A stretch of 64,000 nucleotides of DNA from Prorocentrum cordatum (lineage: Eukaryota). The position numbers and the translations under genes are program-made. The notes beneath the pieces were generated by a model that was not told where the DNA came from, did no database searches, and saw only the letters and a program-made list of their open reading frames with translations. Below, piece by piece: positions 1-64,000 of the stretch. Positions within the stretch are counted from its first letter, which is position 1, and each line of letters opens with the position of its first letter. The stretch is from assembly GCA_963575745.1 (NCBI GenBank), contig CAUYUJ010000146.1, positions 1-64,000 of the forward strand, written 5' to 3'.

Positions 1-709
1 CCGTCTCCTCATCTTACCAACGTTCCTCAGAGGCTCAGTGGAACGTCCACCCAGTGCCCCTTTCCGCCCTGACAATTTTATTCCGCGTCGCACCGCGCCC
101 CCCCCCTCCCTGCCCGCCCACCTCACAACTCCCCCAGCGTGCTCCAACGGCCCAATGCAACTTCTGGCCAATGCCCCCTCCGCCCCGATCACTTCATTCC
201 GCGTCGCACCGCGCCCACCCCCCCCTCCCTGCACCCCCCCTCCTCCTCCTCCCAGCGTTCCCCAGAGGCCCAATGGAACCTCCGCCCAATGCCCCCTCTC
301 ACTCGGCCATTTTATTCCGCGTCGCACAAACTGGCGCCCCCCGCCTTCTGGCCCACTCCCCCCCCCCAGCGTGCTCAACGGCCCAGTGGAAACTTCCGCC
401 CAATGCACCCCCCCGCCCGCGACCATTTTATTCGCGTCGCGCCGCACCCGCATCCCTCTCCGCTTCTTCCCGCCGCCCCCACCCCCCCCCTCACCCCCAC
501 CTCGCTCCCCCCCAGCCCAATCCCCAGCCCCACCCCCACCCCACTTTCACCCCCACTTTCGCCCGCACTTTCACCCCAACTGTCACCCCCACCAACACGC
601 CCAACTGTCACCCCCACTTTCGCCCCCATTTTTCACCCTCACCCCACCACCCTCGCCAACCCTCACCACACCCTCACCACCACCCTCACGCACACCTCAC
701 CCCCCCCAC

Positions 710-742
<33 letters not shown>

Positions 743-869
743 CGTCACCGTCACTGTCACCGTCACCGTCACCGTCACCGTCACCGTCACGCTCACCCTC
801 ACCACCCTCATCAGCCTCACCACCCTCACCACCCTCACCCTCGCCCTCACCCTCACCACCCTCGCCCTC

Positions 870-1913
870 ATCCTTGTTCCTTAATAGAATATACCCCCAC
901 TTACGTCGTATTCCGGCCGATAGCGACCCAATCCGGGACCTCCCATTCGGACTGCAAAAAATCAATACAAAGTGGCCGTTTTTCTTCTCAACATCGTTTT
1001 TCTTGCCGTCGACGATGCGAAAAGCGTGGCAGGAATGGGACGCGGCGCACATCGCGCGCGGCAGTCAATCTGGGCCCGCCCATCCTGACTGTAAAAAATC
1101 AATACAAAGTCTTCGTTGTTTCATCTCAGCATGACCTGCCTTGTCGCCGACGGTGTGAAATATGTCGCAGCAGTGGGACGCGGCGCACATATGGGACGCG
1201 GCGCGCATCGCGCGCGGCCGTCAATCCGGGCCCGCCCATCCTGACTGTAAAATACCATACAAAGTCTCCGTTTTTTCCTCTCTGCATGGCCTGCCTTGTC
1301 GCCGACGGTGCGAAATATGTGGCAGGAATGGGACGCGGCGCGCATCGCGCGCGGACGTCCATGCGGGCCGCGGGACCTCCCATCCTGACTGTAAAAAACA
1401 ATACACAGTTGCCGTTTTTCCTTTCATCATGGCCTGTCTTGTCGTCGACGATGCGAAATGCGTGGCAGGAACGGGGCGCGGCGCACATCGCGCGCGGACT
1501 TCTGGGGCAACCCCAAGGCGGGAGGGGCCACCTTACTTGTCAGAAGCAATGCCATTCTGATTTTCGCTTGCCCACATAGCTGTTTTTGTCGTCCATCCCG
1601 CAAAAGTGCATGGCAAGAATTGGGCGCGGCATCCCCCCCCCCCGCTCGAAGTGAATGGAATGACCTTCTCGCTTGGGCGCCGAGCGAAATTTTCTCAAAG
1701 TCGTGCTCCCGCTTTGGCTCGGCGCACGTTTTTAGCTCGCCAATTCATTGGGCGCCGGGGCGTTCCAGGAGGCCCTGGGGTGACGAATGCCTGGGAGGTT
1801 TTTGCTTGTTCAGGCTCTTGGAGGGCCTCCTGAGTCTCCCCGCGGTTTCTTGGCGCTACGGCCGTCTGGAGGCCATCTTGGGCGTCTTGGAACGATCTTT
1901 CGGCGACTCAGGG

Positions 1914-1968
<55 letters not shown>

Positions 1969-2434
1969 GACTACTACTACTACTAACTCACTACTACTAT
2001 ACTACTACTACTACTATACTCCTGCTACTACTACTATATCCTACTGACTAGACTACGGACTACGACTAGAATATGACTTGCTAAACGAGTAAAACCAACC
2101 CAATACTCTATACACTACTACTTACTCTACTACTACTTACTACTACTATACTACTACTAATACTACTACGACTACTACGACTACAACGACGGACTACGAC
2201 GACTACTACTACTACTCCTACTAACTACCACTAATACTAACGACTACCACTACACAGACTTTTTTAAAAAACAAACGACTACGACTACGGATCGGACGAG
2301 CACTACTTAAGTACTATACATACGATACTACTACTAGTACTACAAAACCACTACGATACTACTACTGCGACTACGACTACGACTTCGACGACTACTACTA
2401 CTACTACTACTACTACCACTACTACTACTACTAG

Positions 2435-2466
<32 letters not shown>

Positions 2467-2467
2467 T

Positions 2468-2517
<50 letters not shown>

Positions 2518-2668
2518 TTACTACTACTACGACTACGACTACGACTACTACGACTACTACTACGACGGCTACTACTACTACTACTACTACTACTCCCTAC
2601 TCTATACTACTACTACTACTGCTACTACTATACTTACTACTACTACTACGACTACTACGACTACTACA

Positions 2669-2763
<95 letters not shown>

Positions 2764-5608
2764 GCGCAAGCACCCAGTTGCGCCAGCATTGTTTCTTATG
2801 TTGTGGGAGTGCGGAACGTGTCCGTTGTTCCTTTTAACATGGCCAGTCTTGTGGTCGACGTTGCGAAACTCGTGGCGGGAATGGGACGCGGCGCACATCC
2901 CGCGCGGACGTCAATGCGGTGTCGTGGGGTATCATCCACTCGCACTGAAATGCCCGCGCAACCCCCAGTGGTGCCATCACTGTTTCTTATGTTGTGGGAG
3001 GGCGGGTGGGAATTGGCATTCTCGCTCGAGCTGGCTAGCTTGACCACCGCCCTCACCCTCACCCTCATCCTTGTTCCCTATTAGAATATACCCCCACCTA
3101 CGTCGTATTCCGGCCGATAGCGACCCAATCCGGGACCTCCCATCCGGACTGCAAAAAATCAATACAAAGTGGCCGTTTTTGTTCTCAACATCGTCGTTCT
3201 TGTCGTCGACGATGCGAAAGACGTGGCAGGAATGGGACGCGGCGCACATCGCGCGCGGCAGTCAATCTGGGCCCGCCCATCCTGACTGTAAACAATCAAT
3301 GCAAAGTCTCCGTTTTTTCATCTCAGTATGGCTTGCATTGTCGCCGACGGTGCGAAATATGTCGCAGCAGTGGGACGGCGCACATCATATGGGACGCGGC
3401 GCACATCGCGCGCGCGGCCGTCAATCCGGGCCCGCCCATCCTGACTGTAAAAAATCAATACAAAATCTCAGTTTTTTTCCTCTCAGGTGGCTTCCCTTGT
3501 CGCCGACGGTGCGAAATATGTGGCAGGAATGGGACGCGGCGCGCATCGCGCGCGGACGTCCATGCAGGCTGCGGGCCCTCCCATCCTGATTATATAAAAA
3601 GCAATACCGAATTGCTTTTTCTTTTCATCATGGCCTGTCTTGTCGTCGACGATGCGAAATGCGTAGCAGGAGTGGGGCGCGGCGCACAGCTCGCGCGGAT
3701 TTCTGGGGCAACCCCAAGGCGGGAGGGGCCAACTTACTTGTCAGAAGCAATGCCATGCTGATTTTCCCTGCCCACATAGCTGTTTTTGTCGTCCACCCCG
3801 CAAAAGTGCATGGCAAGATTTGGGCGCGGCACACCCCCCTCCCCCCCGCTCGAAGTGAATGAAATGACATTCCCGCTTGGGCGCCGAGCGACATTTTCTC
3901 AAAATTGCGCTCCCGCTTTGGCTCGGCGCACGTTTCTAGCTCGCCAATTCATTGGGCGCCGGGGCGTTCCAGGAGGCGCTGGGGTGACGAATGCCTGGGA
4001 GGTTTTTGCTTGTTCAGGCTCTTGGAGAGCCTCGAGAGGCTCCCCGCGGTTTCTTGGCGGCGTCTTCGGCCGTCTGGAGGCCATCTTGGGCGTCTTGGTG
4101 CGATCTTTCGGCGACTCAGGGCCCCTCGGATCGTCTCGGGGGCGTCTCGGCCATCTTGGGGCGTTCCTGGGGCGCTCTGGGACCTGGAAGTCAGCGCGGA
4201 AGTCAGCGCCGAAGAAGAAAACCATCGTTGGGACCGACGTGCCCAAGACCTGCTCGGGGTTCTTTTCGTCCGGGGGCCCACAGGGGCCGGCCCGCGCGCG
4301 CAAAATATTCTTAACTGGTTACCGGAGATCTTAGCACGCCTCTGGCCCGTGGGGATGGCCCGGGACCTGCGCAGATGGGGCGCGGCGCACTTCGCGCGCG
4401 GGGAACGTCTAGCCGCCCACGGTATAAGATAAACGACGGGCGTCGGACGCGACGCGCTTGCTTCTTATGTTGTGGGAGGGCGGGTGGGAGTGGACGGAGC
4501 CCTCTCGCTCGTTCGAGCTGGCTGACTTGACCCTCGCCCTCACCCTCACCCTCACCCTCATCCTTGTTCCCTATTAGAATATACCCCCACCTACGTCGTA
4601 TTCCGGCCGATAGCGACCAAATCCGGGACCTCCCATCAGGACTGTAAACAATCAATACAAAGTGGCCGTTTTTCTTCTCAACATAGTTTTTCTTGTCGTC
4701 GACGATGCGAAAAGCGTGGCAGGAACGGGACGCGGCGCACATTGCGCGCGGCAGTCAATTTGGGCCCGCCCATCCTGACTGTAAAAGATCAAGACGAAGT
4801 CTTCGTTGTTTCATGTCAGCATGGCCTGCCTTGTCGCCGACGGTGCGAAATATGTGGCAGCAGTGGGACGCGGCGCACATATGGGACGCGGCGCACATCG
4901 CGTGCGCGGCCGTCAATCCGGACCCGCCCATCCTGACTGTAAACAAACAAATACAAAATCTCAGTTTTTTTTCCTCTCAGATGGCCTCCCTTGTCGCCGA
5001 CGGTGCGAAATATGTGGCAGGAATGGGACGCGGCGCGCATCGCGCGCGGACGTCCATGCGGGCTGCGGGCCCTCCCATCCTGATTATATAAAAAGCAATA
5101 CCGAAGTGCCGTTTTTCCTTTCATCATGGCCTGTCTTGTCGTCGACGATGCGAAATGCGTGGCAGGAATGGGGCGCGGCGCACATCGCGCGCGGATTTCT
5201 GGGGCAACCCCAAGGCGGGAGGGGCCAACTTACTTGTCAGAAGCAATGCCATGCTGATTTTCCCTGCCCACATAGCTGTTCTTCTCGTCCACCCCGCAAA
5301 AGTGCATGGCAAGAATTGGGCGCGGCCCCCCCCCCCCCGCTCGACGTGAATGGAATGACCTTCTCGCTTGGGCGCCGAGCGAAATTTTCTCAAAGTCGTG
5401 CTCCCGCTTTGGCTCGGCGCACGTTTTTAGCTCGCCAATTCATTGGGCGCCGGGGCGTTCCAGGAGGCCCTGGGGTGACGACTGCCTGGGAAGTTTTTGC
5501 TTGTTCAGGCTCCTGGAGGGCCTCCTGAGTCTCCCCGCGGTTTCTTGGCGCTACGGCCGTCTGGAGGCCATCTTGGGCGTCTTGGAACGATCTTTCGGCG
5601 ACTCAGGG

Positions 5609-5680
<72 letters not shown>

Positions 5681-5702
5681 ACTTACTACTACTACTACTA
5701 CT

Positions 5703-5776
<74 letters not shown>

Positions 5777-6162
5777 ACTACTACTACTACTACTACTACT
5801 ACGACTACTACTGCTACTACAAATACTACAGCTGCGACTACGACTACGACTAGACTACTACTACGACTACTATATATATTCTACTACGAGTAACGACTAC
5901 GATTACGCCCTGAGATACTACTCCTACTACTTACTACTACTATATTTTACTACTATACTACTACTACTACTACTAACTTACTACGACTACTTACGGCTCT
6001 TCGACTACTACGGACTACTACGACTACTACGTCTACTACGACTACTACGACTACTACGATTTTACGACTACTACGAAACTACTAGACTACTACGACTACT
6101 ACTTATACTATTCCTACTCCTACTCCTACTCCTACTACTACTCTACTACTACTCACTACTCA

Positions 6163-6194
<32 letters not shown>

Positions 6195-6391
6195 ACGACT
6201 ACGACTACGACTACGACTACGACTACTACGACTACTACGACTACTACGACTACTATGACTACTACGACTACGACTACGACTACGACTACGACTACGACTA
6301 CGACTACGACTACGCTACGACTACGACTACGACTACGACTACGACTACGACTACGACTACGACTACGACTACGACTACGACTACGACTACG

Positions 6392-6434
<43 letters not shown>

Positions 6435-6740
6435 TTACTACTACCACTACGCGCCAGCACCCAGTTGCGCCAGCATTGTTTCTTATGTTGTGGGAGGGTG
6501 GAACGTGTCCGTTGTTCTTTTCAACATGGCCAGTCTTGTCGTCGACGATGCGAAATGCGTGGCGGGAATGGGACGCGGCGCACATCCCGCGCGGACGTCA
6601 ATGCGGTGTCCTGGGGTATCCTCCACTCGCACTGAAATGCCCGCGCAGCCCCCAGTTGTGCCATCACTGCTTCTTATGTTGTGTGGGAGGGCGGGTGGGA
6701 GATGGGCAAGCCATGCTTGACTCGCTCGGCTGGCTAGCTT
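870..6740. repeat. Complex satellite: three ~1.05-kb units (870-1912, 3066-4120, 4560-5609) with internal subrepeats, interleaved with (CCCTCA)n and (CTA/CGA)n tracts
   Basis: Units start CCTTGTTCC..AGAATATACCCCCAC; the core ATGGGACGCGGCGCACATCGCGCGCGG recurs. Confidence 0.9.
1913..2763. repeat. (CTA)n/(CTACGA)n microsatellite
   Basis: Seen directly; a similar tract lies at 5609-6450. Confidence 0.95.
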
Positions 6741-6814
6741 GAACCTCACCCTCACTCACCCCTCACCCCTACCTCGACCACGGCCCACGGCCCACGACAC
6801 GACCACCACCACCA

Positions 6815-7232
6815 CCTGTTGCTGGGTGGTGGCGGACGCATGCGGGCGGTTCCACTGGGACCTTCGGTGGAGCCCCCTTTATGGGGCCACGAAACGCTGT
6901 GCTGGGTGGGCGGAGCGAAGGGAGCAAGGGCTGTGCTGGGTGGTGGCGGACGCATGCGGGCGGTGCCACTGGACCTTCGGTGGGGTTCCCTATGAGGCCA
7001 CGAAGCGCTGTACTGGGTGGGTGAAACGCAGGGAGCAAAGGCCGTGTTGGGTGGTGGCGGACGCATGCGGGCGGTGCCACTGGGACCTTCGGTGGAGCCC
7101 CCTATGGGGCCACGAAGCGCTGTACTGGGTGGGTGAAACGCAGGGAACAAGGGCTGTGCTGGGTGGTGGCCGATCGCGATCATCCATGCTGGGCGTAGCG
7201 GTCCCACTGGTACCTTCGGTGGAGCTCCTATG
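6815..7232. repeat. ~115-bp tandem repeat (about 3.5 units)
   Basis: GCTGGGTGGTGGCGGACGCATGCGGGCGGT recurs. Confidence 0.85.
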
Positions 7233-8058
7233 GTGGCGCGGTTGGGGGGAGGGACGAGGGGGTGAGGGGATGAGGGAGGGGGAGGGGACGAGGGCAAGCT
7301 AGGCGCGCTCGCGTCATATCTGACATCCTACCCCTCCCTCCCATCCCTTGCCATGGCGCAGATCCCCTCTCTACTCGTGCAGTCGGATGTCGAGCGTGGC
7401 AATGGTCCCGAAAGGGTGCGCGATGCATTGTAGAGCACGGCGTGGCATGGCGTAGACGAGCGCCGCGAAGCGTATTATAAACCTAGCGTTGCATTGCATG
7501 CCGCGGCATGGCGCGGGAAATGACGCCAGCGCTGCAGCGAGTCGAAACGAGCGGAAGCGCGGAAATGAGGCCAGCGCTGCAGCGGGAGCACGATTCGGAA
7601 CGAGCGGAAGCACGCCAGAATCGGCCCGGACGGCTTTCCCGGGCGCCAGAAGCAGAAACTTCAGCATTTTCAAAAGAACAAATGTGTATTGGAATGGCCT
7701 TTTTTCGGCCGCCTCGGGGAACTCGATTTTCCGGGCATCCGGCGCCGGAAAAACCGGCTCCGGACCGGGCCCGAGCGCCAGCCCAGGCGCCGGCTCGGGC
7801 GTCTGGCCCGGGCGCCGGCTCGGGCGCCAGCTCGGGCGTCGGAATCGGCCCGGGAGGCTTCCCGGGCGCCAGAAACAGAAATTTAGCATTTTCAAAAGAA
7901 TATCCGGCACAAAAGCAACCTAACAGCGATGTGTATGGTGCATATCTGGAAGCATTCCCCTTAAAATTCAGATGAGAATCCTGTTGTAGAATTCTGCTGT
8001 TCTCGCAGTCGTAGTCGCACTCGCGATGGCAGTCGCAGTGGCAACGGCAGACGCAGTC

Positions 8059-9240
8059 ACAGCCTCAGCCTCAGCCTCAGCCTGCCTCAGCCTCAGCCTG
8101 CCTCAGCCTCAGCCTGCCTCAGCCTCAGCCTGCCTCAACCTTCAAACATCAGTCTGCCTTCAGCCTCGGCCTCGGCCTCAGCCTGCTCAGCCCTCACCCT
8201 GCATCAGCTCAGCCCTCAGCTCAGCCTCTGCCTCAGCCTGCATGCCTCAGCTCACTTCAGCCCTGCTGCAGCTCGCCTCCATCCTGCCTTCAGCCTCGGC
8301 CTCAGCCTCAGCCTGCCTCAGCATCAGCCTGCCTCAGCCTCAGCCTCAGCCTGCCTCAGCCTCTGCCTCAGCCTGCTTCAGCCTCAGCTTCAGTCTGCCT
8401 TCAGCCTCGGCCTCAGCCTCAGCCTGCCTCAGCCTCAGCCTGCATCAGCCTCAGCCTCAGCCTCAGCCTGCCTCAGCGCCTCAGCATCAGCCTGCCTCAG
8501 CCTCAGCCTCAGCCTGCCTCAGCCTCAGCCTCAGCCTGCAGCCTCGGCCTCCAGGCGTCTGCGCCTCTGCATGACGCAGCCTCAGCCTGCATCAGCCTCA
8601 GCCTCAGCCTCAGCCTGCCTCAGACGGAGCCCGCTTCTGACTCAGCCTCAGACTGCCTCAGCCTCAGCCTCAGCCTGCTCTGCTCAAGCATCAGCATCAG
8701 CCTGCCTCAGCCTCAGCCTCAGGCCTGTCAGCCTCAGCATCCAGGCCTCAGCCTGCTTCAGCTCAGCTCAGTCTGCCTTCAGCTCGGCCTCTGCCCGCAG
8801 GCTGCTCTGCCTCAGCCTGCATCAGCCTCAGCCTCAGCCTCAGCCTGCCCTCAGCATCAGGACCTTGCCTCAGACTGCCTCTGCTCAGCATCAGGCTGCT
8901 TCAGGCCTCAGCTCAATCTGCCTTCAGCCTCGGGGCCTGCGGCCTCTGCCTTGCCTCTGCCAGCATCAGGCCTCAGCCTTCACCTAAGCCTTGCCTCAGC
9001 TCAGCCTTGCCTCAGCCTCAGCTCTCAGGCCTGCCTCAGCCTCAGCCTCAGCCTGCCTCAGCATCAGCCTGCCTCAGCCTTAGCCTCAGCCTGCCTCAGC
9101 CTCAGCCTCAGCCTCAGCCTGCCTCAGCCTCAGCCTCAGTCTGCTTCAGCCTCAGCCTCAGTCTGCCTTCAGCCTCGGCCTCGGCCTCATCCTGCCTCAG
9201 CCTCAGCCTGCCTCGGCCGCAGCATCAGCCTGCCTCAGCA
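8059..9240. repeat. (CTCAGC)n/(CTCAGCCTGC)n minisatellite
   Basis: Seen directly. Confidence 0.95.
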
Positions 9241-9585
9241 TTCAAAATGTGGCCCAGGAATGGAGTTCTGGGAACTAGAAGAACACGAAGTGGCCTACAG
9301 TTGGCTCCGGGCATTCAAAATCATGCCCAGGAGTGGAGTTCTGGGAACTCGAAGACCACGAAGTGGCCTACAGTTGGCTCCGGGCATTCAAAATCATGCC
9401 CAGGAATGGAGTTCTGGGAACTCGAAGAACACGAAGTGGCCTACAGTTGGCTCCGGGCATTCAAAATCATGCCCAGGAGTGGAGTTCTGGGAGCTGGAAG
9501 ACCATGAAGTGGCCTACAGTTGGCTCTGGGCCTTCAGAATGTGGCCCGGGAGTGGGGTTCTGGGACCTCGAAGACCACGAAATGT
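9238..9585. repeat. ~72-bp tandem repeat (about 5 units)
   Basis: CATTCAAAATCATGCCCAGGA.TGGAGTTCTGGGAACTCGAAGA recurs. Confidence 0.9.
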
Positions 9586-11838
9586 GTAACTGTTGGTTAA
9601 AAACAAATCCCCGGCATCCGGCATCTCCCCGGATTGCGCCCAGACCCGCCTGGGGCGTCATTCTCGTTTGACCCTACAAAAAACCTGTCAGTCTTCGCTG
9701 TTAGGTAAAAATGTGTATTGGAATGGCTTTTCTTCGGCGCCGCCTCGGAACTCGATTTTCCGGTGCCGGCGCCGGAACCGGCTCCGGACCCTGCCCGGGC
9801 GCTGGCCCGGGCGCCGGCTCGGGCGTGGCCCGGGCGCCGGCTCGGGCGCCGGCCCGGGCGTCGGAATCGGCTCGGGAGCCGGAAACAAAAATCTAGCATT
9901 TTCAATAAAAAAAATGTGTATTAGAATGGCCTTTTTTCGGCGCCGCCTCGGAACTCCATTTTCCGGAGGCGGCCGGAACCGGCTCTGGACCCGGCTGCCC
10001 GAGCGCTGGCCCGAGCGCCGGCTCGGGCGTGCAGCCCAGGCGCCGGCGGAAATATGAGGCCAGCGCTGCAGCGGGAGCACGATTCGGAACGAGCGGGGCC
10101 CGAAAATGAGGCCGGCGCCTCAGCGAGAGCAGCATTTTGTGAAAAAATGCAGGCGGAAACCCAACTCGAGGGAAAGTAGTATTCATACTGAATAGATGTG
10201 GAGGAGGGGAGGAGGGGAAAAACGCGGGGACCGTCTCTTCAAAAACGAAGGCCCAACACCACAATATGGTTGGGAAAAAGAAGATATTCTTGAATTCGCC
10301 CAAGGGGTTCCGCGTAACTGCAATCAATCGTCTGAGTACGTTGGTTCTTTCTTGGGTTCGCTGTCATGCAACGACGTGTGCCACGAATCGTACATGTGTA
10401 AGTAGATATGCGTGAGTAGAGAATGCGCCAGTGATTCCCTGAGGCTGACGAACATCGCAGTAACGATCGTCAGCGCTGGGACTTCAGGAGCTGTTCCAAT
10501 GATCTCGTGGTGTTGTATGGGACGCACTTGTTCGTCCGTGTCCAGATTTGACTTCGCCGCTGCTGGTCCTGGTATAGCGTGCCGCACAGTTGGTGTACGT
10601 GTTCTTTTGTCCATCGGCGTTGGGGGAACTTGGGGAATCTCCAACTCCTCATCGTGACCCATCGGCTGGGGTCCGAACGACCGCGTGCATGTGAATTATT
10701 TCACAAATAATACTCTTGGTGTATCTTCCGTCTCTGTACACAAGTCGAAACCTTGTGGGCAGTGACGACTCTCGCTGTAGTTCTGAAGCGCAAGCAGTGT
10801 CCTAAGGACTGCCGCGCTGCCAGGAGGCAAGGCGAACCGTGCCGTGCGCTCCTTTCCAGCTGTCGCCTGTGCATTCTCGCAGTACGTGGGCCCCGTTGAA
10901 GAAAGGTGTTTTAAACGTCCATGGATACGATGATCCAGTGGCCGTGGCAAGTCGCCTCCTAGGCCAACAATCGTTGACTGGAACGTCTTGCTGTCTCTGA
11001 AGATGTTTTGATACCGAAAACCTCTAGTGTGAAAGCCCGAAACACCAATCGTATACCAATCCTGGTCTGATGGTCCTGTCCATCGCTGCAGTCTTCTCGT
11101 GTTTGACGAGTGTCTACTTTCATATATAATGTGAATTAAAACAATATGTGGCCATAATTAACTCTTGCATCTTAAAGCAACTAGTGTCCAACCGTGTCTT
11201 GAATTTGGTCCGCCGTGACTCTGGAGACCTTCTCTGGGTTGGACCGGCTAAATGCTTTCGCCAGGATGTCGTCCTCTCTGTCTGCTAGTGCCCGATTGGC
11301 ACCAGCCGACACATAGACGCGCATAGACCAACATCAGAATATTCCAGCGCTTCGTGTCGTTGTTCTGTCAGCACGACCTTTACCATTTCTGACGTAAAAC
11401 GCAACTCGATGTTCTTGTCATGCTGGTCTTCGTTCAGAATGTGCCACTGGGCGCAACCGCACATTGGATGTTGCATATTTCCCTGCGCTCTTCTGGCACG
11501 TTTGCCTTCTCTTCGGTCGCAACCATCACATGTGTGCACTGGATAGGAGTTGTGTACGTTGGTACTGTGTAGAGCTCATCGTAGTCAACCGTAGGTACCA
11601 ATTCTGTGCCCAACTCATCGTACTATCGGGGATGGACAAACCTCCCCTCGATGAAACGTGGTTAAATGAAAACGACCTGAGGCCCAAACCTGGCGGGCGC
11701 AAGCCTGGAAAATAACGGCCGCGGCGCCCTCTCGAGAACCGAAAACGGACAAGCCACTAATCGAAGTGTCCGTGTTGGGGGTTCTGTCCACCCCCGATGC
11801 CGCTCCTGCGTGATGTGAGCGCCGGCGTCAGCCCATTC

Positions 11839-11987
11839 TCCGGGGGCCCAAACTGGGCTGCGGTAGCTGCGGGAGGTATCCGATCTTATAACCGAAACCT
11901 TTTTCTCGAGCCTCGCAAGGGGCTGCGGGGCGCAGCACATCATATCCTTCTGAATCATTATCAGGCTAGGAGACGATCTGACACGCA
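11839..11987 (-). repeat. 3' LTR
   Basis: Preceded on the minus strand by PPT GAGGAGGAG (11988-11996). Confidence 0.9.
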
Positions 11988-12288
11988 CTCCTCCTCGGCA
12001 GATGTCGCCAACCGACGACTGACGGAAATGCGACATCGCGCTCCGGCCCACGCGGTATTATATCTCGATTATCATGCAACCTGCTGCGGGCTATGGTCGG
12101 CGTCCCGACGGCTGGCCCTAACAAGTTGGTTTCAATAAGCAGGAACTCTGTTCTCTTCGCGGCTTCGAGCTTCACGATTCGCGGCTACGCTCTGCGCGTG
12201 GAAACCAACGAAGCATAGCAATCACTGTGAAACGCACAGCTGCTACAACCTCACTGTGCCCATGCCTTGGTAAGCCCCTCGCGATTTC

Positions 12289-13945
12289 CTAGGTCATGGG
12301 CAGCCTCTTCACAAGCTCGTGATGACGAGCGGGATCCAGAGCCTCCGTTATCAGATCCGCTGCGTTCTCTGCCGTCGGCACCTTCGCGGTGCGCACTTCT
12401 TTCTCGGCCACTTTCTCTTGCAACCGCAGGTGCTTCACGTCCAGGTGTCTGATTCGTCCGACACCCAGCCTCGAACATGTCCCGATGGCGGCGGTGCTGT
12501 CGCCACGCACCGCCACCGTCATCTTGATGCCCATCTCCTCGAACAGGTTCTTCGTGAAGATCCCCCGCGCAGCGCCGTTAGTCATCTCCGCGTACCCAGC
12601 TTCTCCACTGCTCAGCGCACGCGTCGCCTGCTGACCCGCCCAACTGTCGATGCGCGCCTTGCCGACGTACTCGAAACCTCCACCGCGGCTCCTGCGCGTC
12701 ACTTCATCTCCAGCCCAGTCCGAGTCCGTCACGATGGTCAACTCGCTCGGTAACTCCTGATACTCAAAGTTCCACATCATCTGCGGGTGCGTCGCTAAGT
12801 AGGCAGCCAACCGCTTCAGCTTCAGCTCGTGGAGCACCAGTGGCTCCTGCGTCCCGCGCATGATCCAGCTCGTCGCGAACTGGATGTCAGGTCTGTCTGC
12901 TGCCAGGTGCAGTGCCGTCGGCGCCGCCGACTGAAACAGCTTCTTCTCCGCGTGCCCCAGCTTGTCCAACGCCGTTGGCACCTCCTTCCCGATGCTCTTG
13001 GAAGCCGGGCTCTCCCAGTGGAAACCCTTCTCTGTCCAGCTAGCCGTCCTCTTCAGGAAATGGCCAGACGTCGCCACCTCCAGCCTCTGTGGGCCCGCGA
13101 ACGGCGACCGCTTCACCTCGAACTTCGCCTCCAGGATCTTGTTAAGCCACCTCAGGTCATCATGCGTCCCCACGGCCATGAAGTCGTCTCCGTGCACCAC
13201 GATGTAGATGCCCTTCTGGACGTGGTAAAACACCGTCACCGTCGCCGACATGCGGATGAAGCCCTGATCGGTCAACGTCGCAATGACCTTGTGCTGGAAC
13301 AGCTTGCTCGCTCTCCTTGTCCCATGCAGCGCCTTCCGCAACTGCCAAACTACATTCGGCTCCTCCTCACCTGAGGGCGGCACCACGCACACGTCATCAT
13401 CCATCTCAGAGTGGAAGAACGCGTTGCTGATATCCCAAAGCCTTATCAGGTAGACTTTCATGTGGCTCCTGAACGTCGCTGCCGGCACCAGTGCCAGCCT
13501 GGCGAACTTCAGCGGGGGCGAATGTGTCGTCGCGCGCCTGGTAGGCAACCTGCATGGCCACGAACGTGCACCGCGCAGTGTCAGTGCCCACCTTCCAGTC
13601 CTGCAACCACTTTCCCCTCGCGCGCTTGCGATTCGCCTCCGTGACGTGAGCCCGCTTGAACGCTCCATGCCCTTTCATCTTGGCGCGCTCTCGAGCTCTT
13701 CCCTCTCGGACCTTCTCTGCTGGAAGCAGCTGTCCAGAGAGCGCGCCCTCGACGTTGGAAAGATCCTTCTCCTCGTGCGGTTCCGCGGCGTACTCGCCAA
13801 GGTCCACCGCGCGCAGTTCCATTGACGTGGCGTTGACGGCCAGCCCGCCGACTACGCGCGCCTTCTTGCTCTCGGGCTTCTCTTCCTTCTCTGAGACCTG
13901 TCGCTTCACTCCTTCGGTAATCTCCGCGGGGTCCTGCACCATCAT
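12289..13945 (-). pseudogene. Copia reverse transcriptase-RNase H (frameshifted)
   Basis: WDISNAFFH, WQLRKALHG, VVHGDDF, RPDIQFA, TDSDWAG, LSSGEA, DSTAA, RHLDVK, NAADL. Confidence 0.92.
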
Positions 13946-15000
13946 CTCAGCGCTTTCCTCCTGGGAGCTGCTGCTGAAGCTGCTGCCGCGGCTGCTGCTG
14001 CTCTGCGCCCTGGCTCCTCTGCTGGTGCGCGCTTCGACTGCTTCCTGACCGCTTCCCGAGCTGGTGGCGGTGCCTCAGCTCGCGCTCCAGCCTGTGCTGC
14101 CAGGCCCTTCGCAATGTCCTCCGCGCCCAGCAACGCCCCCAGTCTGGCTGTGCACTCCGTAGTGTGGTGCTGGCCCGTCTGGTCGCAAGCTGGGCAGCCA
14201 AGTGCCCGACCCAACCGGTTGAGACTCCCCTTGGTCAGGTACCTCGGCCTGTTCACGGCCTCCTGCGCCGGCAGCGTTGCCTTCGGGTCGACAGGTGTGC
14301 AGGTGATCTGGCGGAAGAGGTTCTTGTTCCACCGATTCTCGTCGGGCCTCCTGGCGATCGATCTCGCAAAGGCCCGCCCCCGTGGTGCGCCGATCATGTG
14401 CTCATCGCTGACGTTCACCTTGCCGAGCCAGATGCCCTTGTCCCAACTGGCTCCCATCTTCCCAGCGGGTCCTCGGGGTAACTTGTGCATCGCGGTCTCC
14501 GCGAACTCTGCGATTTGACCGTGGTAATCTCGTCCTTTGAGCCGACGATGCGGTGTCAGCCCATCTTCTCTAACGGTAAACCTCGTGAGGATCCAGCCTG
14601 CGTGCCTGGCCAACCAACTGCTGATCGGCTCGCTTGGCTTCAGCTCCACATTGTAGTGTGCGTTGGCGGTGTGCGCGAGTGTGCGAATGAGCGGCTGGAC
14701 TCTGCCTCCTGCCGCCTCGATCAGACCCTTGGACTTGGACTCGAGCCTTGGGCCGACCTGCAACGCCGTCTCCTCGTTTGCGCGGCTGCTGCCACTCTCG
14801 CAAGCGCCGTGATCGCGTTCTCCTGGTCACACGACGCCACCGCGCGCTTGCGGCCCCAGTGCTGCACCGCCTGCACCAGGACCTTGATGCCGTAATCCAC
14901 CGCGCCCTTCCCCACGACGTTCGCACTCTCGATAGCCGACGACTCGAAGTCCAGGCAGACCAGCAGCGTCATCATATCATCGGTGCCCTTCATTCCTGGG
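13942..15000 (-). pseudogene. Copia integrase (frameshifted)
   Basis: CDQENAI, SKGLIE, WLARHAGWILTRF, GLTPHRRLKG, WDKGIWLG. Confidence 0.85.
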
Positions 15001-15092
15001 AACGAGTAGTCGAACCAGACCTGGGGCGTGTCCCTCTCCTGGTCCGTCCTGGCATGAACTTATTCGCGTCCTCCTCCGGCTACGCAAGCCTT

Positions 15093-17237
15093 TCACCGCG
15101 AACGACGCGGCCAGTGGGTAAGTCGATGTAGTTGACGCTCGGCAAGCGGTGGCATCGCTGGAACACCCTTCGCTCTCGCAGCCCTGCTCTCGGGGCTGTC
15201 GCGCAGTTCGACGGCGTCCCTCTGCTTGCGAACGATCTCCAGGTGGTCGGCAGGTTGAGCGTCTCTAGGTTCTGATGCTGCCGCTGCTGCTGCGGCAGGT
15301 GCCGCTCCTGCGGCTGATGAGCTCGCTGCTCCTCCTGGGCTAACTCCTGATGCCTCGCCTCCTGCTGGTCCTGGCTGCCGTCCATCCCGATAGACTGGAA
15401 TGGGTTGAGCTACAGCTGGCTGTCGTAGTGGGGCGATCGTGACTGCTGGCCCGCTGGCTGTGACCACGCGCTTCATCTTCATGTACCGGGTGCGGTCCTG
15501 CTGCGCCACTGGGAAGATCCGTCCGCTCGGCGCCTCCAGCACGCTCGAGTACAACCCGTATTTGGGAACGAAGCCTGCCTCCAGCAAATTCAGCTGCGCC
15601 ACGATCGGGCACTTAACGTTCGTGATCTGGAACCTCATCTGGAAGATCTCCTGCTGCTGGTCGAGCGCCGTCGCAATGGCGTTGACCTCGCACACGCCTG
15701 TGTGGATGATCGACTGCCCTGTCGCGGCCTCAAGCGGTGGCAAGTTCTTCGGCGCAATCCAGTTGCTACTGCCCTGCGGTTCAGCCTCTGCGAACACCAT
15801 GGGACAAGTAGTGATGCCTGCGCCGCTGTCGATCATCAGGTAGTCCGCGTCGTCATCTTCGAAGATGCTCGCACCTGCGGCTGGCAGCATGCTCGCGTAG
15901 ATGGGTCCCTTGTCGTCTGTGTCGGGCCACGGGTACGCGCGCTCTTCTTGAATGGTGGTTGGCGTGCCTCTCACCTGTTGAAGTGCCATCGCCGATCCTG
16001 AAATCGCCGATGATGGGCCGACTGTCGACTGCGCCAGTCCCCTTGCCGTGTCCAGGTGGTGTTGCGCCAACATGCTAATGGGAATCGTGTTCACTAGTGA
16101 TGCCGAGTCATTCGGGCCGATGGTGGACGTCGCGCATCCAGGTTGAGCTGGTTGCTGCTGAGGAACGACTACATTGGTATTGCTGTTCTGGCTCGCCTGT
16201 CTCTGTTCATAGCGCCTATTTCTCCTGCGCGTCTCCGTCACGTGTCCGGCCATATTACACCAGTCGCACCACTTGTTTTTCTTCGCAGCCTTGGACTTTT
16301 CTCTGTCGTCTTCACCTTTACCTTTGGCTTTGCCTTCGTCGTCTTTGACTTTACCTTTGGCACTCTTGCCCTTGGCTTCGGAGTCTTTGCCGCCTTTATC
16401 GTACCAGCCGCGAACTGCGTCCGCGTCCATCGACGCCACCTGATCGTTGTCTCGATGACAAACGCGACGATTCACGATGTAGTCCACGATCTCCTTTCTA
16501 GTTCAACGTCAGGTGCGACTTCAGAACTTCGCCTTCATGCCCTTGGACCAGCGCGTTCGCTTTGATATTCTGGCAGGATATCCTCGGTCGTACTCGGTGA
16601 CCTCGCGCTCCCATGTCTCGATGGCTTCTCTGTGTCCAACTCCAGCCTGGAACGTCGTGTTGAGCAACTGGTTGAGCAGCGCACCCTGTCGTCCCCTGAC
16701 CCTGGGTTCGTACTCCATGATCAGCTGTCTCCAGGCCTCGAAACCGTTGGAGCTCTTCGTGTTCTTGATCAGCTTGAATCCACGAGACTTCATCGCCATA
16801 CTCACCGTCAGCAAGTAATGGAACAGCATCCTCGAGCGCTTCTCATCTCCGGCCTTCTCGTCATTGAAAGATCTGCCCATGACCACTTCTTCGTCCATGG
16901 TCGTACTTCTGTCCATCAATTCGGTGGTACGCTCGTCCTGTGATGCCACATAGCTGCGACACAAGAAAGACCAGTCTGACAAGGACTCCTGCTTACCGTC
17001 AAACTTGTCGGGGTTCTTCGTAATCTTCGTGTCGAATGGCATTGTGTCCAGCTCCGTTCCTGCTGCAGCGGCCACTCCCGCCGCAGCTCCTGCCGCCGCG
17101 CCGCCATCAGCGGCGCGAGCGGCTGCCTCGTGCAGTTGATCCGTTCGATCCCGCTGGCGTCGAGCCTCCTGCACCAGCTCTATGTTCGCCTGCTCGAGCG
17201 CCTCGAGCCTTCTGACGATTTCCTCGGGCGTTGCCAT
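15093..17237 (-). pseudogene. Copia gag-protease (frameshifted near 16500)
   Basis: NPDKFDG...W and NGFEAWRQL (gag); degenerate zinc knuckle CDWCNMAGH; protease MIDSGAG; start of the integrase HHCC (HRLTH). Confidence 0.85.
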
Positions 17238-17473
17238 CCTCGATATCCTTAATCGCGAGCTGGCCCTGCTTCTTGATAGCACATAGCCACCTGCCGAGCT
17301 CTGCCCCATATCCTCTGATCTTGCCGAGCGAGATCAGCTGGATCGTAATCCTCTTCCAGTCGCACTGGTAGTCTCTCTCTCCGCCGCTGCTGATTGTGAT
17401 CAGCTCGAAACCCTCGTTCTCGCCAGCCCTGGCTGACGTTGTCACTGATTCCGTGGATCGTGCAGCGCCGAAG

Positions 17474-17486
17474 CGCTCCGCTACCA
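17474..17486 (-). promoter_or_regulatory. Primer binding site, tRNA-iMet-like
   Basis: TGGTAGCGGAGCG abutting the 5' LTR; resembles the canonical TGGTA(G/T)CAGAG. Confidence 0.75.
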
Positions 17487-17635
17487 TCCGAGAGCCCAAA
17501 ATGGGCGGCGGTAGCTGCGGGAGGTATCCGATCTCATATCCGAAACCTTTTTCTCGAGCCTCGCGGGGGGGTGCGGGGCGCAGCAAATCAGATCCTTCTG
17601 AAACATTATCTGGCTAGGAGGCGATATGACACGCA
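17487..17635 (-). repeat. 5' LTR
   Basis: Minus strand TGCGTGTC...CGGA, directly followed by the PBS. Confidence 0.9.
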
Positions 17636-18809
17636 CATTCTCTCCCTCCTCGTGGATCGTAGATAGCCTGCTGTCATCACCCTCGGTGTAGGCCGGCGCC
17701 TCTGGTTCTTCGCGTGGCCGCGCAGGTTCATCGTTGCCACATGGGCTGTCAACACATTCCCAACACTTTGCCACGTTTTCGTCGGATCTGGCCAGTTGTC
17801 GGGAAACTTTGGGGCACTCGATTGTTATAGCGTGGCTGCTCCCAGTCGTGTCCAAGCTGTTCACGTCTGTGCAATTGGATCCGTAGTAGTGAAGCCCATG
17901 GTTCGCATCGTCGCCGCAGTGTACTAGATGTGCAGCTGTCATCATGGGTAAACATAGGTACATGATGCACACTGGAAACTCGCCGCGCTGCTACCACGTT
18001 CTCAATTTTGGAATAGTTCCGGATCAAGTATTCAACAAGACGGCAACGAAGCGGCACCAACCGAGCACCAACCGAACTCCACACGCACCCACCCAACGCA
18101 CGAGGCGGCAACGAGGCGGCACCAACCGGGCACCAAACGAAACACCGACACAACAACCCAACGCACGAAACGGCAACGGGGCGGCAACTACCCTGCGTCA
18201 ACGGGCACCAACCGAAATCCAGACACATCCGTTCAATTCTTCAATAACCCACGTAATAATCCCTAAGTGCAAGATGGCCGCTAGTGATGATGAGTGACGA
18301 AAGCTCAGACAGCAAAGACAACAACGACGACCAACGAGCGACGACGAGCGACGACCGAGGATGAGGGGCATGAGCTGCGAGCGACGACCGACAAGGAAGG
18401 CGACGAAGAACGAACACGACAACGAAGACAATGACGACTCCTGGGTATTTTCCGAGTCGCGTCCAGCAGTGGCGACACTAACCTGCCAAGACCACCGAAG
18501 CAGTCAAAACACATGCTTTAAACCTTCCTTCCAGGAAGCAGGAGGCTGTCCTCCTTATCCCGACGACCTCAACGACGCGAGCGGTCTGCAAAATCTCGCG
18601 GCACCTTCGCTCACACAGAGAGCATCGCGGACAGCTTGCGGAGGGCCATGGTGAACATTTTCTCACTCGGCGTTTCGACATTGGGCGGAAGGAGGGGGGA
18701 GGGGGGTGGTCTGGCTCCAGACCTCTGCTTCGTGCGACTGCTTGCAGCAGTGCGTCCTTTTTGGGGAGACTCCACCTGCTCGAAACCGGCGCCAAAAACA
18801 GCCAAAATA

Positions 18810-18979
18810 CAGTCGGGGCATTGACCGAAGGAACCCAAAATAAGGAACGAGGCCCCTATTTTCTATAACTTCGATTTCGCATCGAAAACCGACGGAAAAT
18901 CCAAGGCAAGCTGCGAAACACTTAAGGAGCACAGAGCCCCTCCCCAACGACAAGGGTTCCTTCTTCAGGGCCCCGACTG
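18810..18979. mobile_element. MITE family A (TIR CAGTCGGGGC, TA TSD)
   Basis: TA|CAGTCGGGGC...GCCCCGACTG|TA. Confidence 0.85.
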
Positions 18980-19131
18980 TATACTCCATGGGGGGGGGGG
19001 AGGGGAGGAGGAGGAGGAGGAGGAGGAGGAGGAGGAGGAGGAGGAGGAGGAGGAGGAGGAGGGGGAGGAGGAGGAGGAGGGGAGGAGTAGGAGGAGGAGG
19101 CGGACGATGATGATGATGATGATGATGATGA

Positions 19132-19170
<39 letters not shown>

Positions 19171-19564
19171 TGATGATGATGCTGATGCTGAGAGGAGGAG
19201 GAGGAGGAGGAGAGGAGGAGGAGGAGAGGAAGGAGGAGGAGGAGGAGGGGGAGCGAGGGGGGGGGGGGAGTGGTGTGGTGTGGCGGGGGGAGGGGCGGGG
19301 GGGGGGGGGCGGGGGGAGCGAGGCCCCGCGCCGATCTGCAAAACAATGACTGGGTAGTCGAAGCCAATCTGGCGCCAATCTGGCAGGCCCAATCTGGCAA
19401 ACGGGGGCAATCTGGCGAGGGAGCCAGCGCGAATCCAGTCCGGCGAGTCACCCAAATCGTCCAGCTTGGCCAGGCCGGACTGGCCCTTGGGGCCCAATCC
19501 AATCTGACAGTCTGGCCCTCGACTGCCCAGAATGAAGGACGGAGCATCACCGTGCGCGCGCTTC

Positions 19565-19761
19565 TCGGGTCGGGCGAAAGGGGGGGATAAGCAAAGGCGG
19601 GGGTTTGAGAATAGCTCGCGTAGCTGGTTTTCCCGGCGCCTCCCGGCGCCGGGAGGCGGCCATGTATCGAGGAACGGGCCCCTCGGTGGGGCCGAAACCA
19701 GCTGCATGCAGCAAATTTTGTAACCTCCCCTTTCCCAATCCCCCCCTTTCGCCCGGCCCGA
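19565..19761. mobile_element. MITE family B (TIR TCGGG[T/C]CGGGCGAAAGGGGGG)
   Basis: Three copies in the window; GCTTC flanks this copy on both sides. Confidence 0.8.
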
Positions 19762-20249
19762 GCTTCTGCTCAGAGTGTGGCTCGCGGCGCCGCGCGCCCT
19801 GCAGAGCACGCCGCCCTCCTACAGGGAAGGGGCCGGGAGGCCACGCGCTCCTGCGCGCCGTGCGGGCCTCGCCGGCGCGACCCCGCCACGTGCATCTGCA
19901 GGGGGGGCCCGCCAGAGGCGCACGCGCCCGGCCACGCACGCGAACACCACGCCCGGCCACGCACGCGAACACCCGCGCCCGACTCATACTTTAAGCCTCT
20001 GGGTTGCAGGATCAGGGCCTCTCCCCTGGCCTTCGAAAGTTTCAACGGAGACTGGCGTTCCTCGTCCCAGGCTGGTTCTCGACGGCCCCTGGGGGCAAAG
20101 AGCATTGCGAACAACACTCCGCCTGCCGCTGGAGGTCCGGGAAGGCTTCGGGGACGGGCTGACCAAGGTCAGTGCTACCCTGAGGTCGGGCATGTCCCCC
20201 TCCAGCCCGCGAGGCCGGCCACTTGTTACGAGCGCTCGCGCAACGCATG

Positions 20250-20427
20250 CAGTCGGGGCGTTGACCTAAGGAACCCTGAATTAAGGAACGAGGCCCCTAT
20301 CTTCCCATAAGTGAAACTTCGATTTCGTACCGAAGACCTAGGGAAAACCTGAGGCAAGCCGCGAAACTATCAAGGAACACGGAGCCCCTCCCCAACGAAA
20401 AGGATTCCTTCTTCAGGGCCCCGACTG
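20250..20427. mobile_element. MITE family A copy
   Basis: Same TIRs and interior. Confidence 0.8.
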
Positions 20428-20835
20428 TACTCCGAATTCCATACGTAGGGGGTGGGTGGGTCGCAGACCTCTCGGACGAGCACCTCCAGACACCTCCCTC
20501 CATCCCCCAGACCAGCCATGAGGGGGCGGCCTTTTTGCCCTGTCGCGTGGGACTTCCTCGCAATTTATTCAGACGTCGCGTCCTCGACATTCAGGCGTCA
20601 CGCTCTCGCAGTAGATTTCCTCACGATTGATTTGGGAATCGAGCTGTCGCTCGAGACTTCCTCGCAATTCATGCAGGACGCACGCTTGAGTAACCCGCCT
20701 GCTCGACCTGGCCGCCAGGGCCCCCACAGTATCCTCCAAGACGGCTCCCATCAGACCCCCCCGCTGAATCAGACCCCCACCCTCCCCTTGTGGAGTCCGG
20801 AGTCCTCTGGGACCCGAAGCAAATTCGTTTACGCT

Positions 20836-21075
20836 GGAGGCCTCCTGAATGGGGTCGGAGTAGATGGGGTCGGAGGAAATCGCCGCATCGCCGATACATC
20901 GGCTATGCACTGGCGACGTCGGCGATGCATCGGCGATGCAGTGGCGACGCCGGCGAAGCATTTGCGACGCCAGCATGAAGAAACTCGGGCTCCACATCGA
21001 GCCGCATCGCCGATGCATCGGCGATGCGGCGCGATCCTCCGACCCCATCTATTCCGACCCCATCTAGGAGGCCTA
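20836..21075. mobile_element. MITE-like family C (GCATCGCCGATGC internal palindromes); related inverted copy at about 25533-25755
   Basis: Ends AGGCCTCC..ATGGGGTCGGA and TCCGACCCCAT..GGAGGCCT. Confidence 0.6.
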
Positions 21076-21450
21076 GACCAGGAGATCCAAGAAGGACCCG
21101 GGAAACTCTCGGAGGCCTTCGTAACAAAAACGCCCCAGGTCCTCGAGCCTCGACGGCGACGACGGCCTCTCTGGAATATCGGCCGACGCGACGTGAGCCC
21201 GAGCAGCTTTCGGAGGTCCACGCGGATCTGCCGAGCCGGGGAGGAGGAGGAGGAGGAGGAGGAGGAGGAGGCGGAGGACAAAGAGGAGGAGGAGGAGGCC
21301 GGAGCGCGCATGGGGGGCGGCGCCAGAGGCAACGCCAGCTGGAGCCCTGCGCCGAGCCAGCACGTATGCCGCACACGTCCGAACGCCTGTGCCCGTGCTG
21401 CTCGCGCGAGGGGCAACGTCAACCGGCGGTGGACAAACCTCCCTTTAGTA

Positions 21451-21626
21451 CAGTCGGGGCATTGACCGAAGGAACCCTAAATAAGGAACGAGGCCCCTTT
21501 TTCCCATAAGTTAAACTTTGATTTCCGATCGAAAACATAAGGAAAACCTGAGGCAAGCTGTGAAACACTTAAGGAACGCGGAGCCCCTCCCCAACGAAAA
21601 GGGTTCCTTCTTCAGGGCCCCGACTG
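21451..21626. mobile_element. MITE family A copy with an empty-site paralogue
   Basis: TTTAGTA[MITE]TAAACCTCC versus empty TTTAGTAAACCTCC near 22005. Confidence 0.9.
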
Positions 21627-21772
21627 TAAACCTCCCCTCAGTGAAAACGGCCTGGGACCGAAACCGACGGACCTGGACCCGCAAAAATGCCGGCCGCGAC
21701 GCCCTCTCGCGAACCGAAAACGGCCAATTCACCAATCGACGTGCCAGGGTAGGAGGCCTGTCGACCTCCGAG

Positions 21773-21966
21773 TCGGGTCGGGCGAAAGGGGGGGATAGCA
21801 AAGGGGGGTTTGAGAATCAGCTCACGTAGCTGATTTTCCCGGCGCCTCCCGGCGCCGGAGGCGGCCATGCATCGAGGCATGGGCCCCTCGGTGAGGCCGA
21901 AACCAGCTGCATGAAGCAAATTTCGTAGCCCCCCCTTTCCCAATCCCCCCCTTTCGTCCGGCCCGA
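21773..21966. mobile_element. MITE family B copy
   Basis: Same TIRs and interior. Confidence 0.8.
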
Positions 21967-23408
21967 GCGAGGGGCAACGCCTGTCGGTGGTGGACAAACC
22001 TCCCTTTAGTAAACCTCCCCTCAATGAAAACGGCCCGGGACCGAAACCGACGGACCTGGACCCGCAAAAATGCCGGCCGCGACGCCCTCCTCCTCCTCCT
22101 CCTCCTCCTCCTCCTCCTCCCTCCCTCCCAATCCCCCCCTTCGCCGGCCCTGAGCGAGGGCAAAGTCCAGGGGTGGCACAGGCGCAGGGAACGTCACGGT
22201 GGGGCGCTGCGCCGAGGAGAGGCACCGTCGGGCCGGGGAGCGCGCACGCCGACGGGTCGGCGGAGGGGCCCTCCCCCCCGGTGCGGGCAGGGGCCCGGCC
22301 CCCCTTCGCAGACGTGTGGGCTCGTGAAGCAGAGGACGAGGAGGAGGCGTCGAGGAGGAGGAAGGAGCGAGCAGGCGGCGAGGAGGAGGGAGGAGGATGG
22401 GGAGCGGGGGGCTTTTGGGAGTGGAGGGGGTGGGAGGGGTGATGGCGGAGATTGGAGAGCGGGAGGGAGGGGTGAGGCGGGGGTTTGGGGTTTTGGGAGT
22501 GAGCGGGGGAGAGCGGGAGGAGGGGAGGGTGGAAGGAAGAGGGAGGAGGAGGAGGAGGAGGAGCGAGGTTCTCGGGCCCAAGACCTGTTGGGCGCACGCC
22601 TGGAAGACGACGGCCGCGGCGCCGCCTCCGACATCTCTCACCGTGTTTTGCCAGGACGTTGCCTTCCTTTGTTGGGGCAGCCTGTGCGCTATGATCTGCG
22701 ACCTGGGCAGGGAGAGGGCGGCCCTTCTCTCAGGTATATCTCCTGAAGAGGGCCGAAGACGGACAGTTCGCCAGTCGACGTGGCAGGGGGGGGGGGGGGC
22801 CTCTGTCTACACCCCCGAGCGCGACGGCCCAAACCTTCAGTCGGGCCTATCCCCCTACAGGGGGATTTTCGACGAAAAATAAAAAATACCCCAAAAATAA
22901 TAAACAAAAATCCAAAAATAGTCTGGGGACTATTTTTAAAGTGTTTTTGTTGACCTTTTTGGGGCATTGTTGGGGTATTTTTTATTTTTCGTCGAAGATC
23001 TTCCCGCAGGGGGGGGACACGCCCGACATAAGCCTACACCCCCGAGCGCGACGGCCCAAACCGCACGCGCGCCCGGGCGCGCTCGTGGGCTCTCTCTGGA
23101 GTAGGAGGAGGAGGAGGAGGAGGAGGAGGAGGAGGAGGTGAGGTAGGAGGAGAGAGGAGGGGGAGTTTTTGAGGAGGTTTAGGGGAGGAGGATAAGCAGT
23201 GATTAGTAGGGTCGCAGTAGGAGGAGGAGGAGGAGGTAGGAGGTTAAGGAGGAGGAGAGGAGGGGGAGGAGGAGGAGGAGGAGGGGGAGGAGGAGGAGGA
23301 GGAGGGGGAGGGGGAGGGGAGGAGGACCGAACGAGTGAGGAGGAACAGGAGGAGGAGCGAGGAGGAGGAGGAGGAGGAGGAAGGAGGAGGAGGAAGAGGA
23401 GGAAATGA

Positions 23409-23440
<32 letters not shown>

Positions 23441-26400
23441 GAGGAGGAGTCGGCATCCCCTCCTCCTCCTACCTCCTCCTCCTCTTCCTCTCCTCCTCCT
23501 CCTCCTCCTCCTCCGCCCCGCGAAGAACCCCCCCGGCACGCGCAGCCGGTTTGGGAAACGCACCCCTAGAATGCATGAAACAGGGCAGGGCTGCTTAGAG
23601 GGAGCGCCCACCGCCGCTCCGCAAGCGTACCCACAGAGGGAACCTCACAGAGGGCAGGGCTGTTTCGTAAACGCCCACGGCCGTTCAGTCAACGCCAATT
23701 GAAAACAATTGAAAAAAGGAACGTCGAACGTGAAAGAAGCTGAAAAAAACAAAAACAACACAAGGGAAAATCGAACGTGAAACAAACTACAGGCCCTCAA
23801 TGGTGTCATTTGTTGTCCGGTCTGGGTGGCTCTTCCTCCATTTTGATGACCCCTTCGACGCCCAGCGGTCTTAGTTCGGGCCATTGCTCAAGCCTCCGGC
23901 GGCCCATCGGGACGATCTGGGCACGCCTCGGGGCGCCCTCGGCGGCCTGCACGGTGGAGGTTCTGGATCAGGATGCCTTCGATAAGGAACCCAGGGTCTC
24001 GCGACCGGCGGGCGGCCAAACGTGGCCCACCCACCTCGCCTTGACACAAGAAGGAATGCGCCAGGGTCTGGGCCCCAGGAAGACGTTCCTTATCTAATGC
24101 CGCCGCCGTAACTCAAGCCTCCGGCGGCCGTTCGGGACGATCTGGGCCCCTGGGCACCCGTTGGGGCGCTCTCGGCGAGGAGGACTCCCAGGAAACCTCG
24201 AGCCTATAACGACAGCTCGTGAATCCGTGAGGTTCACAGTGAGAAGTGAGATGCGAGAAGTGGCCGTGCAAGCGCACCCCTTAACCCCATCCGGGCCACC
24301 GCCGAAGCTCCACGACGGATTGGCTGGATCATCCACCGCCTACGGTCATCGTGCTACCACAAGGTCTCTGTGGCAACGGACAGCCTCGGCCACGACTAGG
24401 TTCGCCGACCCAGCTTCACGGCACGTCTCGAAGACCAGGGCCCCTCCTGAGCCCAAGGCAGTCCTTACTGCAGCGTCTTGACTGTAACGTTGCCACGGAT
24501 TCGGGGTTGGTCCTCTCCACCTCTCCCGACCATCGCTCGGGGCGGGACTTGCTGCCGCCGATCGCCCAGGTGAGTTCGACGACCGCCCCCTGCGCGCATC
24601 GCTCGTGTCGAAGTTCCTTCGCAAGGGGAGGCTTAGGCGGGAGATTTGCTAGCAGGTGCCCCACTCGCCCAGGGGGGCCTCCCATCGGCGACGACGGCGC
24701 CCTCTGCCACTCGGAGGCGGTGCCCGCCCGCGTGCGCCGGCGACGGGGCAGGGCCAGACAACACTGAATCGCGACATCGGATCGGCTCGGAACGTACATC
24801 GACTCGGGCCGCATCTGAGGCGAAGCCAGGACGAGCCAAAAAACCGGGTGAGTATTCGCCGCGCATTTCTGAGGTCTGGCGGCTCTGGAGAGTGTCTTGG
24901 GCACCGCGGTCTTCTCAAAACATTCCAGAGCGCTCTGAGAGCGTTTCGGAACGCTCTGGAACGGATTTATCCTCGTCCTAGCCCCACCCGATGCAGTGGA
25001 GGCCAGTCCGCAAGAAACCTTCCACAAGAAACCCAACCCTTGGACCCAAGGACGTCCATTGACTTGTGGCGTGGGAGCGTCACGCTTTCCGTAGAAAAAC
25101 CATCGACCCACCCAAAAAACCCAGGGCACCCTGGAGGCAAGCATAATGTTTCTTGGTATGGGTCTTTGTGGGCCCCGGAAACGGCAGGGCCGTTTTTCCA
25201 GCGTTTCCAAAAAAATGTCCCTTGAAAATGGAAACGGCAAAAAAACGGCGACCGGAAACGGCAAAAAAACGGCTCCAGGATTGGAACCGGAGCCGGAACC
25301 GGTCAAAAAACGGCGACGGAACCGGTAAAAAAGCGGCGTCGGAACCGGCAAAAAACGGCAAAACGGAACCGGTAAAAAAACGGCCCTGTCGTTTCCAGGG
25401 CCCACTGAGGTATGGGTCTCCACTGTACATCGAATCGGGCCTCATCGGCACGGAGCCGGGCTCGACCCGGAGCGGCCGCGCCCAGGCGTGCAAGCAGCGC
25501 CATGTGAGCATCGGGCCGCATGGGATCGTCACCGGCCTCCCAGGGATGGGGTCGGAGCTGACGGGGTCGAAGGATCGCGCCGCATCGCCGACGCACTGCC
25601 GATGCATTGGCGGTGCGTTGGCGGTGCACCAGCGACGTTAGCGATGCATCGGCGCCGCCGGCGTGGAGAAAATCAGGTTCCACGTCGCATCGCCGATGCA
25701 TCGGCGATGCGGTGCGACCCTCCGACCTCATCTGCGTGGACCCCGTCTAGGAGGCTCAGAATGGTCGGAATGTCGGAAGACTGCTTCTTAGCAGGCGCAG
25801 GCCCTGCATCTACCGACACGGCCCGCGCCTTCTCAGAAGCAGGGGAGCTTCTAAGCAACCTCCCCCCGTCCCCCAACCCACCCAGACGAGCGCGTTCCGC
25901 TACTCCCACACCAACTACTCGCAGGGGGCCTGGATCCACCGCGGGGGATTTGCGATAGCTTGCATCGAGGCAGGGACATGTGCATTTCTGACAACTGCGA
26001 GCAGGCGCCCTGCGAGCAGAGGAACGCGCTCGGTGACCACCTCTGCGCGTGGCCGATTCTGGCAACGCCCGACGGAATCGAATCGGATCGGGCCGGCCGG
26101 GACCACAGACCGCCGGCGTCTCCGTGCTTGGTCGCGGCACGGGCCCCCTCGCTCTCGACCAGTGCCCCCGGAAGACCGGTCGGAGGAGGAGGAGGAGGAG
26201 GAGGAGGAGGAGGAGGAGGAGGAGGAGGAGGAGGAGGAGGAGGATTACCAGCAAAGGAGGAGGAGGGGAGGAGGAGGAGGAGGAGGGAGGAGGAGGAGGA
26301 GAGGAGGAGGGAGGAGGAGGAGGAGGAGGAGAGGGAGGAGGAGGCAGGAGCAAGGATAGGGAAGTGTGGAAGTTGAAAAGGGAAGGAGGAGGTAGCAGTT

Positions 26401-26462
26401 ATATAGTGGAGGAGAGGAGCAGGAGGAGATAGAGGATATATATATATATATATATATATATT

Positions 26463-26493
<31 letters not shown>

Positions 26494-27879
26494 GATCCCT
26501 TCCCCCCTGAGCCGACGCGTGTTCTCTGGCCAGCCTCGAGGCCCGCAGAGGGCCCCGCGAGGCCCACCAGCGACGAGGAGCCTGCGCGCCCCGATGGCTT
26601 CTTGGCGCCAGATGCCTTCGCCCGTCTGTTTGTTGGTTCTCATGCATTCTGTATTTTGTTTATCTTGTTGTTATCTTGTCCGAAGGATTGCAAACAAACC
26701 CATCGTTCAAGGGAGTTTTTTTTTGCAATCCTTCGTTCAAGGGAGGTTTTTTTTGCAATCCATCGTTTGTTTCATTCGATATTGTTGTTATATTGTTGTT
26801 ATCTTGTTGTTTCGATATTTTGTTTATCTTGTTGTTATCTTGTATCGATTGTTCATTCGTACTTTTGTTTATATTGTTGTTATCTTGTATCTTGTATATT
26901 TTGTTTATCTTGTTATTTATATTGTGTTTGTTCCATTCGATCGTTCATATGTGTGTTGCTTCTACTTGTTTTGCTGTTTGTTTTTCTGCTGTTATCTGCT
27001 TCGGCACCGAATCGGATCGATCGGACCGGAGTGGGCCCCCGCCGCGGGGCGGGGCGGGACGCGCGGACGTGGGAAGGAGGAGGAGGAGGAGGAGGAGGGG
27101 AGGAGGAGGAGTGAGGAGAGGAGCAGAGGAGGAGCAGGAGGAGGAGCAGGAGGAAGGAGGAGGGAACGAGGAGGAGTAGGAGGAGGAGGAGGATGAGGAG
27201 GGTGGGGCGCCTGTCCGCGTCTGGCTTGCCCACCTGGTCTCTGCACTCCTGGCACCACCACTTGCCCAGCGGGCCCTCGTAGTACCTCGGACGAGCAAGG
27301 CGAGGAGTGCGCCCACTGCTCCTCCTCCTCCTCCTCCTCCTCATCCTCCACCTCCTTCCTCCTCCTCCCTCCTCCTCCCTCCTCTTCCTCCCTCCTCCTC
27401 CTTCCTTTCCGCCTCCTCCTCCTCCTCCTCTTCCTCCTCCTCCTCCTCCTCCTCCTCCTCCTCCTCCTCCTCCTCCTCCTCCTCCTCCTCCTCCTCCCCC
27501 CCTCCCCGCTCCTCCTCGTCCTCGTCCTCGTCCTCGTCCTCCTCATGCTTCTCCTCATCCACCTCCCTCTCTCTCTCCCTCTCCCCCCCTGTGTCTTCTG
27601 TGTCCTACTGGAACGAGTCCCGCTCTGCAAAATTCGATTGCCTACCTAGGAGCCTTCCCGAGACAGGAGTGCCACCGAATTTCATGCGCGGGCCCGCTCG
27701 CGTGGCGCGTCGTTTCCCCGCGGGGGGAGGAGGCCCTCGGATGTTTCGAACAGATTTCCAAACAGCTCTCTGAAGTTTCGGGGGGTCTCTCCTCTTCCCC
27801 TTCCTTCTTTTCCTCCTTCCCGCTCGCTCTCGAACCGTCAGAACCCCCTCGGGCTCTACAACACTTAGCCATGACTGTA

Positions 27880-27907
27880 ATCCAGAAACCGCATTAAAGT
27901 GATCATT
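27880..27907 (+). repeat. Left terminal inverted repeat (28 bp)
   Basis: TA|ATCCAGAAACCGCATTAAAGTGATCATT; matches the right TIR at 27/28 positions. Confidence 0.92.
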
Positions 27908-27919
27908 TGTTTTTTCGCC

Positions 27920-28005
27920 CCCCCCTCTGTCACAGAGGGGGTCAAATATGCCCCCCCTCTGTCACAGAGGGGTTCCCAGATGCCCCCCCTCTGTCACGGA
28001 GGACC
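27920..28005. repeat. Left subterminal array of palindrome CCTCTGTCACAGAGG (3 copies)
   Basis: Copies at about 27924, 27956 and 27988 (the third is degenerate), about 32 bp apart. Confidence 0.85.
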
Positions 28006-28857
28006 TCGTTCTGGGTGCTCTTCTGCCACGGGAGCTCCCGATACGATTGGAGACGATAAAATGTGATAGCGGGATGGGGGATTGGAGGGGGAGGGAGAAG
28101 AAAACGATGAAGGAGAGGAGGCAACGACAGCACCGATGAAAGCACCGTTTCTTTTTCGTTCTCCGCTCGGGCAGCGGTCGCCGAGCACGACGGCGCGCGC
28201 GAGTCGCCGCCGCTCACGATGCATTGGCAAGGCCTCCGCTGCTGCGGAGGGTCGACGTTCGGCCGATGAGGCCTCCCTCCGCTGCTGCGGAGGGGCGGCT
28301 CCTGTGCGATGGTTCAACTAAGCTTTTCCCAGGGATTGGTTTCGGGGGGGGGTTCGACCCACCTCCAAGTCGTGGTCGCGACCTCCCAGTGCCCCTGGCC
28401 GCTACTCCACCCACTGTGGCTGCTCCACCAGTCACTGGGGCGTTGGTCGCTGCCGAATGCAACTTGCATGTCGCGCCAGGCGGAGTCGACCATGCGGTCC
28501 TGCAGCGAGGAAGCCTCGCCGCTCGGCTGTTGCCACTCGCGCTCCTCGCCCTCCTTGGTGCGCCACCACTCATCCCTGCGCCACTCCTCCGTCTGTTGGT
28601 TGCTGCCGTGGCGTTTGTGGCCTCCGCTGCTGCGGGGGCTCTGGCGGCTCGTGGCCGAGGGCAGCGATCGCGTCCGAGATGTAGCTGGCGGCGCCGCGCT
28701 GCCCTCGCTGCTCCAGCGGCGCAGGCCCTGGAGATGGGCACTGCGGGGTCGGCTGCCACCTTGGGGGTGATAAATAATTATTTCTATATCCCCTCCCTGT
28801 CAACTCCCGCCCCTTCCCGACACTCATTTCCTTATGTCATCCCTCGTCCTGCTCAGC

Positions 28858-30927
28858 CTATTCCTCATTCCCTCTCCTCCCTCCTGCCCTCCCCGTGCTC
28901 CACCGCCCCTCTCCCCCCCTCCCCCTTTCAACCCCCCGCCGCGACCTTCCATCGCCAGCCGCGGGCATGTCGCGGCCGTCGTCCGCGCTTTCGTCTGCCC
29001 ATCTTGGTGGGCGCCACGCCTGTTGGGCGCGCTCGTCTTGCTCGCCCCTCTCGCTGTGCTGCTCTGGTGCCTGGCGCTCGGGTCCGTGCTGCTCGGGCGG
29101 CAGCGGCGCCCTGAGCGCAGCTGCCAGCCGTTTCTGGGCGCGCCTGTCCTTCTTCTCTTTGGCTCTCTCCTGCTTCCTCCCCTGCGAACGCACGCTGGCC
29201 ATGCGCATTTGGAACAGGAGAGGGTAGTGGGCGCCGCCGTGCCAGCGCCCCTCCACCTCCACGGTCTCTGGCGGGAACGTCTTCTGCAACGCGCGGAAGA
29301 GGGTCACCTCGCGATTACTAGAGAAGCGGTGGCCCCCTCTAGCCTCAGCCTCGGCGCGCCTCAGTTTCTCACCCTCCTTCTCTTGGATCTTGCGTTGGCA
29401 TTCCTCTGACTGAGTCAGTAAATCCTGAAGGTGCTCGCGGGCGTCTTTTTTCGGGTAGTAGCAAGAGTAAGGCATCCCAGGGCCTCCGTTCTGGCTGTGG
29501 TGCCAGTACGTCGGCTGCGATGATGGGCTGGTGGAGGCCCCCGCTGCTGCGGGGGCCTCTGCCTTGCTTCTGTTACGGTACCCGATCTCACCGATCACCG
29601 ACTTGCGTGCGAAGAGCAACCCCGTCTCGTCTCTGTCGTGCACGGCGCTCAGCGGCCAGCACAGGGTGTACTCGCCAGGCCTGTTGAGAACGAAGATGCC
29701 GCAGCTGTCCAAGCACGGAGTGCCGTCCAATCCGCGCCAGAAGTACGCTGCTGCCGTCTCCAATCGCATGCCTAGACCCCGAAGACTCGGCAGCGCCTGT
29801 GTGAGCGCCATGTTGAAATCCCCACAAAGGATGTCAACGCTGTTGTCCTGCAAGATGGTCGCCAACCTCGGCCACCACGTCTTGTGAGCCTCGTTGAAGC
29901 CTCTGGATTTTTTCGCCGTGTCGCGGTGGAGGTGCACCGCGCACTCCCGCACTTTCGAACCGAAGTGGGCGTAGGTTTGATCGAAGTAGATCTCAACCAC
30001 CATGATCCTCGAGAACGCTTCCATCTTGCGCCCTTTTGCTGTTCTGTAGTGGCCGTCGACACTCCTTTCCCAGCGGAGCAGCCGCATTTCGTAACACAGA
30101 TTTGCGCGCGCAGCGATGCACAAGGACTTGTCCTCACGCCCGCGCAGGGTCAAGTATTCGTACTCTGGTCGATTCTGGAGCTGTTGGCAATCGCCAACAC
30201 TCGCAGCACGACTTCCTCTTGCTGTCGCCATCGCTGCTGCGGGGGCGACAAAAGGCCCACCGCTGCTGCTGCTTTGGCCCTCCGCTGCTGACGCCCCCGC
30301 TGCTGCGGGGGCGTCCGCCTGCAGCGGCGGTGGTCTCCCTGGCCGCTGTAGGATTGACTCCATCTGCTCCTCACATTCCGCAAAGCACGCCACGAGAGCA
30401 GGGCAATGCCGCAGCTGCAACTCAAGTCTCCGCCGCTGGTCCGCGTGGTTGGTCTCGCTCGGCATGGGGCCCCAGTTCCCGAACAGGACGGAAAGGTTGC
30501 CCACGTTGTCGTTCCGTGGCCTGTTCACGTCAGCCGCTCTTCTTTCGCAGAAGAATTTTGGCGGGACGGTGTCGCGAAGAACGCATTCGCGCCGCTCGAC
30601 GTCGTTGGGCGGCCTGCAGCCCCTAAATTCCTGAGGCTCTTCGTCATCGCTCGGATCCACCACGGAGTCGCCTGGGCGGGTGCGTATCGTAGAAACTTCT
30701 GATCGCGCCGCCGCTGCTGAGCTTGAGACGCCGGGCGGCGCAGCCCCCGCTGCTTCGGGGGCGCCCTCTGGCACAAGGGCCCAAGGACCCTTCCAGGGTT
30801 CTGCCTGACCACCTACAGGTCGCCAAACCTTCCCAGATTTCGCTGCGAACACTGCCGTCAGTCGGCCCCGAGGCCCCGCTGCTGCGGGGCCCAATGGGCT
30901 GCTGCTGCTGCTGGTGGCCGCGGCCAT
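28858..30927 (-). CDS. EEP (endonuclease/exonuclease/phosphatase, APE-like) domain protein, cargo
   Basis: 689 aa with EEP-like motifs in order: LFGNWG, FAECE, AVHLH, ILCGDFNMA, LDSCGIF, GAHYPL. Confidence 0.75.
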   Translation of the reverse strand: MAAATSSSSSPLGPAAAGPRGRLTAVFAAKSGKVWRPVGGQAEPWKGPWALVPEGAPEAAGAAPPGVSSSAAAARSEVSTIRTRPGDSVVDPSDDEEPQEFRGCRPPNDVERRECVLRDTVPPKFFCERRAADVNRPRNDNVGNLSVLFGNWGPMPSETNHADQRRRLELQLRHCPALVACFAECEEQMESILQRPGRPPPLQADAPAAAGASAAEGQSSSSGGPFVAPAAAMATARGSRAASVGDCQQLQNRPEYEYLTLRGREDKSLCIAARANLCYEMRLLRWERSVDGHYRTAKGRKMEAFSRIMVVEIYFDQTYAHFGSKVRECAVHLHRDTAKKSRGFNEAHKTWWPRLATILQDNSVDILCGDFNMALTQALPSLRGLGMRLETAAAYFWRGLDGTPCLDSCGIFVLNRPGEYTLCWPLSAVHDRDETGLLFARKSVIGEIGYRNRSKAEAPAAAGASTSPSSQPTYWHHSQNGGPGMPYSCYYPKKDAREHLQDLLTQSEECQRKIQEKEGEKLRRAEAEARGGHRFSSNREVTLFRALQKTFPPETVEVEGRWHGGAHYPLLFQMRMASVRSQGRKQERAKEKKDRRAQKRLAAALRAPLPPEQHGPERQAPEQHSERGEQDERAQQAWRPPRWADESADDGRDMPAAGDGRSRRGVERGRGGEGRWSTGRAGGRRGNEE

Positions 30928-31059
30928 CGCTCCCTGCCCCCGCGTTGCAGGGGGGGGCGGCCGTCAGAGCCGAACTCCTGGGGCCGAAACGGCGGTGGAA
31001 GGAGGGGGGCGGGGCGAAGAGGAGGAAGACGGGGCGGATAGGGAAGGAAAGGGCGGGCA

Positions 31060-31300
<241 letters not shown>

Positions 31301-31637
31301 GAATGATATAATGACCAGGAGAGATCAGGGAGAAGGAGGGGGGAGAGCAGGAGGAGGGGCGGAGTGATCGACACCCGCGTGGTTTTCTCCCCCTGCCTGC
31401 TCTCCCCCTCCTCTCACCTCCTCCCCCGTCCCCCCTCCTCCCTGTTTCTTCTGCGCAAGGCCTGCGCTACGTCCGCGCGCGCACGCGGCACCTCAGTCGC
31501 AGGCAGGTGGAAGAGCAGTGGCTGCTGCCCGAACTCACACCCCGCGCCTCGCCGCTGCTGCGGCGGGCCGCGCCTCTCAGAGGCCCCCAGCTGCAGGGAG
31601 CGCAAGCGCCAGGGAGCCAGACAGACGGCGTCGCGTC

Positions 31638-34616
31638 TCACTGTGCACAAACATGCTGAAAGCTCTCGGGTTGCCCCCCCAAGTACTCGTCAATGACGTT
31701 CTGCAACCATGTGGCAAACGTCTCCGGCCACTTTCCACCGAAGTCCTCCATGCCAGCGGCGTCCCACTCCCGCCGAAACCAGTCAAAATCTGACCGCTGA
31801 GCTGCAGAAAGCCCAGAACCCAAAATCGCAAGGCGATTCAGCGCGTCGTACCTCGACGTTCGACCCGCCACGCCTCCGCAGCTGCGAAGGCCCGCGCCCA
31901 GCTCGGATAACCCGACATGCTTCATCCTGTGTTTGATATCTATGGCTGCCTCTGCGTCTAAGAGTTTGGCTTGCTGTGTCCTCAGCAGCTTGCGCGCTTT
32001 CTTTACGTCGTCCCCCAGGCGGGTTAGCTCTTCTCTGCGCCGCGCCTCGACATCCCGCTGTCGTTTCTCGTTTCTGAGCGTCGCCTCGCGGGCGTCCTCG
32101 TATGCTGCGAGGGCTCGCTGAACCCCAGGATCTTCCTTCGACACTTCACGCACTCGCCTCCGTTCTTTCCGTAATTGCGTCTCCATGAACGTGGCCCCCG
32201 CGATGTCGCCCCAGCTGCGCAACTCCTCAGCGATCGACGAATGCGTTCTCATCAATTCAGACGTCTGCTCCGCAGTTTCCATACGAGACGTCGACAGGCC
32301 AGGCGGTGCCTCCAGCGCGCTCTCCCCCGCCGCTGCTGCGGTGAGACTTTGATTGGCCCATTCGTAGTCAAACTCGCCAGCGGCGCTCCACCCGTCGTCG
32401 TCCTCGCTCCCATCATCTTCATCTCCTTCGAGGGCGTCGACGGAATTGCCACCCTCAGTGCCCCCGCTGCTGCGGAGACCCTCGGCTGCGTCTTCCGCCC
32501 CCTCCATGCCATGCCAAATCTTGTCGCCCTCGTCCAGAGCCGTGTCGTCTCCAAGGTTTGCGAACACGTCGTCGCAGTGGCCGCGTCGAGGGCGCGGGAG
32601 GACCAATCGCATGATGTCTTTGTAAGTCCATCTCAAGCGCCCCGCCTGTACCTCTTCTTCGACCTCCGCTACTGCGGCGGCGACCTTCTCACGCATCCCC
32701 AACTTTCTCCAGAAATGGCCTGCCTCCTTGCACATGCGCGCGTCCAAGTCCGCATCCCGCAGATTTGCCTTGAAACCAGTTTCCCAGTACCAGTCTGCCG
32801 CAGCCAAGTGAAGACTCATTTGGAACATCACTTCCACCATCAAGTCAATGCATTCTAACTTGTCCAGCTGTGGGACGCACTGGCCCAGCCTCATGGCTCT
32901 CAGCAGCGCGGCTCCTTCTCTCTTCATGTACTCGCGCTTGGCGTGTTGATTCAGATGTGTGTCCACAGTTTGGAGGATTGGGGTCACGCCGCCCCCGTGC
33001 GGGATGAACACGTACCCTCGAGACCAACACAGCTTACTCACAAGCGGGGACAAGTGAGGGCCATGATCATCCGCCATCATAATTCTCCACTCCCGCTGCT
33101 GCGGAGGCTCTGGCAGATGAGGGAGGTGGCGGTCCAGGTACGCGAGCACGCACGGTGTCCGGTAAGACCCCTTGGTGCTGGTGGTCGCCGACACCCATCT
33201 GCCGAACCCTCGGCGCCGAAGGTGTTCGAGCAGGCGCGGCCTCAACTTCTCTCCTCCCCCCTCCGCCTTGAACATGCACTCCATCGGTGGGGGGCCTTCT
33301 CTCCGCAGTCGATCCTTGTCGCTCATTGTCATGAAATTGGCCGTCCACCGCTCCCGCACCGCGCCGTGGCACTCCACCAGTGGCACTTCGACCCCCGCTA
33401 CTGCGAGGGTCCTCACGCCAGCTGATCCTGTTTCATTGTGGTGGAAAGGCGACTGGTCGAAGTTCTCCATCTCGGGATCCTGCTCGTTGAGTAGCACGCA
33501 CGCGGCGCGCGCCCTAAACACGTTCAGCCAGCCTCGCTCGAGGCGCTCTTCCAAGACGGGCAGCGGGCACTTGTACTTCCTGTTCGGGTACCGCATGCTG
33601 AGGCCGTATTCCTTGCGCCAGGAGGCCCACCAGCGCGACCTCAACTCCACGGCGGCGGGTCGCTGCCCGATCCGCAGCTGCTGCGTGACGTACTCGCTCA
33701 TGAGCTCCAACGCTTTGGTCTGGAGCATGCTTTGCGTGAACCTTGCTATCTTCGCTGGCTCTCTTTGGGTACTTCGCAGTCCACTTTTGATCATCTTCCA
33801 ATCCACACTGTGCCGAATGGAACTCCACCATTCAAACAGAGCTTGCCGCAGCCAAGGGCATTTTCGAGCTGGGCCCTGTCCCTGTTGTGGTATCCTTTTC
33901 CGCCCTTTCCACTTCAGGAGGCGCCCCTGCCCGTGCTGCTTCTCGTGTCCCCGCGGCTGCCGAACAGCCTCCGCTACTGCGGAGGCGTATTTCGACGACA
34001 GAAAAGCCTTGTGCCAGCGCCGCACAACGTGCGTGCGCTTCCTGAGAGGGAGACGGGACATGGAACCCCAGTCCCACGCATCCATGAATGAACGCGCCCC
34101 TCCATACGGAAAGCGGTCTCCAGGCGTCCAGCCTAAAGAGCGCATGTGCTCGTCGAAAGCACCCGCTATCTCCATCCTCGAGCACAGGAGCGACGGGACC
34201 ACCACGCGCTTCTTGTTCTGGGCGGGGGCTTTGCGCTCGCAGCCGCGGTTCCTGTACCTCAAGAGCTGCTCCTCCCGCTCTGCGGGCATCAACTCCCGAG
34301 CTACGTCCAGGGCGCACGCAGCGTCTGTCAGTCCTGTCCACCATTGGATGGCTTGCACGAGCTCCTGACAGACAGCCTCGGCGTCGACTTCCACCACTGC
34401 CAAGTCCTCAGGTGGCGCCGCCGCTGCTGCGGCGGCAACGCCCTGTGCTCTCGGAGGGGCGGCGTGGCCAGGCTGCGGGACAAGTTCTTCGTCGTCTAAG
34501 GCGCTCTGCAGGCGACGAAGCTCCTGGACGTCATCCTGCGTGACTTCTTGTGTCAGGACCATCGCGTCGAGGAACCGCGCCAGACGCACCCTTTGCACGA
34601 TGTAGTCCGCGATGTC
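31638..34616 (-). CDS. pogo-like DDE transposase (CENP-B-type HTH plus DD35D catalytic domain); probable exon 2
   Basis: Open 997-aa ORF. HTH-like LRQALFEWW...LQTKALEL...SRWWASWRKEYGLSMR. Catalytic motifs NFDQSP, MMADDHGPH and GVTPILQTVDTHLN, with 35 residues between the second and third Asp as in pogo/Fot1. Confidence 0.9.
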   Translation of the reverse strand, partial: DIADYIVQRVRLARFLDAMVLTQEVTQDDVQELRRLQSALDDEELVPQPGHAAPPRAQGVAAAAAAAPPEDLAVVEVDAEAVCQELVQAIQWWTGLTDAACALDVARELMPAEREEQLLRYRNRGCERKAPAQNKKRVVVPSLLCSRMEIAGAFDEHMRSLGWTPGDRFPYGGARSFMDAWDWGSMSRLPLRKRTHVVRRWHKAFLSSKYASAVAEAVRQPRGHEKQHGQGRLLKWKGRKRIPQQGQGPARKCPWLRQALFEWWSSIRHSVDWKMIKSGLRSTQREPAKIARFTQSMLQTKALELMSEYVTQQLRIGQRPAAVELRSRWWASWRKEYGLSMRYPNRKYKCPLPVLEERLERGWLNVFRARAACVLLNEQDPEMENFDQSPFHHNETGSAGVRTLAVAGVEVPLVECHGAVRERWTANFMTMSDKDRLRREGPPPMECMFKAEGGGEKLRPRLLEHLRRRGFGRWVSATTSTKGSYRTPCVLAYLDRHLPHLPEPPQQREWRIMMADDHGPHLSPLVSKLCWSRGYVFIPHGGGVTPILQTVDTHLNQHAKREYMKREGAALLRAMRLGQCVPQLDKLECIDLMVEVMFQMSLHLAAADWYWETGFKANLRDADLDARMCKEAGHFWRKLGMREKVAAAVAEVEEEVQAGRLRWTYKDIMRLVLPRPRRGHCDDVFANLGDDTALDEGDKIWHGMEGAEDAAEGLRSSGGTEGGNSVDALEGDEDDGSEDDDGWSAAGEFDYEWANQSLTAAAAGESALEAPPGLSTSRMETAEQTSELMRTHSSIAEELRSWGDIAGATFMETQLRKERRRVREVSKEDPGVQRALAAYEDAREATLRNEKRQRDVEARRREELTRLGDDVKKARKLLRTQQAKLLDAEAAIDIKHRMKHVGLSELGAGLRSCGGVAGRTSRYDALNRLAILGSGLSAAQRSDFDWFRREWDAAGMEDFGGKWPETFATWLQNVIDEYLGGQPESFQHVCAQ

Positions 34617-34790
34617 CTGGCGGGCGGGCATGGAGGAGGGGCAAGGAGACTCGGTGGTGAGGGCACGAGGGGGGAGAAGGGCGGGATGGGAGAGGCATGA
34701 AGGAAAAATGGGGAGACAAGGAGGGGAAGAGCATGTGGGGGCAGCAGAGATGGAAGCGAAGGATCAGGGTGGTCGGAGAGAGCAACTGTC
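34617..34790 (-). other. Putative 174-nt phase-0 intron, GA...AG
   Basis: Minus strand reads CAG|GACAG...CAG|GACATC; the interior is pyrimidine-rich; removal yields in-frame ELRQ-DIADYI. Confidence 0.7.
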
Positions 34791-36251
34791 CTGGCGGAGC
34801 TCCCTGCGAGACTCTCGCGTGGAAACCTCCTGGGTCATCTGCAGCATGCAATCCAAACCGCAATCCCCGTCTGCGACTGTGGACGCGACGAACGCACCGA
34901 GAGCCGAATAGAAACCGTCCACCGTCGAAGCATCTCCCGTGAAATCCACAAAGTCGGTGGAGACGCCTGCGATAAAATGATTGCATAGAAACAAAGGATA
35001 CTCCTCCGACACGGGGGCCCAGTCCGGTGGCCCCGATTCTCGGGGGGCGGCGCAACGCGCGATCGCGTCCACCGCAGGCTCGCGGGTTAACTCCTCTAGT
35101 TTCCACGGCGGCAAGACAGCTTTGCAAAGGTCGACTCTGTTGCGTCCTTCCCACGCGTAGACGCGCACCTTCCGCAGAAGCGCAAAGATTACGAAAGCAG
35201 AATACCCTATCCACTCTCGGCCTCCCCCCGGCCTTCCGCGAATACTGCGCGACAACTTCATCAATTTCTCGAAGCACCTCTGGCCTTGTTCTGAAAGTGC
35301 CCCTGCAGGCGCCCCCGCTGCTGCGGGGGCGCCTGCAGGGGCAACCGCAGCGCCTGCTGTCGCGGCTGTCTGTTCACAGGCGGTCACTGCAGCAACTTCC
35401 GCCCCTGGAAGCACGGGTTCCGCTATGTCGCGAACAGCAAGCGGGGCGGGTTGGGGGAAAGCGACAGGGGCAACCTCCTTTGCTGAGAGAGCTGCTGTTG
35501 CCGCGGAGTCCTTCAAGGCAGACTCCACTGCGGAAGCGGCCTCGGCGATTGCGTCGGCGCCATGCGCGCCAGCAGGACCTACGGACGCCTCCGCTGTGGC
35601 GGGCTCTGCAGAAGGGCACGCGCACGGCGCCGCCGCCACTTCAGGAGGAGGCGCGCACGCTTCCGCTGACGCACCCGCTGCTGCGGGGCCGTCAGAAGAG
35701 CCCACATACGGCTCCGCTGCCACTTCAGCAGGGGCCACGCACGCCTCCGCTGACGGCCCCGCTGCTGCGGGGCCTTCAGCAGGGCCCACCGACGGCTCCG
35801 CTGCCGCTTCAGCAGGGGCCTCGCACGCCTCGGCCGGCGCCTCCGCTGCTGCGGGGGCTCCCGCTCCTGCGGGCCACCCGCCCGCGCATTGCACTAAATG
35901 CCAGGGCGCTTGCAAGTCTGACCACTTATTGTAGTCCACGGAACCGTCCGCCAGACGATGGTCGCTGGGACACGGCCACTGCGAGCAGAAATGAATCTTC
36001 TTACATATGCGTCTGCCAGAGTCATAATGGCAAGCCGCGCCGCTGCTGCGGCGCATAACGTACCCGAATCCGAATATTGTCCCCTTTAGTTTCCGTGGGT
36101 TCATGAGCACTCTGTCGGGGTCTTTCTTTTTGTCTTCTTGGTACCAAAACTCCACAAATTCGTTGGCCTCGCGGTCGTGCCCGACTCGCAGAGGCGCGTT
36201 TGCAGGGCGAGCGTCTCCTGGGTCTGGAGGCGGAGCGGCTGCGGCTGCCAT
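34791..36251 (-). CDS. OTU-like cysteine protease-containing exon (probable exon 1 of the transposase gene)
   Basis: Part of ORF 34764..37076, likely starting at MAAAAAPPPD (36251). Contains EWIGYSAF..., CNHFIAG and TVADGDCGLDCM...RELRQ, which continues as DIADYI in the transposase ORF. Confidence 0.7.
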
Positions 36252-37129
36252 GATGCCGAAGCCATGCGCGCGCACGCGCGGCCGCCCTCTGGTCTCGAGC
36301 CCAGCGCTGCAGGGCAAGCAAACGGCCGCATCCCCCCACAAGGAGGATGTACAAGGGGGCGGGAGGAACGAGGAACAAGGGAGATATGCGGGGACCAGCG
36401 GACACACGCCTGAAAAAACACGACCGTCGGCATGCTTCGCGAGGGTTGCTGCTGTGAGATGGGCTGGTGAGGAGGGGCCCGAACGACTCGCACCAGGACG
36501 AGCGGCCCGAACGACGCGCAGAAAACTCAGAAGCATGCACACACGAACGAACGCCCCGAACGACTCCGAGAACACTCCCCAGAAAGCAAGGCCAGAATGT
36601 AGGAAGTCGTCGACGTCGTCGTCGAGGGAAGGCGAACGCGGCACGGGGGATGATGATAGTCTCCTCTTCCACCGTGAAGCAAGAGCCCCCCCAAAAAAAG
36701 CGGGCCGCTCGGGCGTTTGTATTAGACGCCAAAAGTGCAACATTCCTGCAGGCCGCCTCTGCAGGAATTGAGGCGCAGCCCCTCCCGCAGCCGCGCTGCG
36801 GATGCGCCAGCGGGCGCGGGGGAGCGGCGGCGGCGCCAGCGCGCAGCTGGTAGCTGTCCCCTCCTCCCCCCCCATCATGGCGATGATGAGAATGATGAGC
36901 ATCCTACGATGATGAGGCCCTATGTCCTGTCCCAGAGTCTCGGGCCCCGCCCTGGGCCGCGGGCCACGCCCCTGCGACCGTGTTATATATACATACATAT
37001 ATATATATATAAATACACACATATACGTATGTACATACATATACGTCGACACACCATACATACACAATATATACATATATGCATCATGTAATCAGTCAGC
37101 GGAGGCCCGACGCCGCCCAAGACGACCGC

Positions 37130-37815
37130 ACGGAGCGAGAGGCAGAGCGTGCCTCGAGACAATATTTTCTGTTTCTCAGGGGTTTTCTCTGGTTGGCGAC
37201 GCGCCGCCACCTGCTTCGCTTTCGATGCGCCCTTCACGGTTCCGAGGAGATCCGCCATGGGATCCCGACCTTTTTCTCCCGCTGCTGCGGGAGATCCTGC
37301 TGCAACCCCCGCTGCTGCGGAAGCGTTTTTCACAGGAGTCGACGCTTCATCCACGTTGTCTCCTTCTCCGACGCGAAGCTTCCCAAGCACTTGCTCTAAC
37401 ATTGTCGTTTCGTTCAAGGCGCCCTTCACGGCACTGAGACCACGGACCACCTTGAGCATGCACAGGCGGTGCTTTCCGACGGGCACGAAGGCTTCTAGGC
37501 TTTCCTCGCCGCCAAAGGGAACATAGCGCTCCTCAAATTCCAGAGCAAATCCCGATGCTCCCTCGTGACTTCGGCACAGTCCGCCCGTCGCGCAGAGCAC
37601 CCCCATGCTCGCGTCATCTTGGCGCGCTGCTTTCCCGATAACGACATCCCGCCATGTTTCCGATGCCTTGCGTTTCATGCCGCCGCGCGCAAGCCCTCGC
37701 TGCTGCGAAGGCGCCCGCGTTCTAGGTGTCAACTCCCCTCACTGGTGGCCCGCCTGAAAACGGCTATGGGAAGCGGACTCCTCGTCTCGAACAAATCCTC
37801 CTACTTCTCATCGGA
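37130..37815 (-). pseudogene. Truncated duplicate of the 5' part of the 318-aa gene
   Basis: Highly similar to about 39020-39670 (MKRKASETWRDV vs MKRKAEDTWREV); breaks off before the AT microsatellite. Confidence 0.75.
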
Positions 37816-37849
37816 CTCCAAAACCTAACCACTTCTTGTGGTCGCTTTT

Positions 37850-38215
37850 CCACGGCCACTGCGAGCATAAATGAATATTCTTCCATGTGCGTTTGCCATA
37901 TTCATAATGGCAAGCCGCGCCGCTGCTGCGGCGCATAACGCAATTACCCGAATCCGAATATTGGTCTCTGTAGTTTCCGCGGATTCATGAGCACTCTGTC
38001 GGGGTCTTTAGTTTTGTCTTGTTGCTATAAAAAACTCCACATTCGTTGACCTCGCGGTCGTGCCCGACCCGCAGAGGCGCGTTTGCAGGGCGGGCGTCGC
38101 CTGGGTCTGGGGGCGGAGCGGCTGCGGCGGCCATGATGCCGAAGCCATGCGCGCGCGCACGCGGCCGCCCTCCTGTCTCGAGCCCAGCGCCGCAGGGCAA
38201 GCAAACGGCCGCATC
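37850..38215 (-). pseudogene. Frameshifted duplicate of the start of the OTU/transposase exon 1
   Basis: Similar to 35970-36335 (MAAAAAPPPDPGDARPANAPLRVGHDRE). Confidence 0.75.
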
Positions 38216-38579
38216 CTCGCAATGATCCTCCTGTCGGTGCTGCTAGTGTGCTGTTGCTGTTGCTGCTGCTGTTGCTCCTCCTTCTCCTCCTCCCCCCCCC
38301 CCCCCATCCTACTGGTCCCAACCCCTCCACCCCGTCCTCGCCAGATTCCGCGAGTTCCTTTTGTCCTCTAGCGCGCGAGCGCTGGAGAGCCGCAGGCCCG
38401 CGATCCCCCGCGCGTGCCCTAACCCCTGTCCAGTCGACAGGAACCCGCAGGCATCCACCTCAGCGGTCAGCGCGCCGCTGGCGCGGTGCATACACCGAGT
38501 CTGTTTGCACAAAAAAAGCCGTTGTAGCGGTCAGCGCGCCGCTGCTGCGGCGCGCGCCAGCGAGCGGATAACGAGGGCA

Positions 38580-39536
38580 TCACTGCTTTGTGTCCTGTTT
38601 GATGGCTTTCTGGACCACGTCCTCCAAGAACGCTAGAAGAACCTGCCTCTGCTGCGCACGGGTGGACTGTTTCAAGGGCGTCGACACTTCCGTCAACGCC
38701 ACGCCTGTGGACCATTTCTCCTCGTTCAGATCCTGAATCCTGGAGGCCCATGTTCGGCCTGCCATTGGCCCTCCTTTGACCTCCAGTGTCCACATCCCAG
38801 AGGGGCACCACCTGGTGGTCCACGGGCGCTTCTCGTCCAAAGCGTCGTCCTCGTCGTCGTCGTTGGGTTCGGGGACGCTTTTGCTCTGGCTCTCCTCGTA
38901 CAGGTAATGCAGAAGCCAAGGCAGGTCCTGACTCTGAACGAGTAGTTGCCCATATCTGTTCTCATACACACAAGCCTCTTTCGTGTCGGCCTCATCTGGC
39001 TTAGGAGACATCGGCATGGTTACTCTGCAGAGCGTGCCTCGAGGACACCCCTTCTGTTTCTCAGGGGTTTTCTTCGCTTTCGATGCGGCCTTGACGGTGC
39101 CGGGGGGATCCGCCATGGGATCCCGACCTTTTTCTCCCGCTGCTGCGGGAGACCCTGCTGCAACCCCCGCTGCTGCGGGGGCCTCTTTCACAGGAGTCGC
39201 CGCTTCATCCACGTTGTATCCTTCTCCAGCGCGAAGCTTCTCATGCAATTGATCTAACAAATTTGTTTCGTTCAAGGCGCCCTTCACGGCACTGTGACCA
39301 CCGACCACTTTGAGCATCCACAGGCGGTGCTTTCCGACGGGCACGAAGGCTTCTAGGCTTTCCTCGCCGCCCAAGACAACACAGCGCTCCTCGCATTCCA
39401 GAGCAAATCCCGCTGCTCCCTCGTGATTTCGGCACAGCCCGCCCGTCGCGCAGAGCACCCCCATGCTCGCGCCATCTTGGCGCGCTGCTTTCCCGACAGC
39501 GACCTCCCGCCATGTGTCCTCTGCCTTGCGTTTCAT
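38580..39536 (-). CDS. Hypothetical cargo protein, 318 aa
   Basis: Open ORF of complex composition; an in-frame partial paralogue lies at 37130-37680. Confidence 0.65.
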   Translation of the reverse strand: MKRKAEDTWREVAVGKAARQDGASMGVLCATGGLCRNHEGAAGFALECEERCVVLGGEESLEAFVPVGKHRLWMLKVVGGHSAVKGALNETNLLDQLHEKLRAGEGYNVDEAATPVKEAPAAAGVAAGSPAAAGEKGRDPMADPPGTVKAASKAKKTPEKQKGCPRGTLCRVTMPMSPKPDEADTKEACVYENRYGQLLVQSQDLPWLLHYLYEESQSKSVPEPNDDDEDDALDEKRPWTTRWCPSGMWTLEVKGGPMAGRTWASRIQDLNEEKWSTGVALTEVSTPLKQSTRAQQRQVLLAFLEDVVQKAIKQDTKQ

Positions 39537-39809
39537 GCCGCCGTGCGCAAGCCCCCGCTGCTGCGAAGGCGCGCGCGTCCTAGGTGTCGGCCCCCCTCAC
39601 AAGTGAACCGCCTGAAAACGGCTATGGAAAGCGGGCTCCTCGTCTCGAACAGATCCTCCTACTCCTCATCCGCATCATGCTCCCTCCACGAGCTTCTTTC
39701 CATCTCATCCAACCCATCCCCCTCCTTCTCTCCGAACGAGCACAGCTGCCTTCCCTGTCCCTTGACCGCTCCTCTGCCCCTTGAGGGGGGGCCTTGTGTG
39801 CTCTGACCG

Positions 39810-40150
39810 ACCCTCTGTCCCACAGGGGGGGCGCCCTGATCGAACGACCACCCCTGTTTCACAGAGGAGGGCGCGCGGAAAAGCACGACCCCACCCCCTC
39901 TGTGACAGAGGGGCTCCGCGCTTTTCCGCCCGAGCCCCTCTGTGACAGAGGGGCCCCGCGCTTTTCCGCCCGAGCCCCTCTGTCACAGAGGGGGGGTGGG
40001 CGCGGAGCCCCTCTGTCACAGAGGGGCTCGGGCGGAAAAGCGCGGAGCCCCTCTGTCACAGAGGGGCTCGGGCGGAAAAGCGCGGAGCCCCTCTGTCACA
40101 GAGGGGTTCGGCCTTGCGTGCTTCGACCGCCCCCCTGTCCCACAGAGCGC
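39810..40150. repeat. Internal array of the same CCTCTGTCACAGAGG palindrome (~6 intact plus ~3 degenerate, both orientations)
   Basis: ~40-bp unit (GCTCGGGCGGAAAAGCGCGGAGCCCCTCTGTCACAGAGGG); the left half is inverted relative to the right half. Confidence 0.85.
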
Positions 40151-40663
40151 CCCGCGAACAGGACGGCAGGACGATGAGCAGGACGATGAGCACGGAGAGA
40201 GGAAAACAGGACACGGGAGGGAGGCGGGAACGGACGAGGGGGGACGGAGACGGAGGCGAGGCGCGAGGGGAGGGCAGGACGAACATAGAGGGAGAGGAGC
40301 AGGACGAGACCTGGCAGGGGATATGCACCAGGAGAGAGATCTCATGGAGGAAGAGGAGGGGAGGGGACGAGAGGCACTCACATTTTCCGCATTTGCAGGC
40401 CCTCGCACTTGCTCCATTTCTCAGCGACCGCCGCGCCGCCATGAAAATTGACGTACCACCGACACTACTGCGGCTGATGCGTGACCTCTCCCATCCCTGT
40501 CTTGTGCTGTTTCTGCTGCCCCCCTCCCCCCTCCCTCTTCGACCTCCTCTCCCCGCCCTTTTCCTCCTCCCCTCCAGCTGACGGCTGCGGGCTGCGACGG
40601 GTGGATCATCGGCCGCTGTCATCTGCCGCTCCGTTTCGCGCACCCTCCGCTGCTGCGGCGGGA

Positions 40664-43157
40664 TCACACGAAGTGGGCCCCCTGGCCAGGGATTGTCATC
40701 TTGCCGCTCTTGGGGGTTTTCCGTCCCTCCTCGGCGTCCTTCTTCCGTTTCTTCTCCTGCTCTTTCTGCTCCTTTTGCCATGCCTGCTTCTCCTTTTGGG
40801 TGTCGGTGGCCCTCTTCTCCTTGGTGATCTGCAGCATCCGCCGATCTCCGCGCGCCAGCGGCACCGTGTTGTGCATGCACGGGACAAGCACGCTGCAGAC
40901 GCGGAGGGGGGGCGGCTGGTTGGCACTTTGTCATTGTCTGGAACTCGTGCTGTTGAAGTGCAACGTTGAACTTCCAGTGCTCCTGTCCCTGCATTAGCTG
41001 GGCTCGGGCAAGTTCTTCTGGTGTCATCCTCTCAACTCCCCAGAAGAAGTGCAAGGACTCGGTACCTCCGAACTTAAACTGGTACGGATTCTCTTCCTGT
41101 TCGGCCTCGCCCTGTGCAGGCGCCGCTGCTGCGGGGGCCGCCTCGTCGAGCTGCGGACCCACGGGCGCCTCGCCCTGCGCAGCCCCCGCTGCTGCGGAGG
41201 CCGCTTCCTGCGGCGCGGGCTTGAGCTCCAGCTCTGGTAATTTGAAATCAGGTTGTGCCCAATATTTTTCCATTTTCTCGACAGGAGTCGGACGTTTCTC
41301 ACCGACTAGCACCTCCACTGCCCGCGGATTGCTCGAGACTTTCGGGAAAATCTTCGCGGTGGGGCAGCAAGGGAAGAGCATCAGTTTCCCCTCGGCGATG
41401 TCCCCAGTAGCCACCACATGGACACTCTTGGCTTGAACGTCATATTGCATCTGGACGGGTTGGGCGCAAGTGTCCGCGTGACGATGGAAGCCAGTCATGA
41501 CTTCCGCGATGCTTGCTTGGTGCCACCTGTCTGTGTCGAGATTGCCAGACGGAGCCGAAGCGTGCCACGATTTCACTGGGACCACCATCAGGCTGTTCAC
41601 GGGCTTGGACACTTCAGACATCTGCCTGTTCAGAGGCTTGTCTTCTTCGTTGAACTCTATCAATACTGGCTGCGGGCGAGAGCCCTCGCCACCTCCGCTG
41701 CTGCGAGGGCCAGCGGGTTTCTCGGGGGCCGCGGGCAACTTGTCGGTCCACGGCGCAGGAGGGAGCGGGAACTCTTTCTGCGCGTTCTTTTCCATTTTCT
41801 GCCAGGCCTCGCGTACTTCAGCATAGTACGGACGCACTGTCTCGCACACGGCCTCCACAACTGCCTCCAGACGAGGTTTGTTAGCCTTCACCCTTACGTA
41901 CGCCTGGTAGAAGGTGTCCGTCGCAGTCAGAACCGCCCCCGCGGTCAAAATCGCGCTCTTCTCCTCCCCGTGGGCCTCCGCTGCTGCGGGGGCCAATATG
42001 CGACGGACATACCCCAACAAAGAATTGAGCTCCTGTATCCGACTGTTGCCCTCGCTGTGTCCCCAAGCCGTTTCCGGCGCGGGGCATTGTCCGCACCTCG
42101 GCTCTTGCGAGTACGCCCTCATGACAAGGGCTACCTTCACATGGGGACAATCTATGGGGAGTTGGTTGAGAACGCCCCAGGTGGCTGGTGCCAGGGAGCG
42201 TATTTTGTGATCCACCCAACGTCGATCATAATCTAGAATTTGCGGTATGAGCTGCCCTGATGCGGCCCCCACGTTGATGACGAAAGTAAACATGTCCTCG
42301 AACCATTTGGCCTTGGCGTACTCGGGATGTCGTTGCGCGCAAGCCTTGAGAACAGTTTCGTACGAGATATTCACGGGGTGTCCTGTCTCAGATCCGCACG
42401 ATGCTTTCTTGCCCGCCGCTGCTGCGGTGGCGACGAAATCAGCGACGGACGTCAGGACCTCGATTTCGTGAGAGGTCACACCTTTTCCCTGTGGGTCGTT
42501 CAGGGCCGCGGAAATGATCGCGGGGCCTTGCGCGAAGACGGCACCGAAGTGAATTTCCCACGAGAGCACCTCGCAAAGCAAACCGTTATCGAGCACGTCC
42601 ATGAGTTCTGTGAACTTCGGTGCGCGACGCATTTTTGGGATATCCCAGGAGCCACCTGTACCTGTCTGGAACTCCTCCAAACCACATCCTTTGTGGTCTT
42701 CGGGAATGACCCACACTGCGCCGTGCTTGAGGTTCAGCAGACCAAGGGTTAGGGTGCAGTGGCTCAGCGCCCCGTAGTTGAACGTTGACAAGCTTGTGTA
42801 CGCCGAGCGTAGAGCCTCCACGGACTCCGTTTTCTGCAAGTTGTGGTCCGCGTGCGCCGTGTACGGCCTGCCATGGAGGCGCTCGTAATCGGCCTTCTTC
42901 CCCGCAGGGAGTTCCTGAACAACCACTGCTTCGTGCTGCGCCTCGTTCAAGAGGAACCTGTCTTTCAGAATGCCACACAGGAGATTAACCACTCTGGCAG
43001 CGGAGGGGTACGTCCCACCTCTGTTCTGCGGGTGGACGCAGATATCCTCCAAGGAAATTTTGGCCTTCAGCCGCTGGCCCTCGGAGTCCTTCAAGGCATA
43101 GCGGCTGCGCAACGTGGCGGCATCATTCAGGGGACCTGACTTGATGTCCTCGGACAT
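40664..43157 (-). CDS. Large cargo protein, N-terminal ParB/Srx-like region and C-terminal SET-like region; frameshift at G-run 40906-40912
   Basis: N-terminus ISLEDICVHPQNRGG...GALSHCTL; C-terminus VHVVATGDIAEGKLML...VLVPCMHNTVPLARGD followed by a Lys/Glu-rich tail. Domain calls are by eye only. Confidence 0.5.
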
Positions 43158-43372
43158 CTATCCAGGCGCCCCCGCTGCTGCGGGGGCAGCTTCCCAAACA
43201 GATGCTCCGCGACGGTTGCCCCCGCTGCTGCGGGGCCCCGCTTGAAGCACGAGTGCCTGTCGCGCGCGCGGACAGAAGGAGGGGCCTCACGGATCCGCGG
43301 CCTGCCCGCACTTGAGCAAAAGGAGAAGGAGAGGAAAGGCAGATAGAGGGAGAGAGACAGAGAGAGAGAGAC

Positions 43373-43431
<59 letters not shown>

Positions 43432-44945
43432 GAACGGCGGGCCGACGCGGCCTTCTCAGTTTTTCGATACGAGCACATCCGCCTGAACAGGAGAAGCATT
43501 GATACATCGGCCCCCCCCCTGTGTGAGAGAAAGGTTGCCCGCCCCGGACCCATCTGTGAGAGAAAGGGGCGCTGTGAGAGTTGCGTGTATGGAAGCGATG
43601 ATCACTACAAAGACATAATGACGGGCGGGGGGTTGCAGGAGGGAGTGCAAGGGGAAGCGAAGCAAAGGAGAGAGCAGGACACAGGTGACAGCACAGATGT
43701 CGTGTTTTCCCCCACACCGCATGCGATGCCGCACGCGGCGCGCGAAACCGCGCTCCCCCGCGCGCGCGCGAGTGCGCCCCTCCGCCGAGGTCACTCTCCT
43801 CGGCGAAATTCTCGCGACATCCCTCCGCTGCTGCGGAGGGGCGTTCCCCTTGTGCGCTCGGGATGTCGTGGTCATCCTGAGGACCGTACAATCAACCATG
43901 TGGGGGCACTGTCGTGTTCATCCGCCCCGTAATTACATGCGAAGGGGGTCGGCGCCTTCTTGCCAGGAGCTGCCGACTGGCGGCATCTTGGACCCTAGTT
44001 TGTACCAGTTGCCCCAATGGTCGCGGTACCAAAGTGCCTGATCGAATGGATCGTCATCCTCCACACCTGTCCTCCGAGCAGTCTTCTCATCCCACAACCC
44101 ACCACGCTCCAAGACAGCAGCCCCCGCTGCTGCGAGGGCTACAGCAGCCCCCGCTACTGCGAGGGTTTCTTTCTTGGAGCTCGCCTTGCGCCGAGCTAGC
44201 GGCCGCGCGGCCGCCTTCGCCGACGCTGCCGTGGGTCGAGCCGCAGCCCCAGCGCGCTTGCTCGAATGAGGTCTGTGATCGGGTTTCCGAAAAGCCCTCT
44301 TCTCGCCGACGCGGCATCGTCCCGTCCTTGTGTCGGGTTTCCTATTCCTCTTCTCGCCGATGCGGCATCGCCCGATCCTTGCGTCAGGCTTCCTAACCTT
44401 CATGGCTGGCGATCTCGAACCCAAACGGCACGGCAGAGATCGGGAGCGGGACAAAGAACTGACACATGGAGCGGGACCGGGACCGGGAGCCCGGGACCGG
44501 GACCAGCACCGACACCGGGACCGGGGCCGGGTCCAACACCCCCGCGTTCCCGGTCCCGGTCCCGGTCCCGGTCCCGGCCCCGGTCCCGGTCCCGGCCCCG
44601 TGGTCGGTTCTGCTGCTCGTCCAGGGCTCCCCGTCCCTGTCCCGCTCCCGGTCCCGGTCCCGCTCTCCCCTTGGTCCCGGTCCCGGTCCCGGTGTCGGTC
44701 CTGGTCCCTGCAGGACCCCTCCTCCTCCTCCTCCTCTTGCTCGCCCTCCTTTCCCCCCCAGCAAAAAGCAGACGACGACGACGAGCACGACGACAACGAC
44801 CACGATTTCTTCAGCCGCTCAATGCGAGCGCCTGCCTCCTCGCGCGCGCGCGCGCGCCGAGCCCGCGCCTCAGATCTCTTATGATAACCCCCGCTGCTGC
44901 GGAGACCACCCCCGCTGCTGCGGAGGTCTCCGCAGCCGCGCGCCG

Positions 44946-47628
44946 TCAGCTGGAGTCGCTTGAAGGGCTGCGGCGCCGCGACAATGCCTCGAACGCGTCA
45001 CTGTTGAACGCAAACGTGTCCGCAGGAAGCGGCGACTCCCTGGAGAGGAGCTGCGGCGGGGGAGGCTGCGGCGGCGGCCTCGGGACGAGCGGCGCTGCCA
45101 GAGGGCGGGGCGTCTGCGACTCTCTTGGCAGGAGCCGCTTCGGCGGAGGGTGCGGCGGCTGGCTCGGGACGAGCCGCGGTGGCGTAGGGTGCGGTGTCTC
45201 CTCCAGCGGGGGGGCCCCGCGGCGTCCTCCTCCACGCGGGGGAGATGGCGGTGGTGGTGGCATCATTGGCGGCATGCCTGGCGGACGGCATATCTGGCCT
45301 GGGAGGAGCGGGCGCCATGCCCTCGGCCTCAGCATCGCCTGACCTGTGTGGGGTGGGTGCGCGGGCGGCGTGGGCAGGAACCGCCCTGCCCACGCCGCCC
45401 TGCGGTCGCCGCCCTCCACCTGCCCACTGCGTCTGGAGCGGCTGCGCCCCCTCTGCTCCTGCCCTCTGCGTCTGGAGCGGCTGCGCTCCCGCTGCTGCGA
45501 GGGCACTCTCCTCATTCGGTCTTTGCTCCTCTGCTCCCGCTTTCTGCGTGTGGAACGGCTGCCCCCCCGCTGCTGCGAGGGCTTCGCCCTCTTTGGGGTT
45601 CTGCTCCTGATATCTTTCTTCTTGTTTTTCTTCTTCTTCTTCTTCTTGTTTTTCTTCATCTTCTCCTTCTCCTTCTTCTCCTCCCTCTCACCTCTGTCAG
45701 GGTTGCTCTGTTCGTCCTGGGGCGGCGTGGGGCTGCAGAGGCCGACGGCGTCGCGCCCGTCGCCCTCAAGCTCCTCCTGGGCTCCGTGCGCCCCCGCTGC
45801 TGCGGAGGCTGCTGCTTCAGATTCTGTCTCCGCCTCCTCCTGGTCTCCGTGCGCCTCCGCTGCTGCTGAGGCTGTTGCTTCGGGTTCTGTCTCCGCCCAC
45901 TCTCCCCGCTGTTTTTCCCACTTGGCTTCCCGCTTCCGATCCTTCTTCCTGGCCGCGGCGCCTTTGCCAGACTTCCTGTTCTTGGCTTCTATAAAAAACG
46001 AACAATGTGTGGCAATGTTCCGTGAGGCGGTTCGCATCCTGGGCCTTGTGGATCACCCTGTGCAAGTGCGGCCAGTCATATGTATCCTGCTCCTTGCGCT
46101 CCGCGTCCGTGAGCCTGACCCAGGTCGGACGCGCCACCCAATCCAACTGGCGGTACTGCAGGCTGGTGAGGAGCCTCCGCTGCTGCGGAGGCTGGGAAAC
46201 CTGATTCAACCAGTGCGGCAGATCAGGCTGCCCGCCCGCAGGGCACTCGCGAACCTGAGCGGGGCCAAGAATCACGATGTAGTGCGGGTGCGTCACGTGA
46301 TAACCTTTTGTCGGACACCACAAAGCCAAGCCGAGTACGCCTGTACCAGACGCGCCGCAACTTCTGAGCAGCTCCGAAAGATCCTCCCTGTCTGCGTCAA
46401 AGATCCCAGCGAGAATACGCACTCGGTGCCACAACGCCAGGTTCCGCAGCCCGTTGCGGAAGTTTTCGGGCCACGGGTGCCCCGCGAGGCTCGTCTGGTG
46501 TCGGAAGAACACGCCCCCCACTGCTATGGAGAGTTTGCCTTCCTTTGCTTTCGGATTGTGAGCCACCGCTGCCAGGGTCACCGACCAGGCCTGAACCAGG
46601 AACTTCCCGTGGCAGTGCCAGCGAAGCACCTCGCACTGCTCGACGCGCTCGGGAACCCAGAGGAGAGCCCCGACGCACTCGCGCGCGACCTCCCCGTGGA
46701 AGCCACTTTGGCGGATGAGATCGTCGAGATGTTGCTTCCGCCGATCGCGATTGATGCGTGCACCAGGCTCGAAGGAGACTAAGACGACCCCTTCGCGCCT
46801 GTCCCTGACAGCTGCGACCCAATCCGACAGGGAGGCGCCCGCGCGCAGGACGAGGGAAGCAAAAGCCAGATTCACGCGCGCCTCTGTCTGCCCCTCCTGC
46901 ACCTGGTCTTCGTCGTCGTACAGCAGGGGCACAAGAGGCTTGGAATGGCTCGGGCCGCGCTCTTCCGATGGGAAGTGCGGGCGGCCTTCCTCTGGGAAGC
47001 CCTCTTGGACAGGAAGCGCTGGCGACCGAGCCTTCGAGGTCAAGGCGAGAGTCTTGATCACGCGGGCCCCCGCTGCTGCGGAGGAGCTTTCACGCAGTTT
47101 GCGTGCTGCGATCAGAGCCTGCCGTTGTCGCCAATTAGTCGTGCAGGGAGATCTCGGTCTCGGGTCATCGGAGCCACCCTGTCCAGGCTCGATTACCACT
47201 GTGGCGGCGCCTGGCTCCACGGATGCCCCCGCTGCTGCGGAAGCCGCCTCCTTAGCCGTTATGACTACAAGGCGGTTGGCGGCGGCCGTTAACTTCCGCG
47301 CCTCTTCGATCCGGCCATTCTCCATCATTTCCTGAGCAACCAGCAGGCTCTGCGAAACGCTTTCCTGGGCACCAGACATCAACGAAAACAATGACCGAAG
47401 TTTCGTTGCAACCTCCCCCCCCGCTGCTGCGGAGGCCGGTGCTGGATCTGCCATTCCATGCGGAACTGCATCAGGGGCCTCCTCTGGCAGCCCCCGCTGC
47501 TGCGGAGACTTCGGCAGAGGTTCCTGCGCGGCTCCAGTCGCGCCAGGCTGCTCCATGCCCTGGGCCGCCCCCGTCGCGGAGGCGGGCGGGCGCGGCGGGG
47601 GGCGGACCTGCAACGGCTGCGGATTCAC
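44946..47628 (-). CDS. Divergent second EEP-like paralogue with basic/Pro-rich tail; one frameshift at A-run 45993-45998
   Basis: RILAGIFDAD aligns with ILCGDFNMA, and EHCHTLFVFIEAKNRKS with GAHYPLLFQMRMASVRS. The second copy (63693-63697) is in frame at this site. Confidence 0.55.
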
Positions 47629-50359
47629 TTTATCGCAATGCCATCCCTCCCTGCGCTCAAATGACTTTTCCCCTTGCGCCAGTCTGCTGCTCCCACTTCT
47701 GAACTACCTCATCCCTTCTACCTCTGCCTGCTCCCTCCTCCTCCTGTTCAGTCCTCCCTCCTCCCTCCACCGCGCTCATTTCTCCTTGCTCCCTTCTCTG
47801 CTCCTCCTACGTGGGGCGTTTCACGACAGCGACGACGACGACGACGCCGACGAGAACGATGACCGCGACGGCGACAACGAGGGCAACGACGACCACGACG
47901 ACGACGACGAGGACGATGACCACGACGGCTACCAGCGACGACGACTAGCGACGACGACGATCGACGACGACGACGCCGACCACGACGACGACGGCGAGGA
48001 CGACAACGAGCGACGACGACGACGACAATCGACGCCGACGAGGAACGACGACGACGAACGAGGACGACGATTACGACGACGAGATGACGAAGGATCGAAG
48101 ATCGAACCTCGAAGTGCGAAGCTTCGAAATTCAAACTTCGATCTTCGAACTCCGAACTTCCAGCTTCTAACTGCGAACGTCGCTGGGGTGCCAGGGATGG
48201 ACTGGGATGGAGGGAAAATGGGAAGGAAAAGCGAGGAAGCGGGAGAGGAAGTTGGAGGAGAACGAACAGGCGTGGAGCGACGAGGAACGGGCGGCGAGGA
48301 GCCGACGTTGAGGGCGGCGGGATGGGGGGACAGGGAGGAGAGGGGAGACTTCAAAACGAAAATCGCGCCACGGCGCCTGCACGCGCGCCCCCGATCTCGG
48401 CGGCCGACGCGCGCGCCCCTGCAGAAATGCAACGCGCCCTTCATTCGAGCCCCGCTGCTGCGGAGCCACCTACTCCACAACCAAATCGTCTGGGGAGCTG
48501 TTCGGACCCCAAACTACTAGTTCTTCAGCCACTCGGCTCTTGCGAGTCCGCCCTCATGACAAGGGCAACCTTCACATGGGGACACTCAATGGGGTGTTGA
48601 TTGAGAACGCCCCATGTGGCTGGTGGCAGGAACGGACGAGGGGGGGCGGATAGAGGAGCAGGACGAGCACTGGCAGGGGATATGCACCAGGAGAGAGATC
48701 TCATGGAGGAAGAGGAGGGGAGGGGACGAGAGCCACTCATAATTAAGCGCACGCAGGCCCACGCACGTGCTCCATTTCTCAGCGACCGCCGCGCCGCCAT
48801 GAGAACTGTCGTACCACCGCCGCTACTGCGGCGGATGCGTGACCTCTCCCATCCCTGTCCTGCGCTGTTTCTGCTACCGCCCTCCCCCCTTCCAGCCAAG
48901 CTCGGGTTTCATGCTCGGAGACGGGCGCGGCTGGCGGCTCTTAGTGCGGGTGCGCGTGCTGCCTCCAACTCCTCATCCCCCTCCTCCTCCTCTCCTCATC
49001 CCCCCTCCTCTTCCTCCTCATCCTCCTCTATCGGCCCAGCTCCGATCGCCGCTCAGCTCTCCTGGTGCGGCTGGCGGCAAAAGTACCGAAAATTGCCTGG
49101 GGTGTCCTTCGCCGTCTTCTTCGACATCTCAAGCATCATCTTGCCCTTCTCCTCGGTACGGCGCGCCTCCTCCATCATCTGCCGCGCCTGGTCGACGAGC
49201 ATCTGGCCCTTCACTCCAACGGCGCGTGCATGGCGGCAACGATTGCGGCAACGATTGCGCCGTGGTCGCCCAGTGCCAAACGCTGCCCTCCGTCGCGATG
49301 AGCTCGAAGTCATCGACGTCGCACTTGCCCGCGATGCTCGCCATAGCGGCGCAAAAACCGCGAAGGGGCCTCCTCTGGCAGTCCCCGCTGCTGCGGAGAC
49401 TTCGGCAGAGGCTCCTGCGCGGTTCCGTCGCGGAGGCGGGCGGGCGCGGCGGGAGGCAGACCTGCAACGGCTGCGGCTTCACTTTATCGCATTTCCATCC
49501 CTCCCTGCACTCACATGGCTTTTCCCATTGCGCCAGTCTGCTGCTCCCACTTCTGAACTACCTCATCCCTTCTACCTCCATCTGCACCCTCCTCTTCCTG
49601 TTCAATCCTCCCTCCTCCCTCCACCGTGCTCATTTCTCCTTACTCCCTTCTCTGCTCCTCCTACGTGGGGCGTTTCACGACAACGACGACGACGATGACC
49701 ACGACGGCGACAACGAGGGCGACGACGACCACGACGACGACGACGAGGACGATGACCACGACGGCGACCAGCGACGACGACTAGCGACGACGACGACCGA
49801 CGACGACGACGCCGACCACGACGACGACGGCGACGACGACAACGAGCGACGACGACAACGACAATCGACGCCGACGAGGAACGACGACGACGAACGAGGA
49901 CGACGATTACGACGACGAGATGACGAAGGTTCGAAGATCGAACCTCGAAGTGCGAAGCTTCGAAATTCAAACTGCGACCTTCGAACTCCGAACTTCAAAC
50001 TTCGAACTGCGAACTTCGCTGGGGTGCCAGGGATGCAATGGGATGGAGGGAAAAATCGGAAGGAGAGAACGAGGAAGCGGGAGAGGAAATTGGAGGAGAA
50101 CGAACAGGCGTGGAGCGACGAGGAACGGGCGGCGAGGAGCCGACGTTGAGGGCGGCGGGGTGGGGGGACAGGGAGGAGAGGGAAGACTTCTTAACGAAGA
50201 TCGCGCCACGGCGCCTGCACGCGCGCTCCCGATCTCGGCGGCCGACGCGCGCGCCCCTGCAGAAATGCAACGCGCCCTTCATTCGAGCCCCGCTGCTGCT
50301 GCGGAGCCATCTACTCCGCAACCAAATCGTCTGGTGAGTTATTCGGTCCCAAAACTACT
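47476..50359. repeat. Internal ~1-kb direct duplication (47476-48516 vs 49366-50359) including (GAC)n tracts
   Basis: Colinear high similarity visible by eye. Confidence 0.85.
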
Positions 50360-51500
50360 GTTTGCCACCCGCTGCTGCGGACGCCGAGGGCCTGGTGCTG
50401 GACGCCGCGGCCCCGCTGCTGCGGGGCCCCTGAGAGGGCGTCGGCCCCCCCTTCTCTCTGGCGGCGTCGAACTTGACCTTGCGCTCCACACCGAGGTCCT
50501 TGTGCCAGCGAAAAGTTCCTGACCCGTCGCTCCCGCCCAAACCCGCGGTTGGTGGCCTCACCGTGTCCGCGTGGGGGGCGAGGGGCAGAGCTTCGACCTT
50601 CCTGTCGCCCCAGTGCGGGTGTAAACGGACGCCTGTCCCGTCGTCGCGGTGCAACACGAAATCCCACATCGGCAGCTTCACTTTCACCCGCTGCCCCGCG
50701 AACTGTCGCGCGCGCACAATACTCTGACGCATGTGGTCGTAGCTGTTTGGCCGGACTTCGAGGGAACAGCCGATCAGAGCCCCGCTGCTGCGGGGCCCCT
50801 CCACGACCTCCCTGATATCTTCCCCCCTGGGCGTCGCCACCATCTCTTGCCACCGCCAAGGGACTTCCTCGTCGCTTTTGAAACCAAAGCTCGTCCTCGC
50901 ACCGTGGTCGCAAACAGCGACCATGGTGGGCTCCGCATTGTCAAACCACTTGGCTTCTCACTCGAACGGGGCAGTTGGGTCTTCATTCAGATGGCGCCAC
51001 CATTTCAACGCTTGATTGTGTTGCTGAAACGCCGTGCCGGGCCTCTCTTCATAACTCAAAACATAATTAACATCAAACTTCTCAAAATCCTGGGGCCCGC
51101 GCGCCGCCGCCGCTGCGGTGGCGCGGGGCTCCTGCGCCGCAGGCGCGGCTCGGGATCCCGACCCCTCTCCTGAAACTGTGTTCCCAGGTTCTGGTACGTT
51201 TCGGAGGGCAGCCCTCACGAAATTATCGAATTCGGGCATGCCGAGACCAGGGGCGCGGGGGCTCACAACGCCAAGCGCGGCGAAGCGAGACGGCCGTTGA
51301 GGCGAGACCGCCGCCGCTGCTGCGGCGGCAGGGCCATCGCGCCATTTGGCGTCCTCCGTTGGCGTGTGCCCGTCTTGTCGCCAGTCTCTCCAACCCCTCG
51401 CTGACCAATCATGGCCGTCCTCCCAGCCACGCCAGCCGCTGCTGCGGCTATCCCACCATCCTCCCGCGCCATCCCATGTGTATCCGCCTGCATCGCCCAT
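50355..51500 (-). pseudogene. Hypothetical cargo gene with one in-frame TGA (50958-50960)
   Basis: MGDAGGYTW...HNQALKWWR...PFE*EAKWF...WRWQEMVA...WDFVLHRDDGTGVRLHP; both listed ORFs share one frame. Confidence 0.6.
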
Positions 51501-51924
51501 TGCAAGACGATGGCGCAGGCGCGCGTTAGGCCGCGACGGGCCCAGCTGCACCGGCGCTCGCGGGCGATCCCACGGGCGCGGGATGGTTTGAGCATAGCGG
51601 CGACGGACGACGCGACGTGATTGGACGGCGGAGAACTTGAAAGGAAGGGGGGTTGGAAACGAATGAACGAAGTGGACGAAGAGCGGAAATCGAACCAGAG
51701 GGAGGCGAAAAAAGAGCGGAAAAGAATAAGGACATGCAGACGAAGGAGAGTGACGAGGTAGATGGCGGGCCAGAACGGCAACGGAGGATAATGTGGTGGA
51801 AATTGTGAAAAGGACGCATGGAAAAACACGACGAGGATCACAGACGCAAAGATGATGAGCGCAGTGGTAGCATGACATATCCGAAATCAAGAAGCAGGAT
51901 GACGAGGAACGGGATGACGAGCAA

Positions 51925-52035
51925 CTCTGTCGCAGAGAGCCTCCGAACGCACCCCCTCTGTCACAGAGGGCCTCCGAACGCACCCCCTCTGTCACAGAGG
52001 GCCTCCGAAAAACACCCCCTCTGTCACAGAGGGCC
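51925..52035. repeat. Right subterminal array of palindrome CCTCTGTCACAGAGG (3 copies plus 1 degenerate)
   Basis: ~30-bp tandem unit directly inside the right TIR. Confidence 0.85.
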
Positions 52036-52037
52036 TC

Positions 52038-52065
52038 AATGATCACTTTAATGCGGCTTCTGGAT
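52038..52065 (-). repeat. Right terminal inverted repeat (28 bp)
   Basis: AATGATCACTTTAATGCGGCTTCTGGAT|TA. Confidence 0.92.
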
Positions 52066-53322
52066 TAGCATGGCCCCATGCATGCACTAGGACCGCATTA
52101 AACATAGCACCCTCCAGAAACCCTAAGATCGCCCTGATCCTCCTCCCCGCCCTCTCTGCACCTCTCATTAATCGCTTCGCTCATTCCGCCAGTCCATATG
52201 ATTGCCTCGCCGCTGTCGTTTGTCGGGGTGTCGCTGTCAATGCGGTGCGGTTGGGCGGCTGCCAGTTTTCGGTGGCGGTGGGTGGCGGCTCAGAGGCCTC
52301 ACGGATGTTGGTTGGGCTCGCGCGGTTGGCCTCTCAGGGGCCTTTGGGAGGCAAGTTTGAGGCCTCTTGTGGGCCGTGTTGGGGCCTCTTGGGGCCTCCT
52401 GGGGCCTCTTGGGGCTGAAGGCTGGACTTTGCGGTTCCTGGTCCCCTTCTTGGGCCCCTCTTGCGGCCGTTTTGGGGCTTTCTTGGGCCGTCTCGGTCGC
52501 CTCTTGGGCTGTCTTGGGGCTATCTTGGGCCGTCTTGGGGCCCTCTTGGAGGCTTCGTGGGCGGTCTTGGGGCGGTCTTGGAATCCATGTTTTTCTTTTT
52601 GGAACGGCACGGCGTCGACTTCGACATGGTGCCGACCTGCTCCGCAAAATGAGGCGTGAAAACAATGGTTGCCTTCAGCGTCCTAAATTAGTACTAGAAC
52701 CACGCGCGCGCTTCGCGCGCTTAGGTTCTAGCAAGTTCTGGTTGTAGTCTCAAGTGTTCGGCGTCGGAGGACACTCAGTGTCACACGGATCGTGCAGCTC
52801 AGGGAGCTCCACCGATGGCATACAGGCTTGGCTTAAGAGTCCCCTCCTCCAGTGCTGGTACACCCCTGAAAGGGATCACTCCCCACAGGGACATCCAACT
52901 AAGTCCCCAGAGACAAGGCTCGCACAGTGGTACGCCCCTCACGCGGATCGTGCCCAGCAAGTAACTGCATGTGCGGCACCAGAGGGGAGCTTCATAGCGT
53001 CGCCTGGCTTACTTCGGCACACCTCTCGCACGGATCGTGGCCCGCAGGGACTTCAACGGACGGTCCCAGAGGCAAGGTTCGCATGCCGCCCCCCGGCACA
53101 CCTCTCGCACGGGTCGTGGCCCACAAGGATCTCCACCCATGGCCCCAGAGGCAGGGTTCGCATTACGCCCCCCCGCCCACCGCGGCACACCCCACCACGC
53201 AGATCGCGCACGGAAGGAATGCCACCCAAAAGCCCACATACAAAGTTCGTATGGCGCCCCCCCCCTTATGCCGGCACGCCCGTCACGCGAATCATGCCCC
53301 AGAAGGAGCTCCACCTATGGTA

Positions 53323-53502
53323 CAGTCGGCGCGTTGACCTAAGGAACGATACATAAATAAGGAACGAGGCCCCTTTTTCCCATAAGTTAAACTCCGATGT
53401 TCCATGGAAAACCTGGGGAGAACCCAAGGAGCGCTGTAAAACAACTAAAGGAACACGGAGCCCCTCCCAAACGAAAAGGGTTCCTTCTTCAGCGGCCCGA
53501 CT
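53323..53502. mobile_element. MITE family A, diverged copy
   Basis: TACAGTCGGCGC...GCCCGACT with the same interior. Confidence 0.75.
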
Positions 53503-54995
53503 CCACCGATGGTACTCCAGATTTCGTAATAAAAGGGAGGGGGGGTCTGGACCCTCCAAGACAAGCCATTTCAGACCTCGCCCGTGGGAGAACCCTCCAA
53601 AACATAGTCCCCAGACCCCCCAGGCCCTCCAAGATAGCCTGGAAGAGACCCCCCCCCCGAAATGAGACCCCCCTCCCTTTATTACGAAATCTGGAGTATG
53701 AAGAAAGACCCGCGCCCCGCGCTGCACATGATTGCAAAGGGATGGATCCGTCGCCAAGCCAAGTGCTGGCTTATCTATGGCCTTCGACCCATATCGCTAC
53801 TGTGCCTGAGTTTTGGGCTAGAGATTCTCGGATACCTGTCTGTTGGCATGCTTCTCGGGCGCCTCGTGGAGCGATTTTTGAAGCTTCTTGGGGCCTCTTT
53901 TTGGGCCCTTTGGGGCCTCTTGGGGGTCTGCCACTTGGAGTGGAGGGCTCGAGTTGTCAGATTGAGTTCCCGCTCTTGGATCCCTCTTGTGACCCTATTG
54001 GGCCGTCTTGGGTGCCTCTTGGACCGTTTTGGGGCTGTCTAGGGCCGTCCTGGGGCCCTCTTGCCTCTTGGGCTGTCTTGGTGTGATACTTGGGGCCTCT
54101 AAGCCGTTTGGACGCTGTTAAGACCCAAAATGCGAATATGCTAAAATGCGTGTTTCCCGTAAGGATGGGACAACTTTTGCCTCTCTCGGGGCGCAGGAGC
54201 CTTCTTAGGACGTCTCCGGAACCTCTTGAGCAGTCTTGAAACAATATTCGGGCGTCTTTGAGCAGGCCGCTCTGGTCGTTTTGTTGGTGTCCTCCGGAGC
54301 TATTTTGAACGGCGGGGGGGGCCGGGACGCCCCGGAAGGGGTCAAAATGTTGTAGGCCACAAGGAGGGGGGAGGGTGGGGGGGGGCAGGTGGTGGGGGGG
54401 ATGGGGGGGGAATTCCTGGACAATCACTCGCGCGCTTCGCGCACGCTTAGGTTCTAGTCGGTCACAAGCAATCGGGCCAGCGGGTGCTGGCCGTTGCGGA
54501 GTCCTCTTGGGACTGTCTTGCAGCCTCCGTCAGGTCCCCTTGGTCATTCCTATGCCGTCTTCGAGCCTTCTTGGGACATCTCTGGGCGCTCTTGGGTCGT
54601 CTTGGGGCCATCCTGGCCCTTCTTGGGCTCCAATGGCGGCTATCTTGCGGTTGCCCTGGGCCGCCTTAGGACCCTCTTTCGGCCCTCTTCGGGCGCTACG
54701 TGGGACATCTTGGTGGCTGGGTGCCCTCGGGGAGCCTGTGATTGGTCTACGGGGGGTCTTCCAAGATCGTTGAGTCCTGGGGTGTGGTCTTGGGAGTCTT
54801 GGGGCCGTCTGAATTGCGCCTCTGAGGGGTATTGCGCACGCCGAATAGCGCTAGCACCAACGCTACGAACCCCGTGATCCCGAAGCTAACAAGACAAAGG
54901 GCGCGAAAAGGAGGGAAGATGGCGGAGGGATGGAGGGAAGGGTTGCGACAGGGATGGCGGATGCAAGCATAACATGTTTCGGCGCCGTGTGCGGT

Positions 54996-55606
54996 CATCT
55001 GTTGCTGGAAATTAACCGCAGTGATGCTCGCTGGCGGCCTTACCCGTGCTCGAGGCGGCCACGAAAAAAGGTTCGGCGCCGCGTGCGAGCATCTAGTGCT
55101 GGAAATTAACCGCAGTGATGCTCGCTGGCGGCCTTACCCGTGCTCGAGGCGGCCCAACAAAAACTGATTCGGCGCCACGTGCGAGCATCTAGTGCTGGGA
55201 ATTAACCGCAGTGATGCTCGCTGGCGGCCTTCCCCTTGCTCGACGCGGCCACGACAAAAGGTTCCGCGCCGCGTGCGAGCATCTAGTGCTGGAAATTAAC
55301 CGCAATGATGCTCGCTGGCGGCCTTCCCCTTGCTCGACGCGGCCACGAAAAAAGGTTCGGCGCCGCGTGCGAGCATCTAGTGCTGGAAATTAACCGCAAT
55401 GATGCTCGCTGGCGGCCTTCCCCTTGCTCGAATCGGCCACGAAAAAATGTTCGGCGCCGCGTGCGAGCATCTAATGCTGGGAATTAACCGCAATGATTGA
55501 TGATCACTGGTGGCCTTGCCCGTGCTCGAGGCGGCCCAACAAAAACTGGTTCGGCGCCGCGTGCGAGCATCTAGTGCCGGAAAGTAACCGCAGTGATGCT
55601 CGCTGG
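54996..55606. repeat. ~94-bp tandem repeat (about 6.5 units)
   Basis: GCATCTAGTGCTGGAAATTAACCGCA.TGATGCTCGCTGGCGGCCTT recurs. Confidence 0.92.
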
Positions 55607-58600
55607 AGCTCTTGAGGAGCTCACGGCTCCAGTGAAGTAGTGGCCCAGAGACCGTTGCAACCTCTAGTGTTGAAAGCGATCAACGCAGATCGAAGAAAGA
55701 CGAAATACCAGGAACAACGCTTCCGTATAATTCCGTGCGACACCCTGCAATGCAATGAATGTAGAAGCGCTACGATGCAACGCAGTTATACGGAAACCAT
55801 ATGTATGGTCAATGCAACGCAAAGCATTGCAAGCAGAAGTGAGGACAGCATATGCTAGACAATGCCACGCAATACAAGCCGAGGCAAAGCGCAGCCATGT
55901 GGACCAAAGACCGATGAAGCACGAGGTCGTCGTCGTCGGCGTCGTCGGCGTGGCCGTCGTCGTCGCGGTCGTCGTCGTAGTCGGGGTGGTGCTCGTGGTC
56001 GTAGCCGACGCCGAAACAGACATCCCTCGTCGATCCTGGAGGGTGGAGGCCCACTCTCACCAGGGCGGCGGCGGGCACTGCAGAGGAGAGCGGGAGCTGC
56101 AAGCAGCAGCCTCGATTCCGACTCCACTCGGACCGGGGCCGCGGGCCACTCGGACTTCGCTCTGAACGGATATTGGGTAACCCGACGCTGAATCGGGATG
56201 TTCGTTGGCATTGCGCGGGCACTCCTCCTCCAAATTCAGTTTCCTCGTCGGACTGGCGGTGACAATCATGTTCCCGGAATGATCTCCAGTAGCATGATGG
56301 TGTAGGCCGTGTCGGGGCCCTCGTGGGGGGGTCCAAGATTGCACACATGAAGGTGGACAACCGGAAGGACGGCCCAATGGAATCAGTCGAAAAACTTTGA
56401 GATGGGGAGTGGGGAAATGGAGCTTAGAACTGACATGTAGAAGGTATAAAGTGACAGAGCAAGTACGGCTGGAGCTGGGAAGGCCACGAAAAGGAGGGTG
56501 AGCAGAACTGGGGCTTACCACAGCGACCATAATGATTTTGGGCCCATCCCGCCGCCTTCCTGGGTTCGGTGGGAAGGCGACGGAGGCCGCGCGGGGGCCT
56601 CTTGGGGCTGTTTCTGGGCCTCTTGTCTTTGACCATCCTTGGCCGTCTGGGACGCCCCTGGGGCCGCCTTGGAGTCTGCGTGGGCGTCTGTTCGCCGTTT
56701 TCCTTTCCTTTCCTCCTCTCCTCCTCCCTCCTCCTCCTCTCTTCCTACTAATATCCTCCTCTTCCTCCTCCTCCTCTTCCTACTATCCTCCTCCCTCCCT
56801 CCTCCTCCTCCTCCTCCTCCTCCTCCTCCTCCTCCTCCACCTCCTCGCCCTCCTCCTCCTCCTCCTCCTCCTTCTCCTCCTCCTCCTCCTTCTCCTCCTC
56901 CTCCTCCTCCTCCTCCTCCTCCTCCTCCCATTCCTTTTCTTCAGAAATAACACTAGAACCATCGCGCGCGCTTTGCGCGCGCTCAAGTTCTAGCGAGCTT
57001 CTTGGGGCCTCCTCGGAGCATCCTGGACTGCTTCTTGAAGTCGTCATGGGACCTTCTTGGCATGTCTTCGGGGGCCTCTTAGAAAGGGTTTTGAAGCCTT
57101 TTGGGTGCCGTCTTGGGGCCTCTTGGAGCCTCTTTTGGGCTTCTTGGGAGCCTCTTGGGGCCTCTTGGGGGCCTCTTGGGGCCTCCTCGGCGCTTCCTGG
57201 CGGCATCTTGGGGCCTCTTGGGGGCATCTTGGGGCGGAGAGCTTGATTTTTGGGTTCGCGTTCCCTCTCTTGGGCCCCTTTTGGGGCCTTCTTGGGACCC
57301 TCTTGCGCCGTCTTGGGCGGCTCTGGGGCCGTCTCGGGGCTCTCTCGGGCCGTCTTGGGGCTCTCTTGGGGGCCTCTTGGGCCGTCTTGGAGCGGTTTGG
57401 GGAGCCTCTTGGACGGTGCTTTAGCGCCGGAAACACGAAACAGCGAGAATGCACAAAACATAAAAACAAATCAAAATCAACGATTTTGCCCTCTCGGGGC
57501 GCTCTTGAGCGGCATCTTAAAGGCCTCTTGGGGCGTCTTGGGGCCTCCGGGGCAGTTTAAAACGCATCGTGCGTCGCCAAAGGCCCCTGGAAGGCGTCTT
57601 GGGGGTGTCTCGAGACCGTCTGGGGCCACTGGGATTGCTGTCTGAGGGCTCCCCGGGGCGATTCTAGGCCTCCCAGAGGCGGGCCCGGGCCCCGGGCCCC
57701 ACATTTGCGGTCGAAACTCCGAGCCCTGGCCCCCGGACCCGGTCCCCCGTTATATGAATATTCTCCGCAGCGCGGAGGAGAGCTGCCGAGGGCCAGCCGG
57801 CGAGGGCCGAAATGCCAGACATCTGCAACTCGAAGTGCGGCGCACTGCATCGCGTCGCCAATTCGCCCGGGGAAGACGCGGCACTGAAACAACTTGGCCT
57901 GGCCTTGGTTCGGGCCAGATTACACAGCCCCTGCCTTTCTCGACAGTGGTGGCTGCAAGAGCGCCAGATCAATGATCGCCTCCTGCTTAAGTTTGCGGGG
58001 CGTCAGAAGAGAAAGAGGGCCGAAATGCCAAAATGCGAGGGCGTCAGGAGTTTGCCGGCGAGGGCCCAAAGGCAAAACAGCCCCAACTCGAGGTGCGGCG
58101 CTCTGCATTGCGTCGCCAATTCGCCTGGGGTGGACGTGGCACTCCACGTGGGGGACGGGCGCCCCGGTGAACCGGGCTGCTTTTTTTTCGCCCGGACGCG
58201 AGATCTAGACACCTCGACCGTAGGAAGGCGCCTCCAGAGTCTTCCCGGCGAGCAGAGAAGGCCGGCCGACCTCCGTCCCAGGAGGAGGAGGAGGAGGAGG
58301 GGGAGGAGGAGGAGGAGGAGGAGGAGGAGGTGGAGGAGGAGGAGGCGGAGGAGGAGGAGGAGGAGGTGGAGGAGGAGGAGGAGGAGGAGGAGGAGCCCGG
58401 TGGGGCATGCGGGCGCCACCTCGTCCTGGAGCGCGCGGCCCGCGCGCAAGTAACATCGGAACGCAGGAGCGCGGCCGGGTCCAGAGGGGGGAGCAGCTTG
58501 CCGGGGCAGCGAGGCAGACGCAGCGCTCGGACAGCGCGGCTCTTCTAGCCCGGAGGCGCTGCCGTGGCGGTCAGAGCAACCACCCGCCACTTCTGGGCGG

Positions 58601-58837
58601 TGGCCTCCGCCTCGCGAGTACAACCTACAACTGGGGGGCTGGTATGTGGCCAATGCATTGTCGATCGAAGCATCGGTGTCATATCCCTGGATCCCGACGA
58701 CTCAGAAATAACAGTCGCATACAAAAGCGCAAGGCTTGGCATGAACCCCAATTTTCGGCGATCAAATGATCGGTGTCATACCTCGATGACGCTGTCGTCA
58801 ACGTCGCCGCCATTCAACTGGACTGTGGCTCGGACTC

Positions 58838-59032
58838 TCGGGTCGGGCGAAAGGGGGGGATAGTAAAGGGGGGATTTGAGAATCAGCTCACGTAGCTGAT
58901 CTTCCCGGCGCCTCCCGGCGCCGGAGGCGGCTATGTATCGAGGAATGGGCCCCTCGGTGAGGCCGAAACCAGCTGCACGCAGCAAATTTCGTAACCCCCC
59001 CTTTCCCAATCCCCCCCTTTCGCCCGGCCCGA
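58838..59032. mobile_element. MITE family B copy
   Basis: Same TIRs and interior. Confidence 0.8.
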
Positions 59033-59199
59033 CTCTCGTCGAAGGCTGCGGCGAGAACCCACAGATCTACGACCGCGCCCCGGCCATCGCCATCTGGGGC
59101 GGCATGGTCGGGGCCCCGATGCCGCGCGGCCCGTCGAGGTCCTCGAGGACGTGGCCCTCGTCCCTGCCAGCGAGCGACGTGCATGATGCCCCCTCTCGT

Positions 59200-59600
59200 A
59201 GGCCTAGAGGTTGACACCAACACCAATATCGGCGGTGTGCCTCCACCGAGGGAAGAAGATCCCGATCTCGGTGATGGTGGTAATATTCAGGCTTCCAAGG
59301 TGACCGAAATATTACCACCAACACCGAAATCGAGGATCATCTTCCGCCAATGGAGGCACACCGCCGATTTTGGTGTTGGTGCCCATTTCCAGGCCTTCAA
59401 TTGGAGGCCTGGAAATTGACACCAACACCAGCACAGGGGGTTGCCTCCACATGGGCAAAATGATCCTAGATTTCGGTGTTGGTGGTAATATTTCGGTCAC
59501 CTTGGAAACCAGAATATTACCACCATCACCGAGATCGAGATCGTCTTCCCTCGGTGGAGGCACATCGCCGATCTTGGTGTTGGTGTCAACCTCTAGGCCT
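59200..59600. mobile_element. ~400-bp foldback element
   Basis: AGGCCTAGAGGTTGACACCAACACCAA... is inverted at ...TTGGTGTTGGTGTCAACCTCTAGGCCT, with arms over 130 bp. Confidence 0.8.
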
Positions 59601-59844
59601 GCGATCAAATCCAGGACCGCGCCCTGCGCCGCTCGATCAGCGGCCGCAGCATGTACTCGGGGTAGGTGCGGTCGGGTCCGCTCCGGCCGTGGATCGAAAC
59701 GGTGGCCGTCGCGTGGCGCTGTGGGACGACGGCAATCTCGACCTCGGCGGTGCCGGCGCCGGGGCGGACGTCGACGCCGTGCGGGTCGTCGTTGTCGCTG
59801 GAGCGCAGGGGCGACAGCGAGGGGGAGGCCTCTGGGGACCTGAT

Positions 59845-59944
59845 NNNNNNNNNNNNNNNNNNNNNNNNNNNNNNNNNNNNNNNNNNNNNNNNNNNNNNNN
59901 NNNNNNNNNNNNNNNNNNNNNNNNNNNNNNNNNNNNNNNNNNNN
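59845..59944. other. Assembly gap (100 N)
   Basis: Run of N. Confidence 1.
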
Positions 59945-61087
59945 AATCTAGAATTTGCGGTATGAGCTGCCCTGATGCGGCCCCCACGTTGATGACGAAA
60001 GTAAACATGTCCTCGAACCATTTGGCCTTGGCGTACTCGGGATGTCGTTGCGCGCAAGCCTTGAGAACAGTGTCGTACGAGATATTCACGGGGTGTCCTG
60101 TCTCAGATCCGCACGATGCTTTCTTGCCCGCCGCTGCTGCGGTGGCGACGAAATCAGCGACGGACGTCAGGACCTCGATTTCGTGAGAGGTCACACCTTT
60201 TCCCTGCGGGTCGTTCAGGGCCGCGGAAATGATCGCGGGGCCTTGCGCGAAGACGGCACCGAAGTGAATTTCCCACGAGAGCACCTCGCAAAGCAAACCG
60301 TTATCGAGCACGTCCATGAGTTCTGTGAACTTCGGTGCGCGACGCATTTTTGGGATATCCCAGGAGCCACCTGTACCTGTCTGGAACTCCTCCAAACCAC
60401 ATCCTTTGTGGTCTTCGGGAATGACCCACACTGCGCCGTGCTTGAGGTTCAGCAGACCAAGGGTTAGGGTGCAGTGGCTCAGCGCCCCGTAGTTGAACGT
60501 TGACAAGCTTGTGTGCGCCGAGCGTAGAGCCTCCACGGACTCCGTTTTCTGCAAGTTGTGGTCCGCGTGCGCCGTGCACGGCCTGCCATGGAGGCGCTCG
60601 TAATCGGCCTTCTTCCCCGCAGGGAGTTCCTGAACAACCACTGCTTCGTGCTGCGCCTCGTTCAAGAGGAACCTGTCTTTCAGAATGCCACACAGGAGAT
60701 TAACCACTCTGGCAGCGGAGGGGTACGTCCCACCTCTGTTCTGCGGGTGGACGCAGATATCCTCCAAGGAAATTTTGGACTTCAGCCGCTGGCCCTCGGA
60801 GTCCTTCAAGGCATAGCGGCTGCGCAACGTGGCGGCATCATTCAGGGGACCTGACTTGATGTCCTCGGACATCTATCCAGGCGCCCCCGCTGCTGCGGGG
60901 GCAGCTTCCCAAACAGATGCTCCGCGACGGTTGCCCCCGCTGCTGCGGGGCCCCGCTTAAAGCGCGAGTGCCTGTCGCGCGCGCGGACAGAAGGAGGGGC
61001 CTCACGGATCCGCGGCCTGCCCGCACTTGAGCAAAAGGAGAAGGAGAGGAAAGGCAGATAGAGGGAGAGAGACAGAGAGAGAGAGAC

Positions 61088-61146
<59 letters not shown>

Positions 61147-64000
61147 GAACGGCGGGCCGACGCGGCCTTCTCAGTTTTTCGATACGAGCACATCCGCCTG
61201 AACAGGAGAAGCATTGATACATCGGCCCCCCCCCTGTGTGAGAGAAAGGTTGCCCGCCCCGGACCCATCTGTGAGAGAAAGGGGCGCTGTGAGAGTTGCG
61301 TGTATGGAAGCGATGATCACTACAAAGACATAATGACGGGCGGGGGGTTGCAGGAGGGAGTGCAAGGGGAAGCGAAGCAAAGGAGAGAGCAGGACACAGG
61401 TGACAGCACAGATGTCGTGTTTTCCCCCACACCGCATGCGATGCCGCACGCGGCGCGCGAAACCGCGCTCCCCCGCGCGCGCGCGAGTGCGCCCCTCCGC
61501 CGAGGTCACTCTCCTCGGCGAAATTCTCGCGACATCCCTCCGCTGCTGCGGAGGGGCGTTCCCCTTGTGCGCTCGGGATGTCGTGGTCATCCTGAGGACC
61601 GTACAATCAACCATGTGGGGGCACTGTCGTGTTCATCCGCCCCGTAATTACATGCGAAGGGGGTCGGCGCCTTCTTGCCAGGAGCTGCCGACTGGCGGCA
61701 TCTTGGACCCTAGTTTGCACCAGTTGCCCCAATGGTCGCGGTACCAAAGTGCCTGATCGAATGGATCGTCATCTTCCAAACCTGTCCTCCGAACAGTCTT
61801 CTCATCCCACAACCCACCACGCTCCAAGACAGCAGCCCCCGCTGCTGCGAGGGCTACAGCAGCCCCCGCTACTGCGAGGGTTTCTTTCTTGGAGCTCGCC
61901 TTGCGCCGAGCTAGCGGCCGCGCGGCCGCCTTCGCCGACGCTGCCGTGGGTCGAGCCGCAGCCCCAGCGCGCTTGCTCGAATGAGGTCTGTGATCCGGTT
62001 TCCGAAAAGCCCTCTTCTCGCCGACGCGGCATCGTCCCGTCCTTGTGTCGGGTTTCCTATTCCTCTTCTCGCCGATGCGGCATCGCCCGATCCTTGCGTC
62101 AAGCTTCCTAACCTTCATGGCTGGCGATCTCGAACCCAAACGGCACGGCAGAGATCGGGGGCGGGACAAAGAACTGACACATGGAGCGGGACCGGGACCG
62201 GGAGCCCGGGACCGGGACCAGCACCGACACCGGGACCGGGACCGGGTCCAGCACCCCCGTTCCCGGTCCCGGTCCCGGCCCCGGTCCCGGTCCCGGTCCC
62301 GTGGTCGGTTCTGCTGCTCGTCCAGGGCTCCCCGTCCCTGTCCCGCTCCCGGTCCCGGTCCCGCTCTCCCCCAGGTCCCGGTCCCGGTCCCGGTGTCGGT
62401 CCTGGCCCCTGCAGGACCCCTCCTCCTCCTCCTCCTCTTGCTCGCCCTCCTTTCCCCCCCAGCAAAAAGCAAACGACGACGACGAGCACGGCGACAACGA
62501 CCACGATTTCTTCAGCCGCTCAATGCGAGCGCCTGCCTCCTCGCGCGCGCGCGCGCCGAGCCCGCGCCTCAGATCTCTTATGATAACCCCCGCTGCTGCG
62601 GAGACCGCCCCCGCTGCTGCGGAGGTCTCCGCAGCCGCGCGCCGTCAGCTGGAGTCGCTTGAAGGGCTGCGGCGCCGCGACAATGCCTCGAACGCGTCAC
62701 TGTTGAACGCAAACGTGTCCGCAGGAAGCGGCGACTCCCTGGAAAGGAGCTGCGGCGGGGGAGGCTGCGGCGGCGGCCTCGGGACGAGCGGCGCTGCCAG
62801 AGGGCGGGGCGTCTGCGACTCTCTTGGCAGGAGCCGCTTTGGCGGAGGGTGCGGCGGCTGGCTCGGGACGAGCCGCGGTGGCGCAGGGTGCGGTGTCTCC
62901 TCCAGCGGGGGGGCCCCGCGGCGTCCTCCTCCACGCGGGGGAGATGGCGGTGGTGGTGGCATCATTGGCGGCATGCCTGGCGGACGGCATATCTGGCCTG
63001 GGAGGAGCGGGCGCCATGCCCTCGGCCTCAGCATCGCCTGGCCTGTGTGGGGTGGGTGCGCGGGCGGCGTGGGCAGGAACCGCCCTGCCCACGCCGCCCT
63101 GCGGTCGCCGCCCTCCACCTGCCCACTGCGTCTGGAGCGGCTGCGCCCCCTCTGCTCCTGCCCTCTGCGTCTGGAGCGGCTGCGCTCCCGCTGCTGCGAG
63201 GGCACTCTCCTCATTCGGTCTTTGCTCCTCTGCTCCCGCTTTCTGCGTGTGGAACGGCTGCCCCCCCGCTGCTGCGAGGGCTTCGCCCTCTTTGGGGTTC
63301 TGCTCCTGATATCTTTCTTCTTGTTTTTCTTCTTCTTCTTCTTCTTGTTTTTCTTCATCTTCTCCTTCTCCTTCTTCTCCTCCCTCTCACCTCTGTCAGG
63401 GTTGCTCTGTTCGTCCTGGGGCGGCGTGGGGCTGCAGAGGCCGACGGCGTCGCGCCCGTCGCCCTCAAGCTCCTCCTGGGCTCCGTGCGCCCCCGCTGCT
63501 GCGGAGGCTGCTGCTTCAGATTCTGTCTCCGCCTCCTCCTGGTCTCCGTGCGCCTCCGCTGCTGCTGAGGCTGTTGCTTCGGGTTCTGTCTCCGCCCACT
63601 CTCCCCGCTGTTTTTTCCCACTTGGCTTCCCGCTTCCGATCCTTCTTCCTGGCCGCGGCGCCTTTGCCAGACTTCCTGTTCTTGGCTTCTATAAAAACGA
63701 ACAATGTGTGGCAATGTTCCGTGAGGCGGTTCGCATCCTGGGCCTTGTGGATCACCCTGTGCAAGTGCGGCCAGTCATATGCATCCTGCTCCTTGCGCTC
63801 CGCGTCCGTGAGCCTGACCCAGGTCGGACGCGCCACCCAATCCAACTGGCGGTACTGCAGGCTGGTGAGGAGCCCCCAATGCTGCGGAGGCTGGGAAACC
63901 TGATTCAACCAGTGCGGCAGATCAGGCTGCCCGCCCGCAGGGCACTCGCGAACCTGAGCGGGGCCAAGAATCACGATGTAGTGCGGGTGCGTCACGTGAT
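59945..64000 (-). mobile_element. Second, near-identical copy of transposon interior 42230-46301
   Basis: Colinear with scattered SNPs and small indels; begins immediately after the N gap. Confidence 0.9.

Follow-up and report, generated by a model that had tools for sequence, protein, structure and literature searches.

The window analysed here, a 64,000-nucleotide stretch of DNA, contains a very large DNA transposon copy of 24,186 bp (27880–52065; Table 1). The terminal inverted repeats (TIRs) match at 27 of their 28 bases and are the only sequences in the window that match the TIR at up to 3 mismatches, where 0.00 were expected from 100 shuffles. TA is found on either side, arrays of the palindrome CCCTCTGTCACAGAGGG are located close to both ends, and all of the long ORFs are on the minus strand. 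The repeats and their spacing, the flanking TA, the subterminal arrays and the co-orientation of ORFs had been noted in a preliminary description and all were confirmed; the copy is a real TA-targeting, TIR-bounded transposon. A third array of the same palindrome, which the preliminary description does not mention, lies centrally and is larger than those at the ends, with 104 nt arms that are 96% complementary.

Table 1. Features of the transposon and of its second, partial copy
Feature	Position	Strand	Details
Left TA	27878..27879		Target-site duplication copy; X3 contigs begin matching at 27878
Left TIR	27880..27907	+	28 bp; TIR search of window
Left subterminal array	27919..28002		CCCTCTGTCACAGAGGG, 2.6 units of 32 bp
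Hairpin core	28236..51447	-	45 copies (CCGCAGCAGCGG on coding strand); first at 28236, last at 51436
EEP1	28858..30963	-	EEP-fold nuclease/phosphatase gene; core folded from 29104–30546
Transposase P0001	31638..34631	-	997 aa; triad D392, D521, D557
CT-rich segment	34613..34797	-	Lineage-specific; between protease-like domain and transposase
Protease-like ORF	34767..37091	-	Conserved domain in C-terminal ~145 aa
Tandem duplication	35959..39670		Internal, about 1.86 kb; 35959–36333 ~ 37839–38216, 37214–37812 ~ 39072–39670
c5	38580..39596	-	Conserved family; upstream of protease-like domain in relatives
Central array	39780..40150		CCCTCTGTCACAGAGGG, as at ends; core 39890–40111
Large ORF	40056..43157	-	'ParB/SET-like' of preliminary description; conserved part 41058–43157
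ORF P0120	45817..47703	-	Second 'EEP' of preliminary description; weak local likeness to EEP1
X	50358..52064	-	Two ORFs in the same frame with one stop between them; 50358–50957 matches X of L061/L064/L076
Right subterminal array	51925..52037		CCCTCTGTCACAGAGGG, 3.6 units of 31 bp
Right TIR	52038..52065	-	28 bp, 1 mismatch; TIR search of window
Right TA	52066..52067		Target-site duplication copy
Second copy, partial	59945..64000	-	Equals 42230–46301; 98.7% over 4074 bp

Related copies were found in sequencing runs. In run X2, 1755 contigs aligned to 3.4 kb of the element at 90–99+% likeness (954 at 99+%, 558 at 95–99% and 243 at 90–95%). Three contigs from run X3 match the element from 27878 inward and are preceded by unlike sequence (agreement 0.59). 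These are other insertions with the same boundary. No element copy with both ends plus a different flank pair was seen, so movement of the whole 24 kb as one unit is putative. The second copy in the window begins after a 100-N gap and runs off the window end.

The three aspartates of P0001 were invariant in the 29 sequences compared and have the D..D(35)D spacing, bearing out the earlier claim of a DD35D enzyme. When an AF2 model of the protein (pLDDT 82) was compared with known folds using VIA, it was closest to Mos1 (Z 13.7, rmsd 3.9, 210 residues aligned), SETMAR (Z 13.5–13.6) and Sleeping Beauty (Z 12.1), with retroviral integrases at Z 9.6 or below, and Foldseek gave an agreeing ranking. 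By its triad and modelled fold, the enzyme is thus a DDD (DD35D) transposase with an RNase-H fold, of the IS630/Tc1/mariner/pogo type, a placement at superfamily level only. It would bind the 28 bp ends, perhaps together with the adjoining stacked 17–19 bp palindromes, and the element would then move into TA by cut-and-paste. The family is large (3589 representative proteins at E≤1e-3, 840 at E≤1e-30) and is without a Pfam model: none of 29 members matched a Pfam transposase model at E≤1, and the pogo, Tc1 and mariner models (DDE_1, DDE_3 and Transposase_1) did not detect the enzyme. No published description of the family was found in the literature, consistent with the initial failure to recognise it as a described one.

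The gene content was compared with that of 80 metagenomic loci (29–79% identity), where the recurring order is X, c5, a protease-like domain fused to the transposase, then the EEP nuclease. In 51/80 loci the protease-like domain is immediately upstream of the transposase, to which it is fused in many, and in most relatives the enzyme N-terminus carries this conserved Cys/His domain, taking the protein from ~1000 aa to about 1400–1540 aa. By tblastn, EEP1 was found downstream of the transposase in 10/80 loci and c5 upstream in 7; clustering placed c5 in 19 sources and EEP1 in 11. L061 (13,172 bp) has X, c5, the fused protease/transposase gene and EEP1 between palindrome arrays, ends in ...GGAT|TA like the element in the window, and appears to be a nearly complete element. 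In L024 the order is ParB-like gene, palindrome, c5, protease-like domain, transposase, EEP1. As X, c5, protease-like/transposase and EEP keep their order to about 30% identity, sequence conservation indicates that they are co-oriented core genes of the family and mostly not captured cargo of the kind carried by Starships, contrary to the initial view of a cargo set. The copy in the window is an enlarged version: X and c5 are separated by about 10 kb of additional sequence, which contains the large ParB-like ORF that is also found in at least one distant relative, and there is a 1.9 kb internal duplication that is absent from relative L001.

Some of the functions first suggested for these genes did not hold. 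Of two proposed EEP nucleases, EEP1 has the fold (Foldseek E 2.3e-7, probability 1.00; Z 14–17 over model residues 12–450), with the TDP2/CCR4/nocturnin group scoring highest in a subfamily ranking that is a near tie, within about 1–3 Z units. P0120 shows only a weak local match to EEP1 (hhalign probability 17%). The ParB/SET label was not upheld, as 0/14 members of that family matched such Pfam models and no PDB match was found. Likewise, the 'protease' domain has a conserved H...DGDCG motif (invariant H290; D326-G-D-C329-G) but no Pfam or PDB match. The CT-rich segment that follows it is bounded by an 11 nt direct repeat, CCGCCAGGACA, with a period of 174 nt, and may be an intron or linker. 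It contains a single in-frame TGA (34764–34766). As this stop and one at 50958 each interrupt a conserved reading frame, the copy in the window may be defective, unless the stops are intronic.

A strand-specific hairpin that runs through the whole element was absent from the preliminary description, and we judge it the most unusual feature of the locus. The 12-mer CCGCTGCTGCGG occurs 52 times in the window on one strand and 0 times on the other, with 0 copies outside the element and the second partial copy, which holds 7 more hairpins. Within the element the hairpins occur in ORFs as well as spacers, at roughly one every 540 bp. Relatives have their own versions on the coding strand (CCGC-AGTC/AGTT/AGTG/GGTG-GCGG), and in 420,843 bp of source sequence CGC-NGYN-GCG occurs 1116 times in the sense and 181 times in the antisense orientation, compared with 4 and 3 in 35,658 bp of host flanks. 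At least three copies were present in 75/81 sources. The loop is AGNN in 897/1116 cases and one loop type prevails per element, the dominant loop accounting for a median of 78% of the hairpins. Dozens of copies per element of a coding-strand GC hairpin, CCGC-loop-GCGG, are the hallmark of the family.

In the window, the stem is 8 bp with covarying flanks, and in some lineages (e.g. L022) there is little extension past 4 bp. The stem covariation score was 0.313, compared with 0.139±0.016 after shuffling (0/500 reached it) and 0.096–0.129 when the pairing was slid; at the four variable stem pairs, G.T outnumbers A.C (29 versus 7, p=3e-4). Identity to L001 is 105/108 within the motifs versus 4061/4857 overall, and one G-C to A-T double change separates the hairpins of the two. 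As RNA, the hairpins reach folding energies of -19 to -29 kcal/mol, while one conserved intragenic site folds weakly (-8 kcal/mol). A hairpin is found within 50 nt after 53/101 ORF stops versus 14% of random positions, and in many loci the transposase TGA is immediately followed by one. More than half of the hairpins are inside ORFs, where the same codon positions bear one in up to 48 loci.

Whether the enzyme is a true pogo member too diverged for Pfam is doubtful, although the spacing and TA target would fit, 1/29 members matched HTH_Tnp_Tc5 (E 0.014), and the motifs around the three aspartates (NxDQS, DDxxxH, LQTxD..8..K..Y) resemble pogo motifs. However, DDE_1 was matched by 0/29 members at E≤1 and not by the protein from the window at E≤10, and the solved structures in the fold comparison were mariner and Tc1 only, so the fold cannot discriminate. 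The pogo claim is supported for the Tc1/mariner-type fold and DD35D triad, and not for family membership. It is also somewhat unlikely that the native unit is about 13 kb and that 24 kb arose by fusion or nesting of two members or by recombinational gain of a ~10 kb module; on this view the central array would be left over from old subterminal arrays, and the 24 kb could have kept or lost the ability to move as a unit. That array does share its palindrome unit with the ends, the extra segment sits exactly between X and it, L061 accommodates all four core genes within about 13 kb and has neither the ParB-like nor the 45817–47703 ORF, and there are internal repeats (40293–40532 ~ 48652–48890; 47571–48522 ~ 49425–50362). 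Against this, a third TIR copy is absent from the window at ≤3 mismatches, AGCA-loop hairpins run across all 24 kb, and the extra region is itself present twice (98.7%). The order ParB-like, palindrome, c5 recurs in L024, whose transposase is 35% identical, and the ParB-like gene there contains L024's own hairpin type. An integrated virus-like element, with X and c5 encoding capsid, the hairpins signalling packaging or late transcription and the DDD enzyme acting as integrase, is very improbable. The 13–24 kb size (that of Polinton-like viruses or virophages), compact co-oriented genes, cysteine-protease-like domain and the placing of hairpins behind genes, reminiscent of the giant-virus 'hairpin rule', would suit it, but the TIRs are short with a TA duplication, many diverged copies occur in sequencing runs, and no relative was found among 2.9 million viral contigs (8 pattern matches, 0 confirmed). 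Pfam searches of the ORFs of the window and of 33 ORFs of relatives gave no polymerase, packaging ATPase or capsid family.

The hairpins themselves are probably sense-strand RNA signals. A role in RNA 3'-end formation or processing is a tentative proposal that falls a little short of likely: they may mark, end or protect transcript 3' ends and/or bind an element-encoded protein, for which the EEP enzyme is a candidate. Counting against it, a 3'-end signal inside ORFs would truncate messages. Action in DNA, either by folding on one single strand while the element replicates or transposes, in the manner of attC sites, Helitron 3' hairpins and REP/RAYT hairpins, or as oriented double-strand protein sites, is unlikely. 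CCGC-N4-GCGG is a near-palindrome of the type used by dimeric DNA-binding proteins, strict co-orientation would suit replication in one direction, DNA hairpins tolerate G.T wobble too, and at least two of the element's proteins have a nuclease fold. However, the post-stop placement tracks gene structure, as would not be required of a replication signal, the orientation is that of the coding strand in 75/81 sources, and cut-and-paste by a DDD enzyme, as in Tc1/mariner elements, requires no single-stranded intermediate. Taken together, a transposon copy with a conserved gene set and hairpins acting in RNA is an explanation we hold with good confidence.

The family resembles IS630/Tc1/mariner/pogo elements (Mos1, the SETMAR transposase domain, Sleeping Beauty) in its TA duplication, short TIRs and RNase-H-fold D,D,D triad with 35 residues between the last two (Z 12–13.7). 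It differs in being 13–24 kb rather than 1–3 kb, in having at least four conserved co-oriented genes rather than one and an enzyme of ~1000 aa unseen by DDE_1, DDE_3 and Transposase_1, and in its subterminal and central palindrome arrays and strand-specific hairpin. Starships and Teratorn are likewise tens of kb long, with defined ends and many genes. Their recombinases differ, Teratorn being piggyBac plus herpesvirus genes and Starships using a tyrosine recombinase, and their cargo varies between copies, whereas here gene order is conserved at about 30% identity.

For the hairpins, the closest parallels are 3' ends set by the giant-virus 'hairpin rule' or the histone mRNA stem-loop, RNase III sites between phage T7 genes, and the AGNN tetraloops read by yeast Rnt1p. 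Shared with these are a short stable stem-loop a few to tens of nt past the stop, AGNN loops and co-oriented, tightly packed genes. In contrast, each element keeps to one fixed core instead of any palindrome, over half of the copies are in translated coding sequence, some at family-conserved positions, and the stems of about 8 bp fall short of known RNase III substrates in length. Bacterial mobile DNA offers a further parallel in its oriented or structured repeats (integron attC sites, REP elements, Chi and KOPS), where a short strand-specific signal that often forms a hairpin is likewise present in many copies and linked to a mobile element or directional process. The present signal differs in having a eukaryotic host, in occurring both inside genes and between them in a DDD transposon, and in a loop that varies among relatives while being uniform within one element.

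The element is 24,186 bp long and is bounded by 28 bp TIRs, the right one being the reverse complement of the left with one mismatch (27/28). Within the window this TIR pair was unique when up to three mismatches were allowed, and no such pair was found in 100 shuffles. TA lies on both sides of the element, the palindrome CCCTCTGTCACAGAGGG is arrayed beside each end, and a third, larger array of the same palindrome is found in mid-element (see table). The long ORFs are on the minus strand without exception. The two TIRs, TA flanks, subterminal palindrome arrays and co-oriented ORFs of the preliminary description are confirmed. The window has a high GC content, approximately 0.50–0.68 per 2 kb and mostly around 0.6, and microsatellites are abundant, including long (AG)n runs in the element spacers; from both features the DNA appears to be eukaryotic. 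Just beyond the right end there are pieces that resemble parts of the TIR, which may be the decayed end of another copy or may reflect insertion into an older related element. Further into the right flank, a 10–11 bp unit resembling TCTTGGGGCC recurs in arrays.

Features of the element, of its surroundings and of related loci (window coordinates unless a relative, L001 to L078, is named; the relatives are metagenomic loci carrying related transposases)
Feature	Coordinates	Strand	Details
Repeats unrelated to the element	837–6708		approximately 2.2 kb unit, three copies (88–92% identity); long (CTA)n arrays; 60 nt sub-repeat, 15 copies
Left TA	27878–27879
Left TIR	27880–27907	plus	ATCCAGAAACCGCATTAAAGTGATCATT
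Left palindrome array	27919–28002		CCCTCTGTCACAGAGGG
EEP1, nuclease-fold ORF	28858–30963	minus	modelled part 29104–30546
(AG)n microsatellite	31059–31300		after the transposase
Transposase ORF (P0001)	31638–34631	minus	997 aa
CT-rich segment	34613–34797		TGA at 34764–34766
ORF with protease-like domain	34767–37091	minus	domain 34767–35300 (C-terminal ~145 aa)
c5 ORF	38580–39596	minus
Mid-element palindrome array	39890–40111		CCCTCTGTCACAGAGGG; 104 nt arms, 96% complementary
ParB-like ORF	40056–43157	minus
(AG)n microsatellite	43341–43426		before the ParB-like ORF
Second putative EEP ORF	45817–47703	minus
X ORF	50358–50957	minus	in-frame stop at 50958
Right palindrome array	51925–52037		CCCTCTGTCACAGAGGG
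Right TIR	52038–52065	minus
Right TA	52066–52067
TIR-like pieces	52096–52135		CCGCATTAAA and CCAGAAACC
Arrays of 10–11 bp unit	52344–52613, 53974–54075, 54505–54669, 57068–57402		TCTTGGGGCC-like
Second partial copy	59945–64000		corresponds to 42230–46301; 98.7% over 4074 bp
Tandem array in L001	56–617		13 nt unit, GCGATCGGCGCGT-like, 21 exact cores
Hairpin-core array in L022	6471–7236		3' part of locus, 15 nt period
Kinase ORF in L078	1030–2538		upstream of c5
TTAATTAATTAA runs in L030	4984–5524
TTAATTAATTAA runs in L040	484–527, 5312–5946
TTAATTAATTAA runs in L037	5218–5536
TTAATTAATTAA runs in L027
TTAATTAATTAA runs in L060

The transposase had no match in Pfam, PHROGs or PDB sequences. A 90%-clustered protein collection contained at least 97 homologues, none of them with a Pfam domain, and when the transposase profile was used to query 1.84 billion proteins, 3589, 2294 and 840 representatives were returned at E ≤ 1e-3, ≤ 1e-10 and ≤ 1e-30, respectively. 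D392, D521 and D557 do not vary across 29 aligned members, and the latter two are 36 positions apart (35 residues between). The AlphaFold model of residues 230–700 (pLDDT 82.0, pTM 0.73) includes helices ahead of the catalytic core, and in VIA comparisons it aligned with Mos1 (Z 13.7, rmsd 3.9, 210 residues), the SETMAR transposase domain (Z 13.5–13.6) and Sleeping Beauty (Z 12.1), with retroviral integrases scoring no higher than 9.6. The top ranks in Foldseek were also Mos1, SETMAR and Sleeping Beauty, with weak E values (1e-3 to 3e-2) and probabilities of 0.80–1.0. As a Tc1/mariner-type fold and the triad occur together with the TA duplication, the model places the predicted enzyme in the IS630/Tc1/mariner/pogo superfamily. 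The preliminary description went further and assigned it to the pogo family. In favour of this are the TA and the DD35D arrangement, a spacing typical of pogo, and we also take the local motifs of the P0001 family to fit those of pogo. Against it, none of the 29 members matched a Pfam transposase model at E ≤ 1 (DDE_1, DDE_3 and Transposase_1, which the window protein did not match even at E ≤ 10), and HTH_Tnp_Tc5 was matched, weakly (E 0.014), in only one of the 29.

When metagenome contigs were scanned with the transposase alignment, 111 relatives were found and 80 loci, with 29–79% identity, were kept. The protease-like domain immediately precedes the transposase in 51 of the 80, and many of the remaining loci start inside the transposase. 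In L061, L064, L040, L030, L022 and L001, domain and transposase form a single ORF of 1390–1543 aa. A search of the 80 loci with the window ORFs located EEP1 downstream of the transposase in 10 loci and c5 upstream in seven, and a homologue of the ParB-like ORF was found in L024. Clustering of all ORFs placed c5 in 19 sources and EEP1 in 11, and revealed a further family, X, found in the window, in L061 and L064 and at the N-terminus of L076. The gene order in L024 is ParB-like ORF, short palindrome, c5, protease-like domain, transposase and nuclease. In L061 (13,172 bp) a palindrome array is followed by X, c5, the fused protease/transposase, the nuclease and a second palindrome array, and the right end, ...CTGTTGGAT-TA (GGAT-TA), resembles the ...CTTCTGGAT-TA of the window. 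From the gene orders of the relatives, and of L061 in particular, the family unit therefore appears to be approximately 13 kb with four genes.

Relative to this unit, the window copy includes approximately 10 kb extra between X and c5. It also includes a 1.86 kb internal tandem duplication that is not present in L001 or L002 (77–85% identical). The accompanying genes, which had been interpreted as cargo, are for the most part a conserved, co-ordered set in relatives with 29–79% identity. Nothing meaningful was returned for the window ORFs by Pfam (E ≤ 0.01 and E ≤ 10) or PHROGs, and the sole Pfam match among 33 ORFs from relatives was to an ORF in L078 that contains a protein kinase domain (E 5.7e-27) and has a weak HMG-box match; this is possibly a true cargo gene in the family. 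Gene spacers in several relatives hold runs of TTAATTAATTAA that produce stops in all frames on both strands. A 13 nt tandem array is found at the upstream contig end of L001, a position occupied in the window by the duplicated c5 region.

Among the accessory proteins, the EEP1 model (pLDDT 81.8, pTM 0.80) returned 85 Foldseek matches at E ≤ 1e-3, of which TDP2 was the best (2.3e-7), followed by CNOT6L and nocturnin. VIA Z scores were 14–17 over residues 12–450: 15.4–16.6 for TDP2, nocturnin, PDE12, CNOT6L and ANGEL2, and around 14 for DNase I and NExo. The model thus predicts that this ORF is an EEP-fold protein, with a four-layer alpha/beta sandwich over the whole domain, but because the subfamily scores are nearly tied, the substrate is not inferable from the fold. 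In two EEP1 alignments (A3 and A5), N24, H205, D243-F-N245 and D280, together with a G(A/S)HxP motif, vary little or not at all. We presume that these correspond to the EEP motif order (N/E, D-x-N, D, H), with catalytic roles assigned by order and not by superposition.

The remaining labels in the preliminary description fared less well. Of its two EEP nucleases, the second (45817–47703) has no Pfam match and only a weak profile match to EEP1 (hhalign probability 17%, E 0.0015, 70 columns), with I-F-D at the D-x-N position. The ParB/SET label was not upheld: the ORF has 15 homologues, none with a Pfam domain, none of 14 members matched ParBc or SET at E ≤ 1, a PDB profile search found nothing relevant and HPQNR is the sole motif that recalls a ParB box. 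For the protease, what stands is a conserved H290 and D326-G-D-C329-G motif, invariant or near-invariant in 34 sequences; no Pfam match was found in 10 members and no match in a PDB profile search. The His-then-Cys order presumably fits Ulp1/adenain rather than OTU, and an OTU reading was discarded as there is no conserved His downstream of the Cys. No domain was recognisable in c5 or X, and PDB sequence and profile searches with the transposase, EEP1, the protease-like domain and the ParB-like ORF returned nothing relevant.

In the window copy, X is split by one in-frame stop. The protease-like and transposase ORFs share a frame, with a CT-rich segment between them that is bounded by an 11 nt direct repeat (174 nt period) and contains a single TGA. 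This segment is missing from distant relatives, whose frame reads straight through. It is retained in L001, where there are indels that are not multiples of three and the frame is nonetheless open. No register gives it GT-AG or GC-AG ends. The segment could be a linker or an intron with non-canonical ends, and it resembles an intron no more than it does an insertion flanked by a target duplication.

The second partial copy, identified by comparing the window with itself, begins directly behind an assembly gap of 100 N and extends past the end of the window. When Logan contigs from four sequencing runs were aligned to the left end only (27620–31058), the element was present in all four. From run X2, 1755 contigs were aligned, with 954 at 99% likeness or more, 558 at 95–99% and 243 at 90–95%; contig depth in this run does not equate to copy number, but the spread of likeness indicates many diverged versions of the element. 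In three contigs from run X3 the match starts precisely with the T of the TA (27878) and is preceded by unlike sequence (agreement 0.59); these contigs look like other insertions of the same element. The left host flank (27620–27849) was without cover in runs X3, X8 and X4, from which nothing is inferred. An empty site (...CATGACTG-TA-GCATGG...) was not seen among the contigs aligned at the left end, and a search of the 80 relative loci for TIR-like sequence was negative at up to six mismatches.

Recurrent AAAG, PQQR and RSSG in the ORF translations were traced to a single 12-mer, CCGCTGCTGCGG on the plus strand. There are 52 copies in the window, 45 of them between 28236 and 51436 and seven in the second copy; the rest of the window and the opposite strand contain none. 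Allowing one mismatch raises the count by strand to 75 versus 0, and only three of the 75 are outside the element copies. On the coding strand the 12-mer is a hairpin core, CCGC-AGCA-GCGG, and the adjacent bases also pair. When the 45 sites are aligned, 78.6% of cells are paired, compared with 68.0 ± 1.3% after shuffling (0/500 as high), and the covariation score is 0.313, compared with 0.139 for shuffled alignments (0/500) and 0.096–0.129 with slid partners. The four variable pairs beside the core are formed in 37–42 of the 44 distinct sites, are of several types and include 29 G.T but only seven A.C (p = 3e-4), an excess that indicates the coding-sense strand as the one that folds. RNA folding gave −19 to −29 kcal/mol for typical sites and only −8 kcal/mol for one site in the catalytic domain. 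The hairpin stops exactly at the element borders, and Rfam returned no match at gathering scores in 27000–53000.

The most frequent 10-mer of nearly every relative is likewise confined to one strand and has the same hairpin form, in a version of its own. The loops are AGTC, AGTT, AGTG, GGTG or GGTA, and in L061, L063, L064 and L068 the form is CAGC-TGT[ACT]-GCG with a bulged A. The core pattern GCNGYNGC was too loose (159 versus 160 matches in the element), and CGC-NGYN-GCG was used instead. Across the 80 loci and the element (420,843 bp) it was counted 1116 times on the strand of the transposase and 181 times on the opposite one, with at least three copies in 75 of 81 sources; in the 35,658 bp of host flanks in the window the counts are 4 versus 3. 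AGNN loops make up 897 of the 1116, and within an element the dominant loop accounts for a median of 78% (68 sources with at least five hairpins). Between the window and L001, 105 of 108 positions within motifs are identical, compared with 4061 of 4857 overall; six of 10 hairpin sites are common to both, and one stem pair shows a double change, G-C to A-T. In L022, the hairpin core forms a tandem array, and the 12-mer is present 53 times in 7.2 kb.

Placement of the hairpins was also recurrent. A hairpin lies within 50 nt downstream of 53 of 101 ORF stops, compared with 14% of random positions (median distance 43 versus 215 nt), and the transposase TGA is often followed directly by one. Within the transposase, the codons that recurrently carry a hairpin, across distantly related loci, are those of residues 472 (48 loci), 286 (38), 409 (24), 652 (22) and 835 (21), where conserved motifs such as RSRG and LAVAG are encoded. 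The strict co-orientation with genes, the sense-strand tolerance of G.T and the position right behind stops all suggest a function in transcripts. Such a function does not account for the more than half of the hairpins that are inside ORFs at conserved places. The hairpins may also act in single-stranded or duplex DNA.

Other explanations were discarded. The hairpins are not tiny introns or inserted mini-elements, as they do not interrupt ORFs and invariant residues (R513, for example) are encoded by some of them. They are not stimulators of stop-codon readthrough, as the transposase frame after the stop is open for only 5–43 codons in the +5/+6 cases. Chi-like protection of ends does not fit, with no switch of orientation along the element, and a host-wide motif does not fit, with the hairpin absent from 35.7 kb of flanks.

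From what is known of the superfamily, the element would move by Tc1/mariner-type cut-and-paste and insert at TA, with the transposase recognising the 28 bp ends and the palindrome arrays likely serving as additional protein-binding sites. If the hairpins function in transcripts, they might define or protect 3' ends, process a multi-gene RNA or bind an element protein; hairpins define or protect 3' ends or process RNA in giant viruses, histone mRNAs and phage T7. That the loop is uniform within an element and differs between elements argues for a co-evolving reader. Fold neighbours of EEP1 act on RNA ends and 5'-tyrosyl links, and the predicted EEP enzyme is a candidate for the reader, as a lead only. 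A transposon family with its own virus-like gene-expression system, in which the hairpins are an address label read by an element protein with which the loop co-evolves, is conceivable, though we consider it rather doubtful. Under such a system, one long sense transcript or a co-oriented set would carry dozens of element-specific AGNN-type hairpins, and the TDP2/CCR4-like EEP enzyme, c5 or X would read them, so that the RNA is cut, trimmed, stabilised or exported. Co-evolution of loop and reader would restrict each lineage to recognising its own transcripts. As hairpins are written into coding sequence, they would also shape the proteins (the AAVAG, RSRG and PQQR motifs).

The family includes thousands of representative public proteins and its gene set is named by no annotation library, so that much such DNA goes without a label at present in metagenomes and in assemblies from eukaryotic plankton. 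As a sequence signature, the one-strand hairpin is a cheap means of finding these elements and, because it ends exactly at the element borders here, of delimiting them. The hairpin also clearly exemplifies a nucleic-acid signal that overlies coding sequence and has been conserved as long as the proteins have. Should an element protein read the hairpins, protein and hairpin together would make up a set of RNA (or DNA) readers and tags that is new and naturally orthogonal.

The preliminary description did not recognise the element as belonging to a described family. Consistent with this, no description of the family or of the hairpin motif was found in the open literature, a scope that leaves Repbase and non-open journals outside. 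Protein-primed polymerase, packaging ATPase, capsid and rve integrase genes of Polinton/Maverick elements or Polinton-like viruses were not detected by Pfam in any ORF of the window or among the 33 ORFs from relatives, and eight pattern matches in viral contigs were not confirmed. The captain of Starship elements is a tyrosine recombinase at one end, whereas no such domain was found in this element, the enzyme of which is a DDD transposase. Tc1/mariner-type elements are the textbook minimal transposon, with one gene and two short repeats, whereas members of this family are 13–24 kb and have a conserved multi-gene set. The chemistry is of a known kind, whereas, as far as we found, neither its size nor its conserved gene set nor its hairpin system is.

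Follow-up and report, generated by a model that had tools for sequence, protein, structure and literature searches.

Why should a single 12-nt motif, CCGCTGCTGCGG, recur along a transposon in one orientation and remain nearly absent from the DNA on either side? A sequence-only reading of the 64-kb stretch analysed here (the window) had taken it for a hairpin carrying a TGCT loop on the + strand and had proposed a cis code for the element. Our analysis leads to a different strand: what is read on the + strand is the reverse complement of a hairpin belonging to the sense strand of a giant mariner-like TIR transposon.

A giant transposon with its genes on one strand

The element spans 24.2 kb (27880–52065), is TA-flanked and bounded by terminal inverted repeats (TIRs), and resides in a GC-rich microbial eukaryote. 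Its ends (27878–27907 against 52067–52038) match at 96.7% over 30 nt, with the TA on both sides included. All credible element genes lie on the − strand, and Ala-rich low-complexity protein segments are abundant. The modelled transposase structure (pLDDT 82) gave Mos1, SETMAR and Sleeping Beauty as best Foldseek matches, and by this predicted fold the transposase is mariner-like. Its reading frame is split by a 174-nt segment, either an intron or an insertion, that is missing from homologs P0004 and P0005 and read through in P0002. Among the other products, the 689-aa ORF had no sequence match in Pfam or PDB, the 579-aa ORF had no relative among 80 metagenomic loci, and the model of the 1033-aa ORF (pLDDT 51) matched helical bundles only; none of the element's proteins showed a recognisable RNA-binding domain. 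An internal palindrome cluster sits within a roughly 370-nt imperfect palindrome. The second copy begins after a 100-N gap and continues past the window end.

27878–27879, no strand: TA at left end, putative target-site duplication, read from the sequence; same as the TA at 52066–52067
27880–27907, +: left TIR, ATCCAGAAACCGCATTAAAGTGATCATT, inverted match to right end
27923–27971, +: left subterminal 17-nt palindromes, CCCTCTGTCACAGAGGG, two exact copies with a degenerate third directly after
28858–30927, −: 689-aa ORF with GDFN motif; conserved family, 3' of the transposase in relatives (9 loci)
31638–34631, −: transposase C-terminal ORF, 997 aa, mariner-like DDD catalytic core; 58 homologs
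34618–34791, −: 174-nt CT-rich in-frame segment splitting the transposase frame; 10-nt direct repeat CGCCAGGACA on both sides
34792–36191, −: transposase N-terminal part, Cys/His-rich, DGDCGLDCM motif; contains 84-nt tandem units with one hairpin each
38580–39536, −: 318-aa ORF; conserved family, directly upstream of the transposase in relatives (6 loci)
39896–40105, no strand: internal cluster, subterminal 17-nt palindrome present six times, two one way and four the other
40056–43157, −: 1033-aa ORF, conserved over about the first 850 aa
45817–47556, −: 579-aa ORF, coding-like, in the right part, which is lineage-specific
51954–52033, +: three right subterminal palindromes, centre oriented as at the left end
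52038–52065, −: right TIR, inverted match to left TIR
52066–52067, no strand: TA at right end, read from the sequence
59945–64000, −: partial second copy of 42230–46301, 98.7% over 4074 nt

The motif is one-stranded and confined to the element

The exact motif occurs 52 times in the window, on the + strand in every case, compared with a mean of 0.02 copies in shuffled sequence. Forty-five copies fall within 28236–51447 and seven within 60131–63504, all inside the TIR element or its partial second copy. Allowing up to one mismatch, all 75 matches (1.34 expected) were again on the + strand: 61 in the first copy, in agreement with the earlier count of about 60; 11 in the second, where the motif had been seen to reappear; and three in the left flank, within a CTG run (15281–15313). 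Near-absence from the flanks was likewise borne out. The exact 12-mer was not found in 35.7 kb of equally GC-rich flanking DNA, CTG and GGA repeats included, and the generic form CCGC-N4-GCGG occurred once in 27,879 nt and not at all in 7,779 nt. A covariance model trained on the hairpins (filters off, E ≤ 0.05) gave 62 matches, all on the − strand, and recovers its own training sites by construction, 12 of the matches being variants outside the training set. Within the window the matches were specific to the element, with 54 in copy 1, eight in copy 2 and none in the 35.7 kb of flanks. Read on the sense (−) strand, the core is CCGC-AGCA-GCGG. Cores below are the exact 12-nt motif, with the sense strand given.

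28236–28247, −: core, left end region, outside confident ORFs
28279–28290, −: core, outside confident ORFs
28624–28635, −: core, downstream of 689-aa ORF stop
29541–29552, −: core, 689-aa ORF, AAA frame
30297–30308, −: core, 689-aa ORF, AAA frame
30740–30765, −: variant, covariance model only, E 0.011
30876–30887, −: core, 689-aa ORF, AAA frame
31552–31563, −: core, about 75 nt past transposase stop codon
32330–32341, −: core, transposase, AAA frame; AAAG kept by homologs amid variable region
32464–32475, −: core, transposase, RSSG frame
32659–32684, −: variant, sense loop AGUA, covariance model E 0.039
33093–33104, −: core, transposase, PQQR frame; homologs at 45% identity retain PQQR
33964–33989, −: variant, sense loop AGUA, covariance model E 0.022
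34421–34432, −: core, transposase, AAA frame; site common to 27/37 aligned relatives
35315–35326, −: core, centre of perfect ~40-nt palindrome; gap in relatives L001, L002 and L017
35675–35686, −: core, 84-nt tandem unit, transposase N-terminal region
35759–35770, −: core, 84-nt tandem unit
35843–35854, −: core, 84-nt tandem unit
36040–36051, −: core, transposase N-terminal part, RSSG frame, conserved MRRSSGA
37279–37290, −: core, intergenic, duplicated fragment of 318-aa gene region
37309–37320, −: core, intergenic, 30 nt from 37279 core
37690–37715, −: variant, covariance model only, E 0.0085
37920–37931, −: core, intergenic, duplicate of 36040 site
38539–38550, −: core, 29 nt past 318-aa ORF stop codon
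39137–39148, −: core, 318-aa ORF, AAA frame
39167–39178, −: core, 318-aa ORF, AAA frame
39548–39573, −: variant, sense UCGC...GCGG, closing U.G, covariance model E 0.029
40647–40658, −: core, 1033-aa ORF, PQQR frame, near end of conserved part
41123–41134, −: core, 1033-aa ORF, AAA frame
41186–41197, −: core, 1033-aa ORF, AAA frame
41978–41989, −: core, 1033-aa ORF, AAA frame
42416–42427, −: core, 1033-aa ORF, AAA frame; copy-2 twin 60131–60142
43172–43183, −: core, just upstream of 1033-aa ORF start; copy-2 twin 60887–60898
43222–43233, −: core, 50 nt from 43172 core; copy-2 twin 60937–60948
43825–43836, −: core, 97 nt past stop of ORF 43933–44796; copy-2 twin 61540–61551
44117–44142, −: variant, closing U.G, covariance model E 0.011; copy-2 twin 61832–61857
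44891–44902, −: core, second of tandem pair past stop of ORF 44946–46037; copy-2 twin 62590–62601
44912–44923, −: core, first of tandem pair, 22 nt past stop of ORF 44946–46037; copy-2 twin 62611–62622
45560–45585, −: variant, closing U.G, covariance model E 0.024; copy-2 twin 63259–63284
45794–45805, −: core, 11 nt past 579-aa ORF stop codon; copy-2 twin 63493–63504
46177–46188, −: core, 579-aa ORF, PQQR frame
47070–47081, −: core, 579-aa ORF, AAA frame
47229–47240, −: core, 579-aa ORF, AAA frame
47421–47432, −: core, 579-aa ORF, AAA frame
47494–47505, −: core, 579-aa ORF, PQQR frame
48452–48463, −: core, no confident ORF
48813–48838, −: variant, sense loop AGUA, covariance model E 0.036
49385–49396, −: core, paralogue of 47494 site, in tandem duplication
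50283–50311, −: variant, one extra CTG/CAG unit in loop region, covariance model E 0.03
50369–50380, −: core, no confident ORF
50413–50424, −: core, no confident ORF
50782–50793, −: core, no confident ORF
51100–51125, −: variant, covariance model E 0.049
51314–51325, −: core, no confident ORF
51436–51447, −: core closest to right end, 618 nt inside

Relatives carry clade-specific hairpins

The comparison set comprised 80 metagenomic relative loci (349 kb), in which CCGC-NNNN-GCGG occurs 695 times. The commonest loops are AGTC (333), AGTT (165), AGTG (45), AGTA (36) and AGCA (22), with each reverse-complement loop found 0–2 times. Over 373 kb, the family pattern gave 697 sense and 15 antisense matches, and hairpin density in the transposon and its relatives is about 2 per kb on the coding strand. 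Loop type tracks the clades of the transposase tree and is specific to each, the family apex being AGUC, AGUU, AGUN, GGUN, AGCA or bulged-A UGUN according to lineage; the last, in one clade, has an invariant bulged A above a freely covarying lower stem. Because relatives carry clade-specific versions, the motif behaves like a cis code, as had been proposed. No counterpart was found in the literature searched, and the hairpin appears to be a nucleic-acid signal peculiar to this transposon family. All genes run in one direction, in the element as in its relatives, and coding-like ORFs are co-oriented with the hairpins, which leaves the polarity of the element confounded with the direction of transcription.

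Stems covary and fold best on the gene-sense strand

Stem covariation, which had been suggested as a check, was found. Window stems are usually about 8 bp and covary. Across the AGCA clade 95.3% of cells are paired versus 82.3% in shuffles, and in the bulged-A clade 93.3% versus 69.4%, values reached by 0 of 500 shuffles in either clade. The bulged-A clade also has 115 cells changed on both sides, compared with 39.6 in shuffles, and its slid controls pair at 25–64%. The AGTC clade, the largest, has a stem of only 4 bp and flanks that pair no better than chance (75/293), so the 12-mer there could be read as plain sequence.

This invariant 12-mer would suit a duplex DNA site, in which a dimeric factor binds inverted, CpG-containing CCGC/GCGG half-sites around an asymmetric centre and orientation follows from shared descent and co-oriented genes. 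Such a site gives no reason for the family-wide polarity, however, and leaves unexplained the free lower-stem covariation beside an invariant bulged A, the preference for G.U over A.C described next and the longer stems outside ORFs; we regard it as quite improbable.

Read as sense, AGCA-type stems have 41 G.U versus 8 A.C cells over their four variable pairs, and the fifth stem position is most often U.G (18/59). The G.U excess is weak in the bulged-A clade (19 versus 9, pairs 1–5). The sense strand gains little folding energy in the AGCA type (−1.15 kcal/mol, p = 0.018) and not significantly in the bulged-A type. The earlier assignment thus holds for the motif's orientation, TGCT reading on + in 52/52 copies, and not for the folding strand: the strand that folds best is −, with loop AGCA, rather than + with TGCT.

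Hairpins use three frames and concentrate past stop codons

Hairpins had been described as lying inside ORFs in all frames. Three frames are indeed used, though unevenly: 24 of 45 window cores lie in confident minus-strand ORFs (18 AAA(G), 4 PQQR, 2 RSSG) and 21 outside them. Family-wide, in-ORF copies divide 337/136/38 (n = 511) and 144 of 655 copies are outside ORFs, with densities of 1.92 per kb inside and 1.72 per kb outside. Extra stem pairs average 1.76 outside ORFs versus 0.91 inside (p = 9 × 10−9). The use of three frames, the non-coding copies and the covarying stems together place the constraint at the nucleic-acid level, as had been argued. Selection on protein, or codon usage, for Ala, Gln or Ser runs in one frame would fit the dominance of a single frame in both sets and the Ala-rich segments of the element; it is contradicted by the other frames, the copies outside ORFs, the missing 12-mer in equally GC-rich flanks, the covarying stems and the clade-specific loops, and we give it almost no weight.

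Density rises to 12.9 per kb in the 50 nt past 86 stop codons versus about 1–2 per kb elsewhere, and among 43 transposase genes 25 have a hairpin that starts no more than 100 nt past the stop, as do 23 of 40 other ORFs. These counts are not independent events, since stops and hairpin sites are partly homologous between loci. Mid-intergenic DNA has a lower density. Post-stop copies often lie in short tandem repeats.

Sites are conserved in position while loops change

In the relative L001, with 80% DNA identity to the window, 7 of 12 aligned sites are still exact versus a neutral expectation of 7% (0.8^12), which argues for purifying selection. Differences between the two are mostly point changes at aligned sites rather than indels; the counterpart of a site is an ungapped 1–2 nt variant in 6 of 8 distinct cases. 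The same alignment columns are occupied by a hairpin, with differing loops, in 27/37, 26/41 and 24/43 relatives. This positional conservation holds at 35–45% protein identity, the loop having changed in concert, and conserved proteins must carry the particular residues that the hairpins encode.

These observations bear on whether the hairpins are a functionless by-product, either a small palindromic unit spread by insertion, duplication or gene conversion, or the outcome of biased mutation or repair on the transcribed strand. Duplication did make some copies (the 84-nt units at 35675, 35759 and 35843, and other duplicated segments), the 35315 site falls within an indel when compared with three relatives, and the tandem repeats past stop codons could be read likewise. 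The predominance of point changes, the retention of sites in distant relatives with concerted loop change, the residues imposed on proteins and the purifying selection make a by-product unlikely overall.

A candidate hairpin code in sense transcripts

The earlier interpretation is partly supported: among its listed options an RNA hairpin fits best, because the structure is in sense orientation to all credible genes, G.U exceeds A.C and density peaks past stop codons. We put the probability at roughly 45% that the hairpins form a sense-transcript RNA code read by a lineage-specific protein.

A possible though distinctly doubtful alternative is that the sense (non-template) strand folds as single-stranded DNA, the hairpin being extruded when the element is transcribed, replicated or transposed and offering a polar site for loading or marking. 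This would explain why polarity is strict over 24 kb and throughout the family, and covarying stems suit DNA hairpins as well as RNA. DNA energy parameters favour the sense strand in 46 of 59 AGCA-type sites, intergenic DNA and lineage-specific cargo have similar hairpin densities, and the element encodes conserved proteins without assigned function. Single-stranded DNA is harmed less by G.T than by any other mismatch, and a DNA hairpin on the sense strand therefore fits the pairing data nearly as well; the conserved U.G position and the G.U excess are nevertheless more typical of RNA. The post-stop peak and mid-intergenic dip follow transcript units, not the whole element, and no process is known to expose one strand of an integrated cut-and-paste element of the Tc1/mariner type along its full length, which also counts against it. 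The protein loaded or marked for would be one of the element's own, for instance a nuclease or a DNA-binding factor. A polar loading or marking role was the main idea of the sequence-only reading.

Under the RNA hairpin code, the element's own transcripts would carry the hairpin many times: in coding sequence, at places where Ala-Ala-Ala, Pro-Gln-Gln-Arg or Arg-Ser-Ser-Gly is acceptable in the protein, and in untranslated stretches, with clustering in the first 50 nt past stop codons. Each hairpin would be a repeated binding site, its protein recognising the closing C-G pair and a (A/G/U)G(U/C)N tetraloop. Each transposon lineage has its own apex at sites often kept in position, so hairpins and reader would have changed together, which suggests that the element encodes the reader; the reader may also be host-encoded. 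Likely uses would be to define or protect the 3' ends at which gene transcripts finish, and to label the long transcripts of the element as belonging to it.

A large transposon beside the Tc1/mariner superfamily

The hairpins lie in a DNA transposon of 24,186 bp, with the following parts:

27880-52065: the element (copy 1)
27880-27907 and 52038-52065: 28-nt terminal inverted repeats (TIRs), one mismatch between them
27878-27879 and 52066-52067: a TA beside each TIR, seen in this one copy
28858-30927, − strand: gene of the 689-aa family
31638-36191, − strand: transposase gene
38580-39536, − strand: gene of the 318-aa family
40056-43157, − strand: gene of the 1033-aa family
59945-64000: partial second copy (copy 2), 98.7% identical to 42230-46301

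Inside each end stand two or three copies of the 17-nt palindrome CCCTCTGTCACAGAGGG. These subterminal copies (27923-27971 and 51954-52033) share the same centre, GTCAC on the + strand, in direct rather than inverted orientation, and the ends of the element are therefore asymmetrical beyond the 28-nt TIR. The long open reading frames (ORFs) with coding-like composition (GC low at codon position 2 and high at position 3, with a purine-rich position 1) are on the − strand of the window, and the four genes form a co-oriented block whose order, from the 1033-aa and 318-aa families through the transposase to the 689-aa family, is kept in relatives. We treat the 997-aa ORF at 31638-34631 and the coding part of the ORF upstream of it as one gene, because homologs span both.

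An AlphaFold model of the transposase core (pLDDT 82.3, pTM 0.71) was compared with the PDB using Foldseek, and the top 16 matches were all Mos1, SETMAR or Sleeping Beauty (E = 6.7e-5 to 5e-3, probability 0.98-1.0), with modest TM-scores of 0.3-0.6 on the target. The protein contains DD..D-type motifs (DQSPFHHNE, ADDHG and QTVDTHLN); D392, D521, D522 and D557 are invariant in an alignment of 13 transposases, while in an alignment of 42 sequences D153 is invariant and D282, D283 and D318 fall in the class conserved at 90% or more. By its predicted fold, the transposase would thus carry an RNase H-like DDD/DDE catalytic domain of the mariner type. Given the mariner-type fold, the TA on each flank and the short TIRs, we place the element beside Tc1/mariner (ITm). 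It nevertheless differs from that superfamily in its tenfold size and in having at least four conserved co-oriented genes over 24 kb, where Tc1/mariner elements have one gene in ~1.3-2.4 kb (compact single-gene elements of the class span ~1-3 kb), as well as a long extra N-terminal part in the transposase and no match to family models in Pfam or to PDB sequences. No member of the superfamily is known to have a dispersed hairpin code, and none turned up in the literature searched.

Pfam offered no family for any element protein at E ≤ 1 beyond noise, and among 45 proteins from the window and the related loci scanned at curated cut-offs the only match was the Copia-type reverse transcriptase at 12289-13668 in the flank. 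A transposase profile of 13 sequences found no match among PDB sequences, and similar profile searches with the 1033-aa and 689-aa proteins returned nothing meaningful. The 1033-aa protein gave a poor model (pLDDT 51), which matched generic helical bundles only (Z ≤ 8). A ParB-like N-terminus and an EEP-like nuclease with a GDFN motif may be present among the element proteins; these are guesses from motifs judged by eye.

The transposase frame is interrupted at 34618-34791 (− strand) by a 174-nt CT-rich segment, a multiple of 3 with a stop codon inside. The segment lies between two copies of the 10-nt direct repeat CGCCAGGACA, has possible borders GA...AG then G, and has an equivalent that is read through in one relative and missing in others; it may be either a non-canonical intron or a small insertion with target duplication. 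We compared the element with four sequencing runs in the form of contigs, from which strand and expression are not readable, and removal of the segment was seen in none of the six contig joints listed and in none of 12 (of 25) further joints with letters between.

Hairpins of one polarity concentrate in the element

The hairpin reads CCGC-AGCA-GCGG on the − strand, the sense strand of the genes, and therefore appears with a TGCT loop on the + strand. The exact 12-mer CCGCTGCTGCGG occurs 52 times in the window, always on the + strand, compared to a mean of 0.02 copies in dinucleotide-preserving shuffles. Its positions fall in 28236-51447 (45 copies) and 60131-63504 (7 copies, in the second element copy), with none in 1-28235 or 51448-60130. 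Allowing up to one mismatch yielded 75 matches, again all on the + strand (1.34 expected), with 61 in copy 1, 11 in copy 2 and 3 in a CTG run at 15281-15313. The sequence-only reading had counted about 60 hairpins in the transposon by eye, which was right since the one-mismatch search gives 61 in copy 1; the one-strand polarity, near-absence from the flanks and recurrence in the second copy that it described are likewise upheld by these counts.

A covariance model made from the hairpins and run over the whole window with filters off gave 62 matches at E ≤ 0.05, of which 54 fall in copy 1, 8 in copy 2 and none in the flanks; every one is on the − strand. The model recovers its own training sites by construction, and 12 of these matches are variants absent from the training set; its + strand matches are weaker-scoring mirror images of the same sites. 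The specificity control is the 35.7 kb of flanks within the window, where the left flank (27,879 nt) contains a single match to the generic pattern CCGC-N4-GCGG and the 7,779 nt separating the copies contain none.

Within the element, the spacing of hairpins is at most mildly even (coefficient of variation 0.75 vs 0.97 for random placement, with ~3% of simulations this low). Neither the number of close pairs within 65 nt (7 vs 5.2 expected) nor the lack of hairpins in the terminal 356 and 618 nt of the element (~1.9 expected) was significant, and the same holds for variant places, none of the 40 examined (of 302) falling in a hairpin 12-mer (0.85 expected). At 35675-35854, in the N-terminal part of the transposase, three 84-nt tandem units each contain one hairpin, which encodes GPAAAG, so tandem duplication of coding sequence is another way in which hairpins multiply. 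Some contigs from the public runs join distant parts of the element (32478/41183, 41196/33392, 35311) with a few unrelated letters between, and 3 of 8 joint ends are at or adjoin hairpins (32464-32475, 41186-41197, 35315-35326). These joints may be rearranged copies broken at hairpins, or assembly effects.

Sister motifs in metagenomic relatives

As relatives we took 80 loci from metagenome contigs (349 kb), fetched with a transposase alignment and each oriented with the transposase on the + strand. The three closest (72-79% protein identity) contain the sense 12-mer CCGCAGCAGCGG in 9, 8 and 5 copies and no antisense copy. More distant relatives have sister motifs, and CCGC-NNNN-GCGG occurs 695 times across the 80 loci, with the loops AGTC (333), AGTT (165), AGTG (45), AGTA (36), AGCA (22) and GGTN (36); each reverse-complement loop occurs 0-2 times. 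Taking these loci together with the element in the window (373 kb), the family pattern occurs 697 times in sense and 15 times in antisense. One clade of four loci (L056, L058, L059 and L064) has another apex, C-A-GC-UGUN-GC-G, in which the bulged A is invariant and the 4-6 bp lower stem varies in sequence from copy to copy; this apex occurs 35, 9, 29 and 9 times in sense in the respective loci and 0, 0, 1 and 0 times in antisense.

On the transposase tree, loop type is a clade character: the bulged-A clade is nested within a large AGTC clade, a further clade leaves the fourth loop base free, and derived lineages have AGTT, GGTA or AGCA as their fixed loop. A 14-mer scan of viral contigs gave at least 119 loci with a single match each, on either strand, which is chance level, and no clustered relatives.

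Folding and the strand that folds

Among 62 distinct bulged-A hairpins, 93.3% of cells are standard pairs, compared to 69.4% in column shuffles (0/500 reach the observed value), and 115 cells are changed on both sides, compared to 39.6 in shuffles. Sliding the partner columns lowers pairing to 25-64%, and each of the four variable pairs is found in all four Watson-Crick forms. The 59 distinct AGCA-type hairpins, read in sense, behave in the same way, with 95.3% of cells paired vs 82.3% in shuffles (0/500) and 41-64% in slid controls. This covariation shows that folding of the hairpin is selected. How much of the stem is kept depends on the lineage, from 4 bp in the AGTC clade to ~8 bp in the AGCA clade and 7 bp plus the bulge in the bulged-A clade; in this last-named large AGTC clade conservation stops at the 4-bp core, and flanking positions pair no more often than by chance (75/293). 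Copies outside coding-like ORFs have more extra stem pairs than those inside (mean 1.76 vs 0.91, p = 9e-9; at least three extra pairs in 28% vs 11%), with the same trend per loop class.

The wobble pairs indicate which strand folds. At the four variable pairs of the AGCA type, G.U occurs in 41 cells and A.C in 8, numbers that the opposite strand would swap, and at the fifth position U.G is the most frequent pair (18/59). The hairpin that is kept is therefore that of the − strand of the window, the gene sense strand. The G.U excess is weaker in the bulged-A clade (19 vs 9 A.C), and the difference in folding energy between the strands is small.

Any two hairpin copies on one strand are also complementary to each other, and neighbouring hairpins at 44880-44935 in the window and at 6030-6075 in a related locus (L036) could, rather than each folding on its own, pair into an imperfect duplex of 14-20 bp, with G.U pairs joining AGUU loops and two mismatches left between AGCA loops.

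Selection on hairpins that overlap coding sequence

We found 511 of 655 family copies in long sense reading frames and 24 of 45 window copies in confident ORFs. By frame, these divide into 337, 136 and 38 in the family and 18, 4 and 2 in the window, so the initial impression that hairpins sit inside ORFs in all frames is correct, if unevenly so, the bias favouring the least disruptive reading (Ala-Ala-Ala or Ala-Val-Ala). Density is 1.92 per kb in long sense frames vs 1.72 per kb outside. The explanation by codon usage in a single frame, which the sequence-only reading had named as fatal to its proposal, thus fails on the use of three frames and on the similar density outside ORFs: the hairpin is not a codon effect, and it is under selection. 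Against the locus L001, at 80% DNA identity, 7 of 12 aligned window sites are still exact 12-mers, compared to a neutral survival of ~7%, and the unshared sites mostly differ by one or two substitutions without gaps. A codon-anchored alignment of 43 transposase genes groups 308 hairpins into 67 positional clusters, the three largest of which have a hairpin in 27/37, 26/41 and 24/43 sequences. Differing loop types share a column, and some columns lie within otherwise variable protein segments.

Because loop type is a clade character while the sites are conserved, the apex of many conserved sites has switched in concert, as is expected if a trans-acting reader changed specificity. Polarity, covariation, positional conservation and these concerted loop switches together bear on three other explanations, namely that the hairpin reflects codon choice, that it is a site read in duplex DNA, or that it is a functionless palindrome that spreads. 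All three fit less well, each being countered by the same four observations.

Position relative to genes and possible function

Hairpins are densest just after genes. Within 50 nt after 86 stop codons we counted 55 hairpin centres, or 12.9 per kb; the genes themselves hold ~1-2 per kb, and the DNA further downstream 0.3-1.4 per kb. Of 43 transposase genes and 40 other ORFs, 25 and 23 respectively have a hairpin that begins no more than 100 nt past the stop, the genes and sites counted being partly homologous across loci and hence not independent events. Tandem pairs or triplets are common among these post-stop hairpins; those of the window lie 11, 22, 29, 75 and 97 nt past five stop codons. 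Density also rises slightly 50-100 nt ahead of start codons.

As to function, which we infer, the most economical reading is of an RNA element repeated along sense transcripts, its apex recognised by a lineage-specific protein, and to this we give a probability of roughly 45%. The hairpin would then recur, as RNA, along the element's own sense transcripts, and a lineage-specific protein would bind its apex; a role at transcript 3′ ends would follow, and so would a broader function in labelling or handling RNA of the element. All coding-like ORFs are co-oriented with the hairpins, both in the window and in the eight longest of the loci (6.8-13.6 kb), and gene direction and element polarity are for this reason inseparable. 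This co-orientation of all genes leaves room for the main rival, in which the same hairpin acts as sense-strand single-stranded DNA and which we think rather unlikely.

A further reading is of a private barcode for each lineage, a proposal that we hold to be slightly more doubtful still than the single-stranded DNA alternative. The apex, present at least 50 times in the element's own transcripts or sense DNA, would be read by an element-encoded protein, and reader and hairpins would co-evolve by discrete switches, from AGUY to AGCA, GGUN or the bulged-A UGUN. Such a barcode would provide cis-preference: the products of an element would handle no RNA or DNA but its own, to the exclusion of related elements, non-autonomous parasites and host surveillance, and the 3′ ends of genes would also be defined. 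If true, the element would be a eukaryotic transposon that overlays its protein code with a nucleic-acid recognition code of its own.

Should the reading hold, very large DNA transposons of a family widespread among protists of marine and other aquatic habitats would carry a second, structural code over coding sequence. The hairpin is dense enough to dictate amino acids in conserved proteins; its positions are conserved for as long as the proteins are recognisable, and it is re-tuned lineage by lineage. Such a family would offer a natural system for studying how overlapping RNA-structure and protein codes evolve, how eukaryotic mobile elements achieve cis-preference or transcript identity, and what four conserved proteins without recognisable family do. 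In practice, the 12-mer and its strand rule make a simple, highly specific marker with which to find and orient members of this otherwise unannotatable family in genomes and metagenomes.

Comparison with known systems

We found no device like the dispersed hairpin code in the literature searched, which left most subscription journals outside it, and the exact hairpin 12-mers occur there in primers and probes only. Of the devices to which the hairpins can be likened, REP/BIME sequences, Rnt1p substrates and the histone stem-loop each fail at least one defining feature tested.

Bacterial REP/BIME sequences, which are transcribed with the upstream gene, are extragenic by definition, genome-wide, present in both orientations and tied to HUH RAYT transposases. 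The hairpins resemble them as many short GC-rich imperfect palindromes, often just after stops and single or tandem; unlike REPs, about three quarters are inside ORFs, in one orientation, in one family of eukaryotic transposons. REPs are thought to protect 3′ ends (PMC3733652). Pfam matched no RAYT (HUH, IS200/IS605-like) transposase in the set of 45 window and locus proteins.

The dispersed packaging signals of single-stranded RNA viruses (MS2, STNV, parechovirus, HBV pgRNA) likewise comprise dozens of short stem-loops with a shared loop on one strand in coding sequence, each a weak site for the same protein, and we take the bulged-A form to recall coat-protein operator hairpins. Our hairpins, however, belong to an integrated DNA transposon and have a far more uniform apex, and Pfam identified no capsid-like, replicase or polymerase family among the element ORFs, although no fold or family could be recognised for four conserved proteins.

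As in the AGNN tetraloops read by yeast RNase III (Rnt1p), bases one and two of the loop are fixed and base four is free: 617 of 695 loops, summed over the AG-led types, start with AG. Exceptions are the UGUN clade and GGTN (36). Downstream of genes, Rnt1p sites serve 3′-end formation and fail-safe termination, and Rnt1p needs ~14-16 bp of stem below the loop. Single hairpins here have only 4-9 bp, with a longer imperfect duplex available only through two adjacent copies; the third loop base, moreover, is restricted to U or C, and no RNase III was identified in the element.

The histone mRNA 3′ stem-loop bound by SLBP and the Mimivirus "hairpin rule" for the 3′ ends of transcripts also involve a short stem and a 4-nt loop on the sense strand, tens of nucleotides after the stop, and such hairpins have a free last loop base and a post-stop position. 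Most of our copies, by contrast, are ORF-internal, and Mimivirus hairpins share no sequence; Histone3 (RF00032) gave no match at its gathering score in a cmscan search of the whole window.

Finally, Chi, KOPS and DNA uptake sequences are over-represented short oligomers with a strand or orientation rule, as the hairpins are. They identify a replicon as "self" to a machine that is directional or selective, and uptake sequences are also found inside ORFs and as pairs after genes. They act on bacterial chromosomes as duplex or translocated DNA, for which folding is unnecessary, whereas the hairpins have covariation-supported folding and their unit is one eukaryotic mobile element.

Other features of the element and its surroundings

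The window is eukaryotic and repeat-rich, with many microsatellites; at gathering thresholds, cmscan matched none of 4227 Rfam families anywhere in it, and ARAGORN reported 0 tRNA genes. Three tandem copies of a ~2.2-kb repeat (88-92% identity) occupy 837-6708 in the left flank, with internal sub-repeats of 140-160 nt and long CTA microsatellites; they are hairpin-free and unrelated to the element. Before copy 2 lies a 100-N scaffold gap (59845-59944), preceded by an inverted repeat at 59196-59604 with 163-nt arms that are 91% complementary and 83 nt apart.

Inside the element, two arrays of an 8-12 nt tandem repeat are found at 30981-31342 and 43283-43402, one of them just past the transposase and ahead of the 689-aa ORF. 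The right part, which is lineage-specific, contains a tandem duplication (47571-48522 and 49425-50362, 92% identity) and a + strand ORF at 47555-48520, very acidic and of coding-like composition, which if a real gene would be the sole one antisense to the hairpins. In all four runs examined, the 394-nt bin at 36128-36521 has a summed contig depth ~18-35 times that of its neighbours (14,704 vs ~400-550 in run X1) and many loose contig ends (36331, 36417, 36470-36473, 36515); a short piece within it belongs to a far more abundant repeat. Mid-element, between the 1033-aa and 318-aa genes, 39780-40150 holds six copies of the subterminal 17-nt palindrome, two in one orientation and four in the opposite one, in a ~370-nt imperfect palindrome built from 40-nt units. 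This cluster could be a regulatory or transposase-binding region, or an inserted derivative consisting of element ends only.

Follow-up and report, generated by a model that had tools for sequence, protein, structure and literature searches.

A transposon gene of Prorocentrum cordatum with a putative GA-AG intron, encoding a predicted cysteine peptidase and a pogo/Tc1-mariner-type transposase

Layout of the gene and its junction

Two open reading frames on the minus strand of the analysed window (the whole stretch of 64,000 nucleotides of Prorocentrum cordatum DNA), at 34764..37076 and 31638..34631, lie in the same frame (37076-34631 = 2445 = 3 x 815). Are they one gene, and was it splicing that fused a protease to a transposase? 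The first is very probably the case: the locus was read as a single gene of a high-copy DNA transposon, with a GA...AG intron, encoding a cysteine peptidase plus a pogo/Tc1-mariner-type transposase. Removal of 174 nt by splicing is what we infer from sequence comparison. All gene features below are on the minus strand.

The coding parts, 36251-34791 and 34616-31638, lie in one and the same frame with 174 nt between them (34617-34790). Translated straight through, 36251..31638 yielded 1538 positions with one internal stop, a TGA at 34764-34766 (X496 of the read-through), which lies in frame within the intron and terminates the upstream frame unless the intron is removed. The donor-side junction (34791/34790) reads ...gagctccgccag|gacagttgc..., the acceptor-side junction (34617/34616) ...cccgcccgccag|gacatcgcg.... 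Excising 34617-34790 (174 nt = 58 codons) results in ...ESRRELRQ|DIADYIVQRV..., a junction peptide matching the uninterrupted sequence of relatives without gaps and beyond chance. The sequence is as an earlier note on this DNA had described it, with CGCCAG|GACA at both junctions and an in-frame ELRQDIADYI after removal. A perfect 11-nt direct repeat (family D4) covers both boundaries at a spacing of exactly 174 nt, its upstream copy (34787..34797, minus-strand CCGCCAG|GACA) spanning the donor site and its downstream copy (34613..34623) the acceptor site; among the 8 direct-repeat families of the 401-nt junction region it is the sole perfect one of this length. Because of this repeat, 12 equivalent cut positions give one identical mRNA. 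Only one of these cuts ends in AG, and the same cut begins with GA, while the equivalent cut beginning with GT would have CA at its end. The putative spliceosomal intron (34617..34790) is of phase 0, runs from GA to AG followed by G, and consists of 51% C and 28% T (79% C+T).

Exon 1 (34791..36251, 487 codons by open reading frame and translation) codes for an N-terminus rich in Cys and His, for linkers rich in Ala and Pro that contain PAAAG repeats, and for the peptidase domain up to about its residue 160; its start MAAAA... is common to the relatives P0003, L001 and L002. Exon 2 as read in the window copy (31638..34616, 992 codons plus stop) comprises the peptidase end, a helical DNA-binding region, the DDD catalytic core, an acidic linker, a coiled coil and a C-terminal domain. 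The proposed lengths of 487+992 aa are correct for the frames present in the window, but not for the family C-terminus. A G7 homopolymer (31674..31680) is one base above the family frame, where P0002 and L001 read ...LGGNPRAFS(M/V)FVH...; it is either a frameshift of the window copy or an assembly error, and some contigs of run X1 are one base short at 31674 and 31677. Due to this one-base shift the family C-terminus ...NPRAFSMFVHSETRRRLSGSLALALPAAGGL (31577..31681), conserved in P0002, P0004, P0005, P0006, P0012 and P0018, is found in the neighbouring frame, ending at 31577. The region upstream of the gene is rearranged as well, and together with the frameshift near the 3' end this indicates that the window copy is probably decaying.

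The junction in related copies and the history of the intron

The junction was read across in a set of 50 related metagenome loci (L-numbers). It was uninterrupted, with both halves in one frame, in 33 of the 50, while 8 carried an insert at the identical phase-0 codon boundary, as does the window. The spacing from D-G-x-C to L-R was constant at 24 residues in the 26 continuous loci caught by a strict pattern, and P0005 (57% identical) reads ...NLRHELADYLVQ... across the junction with no gap. Every same-site insert read as DNA begins with GA and ends with AG|G, at lengths of 77-347 nt (L001-L004 180, 180, 183 and 181 nt; L028 and L035 ~96 nt; L033 77 nt; L030 347 nt; window 174 nt). The window intron is 72-76% identical to those of L001-L004. 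The read-through peptides of the inserts of window and L001 are unrelated, though their flanks are ~85% identical. Read-through stops were found in the window, L028 and L035, and the insert length of L004 is not a multiple of 3. In the window's own group 4 of 5 intron lengths are divisible by 3, and three of the five introns have no in-frame stop; translation of the insert is therefore conceivable in some copies. A wider profile search with the peptidase domain gave 806 cluster representatives at E <= 1e-3, and the 148 listed were sorted by hand into 81 continuous, 23 breaking directly after L-R-x, 6 too short, 1 spurious and 37 without the region. Among these 23 listed breaks the next residue was D or E (GA codon) in 22 and V in 1.

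Between window and L001, exon 1 evolves at a dN/dS of 0.34 (0.28 in its last 160 codons) and exon 2 at 0.38, a sign of purifying selection on both halves in these copies. Together with the continuous loci and the GA...AG|G inserts at one site, this supports the earlier claim that the two frames are one gene joined via a GA-AG intron. The idea that splicing is what fuses protease and transposase did not survive. In the tree all 9 intron-bearing rows fall within one starred clade of 16 (98/98) and the other 27 rows are intron-free, with the presence/absence pattern of the intron requiring at least 3 changes. As judged from these sequences, the two-domain protein is the ancestral, normal architecture of the family, and the intron was added later in one clade. 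It would have been gained once in this clade and then lost from some of its members.

GA donors make up 17-24% in six dinoflagellate genomes according to passages of PMC10666404, and there and in passages of PMC11453091 GA donors and AGG acceptors are described as normal for dinoflagellates. The window intron resembles the GA-AG and GC-AG introns with AGG acceptor of these sources in its GA donor, in AG followed by G, in being short and in its pyrimidine richness; its only special point in comparison is its location within a transposase gene and its inheritance along a transposon lineage. The label "dinoflagellate-type" rests on the splice signals themselves and on G+C content. No Rfam match was obtained, and a spliced-leader pattern with up to 3 mismatches allowed gave 0 matches.

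Three other explanations were weighed. The first concerns the origin of the intron and not its function: insertion of an introner, a transposon that generates introns, may have made it, with the 11-nt direct repeat as a target-site duplication giving both splice sites. We consider this unlikely, even though the perfect repeat sits exactly on both boundaries, at least AGGA is common to both ends in every intron-bearing lineage, and passages of PMC11453091 and PMC10666404 report that introners are frequent in dinoflagellates. A second copy of the 174-nt intron was not found in the window (best other match E 0.03 over 23 nt), and among the 50 loci it matched only the introns of L001-L004. The depth of the intron bin in X1 (198) was below the values of 264 and 581 in the adjacent exon bins, and an inverted repeat at the intron ends was not found in the 401-nt region. 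Moreover, the 3' end is ...CCTGTCAG in L001-L004 and L030, which leaves a repeat of just 5 nt in these loci (in L001-L004 the two intron ends share only CAGGA), and the 11-nt identity of the window may be secondary.

Less probable still is the absence of splicing, with the 174 nt as an insertion that broke a once-continuous gene, leaving two dead halves or a second half whose translation starts with the ATG at 34631. Other damage to this copy, namely its G7 frameshift and the rearrangement of its 5' flank, would fit this reading. However, the insert is common to copies differing by ~15% in DNA and to three further lineages, with GA and AG|G ends kept from 77 to 347 nt, and both flanks evolve at dN/dS ~0.3-0.4 between insert-bearing copies, a constraint not expected on a peptidase domain cut in mid-helix. 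Although P0002, a 97%-identical relative, is called as a protein from that ATG, the codon (34631-34629) lies within the intron in a 13-nt stretch which is missing from the four closest relatives L001-L004. About as improbable is splicing from a GT donor at 34826, with the AG acceptor at 34617 unchanged. This pair is in frame and open, and its donor is the usual one in most eukaryotes. The resulting 210-nt intron (...CMLQMTQE|DIADYIVQRV...), however, would drop 12 codons (VSTRESRRELRQ) which belong to model helix 152-169 and are still recognisably conserved in the 57%-identical P0005. Of the two Arg among them, R159 (numbering of A1/A3) is invariant across the family and R155 nearly so. L033, L028 and L030 have GA...AG boundaries with exon sequence matching the family right up to the GA.

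The predicted peptidase and transposase domains

The peptidase domain (34497..35282) was modelled in the intronless relative P0005 (pLDDT 96.0, pTM 0.91) and its limits were mapped onto the window; the intron falls into the middle of model helix 152-169. The candidate general base is His425 (codon 34977..34979), in the motif C-N-H-F-I-A-G where a beta-strand begins, and the candidate nucleophile is Cys464 (34860..34862), whose motif D-G-D-C-G lies at the N-terminal end of a helix. Both residues (His98 and Cys137 in domain numbering, 39 residues apart) are invariant in 24/24 sequences of A3. The model thus supports a papain-like Cys/His peptidase with the His strand ahead of the Cys helix. VIA-align gave 6w9s_A as best match (Z 8.1, rmsd 3.5, 125 of 178 residues aligned), a Z close to the tool's usual best score without a clear match, followed by NEDP1 (Z 5.4-5.8) and Ulp1 (Z 5.1). 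Foldseek with the same model found nothing at E <= 1e-3, Pfam OTU and Peptidase_C48 matched neither the window protein nor any relative scanned (sets of 29 and 34), and profile searches of PDB sequences gave no match. Of the OTU-type cysteine protease claimed before, the cysteine protease is upheld by the model and the invariant Cys and His, while OTU needs qualifying: the Pfam model does not match, His precedes Cys, and the best fold is a permuted bacterial OTU with the CE clan next. In addition, the residue at His+2 is V, I or L in this family versus acidic or Asn in OTUs.

That best fold is EschOTU of Escherichia albertii (PDB 6w9s), a circularly permuted OTU deubiquitinase described in passages of PMC7396840; there too the His strand precedes the Cys helix and an aromatic residue follows His. 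Identity is 14% with no link at sequence level, and EschOTU has H-aromatic-N (PMC7396840) where the transposon peptidase has V/I/L. EschOTU is a bacterial effector, in contrast to a eukaryotic transposon protein known from sequence and model. The CE clan (Ulp1/SENP, NEDP1, bacterial CE effectors, adenain) is likewise similar in His before Cys and in D-C-G at the nucleophile, and consistently comes next among the fold matches (Z 4-5.8, plus the top Foldseek rows). Its scores, however, are below that of the permuted OTU, Peptidase_C48 does not match, and the His-to-Cys distance is only 39 residues here. In Ulp1 and adenain His and Cys are roughly 65 residues apart.

The transposase model (m7b6f2a44ebd8, pLDDT 81) shows a helical region ahead of the catalytic core (33600..34367), putatively DNA-binding, with a CENP-B/Tc5-type helix-turn-helix in some relatives (HTH_Tnp_Tc5 in 4/34 family members, best E 2.8e-4). 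The RNase-H-like core (32805..33497) contains the invariant columns D313, D442 and D478 of A2, with Asp codons at 33456-33458, 33069-33071 and 32961-32963 (Asp874, Asp1003 and Asp1039 of the spliced protein) and a second-to-third spacing of 36. Foldseek returned Mos1 (1.9e-4, probability 1.00), Metnase (3.2e-3) and Sleeping Beauty (4.2e-2), and Atlas neighbours carry DDE_1 and HTH_Tnp_Tc5 (scores 0.93-0.97). The fold supports a divergent pogo/Tc1-mariner-type DDD transposase. The earlier label "pogo transposase" is therefore backed by fold and features, but not by the Pfam DDE_1 model, which matched neither the window protein nor any relative scanned (sets of 29 and 34). Like pogo/Tigger/Fot1 (Pfam DDE_1) and Tc1-mariner (Mos1, Sleeping Beauty, Metnase), the protein combines an RNase-H fold and three invariant Asp, with a spacing of 36 between the second and third, with a putative helical DNA-binding region ahead of the core showing weak Tc5/CENP-B-type matches, and inverted repeats are found at the element ends. 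In contrast to these, it is three to four times longer, and it resides in a 24 kb element with several other genes, compared to 1-3 kb with one gene.

The host element and the meaning of the domain combination

This 24.2-kb multi-gene element is bounded by 28-nt terminal inverted repeats at 27878..27905 (minus strand) and 52040..52067 (plus strand), with 2 matches in the window versus 0 expected by chance, and is studded with a sense-strand 12-nt hairpin motif. A palindromic 17-mer forms a central array (39890..40111) and further arrays just inside both ends (27919-28002, 51925-52037). A TA target duplication, typical of pogo/Tc1-mariner, was sought for the element and none was established. 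Downstream of the gene lies ORF D (28858..30927, minus strand, 689 aa), of no known family and without match in Pfam and PHROGs; L017 and L030 have the same ORF downstream of their copy of the gene, and tblastn matched ORF D of L024 to window 30201-29182 (E 7e-14). Upstream lies ORF B (38580..39536, minus strand, 318 aa), also of no known family. ORF B of L025 matches window 39512-38892 (tblastn, E 1e-4), and further ORF B matches were found in 9 loci. In L005, L020, L022, L028, L030, L031 and L043 they lie upstream of the peptidase match, in L039 downstream of it, and in L050 they overlap it. A truncated duplicate of the 5' end of the gene (37839..38216, minus strand) is 89% identical to 35959-36333, and words of the gene occur at a depth of hundreds in run X1.

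In the preferred reading, a primary transcript would carry the 174-nt phase-0 dinoflagellate-type intron, whose excision would join ...ELRQ to DIADYI... and restore the helix in the middle of the peptidase. The product of ~1480-1500 aa would consist of a Cys/His-rich N-terminus, low-complexity linkers, the papain-like Cys/His peptidase, the helical DNA-binding region, the RNase-H-fold core, a coiled coil and the conserved C-terminal domain. The transposase part may move its own inverted-repeat-bounded element.

Passages of PMC2836005 describe OTU domains in Helitron proteins, Ulp1 domains in Mutator-like elements and either of the two at the C-terminus of Ginger1 transposases, and propose that the ubiquitin pathway plays a part in transposition. 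Common to these and our element (PMC2836005, same passages) are a DDE-type or other transposition enzyme and a ubiquitin/SUMO-type cysteine peptidase in one protein, bounding inverted repeats and, often, introns in the gene. Here, in contrast, the enzyme is of the pogo/Tc1-mariner kind and not a Gypsy-like integrase, Rep/helicase or MuDR transposase, and unlike in the Ginger1 OTU/Ulp1 proteins the peptidase is N-terminal, has His before Cys and lacks a Pfam match. A literature search found no description of a pogo-type transposase with an OTU/Ulp1-like peptidase domain. By analogy with the proposals for Ginger1, Helitron and Mutator proteins, the peptidase would most likely act in cis or on repair or chromatin factors, stripping off ubiquitin or a modifier of the ubiquitin-like kind; self-processing is the alternative. 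For a dinoflagellate-type genome there is nothing out of the ordinary in the intron; it is the protein architecture that is unusual.

Junction between the two reading frames

On the minus strand of the window, two long ORFs (37076-34764 and 34631-31638) were found in one frame, and reading through from the conserved start at 36251 to 31638 a sole internal stop was encountered, the TGA at 34764-34766. The donor-side junction reads ...ctccgccag/gacagttgc..., the acceptor-side junction ...cccgccag/gacatcgcg..., and excising 34617-34790 leads to ...ESRRELRQ/DIADYIVQRV.... The two CGCCAG/GACA junctions and the in-frame ELRQDIADYI described in the earlier note were thus borne out by the window sequence and its translation. 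A perfect 11-nt direct repeat (34613-34623 and 34787-34797) shows a spacing of exactly 174 nt, and due to this repeat an identical mRNA can be written with 12 equivalent cut positions. An AG acceptor is obtained at only one of the 12, and its donor is GA; the cut position starting with GT would have CA as its end.

Using the second ORF as query, 58 relatives were found among 8000 scored candidates. One of these proteins (P0005, 57% identical, 1480 aa) covers both window ORFs continuously and reads ...NLRHELADYLVQ... opposite ELRQ/DIADYIVQ of the window. After excision, the window sequence matched 33 continuous loci and the proteins P0005, P0006, P0012, and P0018 free of gaps, and an extra block at the junction was present solely in the window and the related protein P0003 (MAFFT alignment). 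The loci were metagenome contigs scanned with the N-terminal domain, and the state of the junction was scored by tblastn. Checking these homologues for continuous or differently interrupted ORFs, the junction was found continuous in 33 of 50 loci and interrupted at the same place in 8 (L001-L004, L028, L030, L033, and L035), while the remaining 9 (L040, L043-L050) end at or short of it, the state of L044 being not determined. Read as DNA, the inserts of all 8 interrupted loci start with GA and end with AG followed by G, as does that of the window, in agreement with the GA-AG intron proposed earlier. Their lengths are 180, 180, 183, and 181 nt (L001-L004), about 96 nt (L028 and L035), 77 nt (L033), and 347 nt (L030).

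The window insert consists of 79% C+T. Its read-through peptide is unrelated to that of L001, with flanks about 85% identical; the length of the L004 insert is not a multiple of three, and read-through stops occur in the inserts of the window, L028, and L035. By its sequence, the insert behaves as non-coding. Comparing window and L001, dN/dS was 0.34 for exon 1 (36251-34791, 449 codons) and 0.38 for exon 2 (34616-31638, 977 codons), values with which both flanks behave as coding. The second ORF has no start that is conserved, as its ATG lies within a 13-nt stretch missing from L001-L004. Searching with an N-terminal domain profile yielded 806 cluster representatives at E ≤ 1e-3, and the 148 listed ones were sorted by hand. 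Among these, 81 continue normally past the junction and 23 break directly after L-R-x, followed by Asp or Glu (GA codon) in 22 cases and Val in 1; 6 were too short, 1 was a spurious motif match, and 37 were without the region. The Asp/Glu residues fit GA donors, without being an independent proof of them, because exon 2 likewise begins with Asp or Glu.

We strongly infer that 34617-34790 is spliced out. A canonical alternative exists, in which a GT donor at 34826 is combined with the same AG acceptor; such a splice would remove 12 codons, including that of a family-invariant Arg. Contigs of the sequencing runs X1-X3 (kind of run not established) have no bearing on expression, and none joins across 34617-34790. 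The observation of the earlier note stood as written, and its interpretation was essentially right. From its "fusion" of a protease and a transposase, the single gene joining both parts was retained and the fusion event was dropped, since the two-domain protein is the ordinary gene of the family. For this reason, weight is placed on protein architecture and element rather than on the splice. For annotation, the two ORFs need to be modelled as one gene with GA donors; among the gene calls for relatives, the protein P0002 is a split gene and P0003 a read-through of the intron.

Type and history of the probable intron

The signals GA...AG/G are shared by the window, L001-L004, L028, L035, L033, and L030. 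For six dinoflagellate genomes, with a highest G+C content of 59.7%, the available text of PMC10666404 gives 17-24% GA donors and 80-97% AGG acceptors, and dinoflagellate GA donors and AGG acceptors also appear in the available text of PMC11453091. The window has a G+C content of about 61%, which, together with the GA-AG/G signals in four lineages, fits a dinoflagellate-type genome; we consider a dinoflagellate source likely. For the presumed dinoflagellate-type host, the intron itself is ordinary.

In a maximum-likelihood tree of the exon-1 part of the peptidase domain (43 rows), all 9 intron-bearing rows fell within one well-supported clade of 16 (98/98). L044 is among the unlabelled rows of this clade. 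No intron is carried by the remaining 27 rows, which spread over a second well-supported branch. At least three changes are needed on the tree, for instance one gain and two losses. The introns of L030 and L001 both end in ...GCCTGTCAG, a shared 3' end that fits a single origin, and a likeness between those of L033 and L028 can be seen by eye. An origin as introner, to which the perfect 11-nt direct repeat of the window copy might point, was not supported, because no further copy of the 174 nt was found in the 64-kb window or, beyond the orthologous introns, in the 50 loci, because the repeat shrinks to 5 nt (CAGGA) in the closest relatives, and because the intron has a lower depth in run X1 than the exons have. 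For intron evolution, the family offers a clear example of an intron that apparently entered a mobile gene a single time, spread with the element, and was lost in some branches.

Predicted peptidase and transposase domains

The structure of the N-terminal domain was modelled from the intronless P0005 and 28 relatives (pLDDT 96.0, pTM 0.91). An invariant Cys464 (D-G-D-C-G; codon 34862-34860) lies at the start of a helix, and an invariant His425 (C-N-H-F-I-A-G; codon 34979-34977), 39 residues ahead of the Cys, begins a strand; in domain numbering these are Cys137 and His98. The Cys-loop motif D-G-N/D-C is present; its Cys and Gly are invariant and the Asp at -3 almost so. Position His+2 is occupied by V/I/L, and D134 is the one acidic residue conserved from the His to the Cys loop. 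The intron splits the codons of helix 152-169 of this model, so that neither ORF makes sense alone. As a side observation, P0005 has, within its N-terminal linker (about residues 170-215), an additional block that is rich in Cys and resembles a zinc finger; this block is missing from the window protein.

Foldseek returned no match for the peptidase model at E ≤ 1e-3, the top rows being Ulp1, SdeA-DUB, and NEDP1. Using VIA-align against 48,161 chains, the best match was the Escherichia albertii OTU 6w9s_A (EschOTU; Z 8.1, rmsd 3.5, 125 aligned), 2.3-2.7 above the next family, NEDP1 (Z 5.4-5.8), after which come Ulp1 (5.1) and many CE-clan effectors (4-5). The available text of PMC7396840 describes EschOTU as a permuted-threading OTU fold with reversed H-aromatic-N...C order and as the only case known for His before Cys in an OTU. 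The reversed order and the aromatic residue after His are also found in the peptidase family of the window, whereas EschOTU has Asn where this family has V/I/L. With the CE clan (Ulp1/SENP, Peptidase_C48) the position of His before Cys is shared and fold matches score Z 4-5.8; a Pfam match is absent. Plain CE-clan (Ulp1) membership, first expected from His before Cys and D-C-G, was given up, as the permuted OTU scored higher, in favour of a designation that covers both. The order Cys...His-aromatic-(D/N/E) of canonical OTUs is contradicted by His98 preceding Cys137, and canonical OTUs reached a Z of just 2.9-3.5 over 73-84 residues in VIA-align. Protein-atlas neighbours of the peptidase had OTU in 38% and 20% of their members (score 0.89), which we take as a lead only. 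Pfam gave no family for the window protein at E ≤ 1 and no match to OTU (PF02338) or Peptidase_C48 in 29 relatives at E ≤ 10. Searching PDB sequences with the profiles of the peptidase and the transposase alignment yielded chance rows only (E 5.8-8.7). We regard the N-terminal domain as a predicted papain-like Cys/His peptidase of the permuted-OTU / CE type. From the earlier claim of an OTU-type cysteine protease, the cysteine protease is retained on the basis of the invariant Cys and His and the confident model, while OTU in its usual sense gives way to a fold closest to the permuted one. By its predicted structure, the domain may be a second, eukaryotic example of an OTU-like fold with His before Cys.

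For the C-terminal part (pLDDT 81), Foldseek found an RNase-H-like fold resembling solved Tc1-mariner transposases, with 3 matches at E ≤ 1e-3; Mos1 was at 1.9e-4 (probability 1.00), Metnase at 3.2e-3, and Sleeping Beauty at 4.2e-2. Atlas neighbours carry DDE_1 and HTH_Tnp_Tc5 (scores 0.93-0.97). HTH_Tnp_Tc5 was detected in 4 of 34 relatives (best E 2.8e-4) and HTH_psq in 1 of 34 (E 0.075), neither in the window protein; Pfam DDE_1 matched none of the 34 members, nor the window protein. Three residues, D313, D442, and D478, the last two 36 apart, are invariant in the 34 sequences of the transposase alignment. In the model, the first belongs to a strand, the second follows a strand, and the third begins a helix, and we infer that they are the catalytic residues. 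The C-terminal part belongs in or next to the pogo branch of Tc1-mariner and is highly divergent. The designation as pogo transposase in the earlier note thus agrees with fold, invariant Asp residues, and atlas neighbours, but not with the missing match to the DDE_1 model.

The surrounding element and its meaning

The window contains exactly two copies of a 28-nt inverted repeat (27878-27905 and 52040-52067). Close to each of them on the inner side, and again centrally (39890-40111), lie arrays of a palindromic 17-mer. Inverted repeats close round the gene (30000-38500) were short or low-complexity pairs only. Because of the bounding repeats, the arrays, and conserved neighbours, the gene is identified from sequence as the predicted transposase of a 24.2-kb multi-gene element. 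A TA target duplication and the exact tips were not readable at its ends. All long ORFs of the element are on the minus strand. Downstream of the gene lies ORF D (28858-30927), as in L024, L017, and L030. Upstream lies ORF B (38580-39536), as in L024, L025, L005, L020, L022, L028, L030, L031, and L043; L039 and L050 also have ORF B matches, there not upstream of the peptidase match. Further ORFs of 1033 aa (40056-43157) and 603 aa (45817-47628) belong to no known family, and 50559-51065 gave a weak match (E 1e-6) to ORF A of L024/L025. In Pfam and PHROGs, the companion ORFs A, B, and D and seven other window ORFs yielded nothing but RVT_2 in an unrelated ORF, a Copia-type reverse transcriptase outside the element (12289-13668, minus strand, E 8.3e-13); the window is rich in transposons. 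ORFs D and B found nothing below E 0.39 among PDB sequences. Rfam gave no match in the window, a spliced-leader pattern was found neither in the window with up to 3 mismatches nor near the ends of the 50 loci, and no poly-A tails were seen near these ends. A virus-like (Polinton-like) nature, considered for size, end repeats, and cysteine protease, found nothing in support.

The related loci L024 and L025 carry four same-strand ORFs A-B-C-D within 13 kb and also have palindromic arrays near contig ends (L024 1-210 and 12976-13020; L025 1-420). Their array unit differs from that of the window (CCACAAAGTTT...AAACTTTGTGG type), and the contigs are of lower G+C. The element has kept its layout, with differing end sequences. 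Near the end of the window (60100-64000, compared with 43300-46000), tandem-repeat pattern and motif positions at 61056-63596 match those at 43341-45897, shifted by about 17,715, so that another, partial copy of the element begins there.

Near the 3' end of the window copy, a G7 run (31674-31680) shifts the frame, and the conserved C-terminus ...NPRAFSMFVHSETRRRL...LALALPAAGGL is legible in the next frame, to 31577. L001 and P0002 are intact at this site, and some X1 contigs are one base shorter at the run; either real decay or a homopolymer error is behind the shift. An internal duplication of about 1.87 kb (35959-39670) was found, in which 37839-38216 repeats the first 380 nt of the gene (35959-36333) at 89% and 39072-39670 resembles 37214-37812 at 90.5%, leaving a truncated second gene start and a partial second ORF B (ORF 36983-37732). 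Just upstream of the start codon, X1 word depth rises to about 15,000 in 36249-36622, compared with a few hundred in the gene itself; a far more abundant short repeat lies there (about 36330-36620), perhaps as an insertion that separates the duplicated ORF-B fragment from the gene. Downstream, we observed a long (AG)n/(CT)n microsatellite (31059-31300). Simple repeats of this kind are also where contigs L001, L002, L011, and L027 break off, and other loci end in GTA, GGTG, or CCCCA repeats.

A 12-nt mini-hairpin, CCGCAG-NN-GCGG, occurs 58 times on the minus and once on the plus strand of the window, in minus-strand sense at 28236-51448 and 60131-63505, with a chance expectation of 0.05 for the exact 12-mer. 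Of the 58, 50 are found between the inverted repeats of the element and none in 1-15000. Across the related loci, which are 50 in number and total 200,397 nt, 377 sense and 3 antisense copies were counted; the density on the coding strand is about one per 500 nt. Within ORFs, one frame is used in 24 of 31 cases, giving P-A-A-A-G in the window and P-A-V-A-E/D/G in relatives, and the motif is kept at corresponding places in otherwise variable linkers. Being strand-specific, mostly in one frame, kept at matching linker places, and confined in the window to the element, the motif tentatively suggests a cis-acting signal and not a coding by-product. Such a signal may be read on RNA or one DNA strand, with processing, packaging, and self-recognition as examples of its use.

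With 24 kb, several genes without known family, and a dense strand-specific motif, the element offers a tractable way into the repeat "dark matter" that fills protist genomes of very large size. Rather tentatively, it might represent a so far undescribed class of pogo-like elements in marine protists, large (12-24 kb) and multi-gene, with inverted-repeat ends, a permuted OTU-like peptidase required for mobility, and a hairpin-marked coding strand. Known peptidase-bearing transposases, as far as covered by the available text of PMC2836005, are Ginger1 with OTU or Ulp1, Helitrons with OTU, and Mutator-like elements with Ulp1. Our literature search returned no pogo-type transposase with such a peptidase, no permuted OTU in a transposon, and no account of this element. 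With this gene, pogo/Tc1-mariner would join the transposase superfamilies with a ubiquitin-type peptidase, adding weight to the view that peptidases of this type have a role in transposition.
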